Part shown: positions 1 to 64,000 of the stretch, piece after piece
Layout: each line of letters starts with the position of its first letter
Numbering within the stretch: the stretch's first letter is position 1
Assembly (NCBI RefSeq): GCF_022045235.1
Contig: NW_027266275.1
Span: 12,214,001 to 12,278,000, forward strand
DNA: 64,000 nt
Reading direction: 5' to 3'
Source of the DNA: Haliotis cracherodii
Taxonomy: Eukaryota
Notes under the pieces: model-generated
Told to the model about the DNA's origin: nothing
The model's database searches: none
Seen by the model: only the letters and a program-made list of their open reading frames with translations
Translations under genes and position numbers: made by a program

Positions 1-1
1 G

Positions 2-1240
2 AAGGTAGAGATGGAAAACGAGAAACTACAAAATAGTTCAAGAATCACGGAGTTAAAAGTGCAAAATATTAAATCAATCTCTCAAACAGCTATAAACAAG
101 ATTAAAGAGAAAGAAACACAACTCTTGGATGAACTGAATCACATAACACAGACGCACGCCGGCCAACTCCGCTCAGGCGTGAAGCTTGACGAGATTGAGA
201 TGCAGATGTACAGACAACATTGTGAGTTCATTGACCAGGCCTTGGTATCGGACTGTGAGATGGACCTGTATGATGCGTATCAGGCCTGGGAGTTTGGGGC
301 TGTAGAGTTTGGGGATGTCAGGGACACAGACACAGCAGACACACGGAGAATAGATGACGTCAGGTTTACACCTGACACTGACAACGTCCAGCACATCCTA
401 GATGACCTACAGCTGGGGGAGATTGACGTCACATACCAGGATCAGGGCACATCTCCAGTGCGTGTTGACGTGATAGATGGGAGGATGGTGGGTAATGAGG
501 TGGAGCCTGATTTCAGTGGCGTCACAGTCCTTGTTGTAGATGGTATACAGACAGTTGTAGTCACTGACTTTAATAACAAGTGTGTGAAATCCTTCTACAC
601 CAGAAACAACTTGACATGCCACAGTAAACTTCCCCTGGATGCCTCTCCATGTGGTGTAACGCAGTTGAAGGAGAACCAGGTGATGGTTGCTGTCCCTGAC
701 TCCAGTCAGATTGTAACAGTAGAAGTGACCCCTGACCTGGTGCTGCTCTCAACAATCACAACAAGCAAGTGGTATGGCAGTCTTGCTGTTCTTAGTCCTT
801 CATCTCTAGCAGCAGGTACATATCACTGTGTTGACATCCTGGACATGGCAGGACACGTGCTGAGGTCAGTCACTACACTCTACAATGAGACACTGTTTAC
901 CCATCCTTACTACATGTGTGTCAACAACAAGGGTAACATACTCGTGTCTGACTGGGGGAAGCAGGCTGTGACATGTCTAACATCAGAGGGGGATGTATTG
1001 TGGAGATACGCCCCTACCGGAGACAGAGCACTCAGACCTTATGGTATCTCAACTACAGGCACAGGAAGCATCCTGCTTGTAGACAGGAACACCTACAAGG
1101 TGATACAGCTGACAGAGTCGGGGGAGTATGTCAGGGATGTCCTAATTTCAAAAGACGTATGTGATATATCCTGTGATAAATACGGATTCCTCTTTGTGTG
1201 TACAATCACAAAAGTGGAAAAGTATGTGTCAGTCTTATAG
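2..1240 (+). CDS. TRIM-like gene A1, 3' part of coding exon 2 (coiled coil + NHL-like beta-propeller); 5' end is outside the window
   Basis: ORF 11..1240 is open from base 2. The coiled coil is nearly identical to that in ORF 14439..16238. NHL-like blade motifs (PCGVT, PYYMCVNNKGNILVSD, PYGISTTGTGSILLVD). AATAAA at about 1356. Confidence 0.85.
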   Translation, partial: KVEMENEKLQNSSRITELKVQNIKSISQTAINKIKEKETQLLDELNHITQTHAGQLRSGVKLDEIEMQMYRQHCEFIDQALVSDCEMDLYDAYQAWEFGAVEFGDVRDTDTADTRRIDDVRFTPDTDNVQHILDDLQLGEIDVTYQDQGTSPVRVDVIDGRMVGNEVEPDFSGVTVLVVDGIQTVVVTDFNNKCVKSFYTRNNLTCHSKLPLDASPCGVTQLKENQVMVAVPDSSQIVTVEVTPDLVLLSTITTSKWYGSLAVLSPSSLAAGTYHCVDILDMAGHVLRSVTTLYNETLFTHPYYMCVNNKGNILVSDWGKQAVTCLTSEGDVLWRYAPTGDRALRPYGISTTGTGSILLVDRNTYKVIQLTESGEYVRDVLISKDVCDISCDKYGFLFVCTITKVEKYVSVL

Positions 1241-1961
1241 AAAACAGAAACTGAAGGTTTATTCCAGTGATGTGCATGGGGTTACTCTGGAAATAGTTAT
1301 GTGAAAATGGTGTAGAGAAAATAGCTCCAGTCAATGTATAGAACATTCAGTATCAAATAAAGCCTTCACCAAAACCTGGGTTGCCTTTTATTCACTCATT
1401 TGGTCACAAAAGGATTAAGATTACTTAACAATCAAAACAATGATATGCTATAAAGAAAGAGTGAGCGGTTATATTTTTACGACGATTTCGGCAATAACAT
1501 AGCCATAAAATGGACTTTACATGCTCCCTTGTCCGAGTGTAGAAAAACAGCAGTAGTGGTAATTAAGTGGGACAGTTTTTAATTCGATCATAATCAACAT
1601 CAATTTGTTGAAATCTAAAATACGCACGATGTGCGTGGATTCAACATTCTCCTCAAGATAAGATCCCATCTATTTTGTTCCATGATGAAATCCGCCGTTT
1701 GAACTGAAACACACACCATGATTGTGACAAGAAATCTACGAAAACCTTTTTGTTGATTTGGTAAGTAACCGGTGATTAAAGTTAACACCACAATACAAAC
1801 TGAGACAATAGGAAGTGGCACCGATCTGAATAGGAGGCGAAAGAAGTTGAAGAAATGTGATGACACTGAACCATCGAAGACATTCATCACTTTGGCCTTG
1901 CCTCCTTTAAGCACGCCGTGACATACCAGAAATACTGCTCAAAGTAGAGGTAGAAACAGTC

Positions 1962-2345
1962 TAATGTACGGATAATGCACAGATAATGTATGGATACTGT
2001 ACGGATAATGCGCGAATACTGAATGAATAAAAAACAGATAATATACGTATAATGTACGGATAATGTAATGTACAGATACTGTAATATTAATGTACGGATA
2101 AAGCACGGGTAATGTACGGATAAAGCACGGGTAATGTACGGATAAAGCACGGGTAATGTACGGATAAAGCACGGGTAATGTACGGATAAGGCAGGGGTAA
2201 TGTGCGGATAAGACATAGGTATTGTAGGATACTGAAGGGGAAAATTTACGGATACTGAACGTATAATGTACTGATTTTGCACGGGTAATGTAGTTTAATG
2301 CATGGGAAATGCACGGATAATGCACTGATACTGTACGGATAATTC
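1962..2345. repeat. Minisatellite, 11-bp subunit / 22-bp period (aatgtacggat aaagcacgggt)
   Basis: Direct inspection. Duplicate at about 25110-25493; short versions at about 11393-11460 and 34543-34610. Confidence 0.9.
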
Positions 2346-4600
2346 CACAATAACCGAACGCAATAACCGAACTGCACATGTGAATCTTACTGATAAAAGA
2401 CCTTTCAGAATTATTTTAGAGTTTCATTTTAGAGCATGGTATTCGCTGTGCCCTCTGCGCATGTTCGTGTCAACGAATCAGAATTCATTTGTGCGTATTA
2501 AAAATCATTTCCGTCTCCATCACACTGTCACTACAACCCGTTGTACTTTTGATTGGTCGTCAGGGAACTCCTTTACTGTCGCTTTGATGACTTTGGCCTC
2601 ACACAATCCCAGTCCCTTCTCTGTATTATAGTGAACACTTTCTTGTGAAAACATCTGACTGTGTACAAGCAGGCCACAACATGGACTGTGCGTTGAACTG
2701 TATTTTGATATGAATATTCGGTGTTGGTCTATATTAGAAGATTGACAATGTAATATTTAACGTTGTCATCACTCAATAATATTTATTTACAGTAGACATT
2801 CCATACAATGTTCCTATACAAAGTCTATATAATGGGGATTTCTAAGAAAGGCTACCTGGACTATTGTCACGATTTTATTTCCAAACTGAAACGAAGAGGA
2901 TAACCCAGTAACGCACTAAACTAAACTGGGAAATCGGTACATGATCACTTCTTGTACTGACATAAACGACATTACCTGCATACATGTCAACACATATTTG
3001 TACAAAAACGAAGTTGCAGAATATTTAACGATATAACAAAAACCCTGTTTATAGCGTGTCTAGTGTGCGTATATTGAAATGTGCCGATCTCTTACGTTGT
3101 TATCGGTATCATCCCAGATTCGATCCAGGAACCTACATGTACGTTTTCATCAGCTTTAATCGCTTTAGAATCACCACTAGTCGGGATATCGCAGTTGCCT
3201 CCCTTGTATGTCATGCGGAAGGGACAGGTTGGCACAGGTTAGCACAGGAGTGTACCTCGGCGAGATTTGGTTATTTCAAGGCCTCAAGGACGTACAATTA
3301 AATCTCACACAGGTCACATGAAGAACTAGTATACCTGTATATTCATCGATAGTGTCAACTTACATGAGGTATGTGTTTCTTAAATTATAGATTCTGGTTT
3401 AATTTAGTTTTGTCAACTCATGAGACTTCAAACGAAGAGAAACCGAAAGTAGGAATTGTTGGACCCAAAGTTATAATGAAATGTAAAATATATAGATGTA
3501 ACTTTCTTTTATTGTTATGAGTTTTATGTATCTGTGACATTCTGGTAAACAAAGCCATTTTTTTCGACTTGTAAAACTGACAAAATAAGGATATCTTGCA
3601 TGTTGGCGACTTGGTATCGAATACGAACGTACAGTTATCTTCCATGTATTGGGATTTCGGGGAGGGTGTGTGTGTGTATCTATTGACTATGAAGGAAGGA
3701 TGGTGTTAATATAATTTATTCATTTATACTGACTGTTGGTGCTCATTTTAAATTATTGTCGACAATGCCACACTTGCACGAGTATATTGGCATAAATTAA
3801 GCCTGCTCATACGCATTGTCACAATAATTCATATATACAGTATTAGTTTATCTCTTCAAGGTAAATCCTGTATTGTGTGGAAAGAACCAGCTTGTTCTTT
3901 TAGCTGAGCCAGTACGTCATTACGAAACTGAGTTTAACTATATTGAGGAAAAGGTACGTTTCTTAGACGCCTTGTTTGGCATGATAGCAATATATGAGGA
4001 ATAATGTGTTCCCAAAGCACTATACAGCTTTTGTAAAATCTTCAAGGTGATTTTAAAAGGATATTAAAGTCTTATCACAAGAGCGACTAAATTTGAGCGG
4101 ATGGTTACAATGTGGCTGACTGGCTGCTCGTTCCCTGACGACTTGACTCCAAGCTGTGGGTTTGCCTGGTCGACACTCGACATATACACTGTCCTTTTTG
4201 AACAACAAATTATATGTCAAACAGTAAATAGGGTTTTGTCAGCTGTTATGAAATAATTCAGTTGAGTTAACACGAAGAATAAATCCTATTGCGATTTACA
4301 GAGAATTTACTCCCAAATCCCAAGTACCCAACGCTTATCACAGGGCGACTATTTAAAGTTTGAACGGTGTGTTACAATGTGAGACCTGACTGACTGTGTC
4401 TCATTGTACCCTCGCGACGTGATTCGATGCTCATGATGTGAGCAGTTGGTTTGCCTGGACGACACTCCACACAATACTCATCACTATGATGAAGTTGACA
4501 TGTGATGTTGTTGCGGCATCAAAACAACATTGACTTCTCCGAGACAAACGTTTGATATCGAATAATAGACGTTTCAACATATTAAATGGTGCACTTAACA
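2300..4600 (+). promoter_or_regulatory. Conserved upstream block of TRIM genes (putative promoter and non-coding exons); paralogous to about 11390-13720, 25450-27750, 34540-41540 and a fragment at about 22900-23190
   Basis: Alignable between A and B genes. Contains donor-like catgag|gtatgt (about 3368 / 12501) and an acceptor/donor-bounded ~93-nt segment (about 3861-3953 / 12989-13081). RING exons start at ag|ATG, which implies upstream UTR exons. Confidence 0.5.
3439..3450 (+). promoter_or_regulatory. IRF-binding / ISRE-like motif GAAACCGAAAGT upstream of B1
   Basis: Exact match to the IRF consensus GAAA(G/C)(T/C)GAAA(G/C)(T/C). Confidence 0.55.
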
Positions 4601-4645
4601 TGTGAATTGTTTTGGTATTATATGTTTCTTTAAACAGTATTTCAT

Positions 4646-5140
4646 ATGTAACAAATGTTATATTTGGGATAACACTTTGTTAGTAAAGTACAGATTCTCG
4701 TACCTTTTTGGGTTTGAGTCCCGTCCGAGATTCCCACCTACCCTTGCCAGTGTGAAGCACCTAATCACCAGCACACAAAGTCAGCGATCTAACCCACTCA
4801 GCCACTGGGGCTCCCTCAAAAATGAAAGTCCGACGACTGGTTGTCTAGATCACGTACTTTGAGTACCCATCTGACATGTGTAAATTGGCACAGCTCCCAT
4901 GGCCGAAAGCTATGAATACACAATGCCATTTAGAAAGTGGTCAAATGTAACAAATATTATATTTGGGATAACACTTTCTCAGTAGGTACAGATTCTCGTA
5001 CCTTTGTGGGTTGAGTCCCATCCGGGATTCGAACCCACACTTGCCAGAGTGAGGCACCTAATCGCCAGCACACAAAGTCAGCGATCTAACCCACTCAGAC
5101 ACCGAGGCTTCCACAACAATGAAAGTCCGACAACAGGCAG
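4646..5140 (-). mobile_element. Two tandem tRNA-derived SINE-like units (about 4646-4850 and 4945-5140); duplicated at about 27800-28293
   Basis: Minus strand shows A-box-like TGGCTGAGTGG and B-box GGTTCGAATCC. The two units align at about 300-bp spacing. Confidence 0.6.
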
Positions 5141-6175
5141 TCTGTTTGAGCTCCGACGTCCATTATCAGGATATATACGGCAGCATGTTTCAGCCTGATT
5201 TCGACTCAGTTTGTCGGCAGTGTTGAACTTATACCCCTCTTGTATGCATGCATTCACATATTTGGAATAACAAGGTATACATGCCACTCGATTGTGTCTT
5301 CACATGTAGGTGAATATACCGTACTTTTGTAAAGTTAGAACCGTCAAGTAAGTTTTATAAATGTTGGTACACACTTTTGCAAACTGGAATTTGCATTTAT
5401 ACATTTACACGTATGTGAAAATATACAGATGTGTGCAAATGCACGTAGATTTGCGTGGGTTTCATGCGAATCACCATGTAGCCATATCAGATATTCATCG
5501 GAATAAGTTGTTTCTAATAGGAGCCTATGTTTGTTCGAATGCACTGGGTATAGGGAAGTAACTCGGTTTTAGTTGTGACGTCTGTCAGCTGTCAATACGG
5601 CTAGCCTGTACGCATGAATGCCGACAAGATAAATTCATTATCAACCGATCCATCGGTACATAAAAGCGACAAAGACCTCTCCACAGCCACAAGAGATCTC
5701 TTCCAAAAGCAAATACAATTCCGACTGTATCATGAGCATGAGTCTATGAAGCACTATAAAATACTGATGATACCAGTGTTCGCGAAAAGCTGAGAGTATC
5801 CTGCCCCACCGGTGGTATCCATTACAAATACATGCAAAGTCAAGTCAGTTGTTTACCCTAAAACACAGGAGAACATATGGTAAAGTCAAAAAAGGGAATT
5901 GCATCGGACATGTTTGTCACGGATGCGTCCAATTTGGAAATGTCCTCCGCATGTACACCATAAGACTTCTTGGAAGCTCTATTGAAGCCCTGAATGATGT
6001 AACCAGAGTCATTATAAAGAGGAAGGGTAAAAGTATATTTGCAGCTGTGTGTACATATTAAAACGATATATATATATTATGGTTGTAAAACGATACGAAT
6101 CAAGCTCAGTCATATCATTATTGTTTTGAAGAAAATGAAATGCATAAATCATTAAACTATGAATGCATTTAATAG

Positions 6176-7964
6176 ATGGCTACCCGGAACGAAAACAAAA
6201 TCAAGGATAATTTCCTGACGTGCTCCATCTGCTTCGAGACGTACACAGACCCCTGTACACTGACCTGCCACCACACCTTCTGTCAGAGATGTATCACCAA
6301 GTACATCCAAACCAGACCAGATTCTGTACAGTCCAAGACGATCCCCTGTGCCTGCTGTGGACAAGATACCATGGTCCCCCACCCCAGCAGGCCAGTGGAG
6401 GAGTGGGCGGGGCAGATCAAACCCAGCATCATTCTACAGAAGTTGACAAACAAACCAGGTAAAGTGGAAACGTTCTAAATGTTGAACCTATTTTATTATT
6501 TATATTAATACGTCTTGTTTGATTAAAACGTAGAATATAAAAATTAAATGTACTTAAAAGAATATTTGTTGATTTGAGAAATCTATATTACTTACCAAAG
6601 ATGTTTACAAAATATGCCATGAATAGTGAGTGAAAACAGGTATATAAAACATATTAGAATTTCAGAAGGCTGTTATGTTTAGACAATAACATGTATCAAC
6701 GAGAACAGAAATGTCTACCCCGTAAGTTACAGGTTGATTAACGTTGAGGCCTGGCATGTAAGTTGTAACTACTGTTTGATTTACTGGTTTGTTTACGTCT
6801 ATGCTGTTACATTCTGTCTGAGTATTAAACACTAAAGACATTTTATATTAACTGAAATAGATTTCAATTATCATGGGACGATACTCACATCATTCTATGT
6901 TTTCAGTGTTAACAAACAATTGCTGCACAATCTGTCAGCAACTAGGGGAGATAACTGCAGGAGTCTTGAGATGTCCTGAATGCGAAGTAGACCTCTGTGA
7001 AAGATGCGTGAAGATACATTGGGTGAGCCCTATGTCAAGTAACCATGACCTCTTTGACCTGCAAACCAGAGATAAGGAGGGAGAGTGTAAAAGCGACAAG
7101 CCGATTCCACAGAGGGAGACAGCTGACCACAATAACCAAGGTAAAGGCAATCAGAAGGCACCACTGCTGGTCAACACAATTGATACCTATCGAATCAGTG
7201 GCAAAATGTCCTTCAATATCCGTGACGTCGCAGTCCTGGTTGTAGACGGTGTACAGACAGTTGTAGTCACCGACGGGGACAATCACTGCATAACATCGTT
7301 CTACACCAGAAAAAAGACGCCACGTTTCAGTACGGGTCGTGTGAAAAAATCTCCATGGGGTGTAACACAGCTGAAAGAGAAGCAGGTACTGGTTGCTGTC
7401 CCCGAATCATGTGAAATTGTAACAGTGGGTGTCAGCCCTGGCCTGGTGCTGCTATCAACCATCACAACACGTACTGGGTACTACAGTCTCGCTGTTCTGA
7501 GTCCTTCATCTCTAGCAGCAAGTACAGACTATTGTGTTGATATCCTGGATATGTCGGGGCTCGTGTTGAGGTCAGTTAATGCATACAACAATATGCGACT
7601 ATTTACCTACCCCGACTACATATGTGTCAACAACAAGGGCAACATACTCGTGTCTGACTGGGGGGAGAAGTCTGTGACATGTCTAACATCAGAGGGGGAT
7701 GTTGTGTGGAGATACGCCCCTACCGGAGACAGAGCTCTCGGTGTTCCTCATGGAATTTCCACTGCCAGGACTGGAGACATACTTCTGGTGGACAGTAATT
7801 CCAACAAGGTCATACAACTGACAGAGACGGGAGAGTTTGTCAGAGACCTCCTCACGTCAGACGGTAACGTGTCTGGCCTGAAGAGTATTTTCTGTCATAC
7901 ACGCGAATCCTTCTTTATCTGTTGTAATGCTGAAGTGAAGGAGTACAAATGTAGTCGATACTAA
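6176..7964 (+). CDS. TRIM-like gene B1, join(6176..6458,6907..7964), 446 aa: RING + B-box1 + beta-propeller, no B-box2 or coiled coil
   Basis: C3HC4 RING (CSIC..CHHTFCQRC..CACC). ag|ATG at 6176, donor CCAG|GTAAAG after 6458, acceptor ttttcag|TG at 6907. The phase-1 junction restores the frame of ORF 6873..7964. Confidence 0.85.
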
Positions 7965-8629
7965 TTCGGTCGTGCTACAACGTGAGACCAAGACAACTGA
8001 CAAAAAACAAGGTTTAGTCGAGATCCAGTACCAAGTAGTATGATAAGTATCCGCTCAACAAACCAAGTCCTCAACAGGATTGTGGACGATAACAATAGTG
8101 ATTAGTGTCAGAGTATAAAACGAAAACTATTGAAACTCACAAGGTACATGTTCCATGTCACAACGTTTAGCTTACTAAAAATATATATACAATTACTCTC
8201 TGTAAAATAGTAGTATATGAAGCATAAATAAAGATGACACTACAATTCCGACCCAACCCATAATGGTATTGCAGTGTTGGAGGACTGTTGTGAGAGACAT
8301 GATGTTATTTCTTCAGGGCACGCAATTTTGTTGGGAAAGGAGAATCCGAACAATTTATTTTTTCACAATGCTTTTTTTTCAGGACAGACAGAGAACAATT
8401 TTTTGTGATAAAATCTGATAAATAATTACTTATTTAACATTTATTCAAATGGTTCAAGAATTTGCCTTCAAAATGCATCTTCTTTTTCTTTGTTTCTGAA
8501 TAACCATGTCGTTTTATTTGTCATAATGGGCTGCGAGGTCGTTATGCGTAATAACCACGTCATTGATAATTATTGGTTTTATACTATGTCCATGCACGCA
8601 AGTCGCAAATTGTTTGCCTGGCTTCATTA

Positions 8630-8810
8630 TCTGTATGTTATTTACCTGGGTTTATCATCAATGTAGTAGTTACCTGTATCCGTCATCTTTGTAGTATTTA
8701 CCTGTATCCATCTTCTATGTACTACCTATATTCACTATCTGTGTAGTATTTACCTGGCTTTGTCATATATGTAGTATGTGCCTAACTTCGTCATATATAT
8801 GTGAAAATGT
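8630..8810. repeat. Degenerate short tandem repeat (tatttacctg..tcatctatgtagta); copy at about 31785-31940
   Basis: Recurrent tacctg / tgtagta motifs at about 25-30 bp spacing. Confidence 0.55.
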
Positions 8811-9604
8811 AACATATGATATATTTTATAAATAAAGTGGACACAAATATTCGTACCAACCAATTGATATTCTTTGAGTGTTCATTCAGAGGTTTCATTT
8901 TCAAAAAAAAACATTTTAGCTCTTTTCATTAAATAGTTAGTAATCGTCAAGGTTTACGTGTTGTCCTCGTATAATTATGCAACATTTACCTGGCTTAATT
9001 GTGTATGTGTGTCTTATTTATCAAATGAGGCGTGTTGTCTTCTGGTGGAGACAGTGGCACAACGTTCATGCCTAACTGTGGTACTAATAGTTCGTGTATT
9101 TCCGGAACAACCGAATGAATGGTTACAGGCGCCGTCATGCTCACCATGTAACAGAATGGTAGATTTTGTAAACCTTTTAGCCTTTGTCATTCCAATATGT
9201 TGATTGTGTAATTGCCGTTAGGCATTTCTGTTCTCTTATTTTAATCATATATCATTCTTCAATGCCGTCCGAAAACATCTTGAAATAGCTGTCATTGGTT
9301 GTTATTGTATAACTGTCTCTGGTACTGCTGCTTCCTTCCATACACCTTTGCCACACCTGACGGTAATCGCACAACAGTGACAGGAATGGTGATACACACA
9401 AGCATGACATTGGTTTAGTGACAGCACTGAGTACTGCTTCAAAAATATTGTCCTTCTCCACTGAAAGTCATATGGTGTCAAGTATGTGTGAAGAGGGTAT
9501 TCGGAAAGATTTTATCAACATAATCTAGCAATCCAAGGATCAACATTATCATTGAAATTATTATTGAGATAACTCATAAGCGATCTTGTTCCATTGTGTG
9601 TATG

Positions 9605-9952
9605 GGGCGGTGGGGTGAAATGGGTTAACGTCTAGTTCAAGGTTTGTTCACCTATACAGCCACGAGCATTGTCCTGTGTGCATTAACTTGTCCAGATTTA
9701 TGTCGGTTTTAAAGTGCTAGCCCACTGAGATACCATGCCTCAGTTTAACATGTACACCACCATATTATATTCACTCCGAGCCAGCCAGTCCTTGATTTAA
9801 CCTCTTAATGTCACGCAGTTTAACCACCCCACTAAGACATATTAAATTAACCCCGAGGCAGCCACTCCTTTTTGTATGACGCGGAAGGGAATCGAACTAC
9901 CGACCTTTTGCTCTCCAAGCAGATGCTCTATTCACCAGACCACGGAGGCAGT
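9605..9952 (-). mobile_element. tRNA-derived SINE (V-SINE-like); copy at about 32733-33083
   Basis: Minus-strand tRNA-like head (gcctccgtggtctggtg..gttcgattcc) followed by cgtcatac and the gactggctggctcgg / cagtgggctagcact body. Confidence 0.65.
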
Positions 9953-10258
9953 TCAAGGCGTGTATACAATGAAGGACATAAGGGCGTGCATCTAAGGCAG
10001 TGAGGAGACATGTGTAGGCGTTCTGTATAAAAAGGCTTGGCTTGGTCTATTTGAAATTCTTATCAAGTTTGGTTTGCATTTGTTAACTGAAAGTTTCTTA
10101 TTCTTATCAGTGTACAATTCACATACGATAATACATAGTTAAACAGTTTGTCTTTCCTTCACACAAACACTTAATAGGTCTATACCGAAAGAACGAAATG
10201 TTGTTTCCTTTACTGATTGATTTCAGAATTGAAGATCGACTGCGCAGAACCATGACAA

Positions 10259-10356
10259 ATGAGGTGAGGTGAGGTGAAATTGGGCTTAACGTCACGTCCA
10301 AGATTATTGCACTTATATAGCGACGTGCATGCGTGCGCGTGTGCGTGTGCGCGTGC

Positions 10357-10389
<33 letters not shown>

Positions 10390-10627
10390 GCTGGCTACTT
10401 GTACTAGCCCGGACCGATGCCGATCTACAGTGCTAGCACACTGAGATACCATGCCGCAGTTTAACATGAATACCCCACTCAGACGCAGTATACTGACATC
10501 GAGCCGACCAGCCCTTGTTTTAGCCCCTTAATGCCGAGCGCCAGACAGGGAAACAACAAGTAACATCTTTTAATGTCTTTTGCTATGACGCGGCCGGTGT
10601 TCGAACCCCGGACCTTCCGCTCTCCGC
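10259..10627 (-). mobile_element. tRNA-derived V-SINE-like element with internal (GC/GT)n microsatellite and (TCACC)n tail; copy at about 33391-33778
   Basis: Minus strand reads ggttcgaacaccggccgcgtcatagcaaaagac..ttccctgtctggcgctcggcattaaggg, resembling the V-domain consensus (from memory). Confidence 0.7.
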
Positions 10628-12563
10628 TTATAGTGTGCTGGGCGTATTTCCAACGCTTTCGATAACCAGTGAAGGTTCTATAAATTATTTACATCGTTGA
10701 ACATGCATGACCGGTTTAAGCTCTAAATCCGTTTAAATCAATGTTTCGATTTTAAAATGTTCAGATGTCAAGCCATTTGATGGTCTGTTGTGATATTATA
10801 GCCAATAAATTCAAAATGTCAACGCAAGAGAAAATTCTTGAAATAGTCTTGAATATCTGCCGAAACAGATTCCACAGGGCGTAAGAGGCAAAATAGTGAC
10901 CCATAGTATTGGTAACATCGTGCATCAGGTTGACAAGCTGGCTATGAAACTTTGATTTCGTTAAGGGTTTCAAGTTATTCAATATCCCACACACTGCTTC
11001 TGTATTCTGTGCATATTCAAAGTGACACTGCATTGTGCACATACTTCCATTGCATGTTCAAACGTAATGATCATGTTAAGACTAATATTCACTTTTATAC
11101 TATGTTATCTGTCTAGGTATTTGTTATCATATAGTAATTACTTTAAACACAGTTGTACAATTATTTTTGATTTATGACTCCAACGACAGGAAACAATCAG
11201 TCTCGACTATATGGCATATATACCTTCATTGGGGGTAAAAGACAAAATAAGGGAGACAATTACATGAATGAATCACTGCAAATCAGTGGTGACACCAGGT
11301 GTTCACGAAAAGGCAACCTGGACCTGCAGGTTTGGTACAAGCTCCGATTAAAGTGACTTCGTTTTAAGAGTATTTGGGAGTGAAGTCGTGGTTAATGTAC
11401 GGATAATATAGGGATAACCCACGGATAATGCATGGGGAATGCACGGATAATGCACTTATACTGTAAGAATGATGCCGCGCAACGCAATAACCGAACAGCA
11501 CAGGTGAATCTTACTCATAAAAGCCTTTACAGAATCATTTTAGAGTCTCATTTTAGAGCATGATATTCGCTGTGCCCTTTTCGCATGTTCGTGTCAACGA
11601 ATCAGGATTCATTCGTACGAACTAAAAATGTCAGTATGCAAAAGAGATAAAATCCTTTCCGTCTCCACGATACTGTTTCCACACACACCCCGTTGTACTT
11701 GTGAACGGTAACTTGTACTGCCGCTTTGATGACTTTGGCCTCACACAATCCCAGTCCCTTCTCTTTATTATACTGAACGTCTTTTTTGTGAATACATCTG
11801 ACTGTGTACAAGTAAGGACAAAACATGTACTTTACATTGACCTGTATTTGTATCTGAATTTTCAGTGCTGGTCTTTATTAGCAGCTTGACAATGTAATTA
11901 ACGTTATCATCACTCAATAGCAGTGCCATAGACGTTCCAAACAATGTTGTTGTACAATGTCAGTATAATGGGGAATTCTAAGATAGGCTGCACTCTGGTA
12001 TACTGTCACGAGTTGATTTCCAAATAAACCGCAGAGGATAAGGCAGTAATAGGTAAACACAGAACTAAATTGTGAAATCGGTACAAGATCACTTCTTGTA
12101 CTGACAAAAAGGACATTGCATGTATACAGGTTCACACATATTTGTACAAACACGAAGGTGTATAACATCTTACCATATAACAATATCACTGTTTATAGCG
12201 TATTCAGTGTGTGTATATAGAAAAATGCTGATCTCTCACGTTGTTATGGGAATCATCCCTGATTCGTTCCAGGAACCTGCGTTGTCATCAGCTTTCATCG
12301 CTTTTGAACGACCACTTGTCAAGATTTCGCAGTTGCCTCCCTTGTACGTTATGCGGAAGGGACAGTTTGGGGTTTGCACAGGTGTGTACCTTGGCGGGAT
12401 TTGGTTATTTCAAGGCATCCAGGACGTACAATAAAATCTCACACAGTGCACATGAAGAACTAGTATATATTCAGAACACCGAGAGTGTCAACTTACATGA
12501 GGTATGTGTTTCTTAAATTAGTTTAATTTTAGTTTTGTCAACACACGAGGCTTCAAACGAAGA

Positions 12564-12575
12564 GAAACCGAAAGT
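12564..12575 (+). promoter_or_regulatory. IRF-binding / ISRE-like motif upstream of A2
   Basis: GAAACCGAAAGT at the position equivalent to 3439. Confidence 0.55.
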
Positions 12576-13932
12576 AGGAATTGTTGGCCTCAAAGTAAAA
12601 TACATTCATGTAAGTTTCTTTTATTGTTTTATGTTTAATGTATATCTGACGTTCTGGTGAACAACGTTATTTGTTGATGTGTAAAACGGACACAATAAAG
12701 ATAGGTATCAGACTTAGTCCCGAATACTAACGTTCAGTTACCTCCCTTGTAATGTGAAAAGGGTTGGGTGGTGTGTCTATTTACTGTAAAGGAAAGCTTG
12801 GTGTTAACATAATTTATTTATTTATTTATACTAACTGTTGGTAGTTTTTAAACCTTTACAGGAAACACGTGCGCATTTCAAATAAGGTCGATAATGTCAC
12901 AGCTGCGAGAGTTTAATTTGGTATCAATTAAGCCTGACCTCACAATATCACAATAATTCATATATTCAGTTTTAGTTCATCTCTGCAGGTAAATCCTGTA
13001 TTGTGCGGAAACAACAAGCTTGTTCTTATAGCAGAGTCAGTAAGTCATTACGATAATGAGTTCAACTATAATGAGGGAAAGGTTTAGTTCAAATACAAGG
13101 ATAAACAAATATAGAGATCTAGACCCACGTTTCGGAAAAGCCTTGTTTGGCGTTATATCAATATATGTATTCCCATAGTACTATGGAAGGGTCAACATAG
13201 ACACATTGGGAACACATATTTATATCTTCAAGTTGATTTGAAAAGAATATTAAAGTCTGATTTACTGAGAGACTATCCCACTTGTGGCTGAATATATATC
13301 TCAAGTATCCAACGCTTGTCACAAGTGTGACTCAATTGGAACAGTTTCTTACAATGTGTGATCGTACCCTGACCTCTGGACTCAATGTTTGTCATACCAG
13401 CAGCTGTTGGGTTGCCTGGTGGACACTCGACATATTCACTGTCACTTTTGGAACAAGGAATTATATGTGATGTGCCAAACAGTAAACGGATTTTTTTCAG
13501 CTTTTATGAAATAATTCAGTAGATTTTATGTGAAGCATACACCCTATTACGATGGTAGCTGCTGATGGTTTGAGTGGTCGAACCTGGACATACTACAGAT
13601 CAAAATGATGCAGTTGACATGTGATGTTGATGGTGAAGAAACTACATTGAGACAAACTACCCATTCGACTGTTAATAACAGATGTCTCAACATATTTAAT
13701 GACGCACTCAACACGTGAATGAATTTGGACATGTGTCACTTTGAGTAGTACTTCAGTTATGTCAGCTTGGTGCGGAAGGTAAGTCCCAAGTGGCTTTCAA
13801 CAAGACATTTTTGAAGATGTGCCAACCAAAATACACATTGCCCCATTACAGAGACAGACGAACTTCACCAGAAAAAATATATTTTGAAAAATTGAAAAAT
13901 GATTTCTGTGACCTTCAATTCTGGTTTTTCAG

Positions 13933-16238
13933 ATGGCGACATCCCAGAATGAGAAAGTGAGAGAATTCCTCACCTGTGTGATCTGCCAGGAACTGTACAC
14001 AGACCCCTGTACACTGAGGTGTGATCACACATTCTGCAGGAAATGTGTCACTGCATACATCCAAACCAGACCAGATGCTGTACAGTCCAAGACGATACCC
14101 TGTGCCTTCTGTCAAGGAGATACCAAGGTCCCCGACCCCAGCAGGCCAGTGGAGGAGTGGGCGGGGCAGATCAAACCCAGCATCATTATACAGGGGCTAA
14201 TTGACACCCTCGGGGCTGAGGGTGATGTACCAGGTTAAGTTCAACCAGACGTAACATTCACATCGATAAGTTTATCAAGTTCAAGAAAAGATAAATTTAT
14301 GACAAAAAGAAACGTATTAATCAGAAAAAATGTCAATCCAGTTTGATTAATTATTTAGTGGAAGGTGAGCCAGGTGAACAAGAGAAAGGTACAACCAGTT
14401 GTAATATTTAAGTTGATTTAATCACCTGTGTTTATGATATGGTATTTATTCATGAGAAATTGAAACTTGAAGTAGTTCATCAAATTGGATCGGTTATTGA
14501 ACTTATAATAAAGACTGTTCACATGCTTAGCGTTCCAATATTGTTTTGTTTTAGAGACAATACGTTCGTACTTCTGTTCACAGAGACGTCAAGCACCTGC
14601 TGCACGATCTGTCAGCAAATAGGGGAGACAACTCCAGGTGCCTTGTGGTGTCCTGAGTGTGAAGTGGTCCTCTGTGACAGATGTGTGAAGACACACCGGG
14701 TGAGCCCTGCGTCACAGAACCATGACCTGTGTGATCTGTCATCTAGGTCAAAGGGCAGACGGAGGGTCAAGTGTACAGAGCACAAGAGTAGCAATGTAGA
14801 GTTCCACTGTAAAGACTGTCAGAAGGCTGCTTGTCAGACATGTTGTATCATCTACCACAGAGCTTGTAAAACTGTCGTCACCATTGAGTCTATGAAGCCA
14901 GAGATGAAGACAGTACTGCTGGAGAAGAGATTTGGCATGGGGAAGAGACTGAAGGTGAGGTCGAAGAAGGTAGAGATGAAAAACGAGAAACTACAAAATA
15001 GTTCAAGAAGCACGGAGTTAAAAGTGCAAAATATTAAATCAATCTGTCAAACAGCTATAAACAAGATTAAAGAGAAAGAAACACAACTCTTGGATGAACT
15101 GAATCACATAACACAGACGCACGCCGGCCAACTCCGCTCAGGCGTGAAGCTTGACGAGATTGAGATGCAGATGTACAGACAACATTGTGAGTTCATTGAC
15201 CAGGCCTTGGTATCAGACTGTGAGATGGACCTGTATGACGCGTATCAGGCCTGGGAGTGGGGGGCTGTAGAGTTTGGGGATGTCAGGGACACAGACACAG
15301 CAGACACACGGAGAATAGATGACATCAGGTTTGCACCTGACACTGACAACGTCCAGCACATCCTAGATGACCTACAGCTGGGGGAGATTGACGTCACATA
15401 CCAGGATGAGGGACTATGTCCGCCGTCTCCAGTCCTGATTGACACGATAGATGGGAGGATGGCGGATGATGATAAGTTGGGGCCTGATCTACAGAACATC
15501 ACAGTCCTGTTTGTAGACGGTATGCAGACAGTTCTGGTCAGTGACTGTAGGAACATGTGTATGAAATCTTTTTATACAAGAAACAGCCAGTCAGGTCACA
15601 GTAGACTTCCCCTGGATAACTCTCCCCATGGTGTAACACAGTTGAAGGAGAAGCAGGTGATGGTTGCTGTCCCTGACTCCCGTCAGATTGTAACAGTAGA
15701 AGTAACCCCTGATCTGGTGCTGCTCTCAACCATCACAACAAGCAAGGACTACTACAGTCTTGCTGTACTGAGTCCATCATCTCTTGCAGCTGGTGGTCAA
15801 GATTGTGATAGTTACGGCATTGTTGATATCCTGGACATGGCGGGACACGTGCTGAGGTCAGTCACTACACACAACAATGAGAAACTGTTTGCCTACCCCT
15901 GGAACATGTGTGTCAACAACAAGGGCAACATACTCGTGTCTGACTGGGAAGCTGAGTCTGTGACATGTGTGACGTTAGAGGGGGATGTTGTGTGGAGATA
16001 CGCCCCTACCGGAGACAGAGCACTCCGCAGGTCTTCTGGTATCAAAACCACCAGAACTGGCGACATCCTGCTTGTAGACTGCAACAAGGTGATACAGCTG
16101 ACAGAGTCGGGGGAATTTGTAAGAGATGTTCTCACGTCAGAATATGATGATAACTACATGTGGGATATATTCTGTGATAAATACGGATTCCTCTTTCTGT
16201 GTACAAACACAGAAGTGGAAGTGTATATGTTAGTGTGA
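13933..16238 (+). CDS. TRIM-like gene A2, join(13933..14233,14584..16238), 651 aa: RING, B-box1, B-box2, coiled coil, beta-propeller
   Basis: RING CVIC..CDHTFCRKC..CAFC. tttttcag|ATG, donor CCAG|GTTAAG, acceptor ttcacag|AG (phase 1, in frame). B-box1 CTIC..CPEC..CDRC..H..H; B-box2 CTEH..CKDC..CQTC..H. Confidence 0.9.
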
Positions 16239-19200
16239 AAGAAAAAGAAAAACCAAGCTTTGTTGAAAATCAGGGTTCTGTCCAGATCTGTGTTTTAAAT
16301 GATTGCACGTAACATGATATACATGGGGTAACTCTGGAAGTGGTTTTGGAGAAAGTAGATCGAATCAGTGTTTTAGAATACTGTGTATCAAATAATGTCA
16401 CTAAAACCTATGGGTATTGCTTATGCATGCAAGTGCAGACATACGACATTCAAGTGGGTCACCTCCAGCAGCGACATAGTAATCCACGTGATCACACAGT
16501 GAAACCCATCAATAGTAAAAGTTGTAGAGATACTTGGGGTCACCTGGGACACATTAACTAGAAACCTACCAAGCACCAGACTAGCTCGGCTTATAGTTCT
16601 CATCGCTGACACAGAAACCGTTGTCTTTCGCACTGGCCCTTTTGAAAAATATTTCTGGTATTATACTATGATATTTCCTGAAACAATATTTACAGTTCAA
16701 ACTCTGAAGATCTAGGTTTCATTTTGTGAACCTATTTTTCACTTATGCTATAGAACAGACAATCATGTTGTAGTGTGAACCAAAGGTAGAATATCTATTT
16801 TTTTAGCTTTTATTGTTTCCCACTGACCAACCGCTCCCGATATAGATGAACATTAAAATGAAGGATATTAATATCAATATAGATGTATATATCACCAAGA
16901 GCAATCTCTTGGAGAAGATCGCAAATCTTGTATAGCGACCTGAGATACTAACAATCCAGATTGGAAGCATATTTAAAGTAGTGACGATTATACTTTTGGA
17001 CTTTCAAACATACGGTTGGTTGAATGGGGAATACATAGAGTGTGAATTTGTTCAAATTGTGTTTCTATCTATTGCTCTGTTTATGAAAAATGTCAAGTAC
17101 TTATTTAAGGACGCATTGATTTCTGCCATTTCCGTAAGATATTCTTTTACACGAATGAGAGGGATACGGAAGAAAATTCCTGAAGGTATTATATGTGAGC
17201 TTCAGTTACTATTGTCGTTAACTTTCCTGAAATGTACAACCGCTTCCTGATATGTATTACTTGCTCCGAAACTAACAGAAGCAAATGTTATGTGGAACCA
17301 TTAAGTGCTTTTTCATCATTGTAAAAAGTTGATATCTAAATTCTACAAATTGGGAAATATATATTTCAACGGACCTGGATCACAGGGAATTACTGGGTAC
17401 GGTTCGTGTAGATTCATGTCATGAAGGGTATCATTTTCAAATGAAGACACATGGAACAGTCGGATAATTTCAGTCCAGCAGTGCCTTTGTGAAACATCAT
17501 TATAATTTCACTTCAGTATTCGTAAGTTCCGTTTGACCTGGCGTCTAGCCAAGGCAATTTTATTGGGTATTTTTCAATATTATTTGACATGCCTTTCCTG
17601 ATGTATCTTCTTTGCGTCGGTTCAACCAACGTAAGTCAAACAAGGGAGGGGTCGCTTCCTGATAGCAGGTCTGACTCAAGAGGAAATGAAGTTAAGGTTA
17701 ATTTCCGTAGCACAACTCCAGTAGGGCAGGACTTGCTACAACTGTTTTGCCCTGTACGCCAAATGGAATCTGTTTCGGCGGATAATCTAGACTGGTTATT
17801 CTCTTGCACTGACAATTTATATTCAATATTTATTGTGAAACACATAAGGCAAGTGTTAATGTTGTGCCTCTATTTTGTTGTCTTGTATATACTCACCGCC
17901 AAAAGAAACGCGAACATATAGAGAAGTATGTACGTACATGTATAGAAGAGATATTTCCAATTTGTACCACTCAATGACAAAACTAACAATCAGTCGAGTG
18001 TTTCTACCGCGTGTCTTTATTCTAATCACTATATGCTGCACGTGATTACCGCTAATCCTAAACGAGACAAATAGTGCATCTCGAGTCATGGATCTATGAC
18101 GTGACATTTCATGCGTTCAGAAGCGTCGGTTCGCGCTACATAACTGTATGTTCGTTTTTGCGTCGAGCCAATCTAATATCTCTTGAATATGAATAAGTCT
18201 TCATATATTAACCAAAATGTATGGCATTCGCGTTTCCTGTGGACACGTTGGTAGAGTTCACTTCTGGATTATTACTTATTATTTGTTCAGTATTAATTGT
18301 AAACACATTTTGTTGCATTAAAATATTCATGAAAGCCTAATTGTTAAGAGCTTGCCTTTTTCAAGACACAAAATTGGACTTTGTTCAAATGTACGTGAGT
18401 GTGTTTGTTGGCCATGACATATTGACATATTCCAGATAAATTGTACTGACACTCTATTCCCATTGGTAGTGAGAATTGTTCTTTCTCGATGTTTTTTTTT
18501 ACTTGGGTTAGGTCGTGTTCTAACCTGACCAGCAATGTGGTCCTAGACGTGTGTTCAATTGCCGATATGTCAGCGCAGACTTTACGTTAATGACCATTTC
18601 TCTCTATCCTGTCGTTAATCATTGTATGTTACTGGTGATTTCTGAACACCTCGTGCTTTGACGAATAATGTGGCTTGTTTTTATAACCATATGCTCATTG
18701 TGATCATTTTGCACGAGCAAAACATGGTAAAAGTAATTGTACACCGAATTCAGTGAACGCAAGAAAGATTTTCAGTTGCACCTGTGTATGTTGCATTTCT
18801 ACGATTGGTTTGACATGATTTGGAACATTATTTCTTGTTTGAATCCAGCTGCTAATAAATTCTATTTTGATTAGGGTTTCTTTTTCTCATCAGTGTCTAT
18901 AAGGTGACAGTTGTTAGTGCCTGTGAACATTAATGTATATATTGAACGACACTACAAACCAATATTGACATAAATTCAATGCATGTATATAGCTTCTCAA
19001 AATGACAGCATGGTCATGAGACAGTGTCACAACAAACTGACCAATGGAAATCTGCTTTACTAAAGACCTATATGGTAGGACAGTAATGACCGTACTGCAA
19101 CCTTACTGTAACGTTCGTGAATTAAGGCATTGAACTTAATGTACGAAGACCAGTTTTAAAGTAAACCGATATAGAAAAATTATCGACACGAGGTATCCAA

Positions 19201-20840
19201 CATAGATCGGGTATCAACAGAAGTGTTTCCAATTGTGTCTACCAACATTACAGTTCTGAAAACCATTTCATCCTTTGTATGAATGTAGGGATATTAGAGA
19301 ATATATACCACCCATCTAATAGTCTAAACGCAGTCAACCTTGTAGGATGTCAGAGAACATGAGTAGACTGGACTGCTGTCTATATCAATGCCATATGGAT
19401 GTATATGAGAAATTAAAAGACGTTGGCAGTCGTTCTTACCAACAATCTGCCAACTTCAATTTGTTGAGTATGTTTCCGGCATCCCAAAGCCGTTGACACA
19501 GCAGTGACACAAGAAATGATGAAGGCCAAATGATACCATTGATTTGGAACAAGACTATACCTTATGTAGTTGAAAGAAACAAAATTCTCTAGCAACTTTT
19601 GCTGATTCCCTCAATGTCCCACAATATTTCAAATTTCAGGAACCGACATCAGTTTCATTGTCCTATACGAACACCATTTCACCCATGTTGGAACAAATAG
19701 GAACGTCTTTCAGAACTTTGATTTGGCAGCTAATGATGTTAATTCATTCGTGTGGCTGCCAAGACTCTGTATACTGCTAGTCATATAATCACAGGTGACT
19801 TCTCTATTGTGGACAATAACAACCTTTAGGCAGTTTTTCAAATATGGGCCAAAATGTCGTGAGCACCTTCCTACACAATGGGATCACACCTTTTTAGTTA
19901 TTATGGATGCTGTCGAAGCGTACCTCAAAAACTGGCCAATAAAGAAGATGAACCAGTTGAATGTCTTTGCATTCCTGTCACTGCGTGACGTTGTCCTTGG
20001 TTGAATGCACAAACAGGAAAAGAGGAAACAGAATTGAATTATACCAATTCTGTCGAGTATGAGTGACAAATCAAATAATGCCACATATAAGGACAGGATC
20101 TTAAATGAGAAATAAAATTGCAAACCACGCATTAGTACCAACAATGTTTGACTCTTTTATTCAGGGTTCCAAATCTCCATTAAAATCCGTTAATTAAGAG
20201 AGATATAGCGCACGGTCAAACAAATGTACCACCAAAATCTCATAGATTAACAGTATTCCTTAATACAATGAATTGAAGATTATATTTTTATTCACATAAA
20301 ATATGTTGACTTAATACCATGTGATGCTCAAAACAAGGATTTCCTGAGTTTTTGCAATCTCAGTAAAGAACCAAGTTTAATCATGTCAACAGATTTGATT
20401 TTTCAATTTTGTCCACTTCTATTCCACACGACAAACCATTCCATAATCCATGGGGCATTTAAACGTGGTGACAAAAGATATAGTTACAACTATATCTTCA
20501 AGGACTCAGGAGAATTTGTCATACGTGAAAGCAAATAACATGTGAAGGTTACTGAGATAACAACATGTAAAATGCTCTGCTTCCACATTGCTAACAGCTG
20601 TGGGAAGTGAGGGGATAAGACATGAGGCAAGAACGTGGCCTTTCCATGGGTACCAATAATTCTCCATTTCAAAAGAGAATTTGGCCAAGAAGTTGAATTT
20701 GAGCTTCAGATAATTACATCGATGATCTGACGCCTCTGATGCCTCTTTCTATGAAGATTTCAAAAAGCGTAATACGAATCTTGCTCAGAAGTTGTTTGAT
20801 ACAACATTCAATGCCTCAGTTAAGCTTTCATAACGTTTAA

Positions 20841-21008
20841 GGGGCGGTCGGGTAGCCTTGTGGTTAATGCGTTCGCTCGTCACGCCGAAGACCCGGGTTC
20901 GAAGCCCGACATGCGTACAATGTGTGAAGCCAATTTCTGGTGTCCCCCGTCGTGATATTGCTGGAATATTGCTAAAAGCGGCATAAAACCAAACTCACTC
21001 ATTCACTC
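20841..21008 (+). mobile_element. Short tRNA-derived SINE with (ACTC)n tail
   Basis: A-box TAGCCTTGTGG, B-box GGTTCGAAGCC, tail actcactcattcactc. Possible degenerate TSD taacgttt/tagcgttt. A decayed antisense fragment lies at about 1458-1520. Confidence 0.85.
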
Positions 21009-21228
21009 TTAGCGTTTTATGAATGACTTGTAGAGGATATTTCCAAATTTCTGTATTTGACGAACCAATGACCAAAAATGATGTCCGTTGCCAAAACCTT
21101 ATTTAGATCTCATGTGCACCCGTGCTTTTTTCAGGTGAACAATCGACTTGCCTTTGCATGTGAGTCACTCAAGTCAAAGCCTACCGTATAAGACGATGAC
21201 GTGTGCAAAAGCCCGTCACATGGAGACA

Positions 21229-21698
21229 TAGGCAGTGAGGAGACGTGTGTAGGCGTTCTGTTGAGGTGTGTGCATCTAACGCAATGAGTAGACATGTGTA
21301 GGCGTTCTGTTGAGGTGTGTGCATCTTAGGCAGTGAGGAGACGTGTGTTGGCGTTCTGTTGACGTGTGTGCATCTAAGGCAATGAGGAGACATGTGTAGG
21401 CGTTCTGTTGAGGTGTGTGCATCTTAGGCAATGAGGAGACATGTGAAGGCGTTCTGTCGAGGTGTGTGCATCTAAGATAGTGAGGAGACATGTGTAGGCG
21501 TTCTGTTGACGTGTGTGCATCTAAGACAGTGAGGAGACATATGTAGGCGTTCTGTTGAGGTGTGTGCATCTAAGGCAGTGGGGAGACGTGTGTAGGCGTT
21601 CTGTTGAGGTGTGTGCATCTAAAGCAATGAGGAGACGTGAAGGCGTTCTGTTGAGGTGTGTGGATCTAAGACAGTGAGGAGACATGTATAGGCGTTCT
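21229..21698. repeat. 49-bp minisatellite, about 9.5 units
   Basis: Unit catctaaggcagtgaggagacatgtgtaggcgttctgttgaggtgtgtg; starts at 21273, 21322, 21371, 21420, 21469, 21518, 21567, 21616. Confidence 0.95.
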
Positions 21699-22432
21699 AT
21701 ATAAAAAGACTTGGCTCGGTCTATTTTAAAATTCTTTTCAAGTTTGGTTTGCATTTGTTAACTGAAAGTATCCTATATACTTCAACATATTGTCTAAACT
21801 CCACATAAATACCAATAGGTCTATACATGAACACATGTCATTTCCTTTAGACATACTGAGTGACTTCAGGCTTGAAGATCGACTGAGTCGAACTATGACT
21901 CAAATGAAATATATAAAGCTCATTCATATTTTGTTAAACTGTCGAGGCCATTATTCTATGCAATCGAAGTTGTGCTATTAAATGACGTATTTATGACACC
22001 TTTTATCACAAGTCGGTGTAGTCCTGCTGTGTTTGTACTCATTCTCTGTTACAGGACGTCGGTGAGGAGGGACACGTGGTTTGATTGGTCATAGAACAGT
22101 TGTAATTGTGTTGTGGGAACAACTGATTCTATGGCTAAGACGTTCTTGGATCTATTATAATTCAATTTGGTACGACTATAGGTCCATGCATTACATTGAT
22201 TGAACCAATACCACCTTTATAATGGAAATTCACAAAAGTGAGTGGACAACTTTGCTTACGGCTATATTGTGTTTACAAGGCGACGCAGTTTCCATTTACA
22301 AGTGATCTTGTGTGTATTGAAACGTGACACAGTATGCCTCATTGACAGAAGCTTGTCGCCCAACTAGGGTGTAACAAATATCTTTGTATAGTGGCCCCTG
22401 TGGTCAAAACATACATGACGTCATTCTTGCAA

Positions 22433-22590
22433 ATGGCTACCGCCCGGCTCGGGAAGAGAGTGAAAGATAGCTTCCTGCCGTGCTCCATCTGCATCGAGAC
22501 GTACACATACCCGTGCAAATTGACCTGCCACAAAACTTTCTGTACATCCAACCAGACCAGAGGCTGTACAGACCAAGACGAATAACCTGT
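22433..22590 (+). pseudogene. Degenerate B-type RING exon
   Basis: MATARLGKRVKDSFLPCSICIETYTYPCKLTCHKTFC aligns to the B1 RING start. An internal deletion and frameshift follow TFC. The acceptor before ATG reads caa instead of ag. Confidence 0.8.
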
Positions 22591-23654
22591 CTAGATTATC
22601 CGCCAACTTGCATTAAAAAGTAAGTATATTTTGCATGACTCCGCACAGAGGTTCTACTGCCATGCGGCGATGGCCTGTAAACAATTCAGATAATCAAGTG
22701 ATTGGTGAACCAGAAAATCCAGTGACACGATAGTGATTTGGGTGAAAGTAATAATATCAATGTTAACTTTGAATTACGCCTGTTCCGTACAAGTACAGAG
22801 ATTCTGCTGCTTATAAGTAAAGAAACGTTTACGACATATAGTCGTTTTGCAACACAGTAAGAGGGAGGGCAGTTTTAATGTCTCGGCCCAAACATTTCTT
22901 TTGTAGTTCCCTCCGTGCACAGTTGTGTATCTTGGCGGGATTTGGTTATTTCAGAGACTATATAATAGAGTATATGGTCTCTGGTAAATAAAGATAGATA
23001 GTCTTGAATACTGACGTTTAGTTACCTCCCTTGTATTGTGAAAAGGGTGGGTCGGTGTGTCTATTGACTGTAAAGGAAGGCTTGGTGGTAACATAATTTA
23101 TTTATTTATACTGACCTTTGGTAGTTTTTCAAACTTTAATAGGAAACACGTGCGTATTTCAAATAAGATCGATAATGTCACACCCGCGATATAGCTGGTT
23201 GTTGTTTGGCTGTCAGTGTAAACATGAAGTCACACGTACTAAATAAAATTGTGTTTAGATCTTGGCCTACGTCCTTTGAGGAAAGAAATTGTGATAAAAA
23301 TTATAAGAATTGACTTAATTCTTAAGTAACATTCATATCGATCAGTTAATCATGTTCAAGAAAAGATAAATTTATGACAAAAAGATCTTAAAACGTATTA
23401 ATCAGAAATCAGTTCGATGAATTAATTGGTGGAAGGTTAGCCAAGTGGACAAGATAAAGGTACAACCAGTTGTAATATTTAAGTTGATTTTATCACCTGT
23501 GTTTATGATATGGTATTTATTCATGAGAAATTGAAACTTGAAATAGTTCATCAAGTTGGATCGGTTATTGAACTTAAAATAAAGACTGTTTACATGCTTA
23601 GCATTCCCATATTGGTTTGTTTTAGAAACAATACGTTCGTACTTCTGTTCACAG

Positions 23655-24730
23655 AGACGTCAAGCACCTGCTGCACGATCTGTCAGCAACTAGGGGAGAC
23701 AACTCCAGGTGCCTTGTGGTGTCCTGAGTGTGAAGTGGCCCTCTGTGACAGATGTGTGAAGACACACCGGGTAAGCCCTACGTCACAAAACCATGTCCTG
23801 TGTGACCTGTCATCTAGGTCAAAGGGCAGACGGAGGGTCAAGTGTACAGAGCACAAGAGTAACAATGTAGAGTTCCACTGTAAAGACTGTCAGAAGCCTG
23901 CTTGTCAGACATGTTGTATCATCTACCACAGAGCTTGTAAAACTGTCGTCACCATTGAGTCTATGAAGCCAGAGATGAAGACAGCTCTGCTGCAGAAGAG
24001 ATTTGTCATGGGGAAGAGACTGAAGGTGAGGTCGAAGAAGGTAGAGATGAAAAACGAGAAACTACAAAATAGTTCAAGAAGCACGGAGTTAACTGTGCAA
24101 AATATTAAATCAATCTGTCAAACAGCTATAAACAAGATTAAAGAGAAAGAAACACAACTCTTGGATGAACTGAATCACATAACACAGACGCACGCCGGCC
24201 AACTCCGCTCAGGCGTGAAGCTTGACGAGATTGAGATGCAGATGTACAGACAACATTGTGAGTTCATTGACCAGGCCTTGGTATCGGACTGTGAGATGGA
24301 CCTGTATGATGCGTATCAGGCCTGGGAGTTGGGGGCTGTAGAGTTTGGGGATGTCAGGGACACAGACACAGCAGACACACGGAGAATAGATGACGTCAGG
24401 TTTACACCTGACACTGACAACGTCCAGCACATCCTAGATGACCTACAGCTGGGGGAGATTGACGTCACATACCAGGATCAGGGCACATCTCCAGTGCGTG
24501 TTGACGTGATAGATGGGAAGATGGCGGGTAATGAGGTGGAGCCTGATTTCAGTGGCGTCACAGTCCTTGTTGTAGATGGTATACAGACAGTTGTAGTCAC
24601 TGACTTTAATAACAAGTGTGTGAAATCCTTCTACACCAGAAACAACTTGACATGCCACAGTAAACTACATGCTCCCTTGTCCGAGTGTAGAAAAACAGCA
24701 GTAGTGGTAATTAAGTGGGACAGTTTTTAA
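23655..24730 (+). pseudogene. TRIM-like A3: orphan exon 2 (B-boxes, coiled coil, start of propeller); RING exon absent and propeller truncated by an 888-bp deletion
   Basis: Intact acceptor ttcacag|AG at 23655. Colinear with A1 at offset 24036 until 24666, then jumps to the sequence at 1519 (offset 23148). The intron matches the A2/A4 intron from about 23326, but no RING exon precedes it. Confidence 0.8.
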
Positions 24731-25109
24731 TTCGATCATAATCAACATCAATTTGTTGAAATCTAAAATACGCACGATGTGCGTGGATTCAACATTCTCC
24801 TCAAGATAAGATCCCATCTATTTTGTTCCATGATGAAATCCGCCGTTTGAACTGAAACACACACCATGATTGTGACAAGAAATCTACGAAAACCTTTTTG
24901 TTGATTTGGTAAGTAACCGGTGATTAAAGTTAACACCACAATACAAACTGAGACAATAGGAAGTGGCACCGATCTGAATAGGAGGCGAAAGAAGTTGAAG
25001 AAATGTGATGACACTGAACCATCGAAGACATTCATCACTTTGGCCTTGCCTCCTTTAAGCACGCCGTGACATACCAGAAATACTGCTCAAAGTAGAGGTA
25101 GAAACAGTC

Positions 25110-25493
25110 TAATGTACGGATAATGCACAGATAATGTATGGATACTGTACGGATAATGCGCGAATACTGAATGAATAAAAAACAGATAATATACGTATAA
25201 TGTACGGATAATGTAATGTACAGATACTGTAATATTAATGTACGGATAAAGCACGGGTAATGTACGGATAAAGCACGGGTAATGTACGGATAAAGCACGG
25301 GTAATGTACGGATAAAGCACGGGTAATGTACGGATAAGGCAGGGGTAATGTGCGGATAAGACATAGGTATTGTAGGATACTGAAGGGGAAAATTTACGGA
25401 TACTGAACGTATAATGTACTGATTTTGCACGGGTAATGTAGTTTAATGCATGGGAAATGCACGGATAATGCACTGATACTGTACGGATAATTC
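25110..25493. repeat. Minisatellite, 11/22-bp (duplicate copy)
   Basis: Matches 1962-2345. Confidence 0.9.
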
Positions 25494-26591
25494 CACAATA
25501 ACCGAACGCAATAACCGAACTGCACATGTGAATCTTACTGATAAAAGACCTTTCAGAATTATTTTAGAGTTTCATTTTAGAGCATGGTATTCGCTGTGCC
25601 CTCTGCGCATGTTCGTGTCAACGAATCAGAATTCATTTGTGCGTACTAAAAATCATTTCCGTCCCCATCACACTGTCACTACAACCCGTTGTACTTTTGA
25701 TTGGTCGTCAGGGAACTCCTTTACTGTCGCTTTGATGACTTTGGCCTCACACAATCCCAGTCCCTTCTCTGTATTATAGTGAACACTTTCTTGTGAAAAC
25801 ATCTGACTGTGTACAAGCAGGCCACAACATGGACTATGCGTTGAACTGTATTTTGATATGAATATTCGGTGTTGGTCTATATTAGAAGATTGACAATGTA
25901 ATATTTAACGTTGTCATCACTCAATAATATTTATTTACAGTAGACATTCCATACAATGTTCCTATACAAAGTCTATATAATGGGGATTTCTAAGAAAGGC
26001 TGCCTGGACTATTGTCACGATTTGATTTCCAAACTGAAACGAAGAGGATAACCCAGTAACGCACTGAACTAAACTGGGAAATCGGTACATGATCACTTCT
26101 TGTACTGACATAAACGACATTACCTGCATACATGTCAACACATATTTGTACAAAAACGAAGTTGCAGAATATTTAACGATATAACAAAAACACTGTGTAT
26201 AGCGTGTCTAGTGTGCGTATATTGAAATGTGCCGATCTCTTACGTTGTTATCGGTATCATCCCAGATTCGATCCAGGAACCTACATGTACGTTTTCATCG
26301 GCTTTAATCGCTTTAGAATCACCACTAGTCGGGATATCGCAGTTGCCTCCCTTGTATGTCATGCGGAAGGGACAGGTTGGCACAGGTTAGCACAGGAGTG
26401 TACCTCGGCGAGATTTGGTTATTTCAAGGCCTCAAGGACGTACAATTAATCTCACACAGGTCACATGAAGAACTAGTATACCTGTATATTCATCGATAGT
26501 GTCAACTTACATGAGGTACATGTATGTGTTTCTTAAATTATAGATTCTGGTTTAATTTAGTTTTGTCAACTCATGAGACTTCAAACGAAGA

Positions 26592-26603
26592 GAAACCGAA
26601 AGT
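26592..26603 (+). promoter_or_regulatory. IRF-binding / ISRE-like motif upstream of B2
   Basis: GAAACCGAAAGT. Confidence 0.55.
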
Positions 26604-29328
26604 AGGAATTGTTGGACCCAAAGTTATAATGAAATGTAAAATATATAGATGTAACTTTCTTTTATTGTTATGAGTTTTATGTATCTGTGACATTCTGGTA
26701 AACAAAGCCATTTTTTTCGACTTGTAAAACTGACAAAATAAGGATATCTTGCATGTTGGCGACTTGGTATCGAATACGAACGTACAGTTATCTCCCATGT
26801 ATTGGGATTTCGGGGAGGGTGTGTGTGTGTATCTATTGACTATGAAGGAAGGATGGTGTTAATATAATTTATTCATTTATACTGACTGTTGGTGCTCATT
26901 TTAAATTATTGTCGACAATGCCACACTTGCACGAGTATATTGGCATAAATTAAGCCTGCTCATACGCATTGTCACAATAATTCATATATACAGTATTAGT
27001 TTATCTCTTCAAGGTAAATCCTGTATTGTGTGGAAAGAACCAGCTTGTTCTTTTAGCTGAGCCAGTACGTCATTACGAAACTGAGTTTAACTATATTGAG
27101 GAAAAGGTACGTTTCTTAGACGCCTTGTTTGGCATGATAGCAATATATGAGGAATAATGTGTTCCCAAAGCACTATACAGCTTTTGTAAAATCTTCAAGG
27201 TGATTTTAAAAGGATATTAAAGTCTTATCACAAGAGCGACTAAATTTGAGCGGATGGTTACAATGTGGCTGACTGGCTGCTCGTTCCCTGACGACTTGAC
27301 TCCAAGCTGTGGGTTTGCCTGGTCGACACTCGACATATACACTGTCCTTTTTGAACAACAAATTATATGTCAAACAGTAAATAGGGTTTTGTCAGCTGTT
27401 ATGAAATAATTCAGTTGAGTTAACACGAAGAATAAATCCTATTGCGATTTACAGAGAATTTACTCCCAAATCCCAAGTACCCAACGCTTATCACAGGGCG
27501 ACTATTTAAAGTTTGAACGGTGTGTTACAATGTGAGACCTGACTGACTGTGTCTCATTGTACCCTCGCGACGTGATTCGATGCTCATGATGTGAGCAGTT
27601 GGTTTGCCTGGACGACACTCCACACAATACTCATCACTATGATGAAGTTGACATGTGATGTTGTTGCGGCATCAAAACAACATTGACTTCTCCGAGACAA
27701 ACGTTTGATATCGAATAATAGACGTTTCAACATATTAAATGGTGCACTTAACATGTGAATTGTTTTGGTATTATATGTTTCTTTAAACAGTATTTCATAT
27801 GTAACAAATGTTATATTTGGGATAACACTTTGTTAGTAAAGTACAGATTCTCGTACCTTTTTGGGTTTGAGTCCCGTCCGAGATTCCCACCTACCCTTGC
27901 CAGTGTGAAGCACCTAATCACCAGCACACAAAGTCAGCGATCTAACCCACTCAGCCACTGGGGCTCCCTCAAAAATGAAAGTCCGACGACTGGTTGTCTA
28001 GATCACGTACTTTGAGTACCCATCTGACATGTGTAAATTGGCACAGCTCCCATGGCCGAAAGCTATGAATACACAATGCCATTTAGAAAGTGGTCAAATG
28101 TAACAAATATTATATTTGGGATAACACTTTCTCAGTAGGTACAGATTCTCGTACCTTTGTGGGTTGAGTCCCATCCGGGATTCGAGCCCACACTTGCCAG
28201 AGTGAGGCACCTAATCGCCAGCACACAAAGTCAGCGATCTAACCCACTCAGACACCGAGGCTTCCACAACAATGAAAGTCCGACAACAGGCAGTCTGTTT
28301 GAGCTCCGACGTCCATTATCAGGATATATACGGCAGCATGTTTCAGCCTGATTTCGACTCAGTTTGTCGGCAGTGTTGAACTTATACCCCTCTTGTATGC
28401 ATGCATTCACATATTTGGAATAACAAGGTATACATGCCACTCGATTGTGTCTTCACATGTAGGTGAATATACCGTACTTTTGTAAAGTTAGAACCGTCAA
28501 GTAAGTTTTATAAATGTTGGTACACACTTTTGCAAACTGGAATTTGCATTTATACATTTACACGTATGTGAAAATATACAGATGTGTGCAAATGCACGTA
28601 GATTTGCGTGGGTTTCATGCGAATCACCATGTAGCCATATCAGATATTCATCGGAATAAGTTGTTTCTAATAGGAGCCTATGTTTGTTCGAATGCACTGG
28701 GTATAGGGAAGTAACTCGGTTTTAGTTGTGACGTCTGTCAGCTGTCAATACGGCTAGCCTGTACGCATGAATGCCGACAAGATAAATTCATTATCAACCG
28801 ATCCATCGGTACATAAAAGCGACAAAGACCTCTCCACAGCCACAAGAGATCTCTTCCAAAAGCAAATACAATTCCGACTGTATCATGAGCATGAGTCTAT
28901 GAAGCACTATAAAATACTGATGATACCAGTGTTCGCGAAAAGCTGAGAGTATCCTGCCCCACCGGTGGTATCCATTACAAATACATGCAAAGTCAAGTCA
29001 GTTGTTTACCCTAAAACACAGGAGAACATATGGTAAAGTCAAAAAAGGGAATTGCATCGGACATGTTTGTCACGGATGCGTCCAATTTGGAAATGTCCTC
29101 CGCATGTACACCATAAGACTTCTTGGAAGCTCTATTGAAGCCCTGAATGATGTAACCAGAGTCATTATAAAGAGGAAGGGTAAAAGTATATTTGCAGCTG
29201 TGTGTACATATTAAAACGATATATATATATTATGGTTGTAAAACGATACGAATCAAGCTCAGTCATATCATTATTGTTTTGAAGAAAATGAAATGCATAA
29301 ATCATTAAACTATGAATGCATTTAATAG

Positions 29329-31033
29329 ATGGCTACCCGGAACGAAAACAAAATCAAGGATAATTTCCTGACGTGCTCCATCTGCTTCGAGACGTACACA
29401 GACCCCTGTACACTGACCTGCCACCACACCTTCTGTCAGAGATGTATCACCAAGTACATCCAAACCAGACCAGATTCTGTACAGTCCAAGACGATCCCCT
29501 GTGCCTGCTGTGGACAAGATACCATGGTCCCCCACCCCAGCAGGCCAGTGGAGGAGTGGGCGGGGCAGATCAAACCCAGCATCATTCTACAGAAGTTGAC
29601 AAACAAACCAGGTAAAGTGGAAACGTTCTAAATGTTGAACCTATTTTATTATTTATATTAATACGTCTTGTTTGATTAAAACGTAGAATATAAAAATTAA
29701 ATGTACTTAAAAGAATATTTGTTGATTTGAGAAATCTATATTACTTACCAAAGATGTTTACAAAATATGCCATGAATAGTGAGTGAAAACAGGTATATAA
29801 AACATATTAGAATTTCAGAAGGCTGTTATGTTTAGACAATAACATGTATCAACGAGAACAGAAATGTCTACCCCGTAAGTTACAGGTTGATTAACGTTGA
29901 GGCCTGGCATGTAAGTTGTAACTACTGTTTGATTTACTGGTTTGTTTACGTCTATGCTGTTACATTCTGTCTGAGTATTAAACACTAAAGACATTTTATA
30001 TTAACTGAAATAGATTTCAATTATCATGGGACGATACTCACATCATTCTATGTTTTCAGTGTTAACAAACAATTGCTGCACAATCTGTCAGCAACTAGGG
30101 GAGATAACTGCAGGAGTCTTGAGGTGTCCTGAATGCGAAGTAGACCTCTGTGAAAGATGCGTGAAGATACATTGGGTGAGCCCTATGTCAAGTAACCATG
30201 ACCTCTTTGACCTGCAAACCAGAGATAAGGAGGGAGAGTGTAAAAGCGACAAGCCGATTCCACAGAGGGAGACAGCTGACCACAATAACCAAGGTAAAGG
30301 CAATCAGAAGGCACCACTGCTGGTCAACACAATTGATACCTATCGGATCAGTGGCAAAATGTCCTTCAATATCCGTGACGTCGCAGTCCTGGATGTTGAC
30401 GGTGTACAGACAGTTGTAGTCACTGATGGGGACAATCACTGCATAACATCGTTCTACACCAGAAAAAAGACGTCACGTTTCAGTACGGGTCGTGTGAAAC
30501 AATCTCCATGGGGTGTAACACAGCTGAAAGAGAAGCAAGTACTGGTTGCTGTCCCCGAATCATGTGAGATTGTAACAGTGGGTGTCAGCCCTGGCCTGGC
30601 GCGGCTATCAACCATCACAACACGTACTGGGTACTACAGTCTCGCTGTTCTGAGTCCTTCATCTCTAGCAGCAAGTACAGACTATTGTGTTGATATCCTG
30701 GATATGTCGGGGCTCGTGTTGAGGTCAGTTAACGCATACAACAATATGCGACTATTTACCTACCCCGACTACATATGTGTCAACAACAAGGGCAACATAC
30801 TCGTGTCTGACTGGGGGGAGAAGTCTGTGACATGTCTAACATCAGAGGGGGATGTTGTGTGGAGATACGTCCCTACCGGAGACAGAGTACTCGGTGTTCC
30901 TCATGGAATTTCCACTGCCAGGACGGGAGACATACTGCTGGTGGACAGTAATTCCAACAAGGTCATACAACTGACAGAGACGGGAGTGTTTGTCAGAGAC
31001 CTGCTCACGTCAGACGGTAACTGTCTGGAATGA
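29329..31033 (+). CDS. TRIM-like gene B2, join(29329..29611,30060..31033); C-terminal frameshift, possible pseudogene
   Basis: Copy of B1 at offset 23153. A 1-bp deletion near 31021 (AAC GTG TCT in B1, AAC TGT CTG GAA TGA here) replaces the last 31 aa with CLE. Confidence 0.8.
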
Positions 31034-34000
31034 AGAGTATTTTCTGTCATACACGCGAATCCTTCTTTATCTGTTGTAATGCTGAAGTGAAGGAGTACAA
31101 ATGTAGTCAATACTAATTCGATCGTGCTACAAGAGAGATCAAGACAACGGACACAAAACCAGGTTTTGTCGAGATCCAGTACCAAGTAGTATGATAAGTA
31201 TCCGCTCAACAAACCAAGTCCTCAACAGGATTGTGGACGATAACAATAGTGATTAGTGTCAGAGTATAAAACGAAAACTATTGAAACTCACAAAGTACAT
31301 CTTCCATGTCACAACGTTTAGCTTACTAAATATATATATACAATTACTCTCTGTAAAATAGTAGTATATGAAGCATAAATAAAGATGACACTACAATTCC
31401 GACACAACCCATAATGGTATTGCAGTGTTGGAGGACTGTTGTGAGAGACATGATGTTATTTCTTCAGGGCATGCAATTTTGTTGGGAAAGGAGAATCCGA
31501 ACAATTTATTTTTTCACAATGCTTTTTTTTTCAGGACAGACCGAGAACAATTTTTTGTGATAAAATCTGATAAATAATTACTTCTTTAACATTTATTCAA
31601 ATGGTTCAAGAATTTGTCTTCAAAATGCATCTTCTTTTTCTTTGTTTCTGAATAACCATGTCGTTTTATTTGTCATAATAGGCTGCGAGGTCGTTATGCG
31701 TAATAACCACATCATTGATAATTATTGGTTTTATACTATGTCCATGCACGCAAGTCGCAAATTGTTTGCCTGGCTTCATTATCTGTATGTTATTTACCTG
31801 TGTTTATCATCTATGTAGTAGTTACCTGTATTCATCATCTTTGTAGTATTTACCTGTATCCATCTTCTGTGTACTACCTATATTCTCTATCTTACCTGGC
31901 TTTGTCATATATGTAGTATGTGTCTAACTTCGTCATATATATATATGTGAAAATGTGACATATGATATATTTTATAAATAAAGTGGACACAAATATTCGT
32001 ACCAACCATTTGATATTCTTTGAGTGTTCATTCAGACGTTTCATTTTCAAAAAAAACCATTTTAGCTCTTTTCATTAAATATTTAGTAATCGTCAAGGTT
32101 TACCTGTTGTCCTCGTATAATTATGCAACATTTACCTGGCTTAATTGTGTATGTGTGTCTCATTTATCAAATGAGGCGTGTTGTCTTCTGATGGAGACAG
32201 TGGCACAACGTTCATGTCTAATTGTGGTACTAATAGTTAGTGTATTTCCGGAACAACCGAATGAATGGTTACAGGCGCCGTCATGCTCACCATGTAACAG
32301 AATGGTAGATTTTGTAAAACCTTTTAGCCTTTGTCACTCCAATATGTTGATTGTGTAATTGCCGTTAGGCGTTTCCGTTTTCTTAATTTAATCATATATC
32401 TTTCTTCAATGAAATGGCTGTCACTGCATGTTATTGTATAACTGTCTCTGGTACTGCTGCTTCCTTCCATACACCTTTGCCACACCTGACGGTAATCGCA
32501 CAACAGTGACGTGAATGGTGACACACACACGCATGACATTGGTTTAGTGACAGCATTCAGTACTGCTTCAAAAATATTTTCCTTCTCCACTGAAAGTTAT
32601 ATAGTGTCAGGTGTGAGTGAAGAGGGTATTCGGCAAGATTTTATCAACATAATCTAGCAATCCAAGGATCAACATTATCATTGAAATTATTATTGAGATA
32701 ACTCATAAGCGATCTTGTTCCATTGTGTGTATGGGGCGGTGGGGTGAAATCGGGTTAACGTCTAGTTCAAGGTTTGTTCACCTATACAGCCACGAGCATT
32801 GTCCTGTGTCCATTAACTAGTCCAGATTTATGTTGGTTTTATAGTGCTAGCCCACTGAGGCTACCATGCCTCAGTTTAACATGTACACCACCATATTATA
32901 TTCACTCCGAGCCAGCCAGTCCTTGATTTAACCTCTTAATGTCACGCAGTTTAACCACCCCACTGAGACATATTAAATTAACCCCGAGGCAGCCACTCCT
33001 TTTTGTATGACGCGGAAGGGGATCGAACTACCGACCTTTCGCTCTCCAAGCAGATGCTCTACTCACCAGACCACGGAGGCAGTTCAAGGCGTGTATACAA
33101 TGAAGGACATAAGGGCGTGCATCTAAGGCAGTGAGGAGACATGTGTAGGCGTTCTGTATAAAAAGGCTTGGCTTGGTCTATTTGAAATTCTTATCAAGTT
33201 TGGTTTGCATTTGTTAACTGAAAGTTTCTTATTCTTATCAGTGTACAATTCACATATGATAATACATACTTAAACAGTTTGTCTTTCCTTCACACAAACA
33301 CTTAATAGGTCTATACCGAAAGGACGAAATGTTGTTTCCTTTACTGATTGATTTCAGAATTGAAGATCGACTGCACAGAACCATGACAAATGAGGTGAGG
33401 TGAGGTGAGGTGGAATTGGGCTTAACGTCACGTCCAAGATTATTGCACTTATATAGCGACGTGCATGCGTGCGCGTGTGCGAGTGCGCGTGCGCATGTGC
33501 GTGTGTGTGTGTGTGTGTGTGGCTTGCTACTTGTACTAGTCCGGACCGATGCCGATCTACAGTGCTAGCTCACTGAGATACCATGCCACAGTTTAACATG
33601 AATACCCCACTCAGACACAGTATACTGACTCCGAGCCGACCAGTCCTTGTTTTAGCCCCTTAATGCCGAGCGCCAAACAGGGTAACAACAAGTACCATCT
33701 TTTAATGTCTTTTGGTATGGCGCGGCCGGTGTTCGAACCCCGGACCTTCCACGCTCCGCTTATAGTGTGCTGGGCGTATTTCCAACGCTTTCGATAACCA
33801 GTGAAGGTTCTATAAATTATTTACATCGTTGAACATGCATGACCGGTTTAAGCTCTAAATCCGTATAAATCTATGTTTCGATTTTAAAATGTTCAGATGT
33901 CAAGCCATTTGTTGGTCTGTTGTGATATTATAGCCAATAAATTCAAAATGTCAACGCAAGAAAAAATACTTGAATAGTCTTGATTATCTGCCGAAACAGA

Positions 34001-35988
34001 TTCCACAGGGCGTAAGAGGCAAAATAGTGACCCATAGTATTGGTAACATCGTGCATCATGTTGACAAGCTGGCTCTGAAACTTTGATATCGTTAAGGGTT
34101 TCAACACAATCCTAAACCTGTAAAAGTTATTCAATATCCCACACACTTCTGTATTCTGTGCATATTCAAAGCGAAACCGCATTGTGCACATACTTCCATT
34201 CCATGTTTAAACTTAATGATCGCTGTGTGACGAATATTCACTTTTATACTATGTTATCTGTCTAGCTATTTGTTATCATGTAGTAATTACTTTAAACACG
34301 GTTGTACAATTATTTTTGATATATTACTCCAACGCCAGGAATCAATGAGTCTCGACTTTATGGCGAATATACCCTCATTTGGGGTAAAAGACAAAATAAG
34401 AGTGACAATTACATGAATGAATCACTGCAAATCAGTGATGACACAAGGTGCTCACGAAAAGGCAACCTGGACCTGCAGGTTTGGTACAAGCTCCGATTAA
34501 AGGGACTTCGTTTTAAGAGTATTTGGGAGTGAAGTCGTGGTTAATGTACGGATAATATAGGGATTACGTACGGATAATGCACGGTGAACGCACGGATAAT
34601 GCACAATTACTGTAAGAATGATGCCACGCAACGCAATAACCGAACAGCACAGGTGAATCTTACTGATGAAAGCCATTTACAGAATCATTTTAGAGCATGG
34701 TATTCGCTGTGCCCTCTGCGCATGTTCGTGTCAACGAATCAGGATTCATTCGTACGAACTAAAAATGTCAGTATACAAAAGAGATCAAATCCTTTCCGTC
34801 TCCACGATACTGTTTCCACACACACCCCGTTGTACTTGTGAACGGTAACTTTTACTGCCGCTTTGATGACTTTGGCCTCACACAATCCCAGTCCCTACTC
34901 CTCTCCATACTATGCAATGCCACATACCCAGACATATATACATACAACATAACACCAATATTTACAATGGCCCGGTCGCAGTGTCGACACACGGCAGTTT
35001 ATTAACAGCCAACTCCAACTCCTCTCATGAACATATCTACACTCCCATAATACATCATGATATAGGGAACTGTTGCCCGACACGTAATCCAGAGATCAAA
35101 AACAACATTTAAGAGAAAATTGCTCTCGACCATGTTCTCCCAACGAAGTCAACATTCCCTTTCTGGGGAGTTTACAGAATATCTATTTGATGTACATAAA
35201 CCTTATGAGGTATACAGTGTTATGACTTAAAATGAGCATGTTAGCAAGGTATACTGACTTCCGCCAATTACATAATGGAATATACATTCATTACACTCGT
35301 ACTATAAAAGGCTCGCCAGCCTACTCCATCACCGATTATACATTAAGGCCATAATTCTTGCACGTATTATAATGACTCATCTGCCCTATCCATAACGGAA
35401 TATACATTTACATCATATATTCCATGAGGGTATTATGACGGCTCGCCAGCCTAACTTCCAAGACTGACTGGATTACAAATAACTTTTTCACGTATTATGA
35501 CGACTCATAATGGGGTGTCAAGGTACATATATAAACCAACCCGATAGGGGCGGAACTGCTCAATGAAATTTCCCACACTTCACCTCTTCCCCGATCGCAC
35601 AATCCTTCTTGTCAGAATTGAAATTCTGCAAACAGAAACATACATAAATATTTTGTTCAATCATACATATTAATAATGAATTACAATAACTTATGTTCAG
35701 TGTTACTGCCGTGCTGACAAGCGAGAGAGACGAGCTACTTTCCACTCCCCTTATTTATACCCGTAACATACCCAGGCTAATTATCTCCCTTAGCCATTGC
35801 ATACCGCTAAGGAGAAAGCAGTTTCTTTCTTATTCATAATGGACTCAACCGAGAGAAACATCATTTCTCCTGTCCATACTATGCAATGCCACATACCCAG
35901 ACATATATACATACAACATAACACCAATATTTACAATGGCCAGGTCGCAGTGTCGACACGGGCAGAGACTCAAAGAAAGTCTATAGCC

Positions 35989-36927
35989 CTAGAGACAGGG
36001 AAACGACAATCGTCTCTGAAGATGATCTTTTATGTAACCGTCCTTGGCATTTTCACCTCTCCAACGTCCGTGTCTTTTAAACATTCGATCTGGTACGCCG
36101 TTGTTTGCCGCCTCTGACGCCCCACCACTACGCAAGCTATTAAGTTCATAACGTTTGATGTTGCACACAAATGGCATAAAAGCATCTATAAACAATTCTC
36201 TAAAGATATATTCATCAGAATGAGTCAATATTCCGGATAAGGCAAAGTATTTTTCCGTAACTTGTAACGGGACATAATTTTGAATTTGTCCTCCCAATGA
36301 CAAGCCATGAACCATCTCTGTATATGTCCGTTTTTGATTGTTCAATAAATAACATTATATGACTCTCATAAAAGACAATGTCAGATCGTCTAATGTGTAA
36401 TAGTTCTGCAGATCTCATGAATCCTGAATATGCTACAAGGCACATACACATAATCCTTACATTACAAAGTGTAGGATTAAGTATTGCTACATCAACTAAT
36501 TTCTAATAATCGGCTCCTTTTTATTAACACATTTGGCCAATCTTCTTTTTGCCGCTTCTACAACATTTTTGCATAAACCATTCTCAGTCGGGCTTTGCAA
36601 TCCTACTATCACATGAGCATGGCGAATACTATAAAACGCAGTTAGCACAGGGGCAAACGATTCACTCCGCTGAACAACAGACAGCGAATATAATGCGCAG
36701 TGCAAAGGTGAATTCGGTAAACTCGTAGCCATTAAACAAGAATGTGCAGACCGTTTCCACGCATCAAAACCTGTAAATCTGTATTTCCTAGCAGTGGAAT
36801 CTGCTATACAATTCGTCAGCAGATCAGGCAAACCCGCTGCCAGCCTCCTCACACCAGGAGGTAACGCCTTTAACTCCTCTCCATAAGCGCAACTTATCAC
36901 GTCCGTAAACAGAAATTGCACATTCAA
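35989..36927 (-). pseudogene. DIRS tyrosine recombinase (fragmented)
   Basis: YSGFMRSAEL (catalytic R), NSLRSGGAS (canonical HSLR), HGRW, DGY; split over three frames. Confidence 0.88.
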
Positions 36928-37144
36928 CGTATGCTGAAATCAACACACAGAGTTCGCATATTAAACAGCAAATCTTGTTCTCCAAACAATCCACCTCCAA
37001 TCCTAGACGGTACATAAGCTTGTTTAGATTTTTGCAAATACATGTGTTCTATCACCTGTGGAATAAACGAAGAATTGCGAGTGATAAGCGGAAAAGCATG
37101 CGGAATGTCATTCGGGCACAACCATGGTGCCTTTAGTACAACAT

Positions 37145-39026
37145 TCAGACATGTGTCTTAAGGTTCTTGGTACCATAGTTAGAGTTAGAGTACCTAGAAT
37201 TAAAACATGGCAAATTAGCATTGTACCAAGATGCAAATCTATCTACATCGTGAGGACCCCATCTGGCATCTATATGCTTAAATATGTGATTCGAAATGGA
37301 CCAATAATCGAAATCAACAATTTTACTCAACCTATCTGCGGTCTCATTCTCTGAACGCGGGATCTACTGCATATTCAGATTAACTTTTTGACTTGAACAC
37401 AACTCAAAAAAGTCCTTAACTATTCTTTGTAATTGCGGTTTCATACTACCCTTATCCACTATGGTAACCACATTTTGATTGTCAGTACACCACAATATTC
37501 TACGATATTCTACGAGAAAAACGGCCTTGAGTTCTTCCCATGTTGAACTATTTTTAGCCTCCTCCTCCTCCGACCACTGACCATGGGAATAAGCAGCATC
37601 CATTTCAACACAATACCCTCCATATCCGGTATCACTGGCGTTACTGTACACAACTCGACTCACAACTGTAGTCCTTATCAGTACTCTTCTCGATAAACGA
37701 GCAATGTTTTCTCTCCAATACTGTAACTGTTCAATGCTCTGTGACGACAACAAAACGTTGCTGTTCCACGATGACGCTGTCAAAACATCAATGCTGAAAA
37801 ACCTAGTCATTAATTGTACAACATTTCCCATAACTAGTTTCATTGCAATGATTTGTCCGATAATCGCAGCAACACGCCACACTGGTTGATAAGAGCGCCT
37901 ATTCACTAAAATAAATGTAATCGTTTCAGTCGCCTTATCTAACTTCCTCTGAGGAACATTTCAACACAGGGTGTTTGTATCCATGTGATGACCTAGCCAC
38001 TCAATAGACTGCGAAGGTAACCATAGTGATTTTTCGCATTTGGGTACAAATCCAGACTTGATCAAGTCTTCTTTTAAACCCTCGCCAGACGAACGTGTAA
38101 TAAGTTGCGATTGAGCTGATAAAATACTGTCATCTAAAAAGGTGACCACTTTCTTCCCTTTAGAACGCCATTTCTTGACTAACTGGCATGTAACCTTAGT
38201 AAACACATAAGGTGCTGAAGTTAACCCGAAAGGTAAGACTACGAACTTGAAATATTGCTTCACACCCGAAGCATTTTTCCATGAAAAACCTAGGAATTCA
38301 GTATGGCCTTCAAACATGTCTATATGATGATATGCTGAATGTATCAAATTTTATCAACCAATCGTTGACATCAATATGTTCAAGTGCAGTTTTCCAAATG
38401 TCATATTTGATTGACTTTTTGCTAACGTAATTGTTAACTCTGGACAGATCTAAAATCAAACGCTTTTTCCCTGACGACTGTATAGACACTGATAGAGGGT
38501 TAACGATGTACGGTGGAGACTCACATTTAATAATTAATTGTTTCTTATGCAATTCTAAAATAGCTTGGTTAACAAACTCTGCATGTCTCAACGCCGACCT
38601 GTTATTTCTTAACTCCATCTTTGAAGGCCTGGAAATAAAAGGACTTTTATATCCATTGTCTATAATATCAATTATGAATTTCTTGTCATCATCCGAATCA
38701 TCTGCTAACTCATTGGAAACATAATGTTTAACGGCCTCCCAACCGCCTTCCGACAAATCTGCAATTTTTATCAGCTTATTTCTTTTCTCTAATTTTCCGA
38801 TAGCTTCTTCCACACACCTTGACATATCATCATAATTCCCATTTTGAATGGCTTGTCTGGTATTAAGTAAGTCTTCTAAAACTTCCGAATTAACATTAAA
38901 CTGAATTCGATTTCCTTCCCTTGACCAAGAATATTCTGTTTCAGTCTTAAACTTCTTCAAACCTTTGCCTTGCTGAATAAATTCTTCTCTTAGGTGGGAA
39001 TTTTTTTCCCTCCACAGCACTCTCAA
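37145..39026 (-). pseudogene. DIRS gag / RT / RNase H / methyltransferase-like fragments
   Basis: gag-like KRNKLIKIADLSEGGWEAVKHYVSNELADDSDD; RT NPLSV..KKRLILDLS, AYHH, LPFGLTSAP, FLDD; RNase H SNASDTGYGG, SSTWEELKAV, TDNQNVV; MT-like WGPHDVDRFAS..NLPCFNSR. Several frameshifts. Confidence 0.88.
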
Positions 39027-40420
39027 TATCTCTTTGATTAGTGTCCATTTTTTTCAAAATGGCATCAAGTATTCCCGCTGTTGATGGATCGTCTTGCGAT
39101 ATAATAGAACTTGACACATATGTTAAGTGTTACTGCCGTGCTGACAAGCGAGAGAGACGAGCTACTTACTTACTTACTTACTTTGGAGATTTAACGTGCG
39201 CTTTCCGACTGATGCGTATTTCGCACACGGGCTTCTTCCCACGCCCCTTATTTATATCCGTAACATACCCAGGCTAATTACCTCCCTGACCCATTGCATA
39301 CCGCTAAGGAGAAAGCAGTTTCTCTCTTATTGCACTCAACCGAGAGAAACATCATCCTCTCCATACTATGCAATGCCACATACCCAGACATATATACATA
39401 CAACATAACACCAATATTTACAATGGCCCGGTCGTGTCGACACGGGCAGAGACTCAAAAAAAGTCTATAGCCCTAGAGACAGGGAAACGACAATCGTCTC
39501 TGAAGATGATCTTTTATGTAACCGTCCTTGGCATTTTCACTTCTCCAACGTCCGTGTCTTTTAAACATTCGATCTGGTACGCCATTGTTTGCCGCCTCTG
39601 ACGCCCCGCCACTACGCTACCACTTTATTATACTGAACATCTTTTTGTGAATATATCTGGCTGTGTACAAGCAAGAACAAAACATGTACTTTGCACTGAA
39701 CTGTATTTTGATCTGAATTTTCAGTGTTGGTCTTTTTTAGCAGTTTGACAATGTCATTAACGTTAACATCACTCAATAGCAGTACCGTAGACGTTCCAAA
39801 CAATGTTGCTGTACAAAGTCAGTATAATGGGGAATTCTAAGAAAGGCTGCACTCTGGTATATTGTCACGAAGTTGATTTCCAAATAAACCGCAGAGGATA
39901 AGGCAGTAATAGGTAAGCATAGAACTAAATTGTGAAATCGGTACAAGATCACTTCTTGTACTGACAAAAAGGACACTGCATGTATACAGGTTCACACATA
40001 TTTGTACAAACACGAAGGTATATAACATCTTACCATATAACAAAAACACTGTTTTTAGCGTATTCAGTGTGTGTATATAAAAATATGCTGATCTCTCACG
40101 TTGTTATGTGAATCGTTCCAGGAACCAACGTTGTCATCAGCTTTGATCGTTTTTGAATGACCACTTGTCAAGATTTCTCAGTTCCCTCACTTATACGTTA
40201 TGCGTTATGCGGAAGGGATAGGTTGGGGTTGGCACAGATGTGTACCTCGGCGGGATTTGGTTATTTCAAGGCATCCAGGACATACAATAAAATCTCACAC
40301 AGTGCACATGAAGAACTAGTATATATTCAGAACACCGAGAGTGTCAACTTACATGTGGTATGTGTTTCTTAAATTAGTTTAATTTTAGTTTTGTCAACAC
40401 ACGAGGCTTAAAAACGAAGA

Positions 40421-40432
40421 GAAACCGAAAGT
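40421..40432 (+). promoter_or_regulatory. IRF-binding / ISRE-like motif upstream of A4
   Basis: GAAACCGAAAGT. Confidence 0.55.
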
Positions 40433-41760
40433 AGGAATTGTTGGACTCAAATTAAAATACATTGATGTAATTCTCTTTTATTGTTTTATGTTTAATGTAT
40501 ATCTGATGTTCTGGTGAACAACGTTACTTGTTGATGTGTAAAACGGACACAATAAAGATAAGCATCAGACTTAGTCTCGAATACTAACGTTCAATTACCT
40601 CCCTTGTAATATGTTTTCCAATTTATGTAAAGGAAAGCTTGGTGTTAACATAATTTATTTATTTATTTATACTAACTGTTGGTAGTTTTTAAAACTTTAT
40701 AGGAAACACGTGCGCATTTCAAATAAGGCGGATAATGTCACAGCTGCGAGAGTTTAATTTGGCTTCAATTAAGCCTGACCTCATATTATCACAATAATTC
40801 ATATATTCAGTTTTAATTCATCACTGCAGGTAAATCTTGTATTGTACGGAAAGAACAAGCTTGTTCTTATAGCAGAGTCAGTAATTCATTACGATAATGA
40901 TTTCAACTATAATGAGAGAAAGGTTTAGTTCAAATACAAGGATAAACAAATATATAGATCTAGACCCATGTTTCGGAAAAGCTTTATTTGGCGTTATATC
41001 AATATATGTATTCCTATAGTACTATGGAAGGGTCAATATAGACATACATTTATATCTTCAAGTTGATTTGAAAAGAATATTAAAGTCTGATTTACTGAGA
41101 GACTATCCCACTTGTGGCTGAATATATATCTCAAGTAACCAACGCTTGTCACAAATGTGACTCAATTTGAACAGTTTCTTACAATGTGTGATTGTACCCT
41201 GACCTCTTGACTCAATGTTTGTCATACCAGCAGCTGTTGGGTTGCCTGGTGGACACTCGACATACTCACTGTCACTTTTGGAACAAGGAATTATATGTGA
41301 TGTGCCAAACAGTAAACGGATTTCTTCCACTTTTATGAAATAATGCAGTTGATTTTATATGAAGAATAAACCCTATTACGATGGTAGCTGCTGATGGTTT
41401 GAGTGGTCGAACCTGGACATACTACAGATCACTATGATGCAGTTGACATGTGATGTTGATGGTGAAGAAACTTCATTGAGACAAACTACACATTCGACAG
41501 TCAATAACAGATGTCTCAATATATTTAATGACGCACTCAACACGTGAATGAATTTGGATATGTGCCACTTTGAACAGTATTTCAGTTATGTCAGCTTGGT
41601 GCGGAAGGTAAGTCCCACGTGGCTTTCAACAAGACATTTTCAAGATGTGCCAGCCAAAATACACATTGCCCCATTACAGAGACCTAAGAACTCCACCAGA
41701 AAAAATATATTTTGAAAATTTGAAAAATGATTTATGTGACCTTCAATTCTGGTTTTTCAG

Positions 41761-44045
41761 ATGGCGACATCCCAGAATGAGAAAGTGATGGAATTCCTCA
41801 CCTGTGTGATCTGCCAGGAACTGTACACAGACCCGTGTACACTGACGTGTGATCACACATTCTGCAGAAAATGTGTCACCAAGTACATACAAACCAGACC
41901 AGATGCTGTACAGTCAAAGACGATACCATGTGCCTTCTGTCGACAAGATACCAAGGTCCCCCACCCCAGCAGGCCAGTGGAGGAGTGGGCGGGGCAGATC
42001 AAACCCAGCATCATTATACAGGGGCTGATTGACACCCTAGGGACTGAGGGTGGTGTACCAGGTTAAGTTCAACCAGAAGTAACATTCATATGGATCAGTT
42101 AATCATGTTCATTGAAAGATAAATCTATGACAAAAAGATCTTAAAACGTATTAATCAGAAATAATGTCAATCCAGTTTGATGAATTATTTGGTGGAAGGT
42201 TAGCCAAGTGAACAACGTAAAGGTACAACCAGTTGTAATATTTAAGTTGATTTAATCACCTGTGTTTATGATATGGTATTTATTCATGAGAAATTGAAAC
42301 TTGAAATAGTTCATCAAGTTGGATCGGTTATTGAACTTTAAATAAAGACTGTTTACATGCTTAGCATTCCCATATTGGTTTCTTTTAGAAACAATACAAT
42401 CGTTTTTCTGTTCACAGAGACGTCAAGCACCTACTGCATGATCTGTCAGCAACTAGGGGAGACAACTCCAGGTGCCTTGTGGTGTCCTGAGTGTGAAGTG
42501 GTCCTCTGTGACAGATGTGTGAAGACACACCGGGTGAGTCCTACGTCACAGAACCATGACCTGTGTGACCTGTCATCTAGGTCAAAGGGCAGACGGAGGG
42601 TCAAGTGTACAGAGCACAAGAGTAACAATGTAGAGTTCCACTGTAAAGACTGTCAGAAGGCTGCTTGTCAGACATGTTATATCACCTACCACAGAGCTTG
42701 TAAAACTGTCGTCACCATTGACTCAATGAAGCCAGAGATGGAGGCAGCACTGCTGGAGAAGAGATTTGACATGGGGAAGAGACTGAAGGTGAGGTCGAAG
42801 AAAGTAGAGCTGAAAAATAAGAAACTCAACACTATTTTTAGAGCTAAAGAGTCAGCTGTACAACATATTAGGTCAATATGTCAGACAGCTATAAACAAGA
42901 TTAAACAGAAAGAAACACAACTCTTGGATGAATTGAATCACATTACACAGACGTACACCGGCCAACTCCGCTCTGGTGTGAAACTTGAAGAGATTGAGAT
43001 GCAGATGTACAGACAACATTGTGAGTTCATTGACCAGGCCTTGGTATCGGACTGTGAGATGGACCTGTATGACGCGTATCAGGCCTGGGAGTCGGGGGCT
43101 GTAGAGATGGGGGATGTCAGGGACACAGATACAGCAGACACCTGGAGAATAGATAACATCAGGTTTACATCAAACGCTGAGCATGTCCAGCACATCATAT
43201 ATAACCTACATCTGGGAAAGATTCACGTCACATATCAGGATCAGAAGAAATGTCTGCTGTCGCCTGTGCTAGTTGGAATTACAGACGGGAGGATGGCGGG
43301 TGATGAGAATGAGCCTGATCTACGCGACGTCACAGTCCTGGTTGTAGACGGTATACAGACTGCTGTGGTTACCGACATGAAGAATGAGTGTGTAAAATCT
43401 TTCTACACAACAAACAACCAGCGATGTCAAAGTAAACTTCCCCTGGGTGACCTTCCATGTGGTGTAACACAGTTGAAGGAGAAACAGGTGATGGTTGCTG
43501 TCCCTGGATCCCGTCAGATTGTAACAGTAGAAGTAACCCCTGACCTGGCCCTGCTCTCGTCCTTCACAACAAATAAGGTGTATTACAGTCTCGCTGTTCT
43601 GAATCCCTCCTGTCTAGCAGCAGGTGGATACGGCGTTGTTGATATCCTGGACATGGCGGGGCACGTGCTGAGGACACTCACTAAACGCAACAAGACCCTG
43701 TTTACCTTCCCCTACTACATGTGTGTCAACAGCAAGGGCAACATACTCGTGTCTGACGAGAGGAAGAAGTCTGTGACATGTCTAACTACAGAAGGCGATG
43801 TTGTGTTCAAATACGCACCTACCGGAGACAGAGCGCTCAGCTTGCCTCGTGGCATCGCAACTACCAGCAAAGGAGACACTCTGCTTGTAGACAGGAGCAC
43901 CAATGAAATGATTCAGCTGACAGAGTCGGGGGAGTTAGTTGGAGATTTTCTCAAGTCAAAAGACGTGTGTGATGTATTCTGTGATAAATACGGATTCTTC
44001 TTTCTGTGTACAAAAACGGATGTGAGAGAGTATATGTTAGTCTGA
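41761..44045 (+). CDS. TRIM-like gene A4, join(41761..42061,42418..44045), 642 aa: RING, two B-boxes, coiled coil, beta-propeller
   Basis: Same splice signals and phase as A2. ORFs 41761..42066 and 42357..44045 are intact. Confidence 0.9.
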
Positions 44046-44322
44046 TAGAAAAAACAAAACAATCATGGATTGTGCATGAGGTTATTCTGAAAAGGTTATA
44101 AGTAAATTTATGTAAAGAGAAAAGATCGAGTGAAAGAGTAGAATACGTAATAATAACAGTCTTGGGTATTGCTTTTTCAGTCAAGCAGACAAACGATATT
44201 CAAATAGGTTACTTCCTGCAATAAATAATCCACGTGATCACAAGGTGAAAGACACCAGTAGTGACAGTTGTTATAGAGATACTTGTGGTGACATCGGCCA
44301 CAGAAGGTCTACTTGGTCTCAC

Positions 44323-45585
44323 TGTGGCAGACACAAGTATTAACATACAGTTTTGTTGTACATATGTTTTATCTATTTGAGGTCCTTTAGGTTTGTAATA
44401 TTATTTTAAGTTGTTAGGAAAGTAGGTTCTTAGTTCAATATCTATTATGGGCTTCTGGATTAGTTTACTTATAATGTAGAGGGTGGTTGGGTTGGTCTAT
44501 GTTTGTGTCATTGTTTCTCCTCGTTGTTCTAACCCAAGCCTTGTTTTCATTGGCTTGTTCAAACTGTGCACTTTTCATCCATCTTGCACTTGACGATACA
44601 CCAATTCAGAAGTCAGTCAACAATTTGGACTTGGACAGATCTGGCATAACTAATTCGAATATTAAGGTTGGTAATCTATAAAATTGCTAGCTAATCTCTA
44701 TGTATGTATTTAAATAATAATATAACTTATGTTATATAAGTTATGTGGAATGTTATTTCAGTATTATCAACATGCTTATCTTTGGTAGGGTGATTGTGCC
44801 ACCATATTACTAAGTTAATAATTAAATAAGGCTAAGTAAACACTATAAATGCTTTTCATCCTTCTTCTTTCTGTGTCTGAATGTTTGAATGAATGCGTTG
44901 ATTTTTATCATTGTGTAAATACTGAATTTGTATGCAATGTCAATCATTGTATGATAGTTTGTAGTTAGTTATATTTCCTCAATTGTATTCTGTGTGTTAC
45001 ATTTATTCATAATTGATTCTGTAATTAGGAGCGTGCTGACAGCTACATAGCTACCACGTAAGGCGGCTGCCTGGAGAGAACAAACACCCCAGTGTCACCC
45101 ACAGGGTACGCATAATTTACATGTTTGATGTGTCATGAAGTATATTTTGTAAATAGTGTATCATACCAAATGTATGATCAGGTAATGAACTAATATAGTA
45201 GTTTCAACAAAGTGGTAATTGTATTTGTAATGTTCATTGTATGTTAGAACCGTGGACCATCTATATATTGTAATCTTATCAGTAATGTCGGGATCGAGTT
45301 ATCGCCCTTGATAAATCGTTTGTTTACTTCAGGCTAAGATAATGATTTTATATATCATTGATTATTAAGTTCATGTTGATGTAATGAATATAGACTATGT
45401 TTATATCAAATGAAAGGTCGCTTTGTATTGTATTAATATATGTGTGTATGAAACCTGTGTACTACTGTTTTTATAATCTTATTGTTTGTACATTACAGGG
45501 TGTCATTGTTATCTACTAAGGCAATAAAGACTCACACCCGTAGCCTGTGTTGGACCTTGTATTTGCCATCACAAAACCGGTTACA
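44323..45585 (+). repeat. LTR1 (1263 bp, TG..CA)
   Basis: Followed by PBS TGGAGCCCCCAGTGAGG at 45588; AATAAA near its 3' end. Confidence 0.93.
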
Positions 45586-46726
45586 AATGGAGCCCCCAGT
45601 GAGGATTTTTGCCTAAGAAATGTCAGCCAGCCTCTTCGTGGGATAGACAGCTCCCCTTTCCTTCTGTGTACAGGCACATGTACTGAGATCTGCCAAGCCA
45701 TGTGATTCCCTTCACTTTCACGGTATCTGTGACTGACTTGTGTGTATTGACATCGGTGGATACAACGTGGATATAACGTTGTGTATTTTGTAACTTGTAC
45801 CTTATTCCCGTACACAAAGCATATTTCTGATATCTGGTAATTTATAAATTAATTCCCTTTGCAATCAATCATGTAATATATTTTACTTCATAGTATTTAT
45901 TTGTCTTTGCCGGCTTAAGTTTTTCATTATTGTACATATATTTCAATTATCTGCATCTATGTAAGGTTTTCGTAATTGTAATTACATTCAACCTTTCTCT
46001 ACATTTGTAATTATAGATATGTATCTGGCCAGTAAACCTTGTTATGCAGCATTTAGCAACTTGTGAAAACATTTTTTCGGTGAAAACCAAGTTTTTATAC
46101 TTTGGTATTGTGTACATTTGTTTACGGCATGTATCCTTAGTTTAGTTTAGTTTAGTTTGACTATTGGATAAACTGTTTTGTTAGTTTCAATAAAGTTTGA
46201 CCTTTCTACACATATGCAAATAAACTTGGATAGGTATTTAATAATAATAATAATCAGATTAGAATTAGTTTGGGTTGTTGTTTTTTCTGACTGCTCTACC
46301 ACAGACTGACTTAGTTTGAAATCATTTTCCCCATCTGCACTTCTTTTTTTTCACATTTACATAACAGCATGCCTTGATCTATTCCTTCGTGTTGTTTTGT
46401 GGGTCTCATATTCACACCGGGTATTAGTTATCTTAGGTACTTTATTTCATTATGTAGCATTTTAGTATCTACTTTTATTTTTCACTGAGATTATTTTTTT
46501 TAGGAAATATTTTGCAATCAATTTTTTTATATTCCATTGCAGCTGTTTTTCTTTCAGATTGCAGTTGTGACTCGGTGATCATCTCTATTCATTTTCAGAT
46601 TTCAGTTATCAGCATCTTTCAAAACTTCTGTGACTTCTGTGTCTTTGCACATCTTCTTCACATGCTTTTGTGACCTTTATTTGGATTTTGTAATCCTTCC
46701 ACTCGACTGCATCGTACTCTTACATC

Positions 46727-47860
46727 ATGAATCTTGAAGAAGAGGAGATGAAAAGTTTGTTAACTATATTTACAAAGATGGGACTGTCTCCAAAGGTTGA
46801 GAATCCGGATGACTTTAAAGCTTGGATTCAAGGAATGGCCTGGAAAAGGACACTCCATATGACTTGTGGAAATATGAAGTTGACTGTCTTCTACAGTCAA
46901 AGACTCATTCTCTAGATGTTATACTCCAGGTTATCAGAAAATCATTGAAGGGGGAAGCCGCCCTGGTTGCCATGAAGCTTGGACACACTGCCACAGTTGA
47001 GGACCTCTTGATCCATTCTGCTTTTGGAACTTTGAGAAGGAAGGAGACCCTGATGTCACAGTTTTATGGTACTTTCCAAGGAGACAAGGAAGATGTTACA
47101 GTATGGGGTTGTCGGCTGGAGAACCTCATGTACCGGATAGCCTCCCAACGTCAGATGAGCTTTGAGGAAGAGGATGAAATGCTCCGAAGCAAGATGTGGG
47201 ATGGCCTTAAGCCTGAACTGAAGAGCCTTGCTGCCCACAAGTATGATAACATCTTCAACTTTGATGAGGGAAGTTGAGTTTGACATGAAGCGGGATCAAA
47301 GTCACAGCACAGGAAAGAAGACAGCTACCATAAAGATGGCCTCTACCTCTGACTCTTCTACTGCTGTTGCTACTAAGGAAGAAGTGATGGATCTTAAAGC
47401 CATGATGAGGGATATCAAGACAGAGCTAGCTGACCTAAAGGAGCAACGTCAACATTCAGCTCAAGTATTTCTTCAACAGCCTCATCAACCATCACCAGCC
47501 TCTCAAGGTACTCCTCAGACTTCCTGGAGGAGGAACAGCAAACATTATGGGAAACGGAATGGACCATCACATCAGACAAGCTCGTTCCAGTCCCAGATGC
47601 CATCTGTTATGCCTCAGCAACAGCCTTCTTACAGTCAGCCCGCGCCTCCAAGGCCACAAGCGCCATATATGCCCCAGCATATTCCACCACCACAACCACC
47701 TCAAGTTCATGGGTATGGATTGCAGCCAGAACCACAGGAACCCATCTATTGTTACCGCTGTGGATACCCTGGACATATTGCAGTTGGGTGTAGAGTGAGA
47801 CTGGACCATCTTCGACGCCCTTTAAACTTGGCCAGGCCTATGGGAGGGGGCAACCATTAG
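46727..47860 (+). pseudogene. gag: Gypsy gag copy 1 (PNMA-like capsid + CCHC knuckle), frameshifted
   Basis: Three overlapping ORFs (46727, 46822, 47228); YDLWKYEV..IRKSLKGEA; CYRCGYPGHIAVGC. Confidence 0.85.
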
Positions 47861-47877
47861 GCTTTATTGGGCGCCCC
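47821..47877 (+). other. -1 programmed ribosomal frameshift signal (T TTA AAC + H-type pseudoknot); copy at 55670-55726
   Basis: The heptamer is correctly phased in gag and the -1 frame is open into the protease. Stem1 47836-47843 pairs with 47854-47862; stem2 47847-47851 pairs with 47873-47877. Confidence 0.8.
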
Positions 47878-50800
47878 AAGTATAAAGAGATTCCAGACGG
47901 ACTAGTAGGAGATGCCACAGAAGTTGAGATCAGCATTGAAGGATTTCCTGTTCGTGCTCTGTTGGACACTGGTGCTACAGTCTCTATTATATCTGAGACA
48001 TTTTACAAGAATCATTTACAGACTTTGCCCTTGGAACCAATCAGTGATATCTTGGATATTGAGTGTGCCGGAGGGGAACAGCTTCCACATCTTGGATATG
48101 TGAGTGTAAGACTCAATATCATTGGTGGAGGAATAAGCAAAACTTCGGATTCGTGCCTCATGTTAATTGTTCCTGAAACAAGATACAATGCCAAGGTACC
48201 TGCTTTGCTTGGAACTAATGTGTTGCAGCATTTCTTGAATGAGTGTAAGCTACAACACGGAGCACGTTTTCTTCAGAAGGCCAGTCTCCACACTCCTTGG
48301 TACTTAGCCTACAGGACTTTAGCATTACGGGATAAAGAACTAGAGCGACGAGGACACTGCCTTGGATTTGTTCGCAGCACCGAGAACAAGAACCTCATCA
48401 TTCCACCCAACACCAACATGGTTATCAAAGGACAAGTAACCAAGGGGTTCAATTCACCAGTCATATGTGCTTTACTCCAACCTACCAGCTTTGCTTCATT
48501 ACCACAGGATTTGGACATAGCGCCTACGCTTATATCTTACAACTATGACAGTCGGAACCCAGTGGACGTGCACATCTCCAACATTACAACTAGAACAGTA
48601 GTTGTCCCTCCTAGAGCTCTGTTGTGTGAGATTCAGCCTGTATCTATTCCGGAGCTACAAACTGGAGAACAAGGAGACCCAGATGACATCATCAACCAAG
48701 TCGATGTTGATGACACTGACCTGACAAGGGAAGAGATACAGATGGGACTTGACATCATCATGAAGTTCACAGACATCTTCTCCAAACATGATGATGACAT
48801 TGGATGTAGCAACATGGTGCATCATCGGATAGACATTGTTGATGAAGTTCCCTTCAAACAGAGACATCGCCGAATACCACCTGTAATGTATGATGAAGTT
48901 CGGAACCATCTTCAAACACTACTCTCAGCTGAAGTAATCAGGAAGTCACACAGTCCTTGGGCATCCAATATTGTACTTGCCAGAAGGAAAGATGGGCGTC
49001 TCAGGATGTGTGCAGATTTTCGCCAGCTTAATGACCGAACCATTAAAGATTCCTACGCTCTGCCGAGGATTGAAGACTTACTGGATTGTTTGGGTGGAAA
49101 CAAGTTCTTCTCAGTCCTTGACATGAAAAGTGGTTATCACCAGGTGGAGATCGAGGAAGCTCACAAAGAAAGAACTGCCTTCACTGTAGGACCTCTAGGA
49201 TTCTACGAGTACAATCGTATGCCATTTGGATTTACCAACGCCCCAGCCACTTACCAGCGTCTCATGGAACGATGCCTTGAAGGTCTACACCTTAACATCT
49301 GTTTGATCTATCTCGATGATTTGATCATATTCTCTAACACGTATGAAGAACATATTGAACGACTCAAACAAGTTTTCCAGCGGATACAAGAATGTGGGCT
49401 CAAACTAGCCACCAAGAAGTGCAAGTTCTTCAAAAGAAAAGTTCGGTATGTGGGGTACATTGTTTCAGAACATGGAATTGAAGCTGACCCTGAGAAAATT
49501 GACAAAGTGCAACATTGGCCAACTCCTTCTAGCCCGGAGCAAGTCAGGAAATTTCTAGGATTTGCTGGCTATTACAGAAAATTCATCAAAGATTTTGCCA
49601 AAATTGCCAAACCACTTTCAGAGTTAATGCCAAAGTCAGCTTCAAAGAAGTCAAAGCCCAAGGACGTTAACTGGATGTGGGGGGAAGCCCAACAGAGTGC
49701 TTTCAACGAACTAAAGCAGCGACTCTCCATGCCACCAATTCTGGGATATGCTGACTGTACCAAGCCCTTTGAACTACATACAGATGCCAGTGGTCATGGA
49801 CTAGGTGCAGTACTCTACCAGGTGCAGGACGGACAGCCACGAGTAATAGCTTATGCAAGTAGAGGACTCAGTCGTTCTGAGAGAAATTATTCAGCACACA
49901 AGCTGGAGTTTTTGTGTCTGAAATGGTCTATCACAGAGAAGTTTCATGACTACTTGTGGGGTCATGACTTTGTGGTTATCAGCGACAACAATCCATTGAC
50001 GTATGTGCTGACAAGTGCTCGATTAGACGCCACGGGTCATAGATGGCTTGCTGCTCTCTCCAGCTATAATTTCAGCATTAAGTACCACCCAGGGAAATCC
50101 AACAGTGATGCCGATGCTCTGTCCAGGTTACCAGTCAAGGAAGACCCTGATGACATGGATGAGATTGCAAAAGATTATGTCAGAGCTATTTGTCATTCTA
50201 CCCATGTGACGAATCTTGTGGAAAGTTTGTGCCTCTCTGCAGATGTGGTTGAAGAGGAAGACCTTGACTTAACTGAGGACTGATGTGAACAGAATGCCAG
50301 AGACTGGAGACGATCACAGGCTAAAGATCAAGCCCTTGTAGAAATTATCAAACACTTGAGGAATGGAGCAAGATCAGACCGGATGAACTACCTGAAGGAT
50401 CCTGAAATGACATCATTGATGAAGAACTACAGTCAGTTCAAACTCAAGCGAGGAGTTCTATACAGATTCGCCAGTGTTAATGGCGTAGACAGGGAACAGC
50501 TAGTTCTACCCTCTCGGTTAAGAACTACGGCAATGAGGAGCCTCCATGACAATGTAGGACACCCTGGAAGAGACAGGACTGTATCACTTCTACAGGACAG
50601 ATTCTACTGGCCAGGGATAACACGTGACGTGGAGACCCACCTAAAACATTGTGAGCGTTGTCTAAGGAGGAAAACAGCAACCAACATCAAAGCTCCCTTA
50701 ATCAGCATCAAGACTTCCGAGCCACTAGAGCTTGTATGCATGGACTTCCTTTCCCTAGAACCTTCTAAAGGAGGAATAGAACATGTCTTGGTTGTGACAG

Positions 50801-52140
50801 ATCACTTCACTCGCTACGCCCAAGCCTACCCAACCAAGAACATGTCCGCAAAAACAACAGCAGAAGCCTTTTTCAGCAATTTTGTCATCCATTATGGTCT
50901 TCCAAAAAGAATCCATTCTGATCAAGGAGCCAATTTTACAGGGAAGGTGATGCAGGAACTGTGCCAGCTTCTGAAGATAGAAAAGTCACGGACAACGCCA
51001 TACCATCCAATGGGCAATGGGATGACAGAACGGTTCAACCGTACTCTTTGTAACATGCTTGGTACTTTGGAACCAAATGAAAAGAAGAACTGGAAGGCAC
51101 ATGTAGGTCCACTCGTCCACGCCTACAACTGTACCCGCCATGAGTCAACATCTGTATCTCCCTTCTTCTTGATGTTTGGAAGACATCCAAGACTTCCAGT
51201 TGACCTTGTTTTTGGATTGGACATGGAAATTCAGGAAAGCAAGTCCGTAACAGGGTACACCAAATCCTTGAAGGACCGTTTGAGGCAAGCCTATGACATA
51301 GCTTCAACAGCATCTCAGAAATCTCAGGCCAAGCAGAAGACTTACTATGACCAGAGGGCCAGAGCTGCAATGTTGGAACCAGGAGATCGAGTCCTTGTAA
51401 AGATTGTGGCCTTTGATGGAAGACATAAATTAGCTAACAGATGGGAGGAAGATGTATATGTTGTGCTGCGCCATCCCAATCCATCGATACCTGTCTTTGA
51501 GGTTGGAAAGGAGAATGGAGAGGGAAGAAATAGAGTGCTACATCGTAACCTCTTGCTGCCAGTTAGTTCTTTGCCAGTCAAAATGCCACCAGCCATTAAA
51601 CCCAGACGACGACAAGTACCAATACCTGTGCCTAAGCCGAGGAAGAACACGGCTGTCGAAACAAGTGATGATCTGTCTGATGAGGAATCAGCAATTGGCT
51701 ATACCCGTTCTTCAGAACCTTCAGTTCCTACTGAGATCACAGTGGAAAGGCCAACTGAAGGAGAGTCAGAAGAAGCTTTAGAAGGAGATGAGATTCCTAC
51801 TGAAGAAGGGAGGGAAGAAGAAGAGCCAACTGATGATACTGTTCACCAGAACGAGCAAGATGAAGACAGATCTGAGATTGGGGCTACAGGTAGTGAGGAT
51901 GACAGAGAAGAACAAACCAATTTGCAGCCAGAAGATGCTTCTCAGCCACGGCGGTCAACCAGGACCAGGTCACAGCCCAGCTGGATGAGAAGTGGAGAAT
52001 ATGTTCTTTCTGCCATAAGTGATCCTGGAAATCCAGAATGGCTTGCCAGAGCCAACTATCTCAATTCTCTGCTAGCAGATGATAGGCAACACCGAGGGGC
52101 TGATACTCTTCTCGACCTTGTTAGCGGCAAGGTCAAATGA
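47821..52140 (+). pseudogene. pol: Gypsy pol copy 1 (protease, RT, RNase H, integrase) with in-frame TGA at 50281
   Basis: LLDTGA, YLDD, TDASG, HHCC, and D-D-E (MDF / SDQG / TERFNR). The TGA is AGA in copy 2. Confidence 0.92.
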
Positions 52141-52170
52141 TGAGACATCATTTTCCTGTGCAGGGAAGTA

Positions 52171-53433
52171 TGTGGCAGACACAAGTATTAACATACAGTT
52201 TTGTTGTACATATGTTTTATCTATTTGAGGTCCTTTAGGTTTGTAATATTATTTTAAGTTGTTAGGAAAGTAGGTTCTTAGTTCAATATCTATTATGGGC
52301 TTCTGGATTAGTTTACTTATAATGTAGAGGGTGGTTGGGTTGGTCTATGTTTGTGTCATTGTTTCTCCTCTTTGTTCTAACCCAAGCCTTGTTTTCATTG
52401 GCTTGTTCAAACTGTGCACTTTTCATCCATCTTGCACTTGATAATACACCAATTCAGAAGTCAGTCAACAATTTGGACTTGGACAGATCTGGCATAACTA
52501 ATTCGATTATTAAGGTTGGTAATCTATAAAATTGCTAGCTAATCTCTATGTATGTATTTAAATAATAATATAACTTATGTTATCTAAGTTATGTGGAATG
52601 TTATTTCAGTATTATGATCATGCTTATCTTTGGTATGGTGATTGTGTCACCATATTACTAAGTTAATAATTAAATAAGGCTAAGTAAACACTATAAATGC
52701 TTTTCATCCTTCTTCTTTCTGTGTCTGAATGTTTGAATGAATGCGTTGATTTTTATCATTGTGTAAATACTGAATTTGTATGCAATGTCAATCATTGTAT
52801 GATAGTTTGTAGTTAGTTATATTTCCTCAATTGTATTCTGTGTGTTACATTTATTCATAGTTGATTCTGTAATTAGGAGCGTGCTGACAGCTACATAGCT
52901 ACCACGCAAGGCGGCTGCCTGGAGAGAACAAACACCCCAGTGTCACCCACAGGGTACGCATAATTTACATGTTTGATGTGTCATGAAGTATATTTTGTAA
53001 ATAGTGTATCATACCAAATGTATGATCAGGTAATGAACTAATATAGTAGTTTCAACAAAGTGGTAATTGTATTTGTAATGTTCATTGTATGTTAGAACCG
53101 TGGACCATCTATATATTGTAATCTTATCAGTAATGTCGGGATCGAGTTATCGCCCTTGATAAATCGTTTGTTTACTTCAGGCTAAGATAATGATTTTATA
53201 TATCATTGATTATTAAGTTCATGTTGATGTAATGAATATAGACTATGTTTATATCAAATGAAAGGTCGCTTTGTATTGTATTAATATATGTGTGTATGAA
53301 ACCTGTGTACTACTGTTTTTATAATCTTATTGTTCGTACATTACAGGGTGTCATTGTTATCTACTAAGGCAATAAAGACTCACACCCGTAGCCTGTGTTG
53401 GACCTTGTATTTGCCATCACAAAACCGGTTACA
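52171..53433 (+). repeat. LTR2, shared central LTR (1263 bp)
   Basis: Preceded by PPT-like cagggaagta; followed by the PBS at 53437. Confidence 0.93.
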
Positions 53434-54575
53434 AAATGGAGCCCCCAGTGAGGATTTTTGCCTAAGAAATGTCAGCCAGCCTCTTCGTGGGATAGACAGC
53501 TCCCCTTTCCTTCTGTGTACAGGCACATGTACTGAGATCTGCCAAGCCATGGGATTCCCTTCACTTTCACGGTATATGTTACTGACTTGTGTGTATTGAC
53601 ATCGGTGGATACAACGTGGATATAACGTTGTGTATTTTGTAACTTGTACCTTATTCCCGTACACAAAGCATATTTCTGATATCTGGTAATTTATAAATTA
53701 ATTCCCTTTGCAATCAATCATGTAATATATTTTACTTCATAGTATTTATTTGTCTTTGCCGGCTTAAGTTTTTCATTATTGTACATATATTTCAATTATC
53801 TGCATCTATGTAAGGTTTTCGTAATTGTAATTACATTCAACCTTTCTCTACATTTGTAATTATAGATATGTATCTGGCCAGTAAACCTTGTTATGAAGCA
53901 TTTAGCAACTTGTGAAAACATTTTTTCGGTGAAAACCAAGTTTTTATACTTTGGTATTGTGTACATTTGTTTACGGCATGTATCCTTAGTTTAGTTTAGT
54001 TTAGTTTGACTATTGGATAAACTGTTTTGTTAGTTTCAATAAAGTTTGACCTTTCTACACATATGCAAATAAACTTGGATATGTATTTAATAATAATAAT
54101 AATCAGATTAGAATTAGTTTGGGTTGTTGTTTTTTCTGACTGCTCTACCACAGACTGACTTAGTTTGAAATCATTTTCCCCATCTGCACTTCTTTTTTTT
54201 CACATTTACATAACAGCATGCCTTGATCTGTTCCTTCGTGTTGTTTTGTGGGTCTCATATTCACACCGGGTATTAGTTATCTTAGGTACTTTATTTCATT
54301 ATGTAGCATTTTAGTATCTACTTTTATTTTTCACTGAGATTATTTTTTTTAGGAAATATTTTGCAATCAATTTTTTTATATTCCATTGCAGCTGTTTTTC
54401 TTTCAGATTGCAGTTGTGACTCGGTGATCATCTCTATTCATTTTCAGATTTCAGTTATCAGCATCTTTCAAAACTTCTGTGACTTCTGTGTCTTTGCACA
54501 TCTTCTTCAAATGCTTTTGTGACCTTTATTTGGATTTTGTAATCCTTCCACTCGACTGCATCGTACTCTTACATC

Positions 54576-55709
54576 ATGAATCTTGAAGAAGAGGAGATGA
54601 AAAGTTTGTTAACTATATTTACAAAGATGGGACTGTCTCCAAAGGTTGAGAATCCGGATGACTTTAAAGCTTGGATTCAAGGAATGGCCTGGAAAAGGAC
54701 ACTCCATATGACTTGTGGAAATATGAAGTTGACTGTCTTCTACAGTCAAAGACTCATTCTCTAGATGTTATACTCCAGGTTATCAGAAAATCATTGAAGG
54801 GGGAAGCCGCCCTGGTTGCCATGAAGCTTGGACACACTGCCACAGTTGAGGACCTCTTGATCCATTCTGCTTTTGGAACTTTGAGAAGGAAGGAGACCCT
54901 GATGTCACAGTTTTATGGTACTTTCCAAGGAGACAAGGAAGATGTTACAGTATGGGGTTGTCGGCTGGAGAACCTCATGTACCGGATAGCCTCCCAACGT
55001 CAGATGAGCTTTGAGGAAGAGGATGAAATGCTCCGAAGCAAGATGTGGGATGGCCTTAAGCCTGAACTGAAGAGCCTTGCTGCCCACAAGTATGATAACA
55101 TCTTCAACTTTGATGAGGGAAGTTGAGTTTGACATGAAGCGGGATCAAAGTCACAGCACAGGAAAGAAGACAGCTACCATAAAGATGGCCTCTACCTCTG
55201 ACTCTTCTACTGCTGTTGCTACTAAGGAAGAAGTGATGGATCTTAAAGCCATGATGAGGGATATCAAGACAGAGCTAGCTGACCTAAAGGAGCAACGTCA
55301 ACATTCAGCTCAAGTATTTCTTCAACAGCCTCATCAACCATCACCAGCCTCTCAAGGTACTCCTCAGACTTCCTGGAGGAGGAACAGCAAACATTATGGG
55401 AAACGGAATGGACCATCACATCAGACAAGCTCGTTCCAGTCCCAGATGCCATCTGTTATGCCTCAGCAACAGCCTTCTTACAGTCAGCCCGAGCCTCCAA
55501 GGCCACAAGCGCCATATATGCCCCAGCATATTCCACCACACCAACCACCTCAAGTTCATGGGTATGGATTGCAGCCAGAACCACAGGAACCCATCTATTG
55601 TTACCGCTGTGGATACCCTGGTCATATTGCAGTTGGGTGTAGAGTGAGACTGGACCATCTTCGACGCCCTTTAAACTTGGCCAGGCCTATGGGAGGGGGC
55701 AACCATTAG
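54576..55709 (+). pseudogene. gag: Gypsy gag copy 2, same frameshifts as copy 1
   Basis: ORFs 54576, 54671 and 55077 are essentially identical to copy 1. Confidence 0.85.
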
Positions 55710-58700
55710 GCTTTATTGGGCGCCCCAAGTATAAAGAGATTCCAGACGGACTAGTAGGAGATGCCACAGAAGTTGAGATCAGCATTGAAGGATTTCCTGT
55801 TCGTGCTCTGTTGGAGACTGGTGCTACAGTCTCTATTATATCTGAGACATTTTACAAGAATCATTTACAGACTTTGCCCTTGGAACCAATCAGTGATATC
55901 TTGGATATTGAGTGTGCCGGAGGGGAACAGCTTCCATATCTTGGATATGTGAGTGTAAGACTCAATATCATTGGTGGAGGAATAAGCAAAACTTCGGATT
56001 CGTGCCTCATGTTAATTGTTCCTGAAACAAGATACAATGCCAAGGTACCTGCTTTGCTTGGAACTAATGTGTTGCAGCATTTCTTGAATGAGTGTAAGCT
56101 ACAACACGGAGCACGTTTTCTTCAGAAGGCCAGTCTCCACACTCCTTGGTACTTAGCTAACATGACTTTAGCATTACGGGATAAAGAACTAGAGCGACGA
56201 GGACACTGCCTTGGATTTGTTCGCAGCACCGAGAACAAGAACCTCATCATTCCACCCAACACCAACATGGTTATCAAAGGACAAGTAACCAAGGGGTTCA
56301 ATTCACCAGTCATATGTGCTTTACTCCAACCTACCAGCTTTGCTTCATTACCACAGGATTTGGACATAGCGCCTACGCTTATATCTTACAACTATGACAG
56401 TCGGAACCCAGTGGACGTGCACATCTCCAACATTACAACTAGAACAGTAGTTGTCCCTCCTAGAGCTCTGTTGTGTGAGATTCAGCCTGTATCTATTCCG
56501 GAGCTACAAACTGGAGAACAAGGAGACCCAGATGACATCATCAACCAAGTCGATGTTGATGACACTGACCTGACAAGGGAAGAGATACAGATGGGACTTG
56601 ACATCATCATGAAGTTCACAGACATCTTCTCCAAACATGATGATGACATTGGATGTAGCAACATGGTGCATCATCGGATAGACATTGTTGATGAAGTTCC
56701 CTTCAAACAGAGACATCGCCGAATACCACCTGTAATGTATGATGAAGTTCGGAACCATCTTCAAACACTACTCTCAGCTGAAGTAATCAGGAAGTCACAC
56801 AGTCCTTGGGCATCCAATATTGTACTTGCCAGAAGGAAAGATGGGCGTCTCAGGATGTGTGCAGATTTTCGCCAGCTTAATGACCGAACCATTAAAGATT
56901 CCTACGCTCTGCCGAGGATTGAAGACTTACTGGATTGTTTGGGTGGAAACAAGTTCTTCTCAGTCCTTGACATGAAAAGTGGTTATCACCAGGTGGAGAT
57001 CGAGGAAGCTCATAAAGAAAGAACTGCCTTCACTGTAGGACCTCTAGGATTCTACGAGTACAATCGTATGCCATTTGGACTTACCAACGCCCCAGCCACT
57101 TACCAGCGTCTCATGGAACGATGCCTTGAAGGTCTACACCTTAACATCTGTTTGATCTATCTCGATGATTTGATCATATTCTCTAACACGTATGAAGAAC
57201 ATATTGAACGACTCAAACAAGTTTTCCAGCGGATACAAGAATGTGGGCTCAAACTAGCCACCAAGAAGTGCAAGTTCTTCAAAAGAAAAGTTCGGTATGT
57301 GGGGTACATTGTTTCAGAACATGGAATTGAAGCTGACCCTGAGAAATTGACAAAGTGCAACATTGGCCAACTCCTTCCAGCCCGGAGCAAGTCAGGAAAT
57401 TTCTAGGATTTGCTGGCTATTACAGAAAATTCATCAAAGATTTTGCCAAAATTGCCAAACCACTTTCAGAGTTAATGCCAAAGTCAGCTTCAAAGAAGTC
57501 AAAGCCCAAGGACGTTAACTGGATGTGGGGGGAAGCCCAACAGAGTGCTTTCAACGAACTAAAGCAGCGACTCTCCATGCCACCAATTCTGGGATATGCT
57601 GACTGTACCAAGCCCTTTGAACTACATACAGATGCCAGTGGTCATGGACTAGGTGCAGTACTCTACCAGGTGCAGGACGGACAGCCACGAGTAATAGCTT
57701 ATGCAAGTAGAGGACTCAGTCGTTCTGAGAGAAATTATTCAGCACACAAGCTGGAGTTTTTGTGTCTGAAATGGTCTATCACAGAGAAGTTTCATGACTA
57801 CTTGTGGGGTCATGACTTTGTGGTTATCAGCGACAACAATCCATTGACGTATGTGCTGACAAGTGCTCGATTAGACGCCACGGGTCATAGATGGCTTGCT
57901 GCTCTCTCCAGCTATAATTTCAGCATTAAGTACCGCCCAGGGAAATCCAACAGTGATGCCGATGCTCTGTCCAGGTTACCAGTCAAGGAAGACCCTGATG
58001 ACATGGATGAGATTGCAAAAGATTATGTCAGAGCTATTTGTCATTCTACCCATGTGACGAATCTTGTGGAAAGTTTGTGCCTCTCTGCAGATGTGGTTGA
58101 AGAGGAAGACCTTGACTTAACTGAGGACAGATGTGAACAGAATGCCAGAGACTGGAGAAGATCACAGGCTAAAGATCAAGCCCTTGTAGAAATTATCAAA
58201 CACTTGAGGAATGGAGCAAGATCAGACCGGATGAACTACCTGAAGGATCCTGAAATGACATCATTGATGAAGAACTACAGTCAGTTCAAACTCAAGCGAG
58301 GAGTTCTATACAGATTCGCCAGTGTTAATGGCGTAGACAGGGAACAGCTAGTTCTACCCTCTCGATTAAGAACTACGGCAATGAGGAGCCTCCATGACAT
58401 GGTAGGACACCCTGAAAGAGACAGGACTGTATCACTTCTACAGGACAGATTCTACTGGCCAGGGATAACACGTGACGTGGAGACCCACCTAAAACATTGT
58501 GAGCGTTGTCTAAGGAGGAAAACAGCAACCAACATCAAAGCTCCCTTAATCAGCATCAAGACTTCCGAGCCACTAGAGCTTGTATGCATGGACTTCCTTT
58601 CCCTAGAACCTTCTAAAGGAGGAATAGAACATGTCTTGGTTGTGACAGATCACTTCACTCGCTACGCCCAAGCCTACCCAACCAAGAACATGTCCGCAAA

Positions 58701-59988
58701 AACAACAGCAGAAGCCTTTTTCAGCAATTTTGTCATCCATTATGGTCTTCCAAAAAGAATCCATTCTGATCAAGGAGCCAATTTTACAGGGAAGGTGATG
58801 CAGGAACTGTGCCAGCTTCTGAAGATAGAAAAGTCACGGACAACGCCATACCATCCAATGGGCAATGGGATGACAGAACGGTTCAACCGTACTCTTTGTA
58901 ACATGCTGGGTACTTTGGAACCAAATGAAAAGAAGAACTGGAAGGCACATGTAGGTCCACTCGTCCACGCCTACAACTGTACCCGCCATGAGTCAACATC
59001 TGTAGCTCCCTTCTTCTTGATGTTTGGAAGACATCCAAGACTTCCAGTTGACCTTGTTTTTGGATTGGACATGGAAATTCAGGAAAGCAAGTCCATAACA
59101 GGGTACACCAAATCCTTGAAGGACCGTTTGAGGCAAGCCTATGACATAGCTTCAACAGCATCTCAGAAATCTCAGGCCAAGCAGAAGACTTACTATGACC
59201 AGAGGGCCAGAGCTGCAATGTTGGAACCAGGAGATCGAGTCCTTGTAAAGATTGTGGCCTTTGATGGAAGACATAAATTAGCTAACAGATGGGAGGAAGA
59301 TGTATATGTTGTGCTGCGCCATCCCAATCCATTGATACCTGTCTTTGAGGTTGGAAAGGAGAATGGAGAGGGAAGAAATAGAGTGCTACATCGTAACCTC
59401 TTGCTGCCAGTTAGTTCTTTGCCAGTCAAAATGCCACCAGCCATTAAACCCAGACGACGACAAGTACCAATACCTGTGCCTAAGCCGAGGAAGAGCACGG
59501 CTGTCGAAACAAGTGATGATCTGTCTGATGAGGAATCAGCAATTGGCTATACCCGTTCTTCAGAACCTTCAGTTCCTACTGAGATCACAGTGGAAAGGCC
59601 AACTGAAGGAGAGTCAGAAGAAGCTTTAGAAGGAGATGAGATTCCTACTGAAGAAGGGAGGGAAGAAGAAGAGCCAACTGATGATACTGTTCACCAGAAC
59701 GAGCAAGATGAAGACAGATCTGAGATTGGGGCTACAGGTAGTGAGGATGACAGAGAAGAACAAACCAATTTGCAGCCAGAAGATGCTTCTCAGCCACGGC
59801 GGTCAACCAGGACCAGGTCACAGCCCAGCTGGATGAGAAGTGGAGAGTATGTTCTTTCTGCCATAAGTGATCCTGGAAATCCAGAATGGCTTGCCAGAGC
59901 CAACTATCTCAATTCTCTGCTAGCAGATGATAGGCAACACCGAGGGGCTGATACTCTTCTCGACCTTGTTAGCGGCAAGGTCAAATGA
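55670..59988 (+). pseudogene. pol: Gypsy pol copy 2 with a 1-bp frameshift near 57345 and protease active-site D>E
   Basis: LLETGA instead of LLDTGA; gagaaattgac vs gagaaaattgac; ORFs 55811..57406 and 57355..59988. Confidence 0.92.
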
Positions 59989-60018
59989 TGAGACATCATT
60001 TTCCTGTGGGGGGAAGTA

Positions 60019-61077
60019 TGTGGCAGACACAAGTATTAACATACAGTTTTGTTGTACATATGTTTTATCTATTTGAGGTCCTTTAGGTTTGTAATATTAT
60101 TTTAAGTTGTTAGGAAAGTAGGTTCTTAGTTCAATATCTATTATGGGCTTCTGGATTAGTTTACTTATTAAGGTTGGTAATCTATAAAATTGCTAGCTTA
60201 TCTCTATGTATGTATTTGAATAATAATATAACTTATGTTATCTAAGTTATGTGGAATGTTATTTCAGTATTATCAACATGCTTATCTTTGGTATGGTGAT
60301 TGTGTCACCATATTACTAAGTTAATAATTAAATAAGGCTAAGTAAACACTATAAATGCTTTTCATCCTTCTTCTTTCTTTGTCTGAATGTTTGAATGAAT
60401 GCGTTGATTTTTATCATTGTGTAAATACTGAATTTGTATGCAATGTCAATCATTGTATGATAGTTTGTAGTTACTTATATTTCCTCAATTGTATTCTGTG
60501 TGTTACATTTATTCATAGTTGATTCTGTAATTAGGAGCGTGCTGACAGCTACATAGCTACCACGCAAGGGAACAAACACCCCAGTGTCACCCACAGGGTA
60601 CGCATAATTTACATGTTTGATGTGTCATGAAGTATATTTTGTAAATAGTGTATCATACCAAATGTATGATCAGGTAATGAACTAATATAGTAGTTTCAAC
60701 AAAGTGGTAATTGTATTTGTAATGTTCATTGTATGTTAGAACCGTGGACCATCTATATATTGTAATCTTATCAGTAATGTCGGGATCGAGTTATCGCCCT
60801 TGATAAATCGTTTGTTTACTTCAGGCTAAGATAATGATTTTATATATCATTGATTATTAAGTTCATGTTGATGTAATGAATATAGACTATGTTTATATCA
60901 AATGAAAGGTCGCTTTGTATTGTATTAATATATGTGTGTATGAAACCTGTGTACTACTGTTTTTATAATCTTATTGTTTGTACATTACAGGGTGTCATTG
61001 TTATCTACTAAGGCAATAAAGACTCACACCCGTAGCCTGTGTTGGACCTTGTATTTGCCATCACAAAACCGGTTAAA
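60019..61077 (+). repeat. LTR3 (1059 bp; 190-bp and 14-bp deletions; terminal CA changed to AA)
   Basis: Preceded by PPT ggggggaagta; followed by the TSD tcac. Confidence 0.9.
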
Positions 61078-61185
61078 TCACCGTAATGCTATAATTGATA
61101 CTACCTGAAGTATAAACGTCCTGGGCACAAATTCAGCGAAAAAGAGGCCCCAAGAAAAAACATACTACACTGCTCAAGGCATGCA

Positions 61186-61260
61186 TGGGACGCTGGCAAC
61201 ACTTACACACACACGCACGCACGCACGCACGCACGCACGCACACACGCACGCACGCACAC
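61186..61260. repeat. (CA)n/(GCAC)n microsatellite
   Basis: Direct inspection. Confidence 0.9.
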
Positions 61261-61716
61261 ATGGACAAAAGTATTGGTGATAAGGAGTTTAAAGGGTTCT
61301 AAATCGATTACTTTTAATATTTTGAAATATAAAATACACACGATAACCGTGTATCTGCATTGATTCAACATTCTAGACTAGATAATATCCATTTTATTCA
61401 TTTGTTCTGTAAAAAGGTCCGCCGTTTGCACCTTAAACACACATCATGGTTGGACAAACAAACTAGAAATCTATTGAGGCTGTGATTCTTGTCTTCAACT
61501 TTTTTGTGCATTTCATGGGTATTCGGTAATGCCAAACGTCATTGAAACTCTGTCTGTACTTATTGTCATCTAGAATAGTATGGTAAGCATTGGGTATCAA
61601 GCCCTTCATGCATTTTCTTTATGCGTATTTTAAATCTTTTATGTCCTTTTTTTGACGGATATACGCAGGAGGAAAGAAACTCTGCATATAGCTTTGTATT
61701 GCCTCCTCACTGTACA

Positions 61717-62350
61717 ACCCCTAACAAGCTAGAGCAGCAGACAATACAGTGCATCACCAAAGAAACCCCCAAATCCCCTTCAACAATCTCCACCCTTTGT
61801 CATCAGCCTTTTGGAATTGCCAGCCATACAATTCAGAGACTCTAAAAGAAGCGGGCCAACATTGACGCCATCAAAGCCAAAGGAAAACCGCCAAACAGCC
61901 AACAGCGAGAACCATCAGGAGGTGTGTACCACATTCCGTGTAATTGTGGACATGCCTACATTGGCAAAACGTCAAGGCCCCTGAAAATCAGAATTAAAGA
62001 ATTTCAGAGCTCAGTGTCCAAAGTTGATTCTAAATCACCTTTATTAGACCATGTCCGTGACGACCCCTGTCACAGCATCCAGTGAGACCAAATCAAAACC
62101 CTTACAATCAACCTCAAAGACTTCAAGATTTGAAAATTCCAAGAAGCAATCCTCATCAACAGACTCCAACTTGTAATGAACTGTGATCGAGGCTGTTACA
62201 TACCTTTTGCCTACGTAACTCATTAAAATATTCAATCAGTCGTAATCCCCTTGTATATGTAACTGGTTTCAGCCCCTTGTTTATGTTACTGACATTTTTA
62301 CCCGCTTGTGTACATAACAGGCTTCTCCACGCGACTGAAACCACACGTTA
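61717..62350 (+). mobile_element. Penelope-like retroelement 3' fragment (GIY-YIG endonuclease), decayed
   Basis: The frame from 61918 reads GGVYHIPCNCGHAYIGKTSRPLKIRIKEF..DH..H..EAILI..MNCDRG with stops. Confidence 0.85.
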
Positions 62351-63654
62351 ATTAACGTTTCGATCTGTGAACCTATTTTAACATATCCTATGCAACATAT
62401 AACTCTGTTCTCGTGTCAACCAACATTAGTGTTTTGTAAATCTAACATGTAGATGAATGAGTGAGTTAGTAATTAACAAGTGCAAAAGTGAGCGTGGCTC
62501 ACTAATACCCCCGACCCACCTAGTACTAGTGTGTCAGTAGTCACAAATTAAATAGCTAGGATGGGGTTCGGCAGGGTTCCCCCTAGACTCCAATATCTGA
62601 GAGTCACCTTGACTCAGCCTATGCATTTTGGGGAGTCAAAAATATTTTTTGAGAGTCAAATGTTTTATTGTATGATTAATGAAATTTAAAGTGTTCACTG
62701 TTAATGTTACACTTAAAGTTAAGTATCTTTTAAATATCATATGTCTTTAGTTTAAGTTAACAAGTGCTAATTAATGTTCTCAGCTGATTGTACTACAGAG
62801 AAATAAAGGAAAAATGAATGAAAAACAAAGTTTGTTGGTTTTATTTTTCACAATCTTTAATTACTTCACAGCTCATGAAACAATTTACAGTGACACTAAT
62901 ACAGGAGGAATAAATAACATCAATCTCAACTGTGAGACATAATTTTTAATCATGGATGGATATTAAAATACATTTCATGTCAGATTATAATTTAATACCA
63001 CTAACTCATTTACATCTTTTATCTAGTTATCTTGTATTATCTATCAACAGTGAAGTTGAACTGAAGAATTGTGAACACTCGTAATATTTTCTGGTTGAAT
63101 ACAGTTTATTAGCAACACCAAACACGCCCAACGCTTAACATTTCGTATATACCATATTTATTCGTGTATAATAAACACTCGTGTATAATATGCACCCCTA
63201 ATTTGGGGCAATTAAATCCTGAAAAAAATATCTCTTGTGTATAATACGCACAGACTTTTCTTCGGTCTCATTTCAGGCTGTCATGATCCGTCATCGGAAA
63301 TAGCATAACAAATCCGAATTGAATTACCCAAGTTAATCCTGTTGTTACACTATCTGGTAATAAAAACGTGTTCTCTGTATATCTGACCTTATGTTTGTCA
63401 TCTATTTTATTAATTTTATTTAAAATTTCATTCAATAATGTTTACCTAAATTTCGGCAAAAACATGTGTCCCTCCGATACTTACAACTTCCGTTTATCCC
63501 GTTCCATAGGTTCTGCTTAACCACATACTGTGACCGCGCAAAATCACATTATTCATCGCAAAAATGATAATATTGTCTTTTGTTTCATTTTTGACGAGTC
63601 TACACATCTAGATAAACATATGTCATGGTTAACTTTTAGTGAGAAAATTTTAAG

Positions 63655-64000
63655 GGGTTTGAAAAATTCATAAAAAATTGGAAAATTAATAAACACATAT
63701 TTTTTTCTTTTGACTGCACCCCTTCATATGACACAGATTATATGTACTAAGTTTGAGATGAATCCACTGAATAGTTTAAGAGAAATTGTGCGGACAAAGT
63801 TTTCAGACGGACGTTAGGGTTTGAAATATTCATAAAAAAATGGAAAATTAATAAAAACAAAAAAATTCTTTTGACAGCACCCCTCCATATGACACAGATT
63901 ATATGTACTAAGTTTGAGATGAATCCCCTGAATAGTTGAAGAGAAATCGCGCGGACAAAGTTTTTGGACGGACGGACGGACGGACGGACGGACGGACAGA
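63655..64000 (+). repeat. Two ~162-bp tandem units ending in (GGAC)n; runs off the window
   Basis: gggtttgaaa..cggacaaagtttt..gacggacg starts at 63655 and 63817. Confidence 0.8.

What the first reader, a model, noticed from the sequence alone, without database searches (positions are those of the whole stretch)
440..44045. Candidate system: tandem TRIM-like array with a constant scaffold and a hypervariable beta-propeller face
Seen: across A1, A2, A4 and B1 the blade cores are nearly invariant (GVTQLKE.QV.VAVP, VDILDM.G.VLR, CVN.KGNILVSD, YAPTGDRAL, IQLTE.GE). Specific positions change radically or carry indels: the residue before each blade-start G or hydrophobic position (C/H/C/W; Y/W/Y/D; Y/S/R/H), the residues after the conserved D (FN/CR/MK/GD; WG/WE/ER/WG; RN/C-/RS/SN), and loops GTYHC/GGQDCDSYGI/GGYGV/STDYC. 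Between A2 and A4 the propeller looks more divergent than the upstream non-coding DNA. Known: in NHL propellers (Brat, LIN-41/TRIM71) the equivalent positions form the ligand-binding top face, and antiviral TRIMs diversify their C-terminal sensor domain. Inference: a rapidly diversifying pathogen- or RNA-sensing E3 ligase repertoire. TRIM expansions are known in molluscs; I cannot confirm this subfamily is undescribed.
Basis: partly seen in the sequence, partly recalled or inferred. Interest (0 to 1): 0.85.

Follow-up and report, generated by a model that had tools for sequence, protein, structure and literature searches.

The report
Abalone TRIM-NHL array with diversifying propeller
This stretch of the black abalone genome holds a tandem family of ubiquitin-ligase genes whose front halves are kept alike by copying between neighbours. 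One face of their C-terminal propeller changes unusually fast, as expected of a recognition repertoire, although the target is unknown.

Summary
The window (Haliotis cracherodii, contig C12) holds six tandem TRIM genes on the + strand.

- **Complete genes:** A2 and A4 (RING, B-box1, B-box2, coiled coil, NHL).
- **Short form:** B1 has RING, B-box1 and NHL only.
- **Damaged copies:** A1 has an intact main exon but a broken RING exon. A3 (propeller deleted) and B2 (early stop) are pseudogenes.
the RING lies on a separate upstream exon, and the first ~48 residues of the long ORFs are intron read-through.

The "constant scaffold, variable propeller" contrast also appears at synonymous sites and in flanking non-coding DNA. 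It therefore mainly reflects mosaic ancestry: the 5' module is homogenised within the cluster, with breakpoints at the coiled-coil/NHL border.

Within the propeller, replacements concentrate on the D-A and B-C loops, which share one face:

- omega is about 1.2 on those loops, 0.2-0.4 on the opposite face and 0.6-0.7 in strands.
- Sites hypervariable in one clade show omega 2.4-3.6 in the other clades.

Contigs that look like RNA carry the predicted splice junction. A pathogen-sensing role is untested, and RNA binding looks unlikely. An earlier scan note (s1-823403) describes a similar cluster elsewhere in this genome.

The parts
1..1240 (+). A1: 3' part of the main exon (coiled coil and NHL propeller). 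The exon begins upstream of the window, and the full copy is L005.
   Evidence: The ORF appears. The full-length 540-residue exon is in L005. Only a broken RING remnant lies upstream.
6176..6458 (+). B1 exon 1: RING finger.
   Evidence: tblastn match. Pfam zf-C3HC4 scores 34.1 bits against a cut-off of 21. The donor reads G|GTAAAGT.
6907..7964 (+). B1 exon 2: B-box1, a short linker and the NHL propeller. B-box2 and the coiled coil are absent.
   Evidence: Alignment, Pfam, acceptor ttttcag| at 6906. Four near-full copies at 97-100% identity lie in the cluster.
12343..12501 (+). Possible 5' UTR exon of A2 (tentative).
   Evidence: This is the only upstream bin with depth in runs X1 and X2. X1 has imprecise joints from 12467 and 12501 to 13931 and 13934.
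13933..14233 (+). A2 exon 1: start codon and C3HC4 RING.
   Evidence: 100% match to the N-terminus of P0001. Pfam zf-C3HC4 scores 35.7 bits.
14234..14583 (+). A2 intron: 350 nt, GT..AG, phase 1.
   Evidence: Sequence. A joint that skips 350 nt with GT..AG ends is present in runs X2 and X3, and depth in the intron bin is near zero.
14584..15398 (+). A2 exon 2, first part: B-box1, B-box2 and coiled coil (the 'scaffold').
   Evidence: Pfam PF22586 and PF00643. The AlphaFold2 model shows two small zinc-finger folds followed by a 110-residue helix.
15399..16238 (+). A2 exon 2, second part: six-bladed NHL propeller and stop codon. Candidate selected codons start at 15477, 15486, 15546, 15549, 15627, 15675, 15747, 15813, 15816, 15894, 15900, 16029, 16080, 16161 and 16206.
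   Evidence: AlphaFold2 pLDDT 94.7, Foldseek, site analysis.
22433..22543 (+). A3: broken RING remnant of 37 residues. The frame then runs into unrelated sequence and a stop.
23655..24730 (+). A3: truncated main exon (pseudogene). It is a copy of A1 with an 887-bp deletion of the propeller, and the deletion junction is at 24666. The start coordinate is approximate.
   Evidence: Self-comparison: 1-630 matches 24037-24666 at 98.7%, and 1518 onward resumes at 24666. Alignment.
29329..29611 (+). B2 exon 1: RING, a copy of the B1 exon.
   Evidence: tblastn.
30060..31033 (+). B2 exon 2 (likely pseudogene). An early stop removes the last blade, and there are replacements in conserved core positions. 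The start coordinate is approximate.
   Evidence: Alignment. Match covers residues 1-317 of 345.
41761..42061 (+). A4 exon 1: RING.
   Evidence: tblastn at 92% identity. Donor sequence.
42418..44045 (+). A4 exon 2: B-box1, B-box2, coiled coil and NHL propeller.
   Evidence: ORF, Pfam, acceptor at 42417. Near-identical paralogue L008 lies 161 kb away.
1518..11763 (+). Segmental duplication, copy 1: the A1 3' flank, B1 and the spacer.
   Evidence: 97.4% identical over 10.3 kb to 24666-34900.
24666..34900 (+). Segmental duplication, copy 2: the A3 3' flank, B2 and the spacer.

Best explanation
**What it is.**
- The region is part of a tandem cluster of about 280 kb on contig C12 (12.20-12.48 Mb) of the black abalone genome.
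- The genes are canonical TRIM genes: RING, B-box1, B-box2, coiled coil and a six-bladed NHL propeller. No filamin domain is present.
- Each gene has a RING exon, a phase-1 intron of about 350 nt, and one large exon.

**How the array evolves (shown).**
- It grows by segmental duplication and loses copies by deletion and stop codons.
- Gene conversion or unequal crossing-over keeps the 5' module nearly uniform within the cluster. That module runs from the upstream DNA through the coiled coil.
- Exchange tracts tend to end at the coiled-coil/NHL border, so older and more diverse propeller modules persist behind a shared scaffold.
- Within the propeller, replacements accumulate preferentially at one or two positions per blade in the D-A and B-C loops, which ring one face.
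- The rates there exceed the silent rate and recur at the same sites in independent clades. This is the signature of diversifying selection on a binding surface.

**Inferred mechanism.**
- The propeller face recognises variable ligands, more likely proteins than RNA.
- The coiled coil dimerises the protein, and the RING ubiquitinates what is bound or signals.
- A role in defence against pathogens is the most likely biological setting but is not shown.
For: **Identity and architecture.**
- A2 is 100% identical to an annotated H. cracherodii protein named 'TRIM56-like', which has a RING.
- The RING exons were located and confirmed.
- The model of the scaffold shows a 110-residue helix after the B-boxes.

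**Family size.** The genome has at least 76 matches to A2 and at least 117 to the B1 propeller. Both are lower bounds.

**Mosaic ancestry.**
- Within the cluster, dS is 0.04-0.19 in the scaffold and up to 0.42 in the propeller, while omega is similar in both.
- The scaffold tree is a tight star. The propeller tree has three deep lineages.
- Maximum chi-squared breakpoints cluster at codon columns 241-296, with the mode at the TYQD border.
- Between A2 and A4, the 3' non-coding flank is 70% identical and the upstream DNA 93-95%.
- Between clusters, the B-box/coiled-coil part is the most diverged module (dS 0.80), against 0.27 for the RING and 0.38 for the propeller.

**No propeller-specific hypermutation.** In the recent pairs L008-L009 and L001-L002, propeller dS is lower than scaffold dS.

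**Selection on one face.**
- Entropy is higher in top loops than in bottom loops or strands (p about 1e-4).
- Class omega values are: top 1.24 or 1.21, bottom 0.22 or 0.37, strands 0.61 or 0.71.
- In eleven independent sister pairs, the top loops have 193 replacement and 47 silent changes. Fisher tests against the other classes give p from 2e-4 to 3e-6.
- Fifteen sites have posterior above 0.9 for beta greater than alpha. Thirteen of them lie within one residue of a top loop (p = 3e-5), and every blade contributes.
- Cross-validated omega on trees is 2.40 (p = 0.0012) and 3.28 (p = 2e-6).
- The tree-free version gives omega 3.62 (p = 5e-4).
- The mixture-model test gives LRT 394 for the propeller and 8.3 for the scaffold control.

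**Expression.**
- In runs X2 and X3, contigs cover only the exons and hold the GT..AG junction.
- Many contigs leave the reference exactly at two hypervariable loops, at 15821 and 16025.
Against: - As a class, the top loops are not significantly above omega = 1 (LRT p = 0.08; binomial p = 0.24).
- No single site survives Bonferroni correction. The best is residue 168, with p = 7e-4.
- In the window's own clade, the tree-free cross-validated test gives omega 1.29, which is not significant.
- Recombination is evidently frequent and can inflate tree-based tests.
- My codon-model code fixes branch lengths and uses a parameter grid. It is not codeml or HyPhy.
- Several copies are decaying, so some of the change is relaxed constraint.
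- The RNA status of the runs is a guess by the tool, contigs can cross-map between paralogues, and the run organisms are coded.
- No data bear on ligand, ligase activity or immune induction.
Confidence: 0.62

Rival explanations
1. Relaxed constraint only. The top loops are structurally unimportant and drift at about the neutral rate in a redundant, partly decaying gene family, with no adaptive diversification.
For: - Class-level omega of the top loops is 1.15-1.24 and not significantly above 1.
- No site passes multiple-testing correction.
- A3 and B2 are pseudogenes, and at least eight broken copies lie in the cluster.
- Omega is rather high everywhere, at 0.4-0.7.
Against: - Sites chosen in one clade have omega 2.4-3.6 in the others, significantly above 1. 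One of those tests uses no tree.
- Recent pairs have 11-25 replacement changes against 0.5-1.5 silent changes in the top loops.
- Part of the top face (the APTGDRAL block) and the whole bottom face are strongly conserved. The loops are therefore not simply free to vary.
- The candidate sites occupy equivalent positions in all six blades.
Confidence: 0.2
2. Recombination artefact. Short conversion tracts from distant paralogues bring clusters of differences into the loops. These mimic recurrent replacement on a single assumed tree, so the selection signal is spurious.
For: - Gene conversion and module exchange are demonstrably frequent.
- Further breakpoints lie inside the propeller, at codon columns 478-524.
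- Tests of the M2a type are known to give false positives under recombination.
Against: - Imported tracts carry silent changes as well, yet silent divergence in the top loops is no higher than in strands or bottom loops.
- Sister-pair counts that use no tree give the same contrast.
- The scaffold, which recombines at least as much, gives LRT 8.3 against 394 for the propeller under the same procedure.
Confidence: 0.08
3. The family is a diversifying recognition repertoire, but not for pathogens. Possible roles are endogenous RNA or protein regulation (as for LIN-41 and Brat), control of transposable elements, or reproductive or self/non-self recognition.
For: - The nearest solved folds are developmental RNA regulators.
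- The array is full of retroelements.
- No challenge or tissue data are available.
- Abalone reproductive proteins are known for rapid evolution (PMC9022041 is listed; I did not read it).
Against: - The variable face is not uniformly basic, which argues against an RNA-binding surface of the Brat or LIN-41 type.
- Tandem, fast-turnover TRIM arrays with selected C-terminal loops are otherwise known from antiviral TRIMs (PMC2657112, PMC3845644 and PMC3228819 are listed).
- TRIM genes are among the loci associated with herpesvirus resistance in oysters (PMC9437489).
Confidence: 0.1

Closest known systems
Positively selected antiviral TRIM arrays of vertebrates (TRIM5/TRIM22 cluster, fish finTRIM/btr)
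   Same: [quoted passage not shown]
- Lineage-specific tandem expansion with many pseudogenes.
- Replacement changes concentrated in surface loops of the C-terminal recognition domain.

PMC2657112, PMC3845644 and PMC3228819 were seen as titles and abstracts.
   Different: - The recognition domain here is a six-bladed NHL propeller, not B30.2/SPRY.
- The host is a gastropod.
- No antiviral activity or induction is known.
- The sharp homogenised-scaffold/old-propeller mosaic is a feature I did not find described in the papers I searched.
TRIM-NHL proteins (TRIM2, TRIM3, TRIM32, TRIM71/LIN-41, Brat, Mei-P26, Thin, Wech)
   Same: - Same domain order.
- The propeller model matches their solved NHL domains with TM-scores of 0.72-0.79, and there is weak but significant sequence similarity.
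- In Brat and LIN-41, the ligand binds the face that carries the D-A and B-C loops. This rests on my own knowledge of those structures and was not tested here.
   Different: - Those are single-copy, slowly evolving developmental regulators.
- Here no filamin domain was found.
- There are at least 76-117 copies in the genome.
- The binding face is hypervariable and not uniformly basic.
TRIM56 (the automatic name given to A2)
   Same: RING, B-box, coiled coil and an NHL-like C-terminal region. It is an antiviral E3 ligase in mammals (PMC13236048, abstract seen).
   Different: The name comes from automatic annotation. No orthology was shown, and neighbouring paralogues are variously named TRIM2-, TRIM3-, TRIM71-, wech- or lin-41-like.
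Expanded TRIM genes of bivalves linked to herpesvirus resistance loci
   Same: Mollusc TRIM genes, ten of which are among the candidate loci for survival of OsHV-1 infection in Pacific oyster (PMC9437489).
   Different: That study does not describe domain-level evolution or propeller-face variation. The relationship to this abalone clade was not tested.

Membership tests
TRIM / RBCC family | N-terminal RING finger (C3HC4) | tested here: met
   Exon 1 of A2, A4, B1 and B2 matches Pfam zf-C3HC4 at 34-36 bits against a cut-off of 21. All eight zinc ligands are visible. The feature is not met in A1 and A3, which have only a 37-residue remnant followed by a stop.
TRIM / RBCC family | One or two B-box zinc fingers after the RING | tested here: met
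   PF22586 (B-box1-like) and PF00643 (B-box2) match A2, A3 and A4. The Cys and His ligands are invariant across 84 relatives. B1 and B2 have B-box1 only.
TRIM / RBCC family | Long coiled coil after the B-boxes | tested here: met
   The AlphaFold2 model has one helix spanning residues 100-209 with pLDDT 90-98, followed by shorter helices. This is a prediction only, and dimerisation was not tested. The feature is absent from the B type.
TRIM-NHL subgroup | C-terminal six-bladed NHL beta-propeller | tested here: met
   Pfam NHL. The model has 24 strands in six blades with pLDDT 94.7. The best fold matches are NHL domains of Thin, TRIM2, Brat and TRIM71.
TRIM-NHL subgroup of the TRIM2/3/71 type | Filamin/Ig domain between the coiled coil and the NHL domain | tested here: not met
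   Pfam gives no filamin hit at E up to 0.1. Too few residues lie between the helical region and the first propeller strand.
RNA-binding TRIM-NHL (Brat / LIN-41 type) | Conserved, positively charged ligand-binding face | tested here: inconclusive
   The net charge of the D-A and B-C loop residues ranges from -11 to +4 among 27 paralogues, and these residues are the most variable. This counts loop residues only; no surface electrostatics were computed.
Positively selected recognition TRIMs (TRIM5 / finTRIM-like behaviour) | Lineage-specific tandem expansion with rapid turnover | tested here: met
   The genome has at least 76-117 copies in clusters. The window holds a 10-kb duplication at 97.4% identity and two pseudogenes. 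Only one of nine close paralogues has a clear H. rufescens counterpart among the proteins found.
Positively selected recognition TRIMs (TRIM5 / finTRIM-like behaviour) | Omega above 1 concentrated in surface loops of the C-terminal domain | tested here: met
   Cross-validated omega is 2.40, 3.28 and 3.62, with p from 0.0012 to 2e-6. Thirteen of 15 candidate sites lie at the top loops. Caveats: the code is my own, recombination is frequent, and one reciprocal test was not significant.
Positively selected recognition TRIMs (TRIM5 / finTRIM-like behaviour) | B30.2/SPRY recognition domain | tested here: not met
   The C-terminal domain is NHL, and Pfam gives no SPRY or PRY hit.
Positively selected recognition TRIMs (TRIM5 / finTRIM-like behaviour) | Antiviral activity, or induction by infection | not testable with these tools
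   Only coded runs of guessed type were available. No challenge data were found.
RING E3 ubiquitin ligases | Ubiquitin-transfer activity with an E2 enzyme | not testable with these tools
   This needs biochemistry. The RING exon is under purifying selection, with omega 0.22-0.33.

The most novel reading that the evidence does not exclude
The array is a combinatorial innate receptor system. Selection keeps the coiled-coil module identical within a cluster and different between clusters. Neighbouring paralogues with different propellers could then form heterodimers with each other, and with RING-less or coiled-coil-less siblings (A1, B type) that act as regulators or decoys. Conversion tracts are stopped at the coiled-coil/NHL border because homogenised propellers are selected against. 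This would multiply recognition specificities beyond the gene count.
Probability: 0.15. Interest if true: 0.8.

Novelty: new variant of a known kind. Interest (0 to 1): 0.55.

Why it matters
Diversifying TRIM repertoires are textbook examples of host-virus arms races in vertebrates, where the variable part is the SPRY domain. This array would show the same evolutionary logic built on an NHL propeller in a mollusc. One hypervariable position recurs per blade loop, around one face.

It would also show a clear division of labour. A homogenised effector and dimerisation module sits in front of a reservoir of old, diverse recognition modules. That gives a concrete set of about 15 codons and a handful of genes to test for ligand specificity.

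Black abalone is an endangered species whose decline is driven by disease (my own knowledge). The result also warns that "coding more divergent than non-coding" can arise from mosaic ancestry alone.

Tried and rejected
- **Ancestral-state counting.** I did no ancestral reconstruction by any other route. I used likelihoods that sum over ancestors, and sister-pair counts instead.
- **H. rufescens coding DNA.** Only protein trees were possible.
- **Site-by-site test.** No site survives Bonferroni correction, so I make no claim for any single codon.
- **Propeller-specific hypermutation.** Rejected as the cause of the high propeller dS, because recent pairs have lower dS in the propeller than in the scaffold.
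- **RING-less TRIM-like genes.** This was my first reading. I rejected it once the upstream RING exon was found.
- **RNA sensing of the Brat or LIN-41 type.** Not supported by loop charge.
- **Literature.** Seven searches and six papers opened found no description of this abalone family or of NHL-face diversification in molluscs. Most 'TRIM' hits in mollusc papers were trimming software.
- **Model coordinates.** They are not available to scripts, so solvent exposure and a true 3D mapping were not computed.
- **Joined transcript.** The exons were analysed separately by reference.

Full report
**What is there**

The window is G000:C12:12214001-12278000 of a 1.18-Gb genome. The translation of the 14439-16238 ORF is 100% identical over its matched part to an annotated Haliotis cracherodii protein. 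That protein is P0001, 651 residues, named 'E3 ubiquitin-protein ligase TRIM56-like'. All other strong matches are Haliotis proteins with automatic TRIM2, TRIM3, TRIM71, wech or lin-41-like names.

Six related ORFs lie on the + strand:

| Gene | ORF coordinates |
|---|---|
| A1 | 11-1240 |
| B1 | 6873-7964 |
| A2 | 14439-16238 |
| A3 | 23510-24730 |
| B2 | 30026-31033 |
| A4 | 42357-44045 |

Pfam finds a B-box1-like domain, B-box2 and NHL repeats.

**Gene structure**

P0001 begins with 100 residues that the long ORF lacks. They map to separate upstream exons:

- 13933-14232 for A2;
- 41761-42060 for A4;
- 6176-6460 for B1;
- 29329-29613 for B2.

Each of these is a C3HC4 RING that scores above Pfam's threshold.

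For A2 the donor reads G|GTTAAGT and the acceptor CACAG|AG. This gives exon 1 at 13933-14233, a 350-nt phase-1 intron at 14234-14583, and exon 2 at 14584-16238. The corresponding maps are:

- A4: exon 1 41761-42061, exon 2 42418-44045;
- B1: exon 1 6176-6458, exon 2 6907-7964.

The first ~48 residues of the long ORFs are therefore intron read-through.

An AlphaFold2 model of the A2 B-box region shows two small zinc-finger folds followed by one 110-residue helix (pLDDT 90-98). This is the usual TRIM coiled-coil element. The propeller model has 24 strands in six blades, with pLDDT 94.7. It matches the solved NHL domains of Thin, TRIM2, Brat, TRIM3 and TRIM71 with TM-scores of 0.72-0.79. No filamin domain was found.

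I analysed the exons separately by reference and built no joined transcript model.

**State of the copies**

- A self-comparison shows that 1518-11763 equals 24666-34900 at 97.4% identity. It also shows that A3 is a copy of A1 (98.7%) with an 887-bp deletion that removes the propeller.
- B2 is a copy of B1 with an early stop and with replacements in otherwise invariant core positions.
- A1, A3 and one further copy (L017) share a RING remnant of 37 residues that runs into a stop. A1 therefore has an intact main exon but no intact RING exon within reach.
- The B type lacks B-box2 and the coiled coil. It exists as four near-full copies at 97-100% identity, plus fragments, all inside this cluster.
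- The cluster spans C12 12.20-12.48 Mb. It holds at least nine intact A-type genes and several broken ones.
- Genome-wide there are at least 76 matches to A2 and 117 to the B1 propeller. Both counts are lower bounds.

**Why the scaffold is constant**

Among nine close paralogues the step between scaffold and propeller appears at synonymous sites as well. For L001 versus L005, dS is 0.042 in the scaffold and 0.322 in the propeller, while omega is similar in the two parts. Five further results point the same way:

- **Trees.** The scaffold tree is a tight star that lies far from the other clusters. The propeller tree splits the same genes into three deep lineages that do not form a supported clade.
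- **Breakpoints.** Maximum chi-squared breakpoints for pairs of paralogues cluster at codon columns 241-296, with the mode exactly at the TYQD border.
- **A2 versus A4 identity.**

| Segment | Identity |
|---|---|
| Upstream DNA | 93% |
| Possible 5' UTR exon | 95% |
| First intron | 94.5% |
| RING exon | 93% |
| Second intron | 91% |
| B-box/coiled coil | 91% |
| Propeller | 80% |
| 3' non-coding flank | 70% |

- **Between clusters.** The order reverses. The B-box/coiled-coil part is the most diverged module (dS 0.80), against 0.27 for the RING and 0.38 for the propeller.
- **Recent pairs.** L008-L009 and L001-L002 have lower dS in the propeller than in the scaffold, which excludes a propeller-specific mutation process.

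The simplest reading is concerted evolution of a 5' module within each cluster, with exchange tracts ending near the domain border. It is confounded as evidence for selection.

In protein trees that include three other Haliotis species, only the L008/L009 lineage (which includes A4) has a clear H. rufescens counterpart, at a distance of about 0.03-0.06 in both modules. The other propellers lie at least 0.35 from the nearest H. rufescens propeller, while the scaffolds intermingle at 0.03-0.1. This comparison is limited to the proteins returned by one search.

**Is one face hypervariable, and is it selected?**

From the DSSP string of the model I assigned the four strands of each blade using the NHL repeat register. 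The N-terminal strand closes blade 6. I then classed the loops as D-A plus B-C or as A-B plus C-D. By propeller topology the two sets lie on opposite faces. By the usual convention the first set is the 'top', which is the ligand-binding face in Brat and LIN-41. That last point rests on my own knowledge and was not tested here.

*Class-level results*

- Entropy in the top loops exceeds that of bottom loops and strands, with p about 1e-4.
- Omega by class:

| Site class | Nei-Gojobori, close clade | Codon-model likelihood, 27 sequences (26 paralogues + B1) |
|---|---|---|
| Top loops | 1.24 | 1.21 |
| Bottom loops | 0.22 | 0.37 |
| Strands | 0.61 | 0.71 |
| Scaffold | 0.59 | not fitted |

- In the likelihood fit, the top-loop value is not significantly above 1 (p = 0.08).
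- Recent pairs have top-loop omega of 4.6-7.5.
- Eleven phylogenetically independent sister pairs give 193 replacement and 47 silent changes in the top loops, or omega 1.15. This is not above 1 by itself. The replacement/silent ratio is nevertheless higher than in bottom loops, strands or scaffold (Fisher p from 2e-4 to 3e-6).

*Site-level results*

- A grid version of a site-by-site test finds 15 sites with posterior above 0.9 for beta greater than alpha: residues 27, 30, 50, 51, 77, 93, 117, 139, 140, 166, 168, 211, 228, 255 and 270 of the propeller.
- Eleven of the 15 lie in top loops and 13 lie within one residue of a top loop (p = 3e-5). Every blade contributes a D-A position, and five of the six blades contribute a B-C position.
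- No single site passes Bonferroni correction.
- A mixture-model test of the M1a/M2a kind gives LRT 394, with omega 4 in 12% of sites. The same procedure on the scaffold gives LRT 8.3 and no site above 0.95.

*Cross-validation, to avoid circular site choice*

| Sites picked in | Tested in | Method | Omega | p (omega > 1) |
|---|---|---|---|---|
| Two distant clades | Close clade | Tree | 2.40 | 0.0012 |
| Close clade | Two distant clades | Tree | 3.28 | 2e-6 |
| Close clade | Seven sister pairs of the distant clades | No tree | 3.62 | 5e-4 |
| Two distant clades | Four sister pairs of the close clade | No tree | 1.29 | not significant |

In the last test the picked sites still differ from the remaining sites (p = 0.02).

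I conclude that recurrent diversifying selection at a small set of positions on one face is well supported for the family. For the window's own clade the support is moderate.

**Expression**

No run is on record as RNA. Two runs guessed to be RNA (X2, X3) nevertheless cover only the exon bins, with zero or near-zero depth upstream and in the intron. Both hold contigs that skip 350 nt with GT..AG ends at the predicted intron. A fourth run (X15) covers every bin and behaves as genomic DNA.

Many contigs leave the A2 reference exactly at 15821 and 16025, next to hypervariable residues 139/140 and 211. This is what several expressed paralogues with different loops on shared cores would give. A few contigs with two or three mismatches lie in the A2-specific first blades.

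Contigs can cross-map between paralogues, and the run organisms are coded. This evidence therefore shows that the family is transcribed and spliced as modelled. It says nothing about level, tissue or induction.

**Function**

- **Shown:** the domain architecture, the tandem and mosaic evolution, purifying selection on the RING (omega 0.22-0.33) and on the bottom face, and elevated replacement on the other face.
- **Inferred:** the variable face binds diverse ligands, the coiled coil dimerises the protein, and the RING ubiquitinates or signals.

The net charge of the variable loops ranges from -11 to +4 among paralogues. This argues against a conserved basic RNA-binding face and favours protein or other ligands. 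A defence role is the most likely setting, by analogy with vertebrate TRIM arrays and because TRIM genes are among the herpesvirus-resistance loci in oyster (PMC9437489). Nothing here tests that role.

**Novelty**

Seven literature searches and six opened papers found no description of this abalone family or of NHL-face diversification in a mollusc TRIM array. The genes themselves are annotated in public records.

I rate it a new variant of a known kind. It follows the logic of positively selected TRIM repertoires, with an NHL propeller in place of SPRY and a marked homogenised-scaffold/old-propeller mosaic.

Other first-stage notes of this scan touch the same theme. On this window they cover the B type and the sharp switch at TYQD. 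On another piece of this genome they describe complete TRIM-NHLs paired with module-deficient siblings that share near-identical coiled coils.

**Limits**

- The codon-model code is my own. It uses a GY94-type model with F3x4 frequencies, fixed branch lengths and a parameter grid.

Noticed in passing
window 44323-61075: A tandem LTR retrotransposon. Two internal regions (44323-52320 and 52171-60168) are 99.4% identical and share three ~920-bp LTRs at 44660-45583, 52507-53431 and 60165-61075. The ORFs carry a gag-like (weak PNMA) domain, reverse transcriptase, RNase H and integrase. I described it only and built no consensus.
   Followed up: partly
window 35730-39617: A ~400-bp direct repeat (35730-36133 and 39227-39617, 93% identical) flanks ORFs on the minus strand (37364-37906 and 38310-39026) that have no Pfam hit. 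This is probably another LTR-type element. The homology of the A4 upstream region to A2 begins at 39623, immediately after it.
   Followed up: partly
window 21229-21698: A short tandem repeat array with a period of roughly 48-50 bp and copies ~90% alike, in the spacer upstream of A3.
   Followed up: no
window 2296-3740, 11426-12842, 25719-26893, 39623-40608: An upstream segment of about 1.0-1.5 kb recurs before both A-type and B-type genes at 77-79% identity. It includes the place of the possible 5' UTR exon of A2. It may be a shared promoter and leader module that is older than the recent duplications.
   Followed up: no
window 14913-15062 (A2) versus the matching part of A4: A local patch in the coiled coil is only 81% identical between A2 and A4, within an otherwise 91-97% identical scaffold. 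The A4/L008 lineage has a different run of about 20 residues there.
   Followed up: no
L003:1066-1356: The RING exon of paralogue L003 has a three-codon deletion, and Ser replaces the last zinc-binding Cys. Its main exon is intact, so it may be a RING-dead member.
   Followed up: no
L001-L004, codon columns 478-524 of the main exon: Within the youngest sub-clade, breakpoints fall inside the propeller before the last one or two blades. This suggests exchange of partial propellers as well as whole ones.
   Followed up: partly

Follow-up and report, generated by a model that had tools for sequence, protein, structure and literature searches.

A candidate IRF element in intron 1 of an abalone TRIM-NHL gene expansion

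Described TRIM and IRF systems and the abalone locus

Interferon-induced TRIM genes of humans are described as being under IRF-E/ISRE control (PMC2654144; for TRIM14, PMC6668374), and the consensus given for the IRF-1/2 element is G(A)AAA[GC][TC]GAAA[GC][TC] (PMC2654144). This type of regulation, in which TRIM genes carry an IRF element, is already familiar from vertebrates. In fish, induction by virus has been demonstrated for the finTRIMs (PMC13030082). For molluscs, the oyster factors IRF2 and IRF8 drive ISRE reporters and are themselves poly(I:C)-inducible (PMC5557890), software predictions place IRF sites in the neighbourhood of RLR and TLR genes of oyster (PMC5557890, PMC7064767, PMC9437489), and the antiviral-response genes of oyster include TRIM multigene families (PMC7064767, PMC9437489). 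A mussel gene named 'TRIM56', at most a putative orthologue, was up 3.6-fold after poly(I:C) (PMC7773633). Counting against an IRF reading, knockdown of single IRFs in Nematostella left the induction of antiviral genes undiminished (PMC8713801). These statements follow the accessible portions of the cited papers, as does the count of 22 TRIMs for Aplysia (PMC9334734), which compares with at least 150 RING-exon matches in the abalone genome. In the literature searched, which takes in few of the subscription journals that publish much of shellfish immunology, no description of IRF sites in abalone TRIM genes was found, and PMC8218723, PMC6353905, PMC9327721 and PMC6520846 contributed nothing further.

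The stretch analysed here, called the window, comprises 64,000 nucleotides of abalone DNA and holds four promoter-bearing TRIM genes with one shared 12-mer, GAAACCGAAAGT. The 12-mer is predicted from sequence to be, probably, a real and functional IRF element. On the whole we think it likely that this candidate element binds a molluscan IRF and renders most members of the TRIM-NHL subfamily antiviral-inducible.

The motif and its genes in the window

An earlier note on this DNA had pointed to four identical motif copies, and a scan of the window gave an exact match at all four places. They lie on the forward strand at 3439..3450 in gene A1, 12564..12575 in B1, 26592..26603 in A2 (the recent duplicate of A1) and 40421..40432 in B2, and no further exact or one-mismatch copies were present elsewhere in the window. 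When the four genes were aligned, the motif fell within an invariant island of 33 bp, AAACGAAGAGAAACCGAAAGTAGGAATTGTTGG (3430..3462, forward strand, in A1), the longest invariant run in an alignment of which 70% of 1405 columns were invariant (runner-up 20 bp; permutation p=0.002). Since self-comparison gave identities of 97% for A1/A2, 87% for B1/B2 and about 77% for A/B, the window contains two independent lineages only, as the note had stated.

The four genes are on the forward strand and share one plan: a RING exon, which opens with ATG right after the acceptor, stands between a short non-coding exon 1 and a single large body exon. For A1, contigs from putative RNA runs showed the joints 3368>6176 and 6458>6907, both GT..AG. 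These define a non-coding exon 1 at 3262..3368 (donor GT at 3369; 5' end approximate, from depth bins), a RING exon at 6176..6458 with the ATG directly 3' of the acceptor, as supported by the contig joint and Pfam, and a body exon at 6907..7964 with one B-box and NHL. For B1, the contig joints were at approximately 12501>13933 and 14233>14584, giving a non-coding exon 1 at 12371..12501 (donor GT at 12502; 5' end approximate), a RING exon at 13933..14233 and a body exon at 14584..16238 with two B-boxes, a putative coiled coil and NHL, the last two exons being also supported by Pfam. The A2 RING exon lies at 29329..29611 and its body exon at 30060..31033, where the ORF stops about 28 codons before that of A1. 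In B2 the RING exon (41761..42061) is followed by an intact body exon (42418..44045). A degenerate TRIM copy on the same strand, at 22433..24730, consists of a RING remnant, promoter fragments with neither exon 1 nor motif, and a truncated body; no exon-1 block was found beside this remnant or the one at 1-1234. The RNA nature of the runs is a guess, their treatments are coded, and the contigs, which give no expression level, may derive from paralogs. A conserved segment at 3860-3953 was considered as an extra exon; it is not claimed as one, because contig depth was not raised there and no joint was seen.

Pfam identified RING, B-box(es) and NHL, the architecture of a TRIM-NHL E3 ligase, with some B-box and NHL scores near or below the cut-offs. 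The A-type body is without residues 58-281 of the B-type body, which comprise the second B-box and the putative coiled coil; in the B type about 200 aa, possibly a coiled coil, separate the B-box from the C-terminal domain. The B1 body was 100% identical to a 651-aa Haliotis cracherodii record named 'TRIM56-like', and among the 120 matches listed all 118 named protein matches were from Haliotis, with H. rufescens, H. rubra and H. asinina represented.

As the contigs of A1 and B1 were spliced across the motif and their cover over it was low, the motif is intronic, 62-70 bp beyond the donor. This agrees with the placement in intron 1 proposed earlier. The measured range is slightly wider than the 65-70 bp given then, with spacings of 70, 62, 70 and 63 bp in A1, B1, A2 and B2, the third being 76 bp when counted from an alternative GTACAT donor. 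The description of the motif as upstream of the genes holds with respect to the ATG, but the motif is 3' of exon 1. Exon 1 is about 110-130 bp long, so that the site is close to the transcription start, itself approximate because it was read from contigs.

The motif as an IRF site and its conservation across the family

All four window copies match the IRF-E consensus. They miss the strict ISRE consensus, [AG]NGAAANNGAAACT, by one base, since the intron-1 site ends in GAAAGT and not in GAAACT. The IRF/ISRE match reported in the earlier note is therefore perfect for the IRF1/2 consensus and one base short for the strict ISRE. A second site, GAGAAATTGAAACT, located in intron 2 of the B-type genes (14454..14467, forward strand; also 23525 and 42288) and seen in the recent B-type lineage, ends in GAAACT and satisfies the strict ISRE. 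A possible binding partner is encoded in the same genome, which has two IRF-domain genes. One is of IRF1/2 type with a nearly unchanged recognition helix, KANFRCALNS as compared with KANFRCAMNS in the IRF-1 structure 1IF1; the second looks IRF4/8-like.

In order to avoid selection on the motif, the family was listed by its RING exon, and 150 of 315 candidates were scored. The core consisted of 54 RING exons, namely 52 at 70% identity or more and two partial copies inside clusters; an outer group of 18 was sampled from the remaining scored candidates. Upstream DNA was examined for all 72 genes (up to 7 kb, or 2.4-4.4 kb where already located). A DNA search with the exon-1 block returned 23 near-complete homologues. 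A homologous exon-1/intron-1 block was found for 33 of the 54 core genes, which together with one orphan made 34 blocks; for the other 21 core RING exons no complete block was found within 7 kb (coverage 6.3-7 kb). Six others and the remnant at 22433 had block fragments only, and, apart from the three promoters named below, the remainder had no detectable block. Among the 34 blocks, GAAANNGAAA was kept in 26, 23 fitted the IRF-E consensus, 19 had the exact 12-mer and 8 were broken; GAACCC, CCAAAA and GACAA are among the natural variants. In three further promoters exon 1 and its donor were present and the motif segment was deleted. The retention claimed for promoter-bearing genes was thus complete in the window (4/4), but it is not universal family-wide. 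Near the 18 distant TRIM loci there were no strict sites in 180 kb, and the reversed control gave two.

When the proteins of 38 intact genes were placed in a tree (FastTree, midpoint root), the motif-bearing genes formed the bulk of one clade. Loss of the motif was not associated with pseudogenisation: the ORF was intact in six of seven motif-broken genes, and it was broken or shortened in 8 of 26 motif-intact genes.

Conservation of the motif relative to the surrounding intron was then measured on the 34 blocks, sorted by position and tree into seven lineages. Pairwise identity between lineages was used as the measure because ML rates per site showed too little contrast to be of use. Mean between-lineage identity was 0.77 for the motif, while the 134 other non-overlapping intron-1 windows reached 0.65 at most (median 0.50). 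None of the 134 was as conserved as the motif, and neither was any of 212 over a longer range, the far end of which is deflated by truncation. Footprinting over more paralogs was among the checks named in the earlier note as able to refute its reading, and here it placed the motif above its flanks. The note had also cautioned that paralogy partly explains the conservation; this is true within the window, but is largely overcome by retention across deep lineages. The exact 12-mer is common to the window lineage and lineages Z1 and Z2, in which ungapped flank identity is 0.35 and 0.46, respectively; at these identities, neutral retention of a 12-mer specified in advance has an expectation of 4e-6 (Z1) and 9e-5 (Z2). 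Z1 and Z2 were originally noticed via the motif, though both are present on the RING list, their donors were inferred by alignment and not from RNA, and each alignment window had the motif at its centre. In lineage Y1 the variant affects only the free spacer, CC>CT, in three of three genes. Conservation reaches past the 12-mer, to GAAGA before it and AG after it. Another conserved element lies upstream, CAGTTGCCTCCCTTG at 3192..3206 (forward strand; also 12330 and 26340, and once more, within intron 1, at 12735), and between-lineage conservation of the upstream element CAGTTRCCTCCCTTG was 0.88, above that of the motif.

Sites at antiviral-gene homologs and alternative readings

Homologs of antiviral genes (viperin, IFI27-like, Mx and IRF) were picked in advance, and the outcome was mixed but favourable. 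A strict site on the reverse strand precedes the predicted ATG of the single viperin gene by about 580 bp. Of four IFI27-like genes found by Pfam, one had a strict site 1.2 kb upstream and one at 5 kb; a strict upstream site was absent in the other two. IFI27-like genes on C1 and C7 have a triple half-site ahead of a TATA-like box. The C1 motif cluster is part of an IFI27-like array, where GAAGCGAAACCGAAAGTAGAA stands about 90 bp upstream of a TATA-like box. The strict pattern occurred in one of four Mx genes, and a looser pattern, adopted afterwards, in three of four at an apparently homologous position. No strict sites were found at the two IRF genes in about 19 kb.

Genome-wide, the 12-mer was not enriched (180 vs 172 in the control), nor was the triple GAAA pattern (106 vs 108), for which satellites dominate; the 14-mer gave 52 vs 42. 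Other clusters of the 12-mer were inspected through 132 of 192 ORFs at 8 of 11 fetched loci, and an antiviral family, IFI6/27, was met at the C1 locus only, under the cut-off. The ORFs at the other loci gave Somatomedin B, PAN/COLFI, RNase H, a transposase or no match.

The best-surviving alternative, which we nevertheless regard as unlikely, is that the site is functional and read constitutively or tissue-specifically, by basal IRF1/2 in haemocytes or by another GAAA-binding factor such as Blimp-1/PRDM1. Such a reading would accommodate TRIM family contigs in seven of seven putative RNA runs, a conserved footprint broader than the 12-mer, and a TRIM site that is single where those at the IFI27-like genes are multimerised. 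It is opposed by the similar sites at the viperin, IFI27-like and Mx homologs, and as far as Blimp-1/PRDM1 is concerned also by the CC/CT spacer, which would be a better fit to IRFs than to PRDM1.

It is improbable that paralogy and gene conversion preserved the motif with no selection acting on it. Sequence exchange among paralogs probably does occur, since dS of the RING exon was unexpectedly low between deep lineages (0.11-0.16, vs 0.3-1.1 for the body exon), which suggests that the RING exon is homogenised within the family; in addition, at least 11 copies are motif-less with no visible cost. However, an identical island of 12-19 bp within flanks of 35-46% identity would be hard to attribute to ordinary conversion, given its shortness and the poor match on either side, and neutral retention of the pre-specified 12-mer is expected only at about 1e-4 to 4e-6. 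Least probable of all is a role in RNA as a purine-rich intronic splicing element by the 5' splice site of intron 1: across the 34 blocks the motif is indeed purine-rich and in every case sense-oriented, at 51-101 nt from the exon-1 donor, but fixed orientation is expected of homologous copies, at other antiviral-gene homologs the word is found reversed or ahead of a TATA-like box, and the donor is retained in paralogs that are without the motif.

Proposed mechanism and comparison with known systems

In the preferred reading, that of an antiviral-inducible IRF element, the site would be an IRF-bound enhancer just 3' of the transcription start. Sensing of viral RNA or DNA would activate or induce an IRF, an IRF domain would bind each of the two GAAA half-sites, which lie about 170-190 bp past the transcription start, and transcription would be raised from a promoter that is already constitutively competent. 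The element may have originated in the ancestor of the TRIM clade and been duplicated along with each tandem duplication, and its loss in some copies would have produced inducible and non-inducible paralogs, those lacking it being constitutive or silent. Molluscan IRF activity has so far been described mainly on mammalian reporters, to judge from the accessible parts of the literature; evolutionary footprinting speaks for the abalone motif as a candidate endogenous site, and the copies broken in nature offer ready-made controls. The uncharacterised TRIM expansion also supplies candidate antiviral genes in Haliotis, which is farmed, threatened and affected by herpesvirus.

The abalone genes resemble the human TRIM genes under IRF-E/ISRE control in that an E3 ligase gene carries this consensus element close to where transcription starts. 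In the human genes, so far as the available text of those papers goes, the element belongs to the upstream promoter and the host is a vertebrate that has interferon; in abalone, a mollusc, it lies in intron 1 and induction is predicted. In the oyster IRF work the targets, in the portions available, were mammalian reporters or software predictions and not footprinted endogenous sites. The abalone proteins share the plan of RING, B-box and NHL with TRIM2/3/32/71, Wech and TRIM56, names that the database matches carry as automatic labels.

The candidate IRF element on a TRIM expansion would make the abalone family an invertebrate parallel to the fish finTRIMs. Both this family and the teleost finTRIM/btr genes, as the latter are described in the accessible part of PMC13030082, are lineage-specific multigene TRIM expansions with a fast-evolving C-terminal domain and an antiviral link; in abalone, dN/dS summed over eight recent pairs was about 0.8 for NHL and about 0.3 for RING. 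The abalone genes are not themselves finTRIMs, since Pfam finds NHL and no SPRY. In contrast to finTRIM, the abalone C-terminus is NHL and not PRY/SPRY, the origin is separate, and induction by virus is inferred only. A broader proposal, which we hold tentatively and at somewhat less than even confidence, is that abalone has an IRF regulon readable from the genome, in which one type of element marks a TRIM-NHL expansion of about 35 genes together with viperin, Mx and IFI27-like genes. The expansion would have converged on the finTRIM strategy, with NHL replacing the SPRY sensor, and birth and death of the single intronic site would sort its paralogs, a natural series of wild-type and mutant versions of an endogenous IRF target in a mollusc, into virus-inducible and constitutive ones.

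Conserved sites around exon 1 and in intron 2

The highest conservation within the TRIM block, the homologous exon-1/intron-1 segment of the paralogs, was found for CAGTTRCCTCCCTTG(T), an element located at 3192, 12330, 12735 and 26340 of the window and also in paralogous blocks. Its copies flanked exon 1 on both sides, at approximately -232 and +170 relative to IRF-E, the candidate 12-bp IRF-1/2 element of intron 1. Genome-wide, 90 matches were obtained versus 3 for the control, about half of the 90 falling in the TRIM family of the window. Intron 2 of the B-type genes contained a further site (14454, 23525 and 42288) that fits the strict form of the ISRE consensus. Within the local cluster, 11 genes of this type had it, among them those whose intron-1 site is lost. 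Since the region is recent, conservation of the intron-2 site is uninformative.

Coding exons and A-type genes

Across deep lineages, dS of the RING exon (e.g. 13933-14233) was 0.11-0.16, whereas that of the body exon was 0.3-1.1, possibly reflecting exon-limited gene conversion or additional constraint. The NHL dN/dS was about 0.8 for recent pairs. The A-type TRIMs (body exons 6907-7964 and 30060-31033) had a RING, B-box, NHL architecture without a second B-box or a predicted coiled coil, and splicing was seen in putatively RNA-derived contigs; these proteins may be monomeric or decoy variants. Within A-type intron 1, a high-copy repeat about 200 bp long occurred twice (4642-4846 and 4941-5143). 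Near these repeats, segment 5148-5272 was joined to the RING exon in one contig and is possibly an alternative 5' exon.

Repeats and mobile elements

A degenerate element at about 35700-39600 on the minus strand, with reverse transcriptase-, RNase H- and tyrosine recombinase-like ORFs, lies immediately upstream of the B2 promoter block; from its motifs, we take it to be DIRS-like. Two tandem copies (99.4% identical) of a Gypsy-like LTR retrotransposon, sharing repeats of about 900 bp, occupy 44323-61075 and represent either a very recent event or an assembly duplication. A minisatellite with a 49-bp unit (about 9-10 copies) spans 21229-21698, with lone units at 9986 and 33117.

Related RING exons and antiviral-gene homologs

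An outer family of at least about 96 related RING exons forms tandem clusters on genome (G000) sequences C2, C23, C33, C37, C45 and C56; IRF-E was absent from the 18 loci sampled. At the IFI6/IFI27-like tandem array (C1:74.27-74.29 Mb, L040-L042; C7:11.147 Mb, L117), triple IRF half-sites precede a TATA-like box. Four Mx-like genes were found (C12:13.78-13.87 Mb, L132-L140; C18:6.84-6.87 Mb), three of them 0.3 Mb from the cluster of Z2, a deep lineage of the same TRIM family, and in these three the first GTPase exon is preceded, at a distance of 3-4.6 kb, by an IRF-E-like site.
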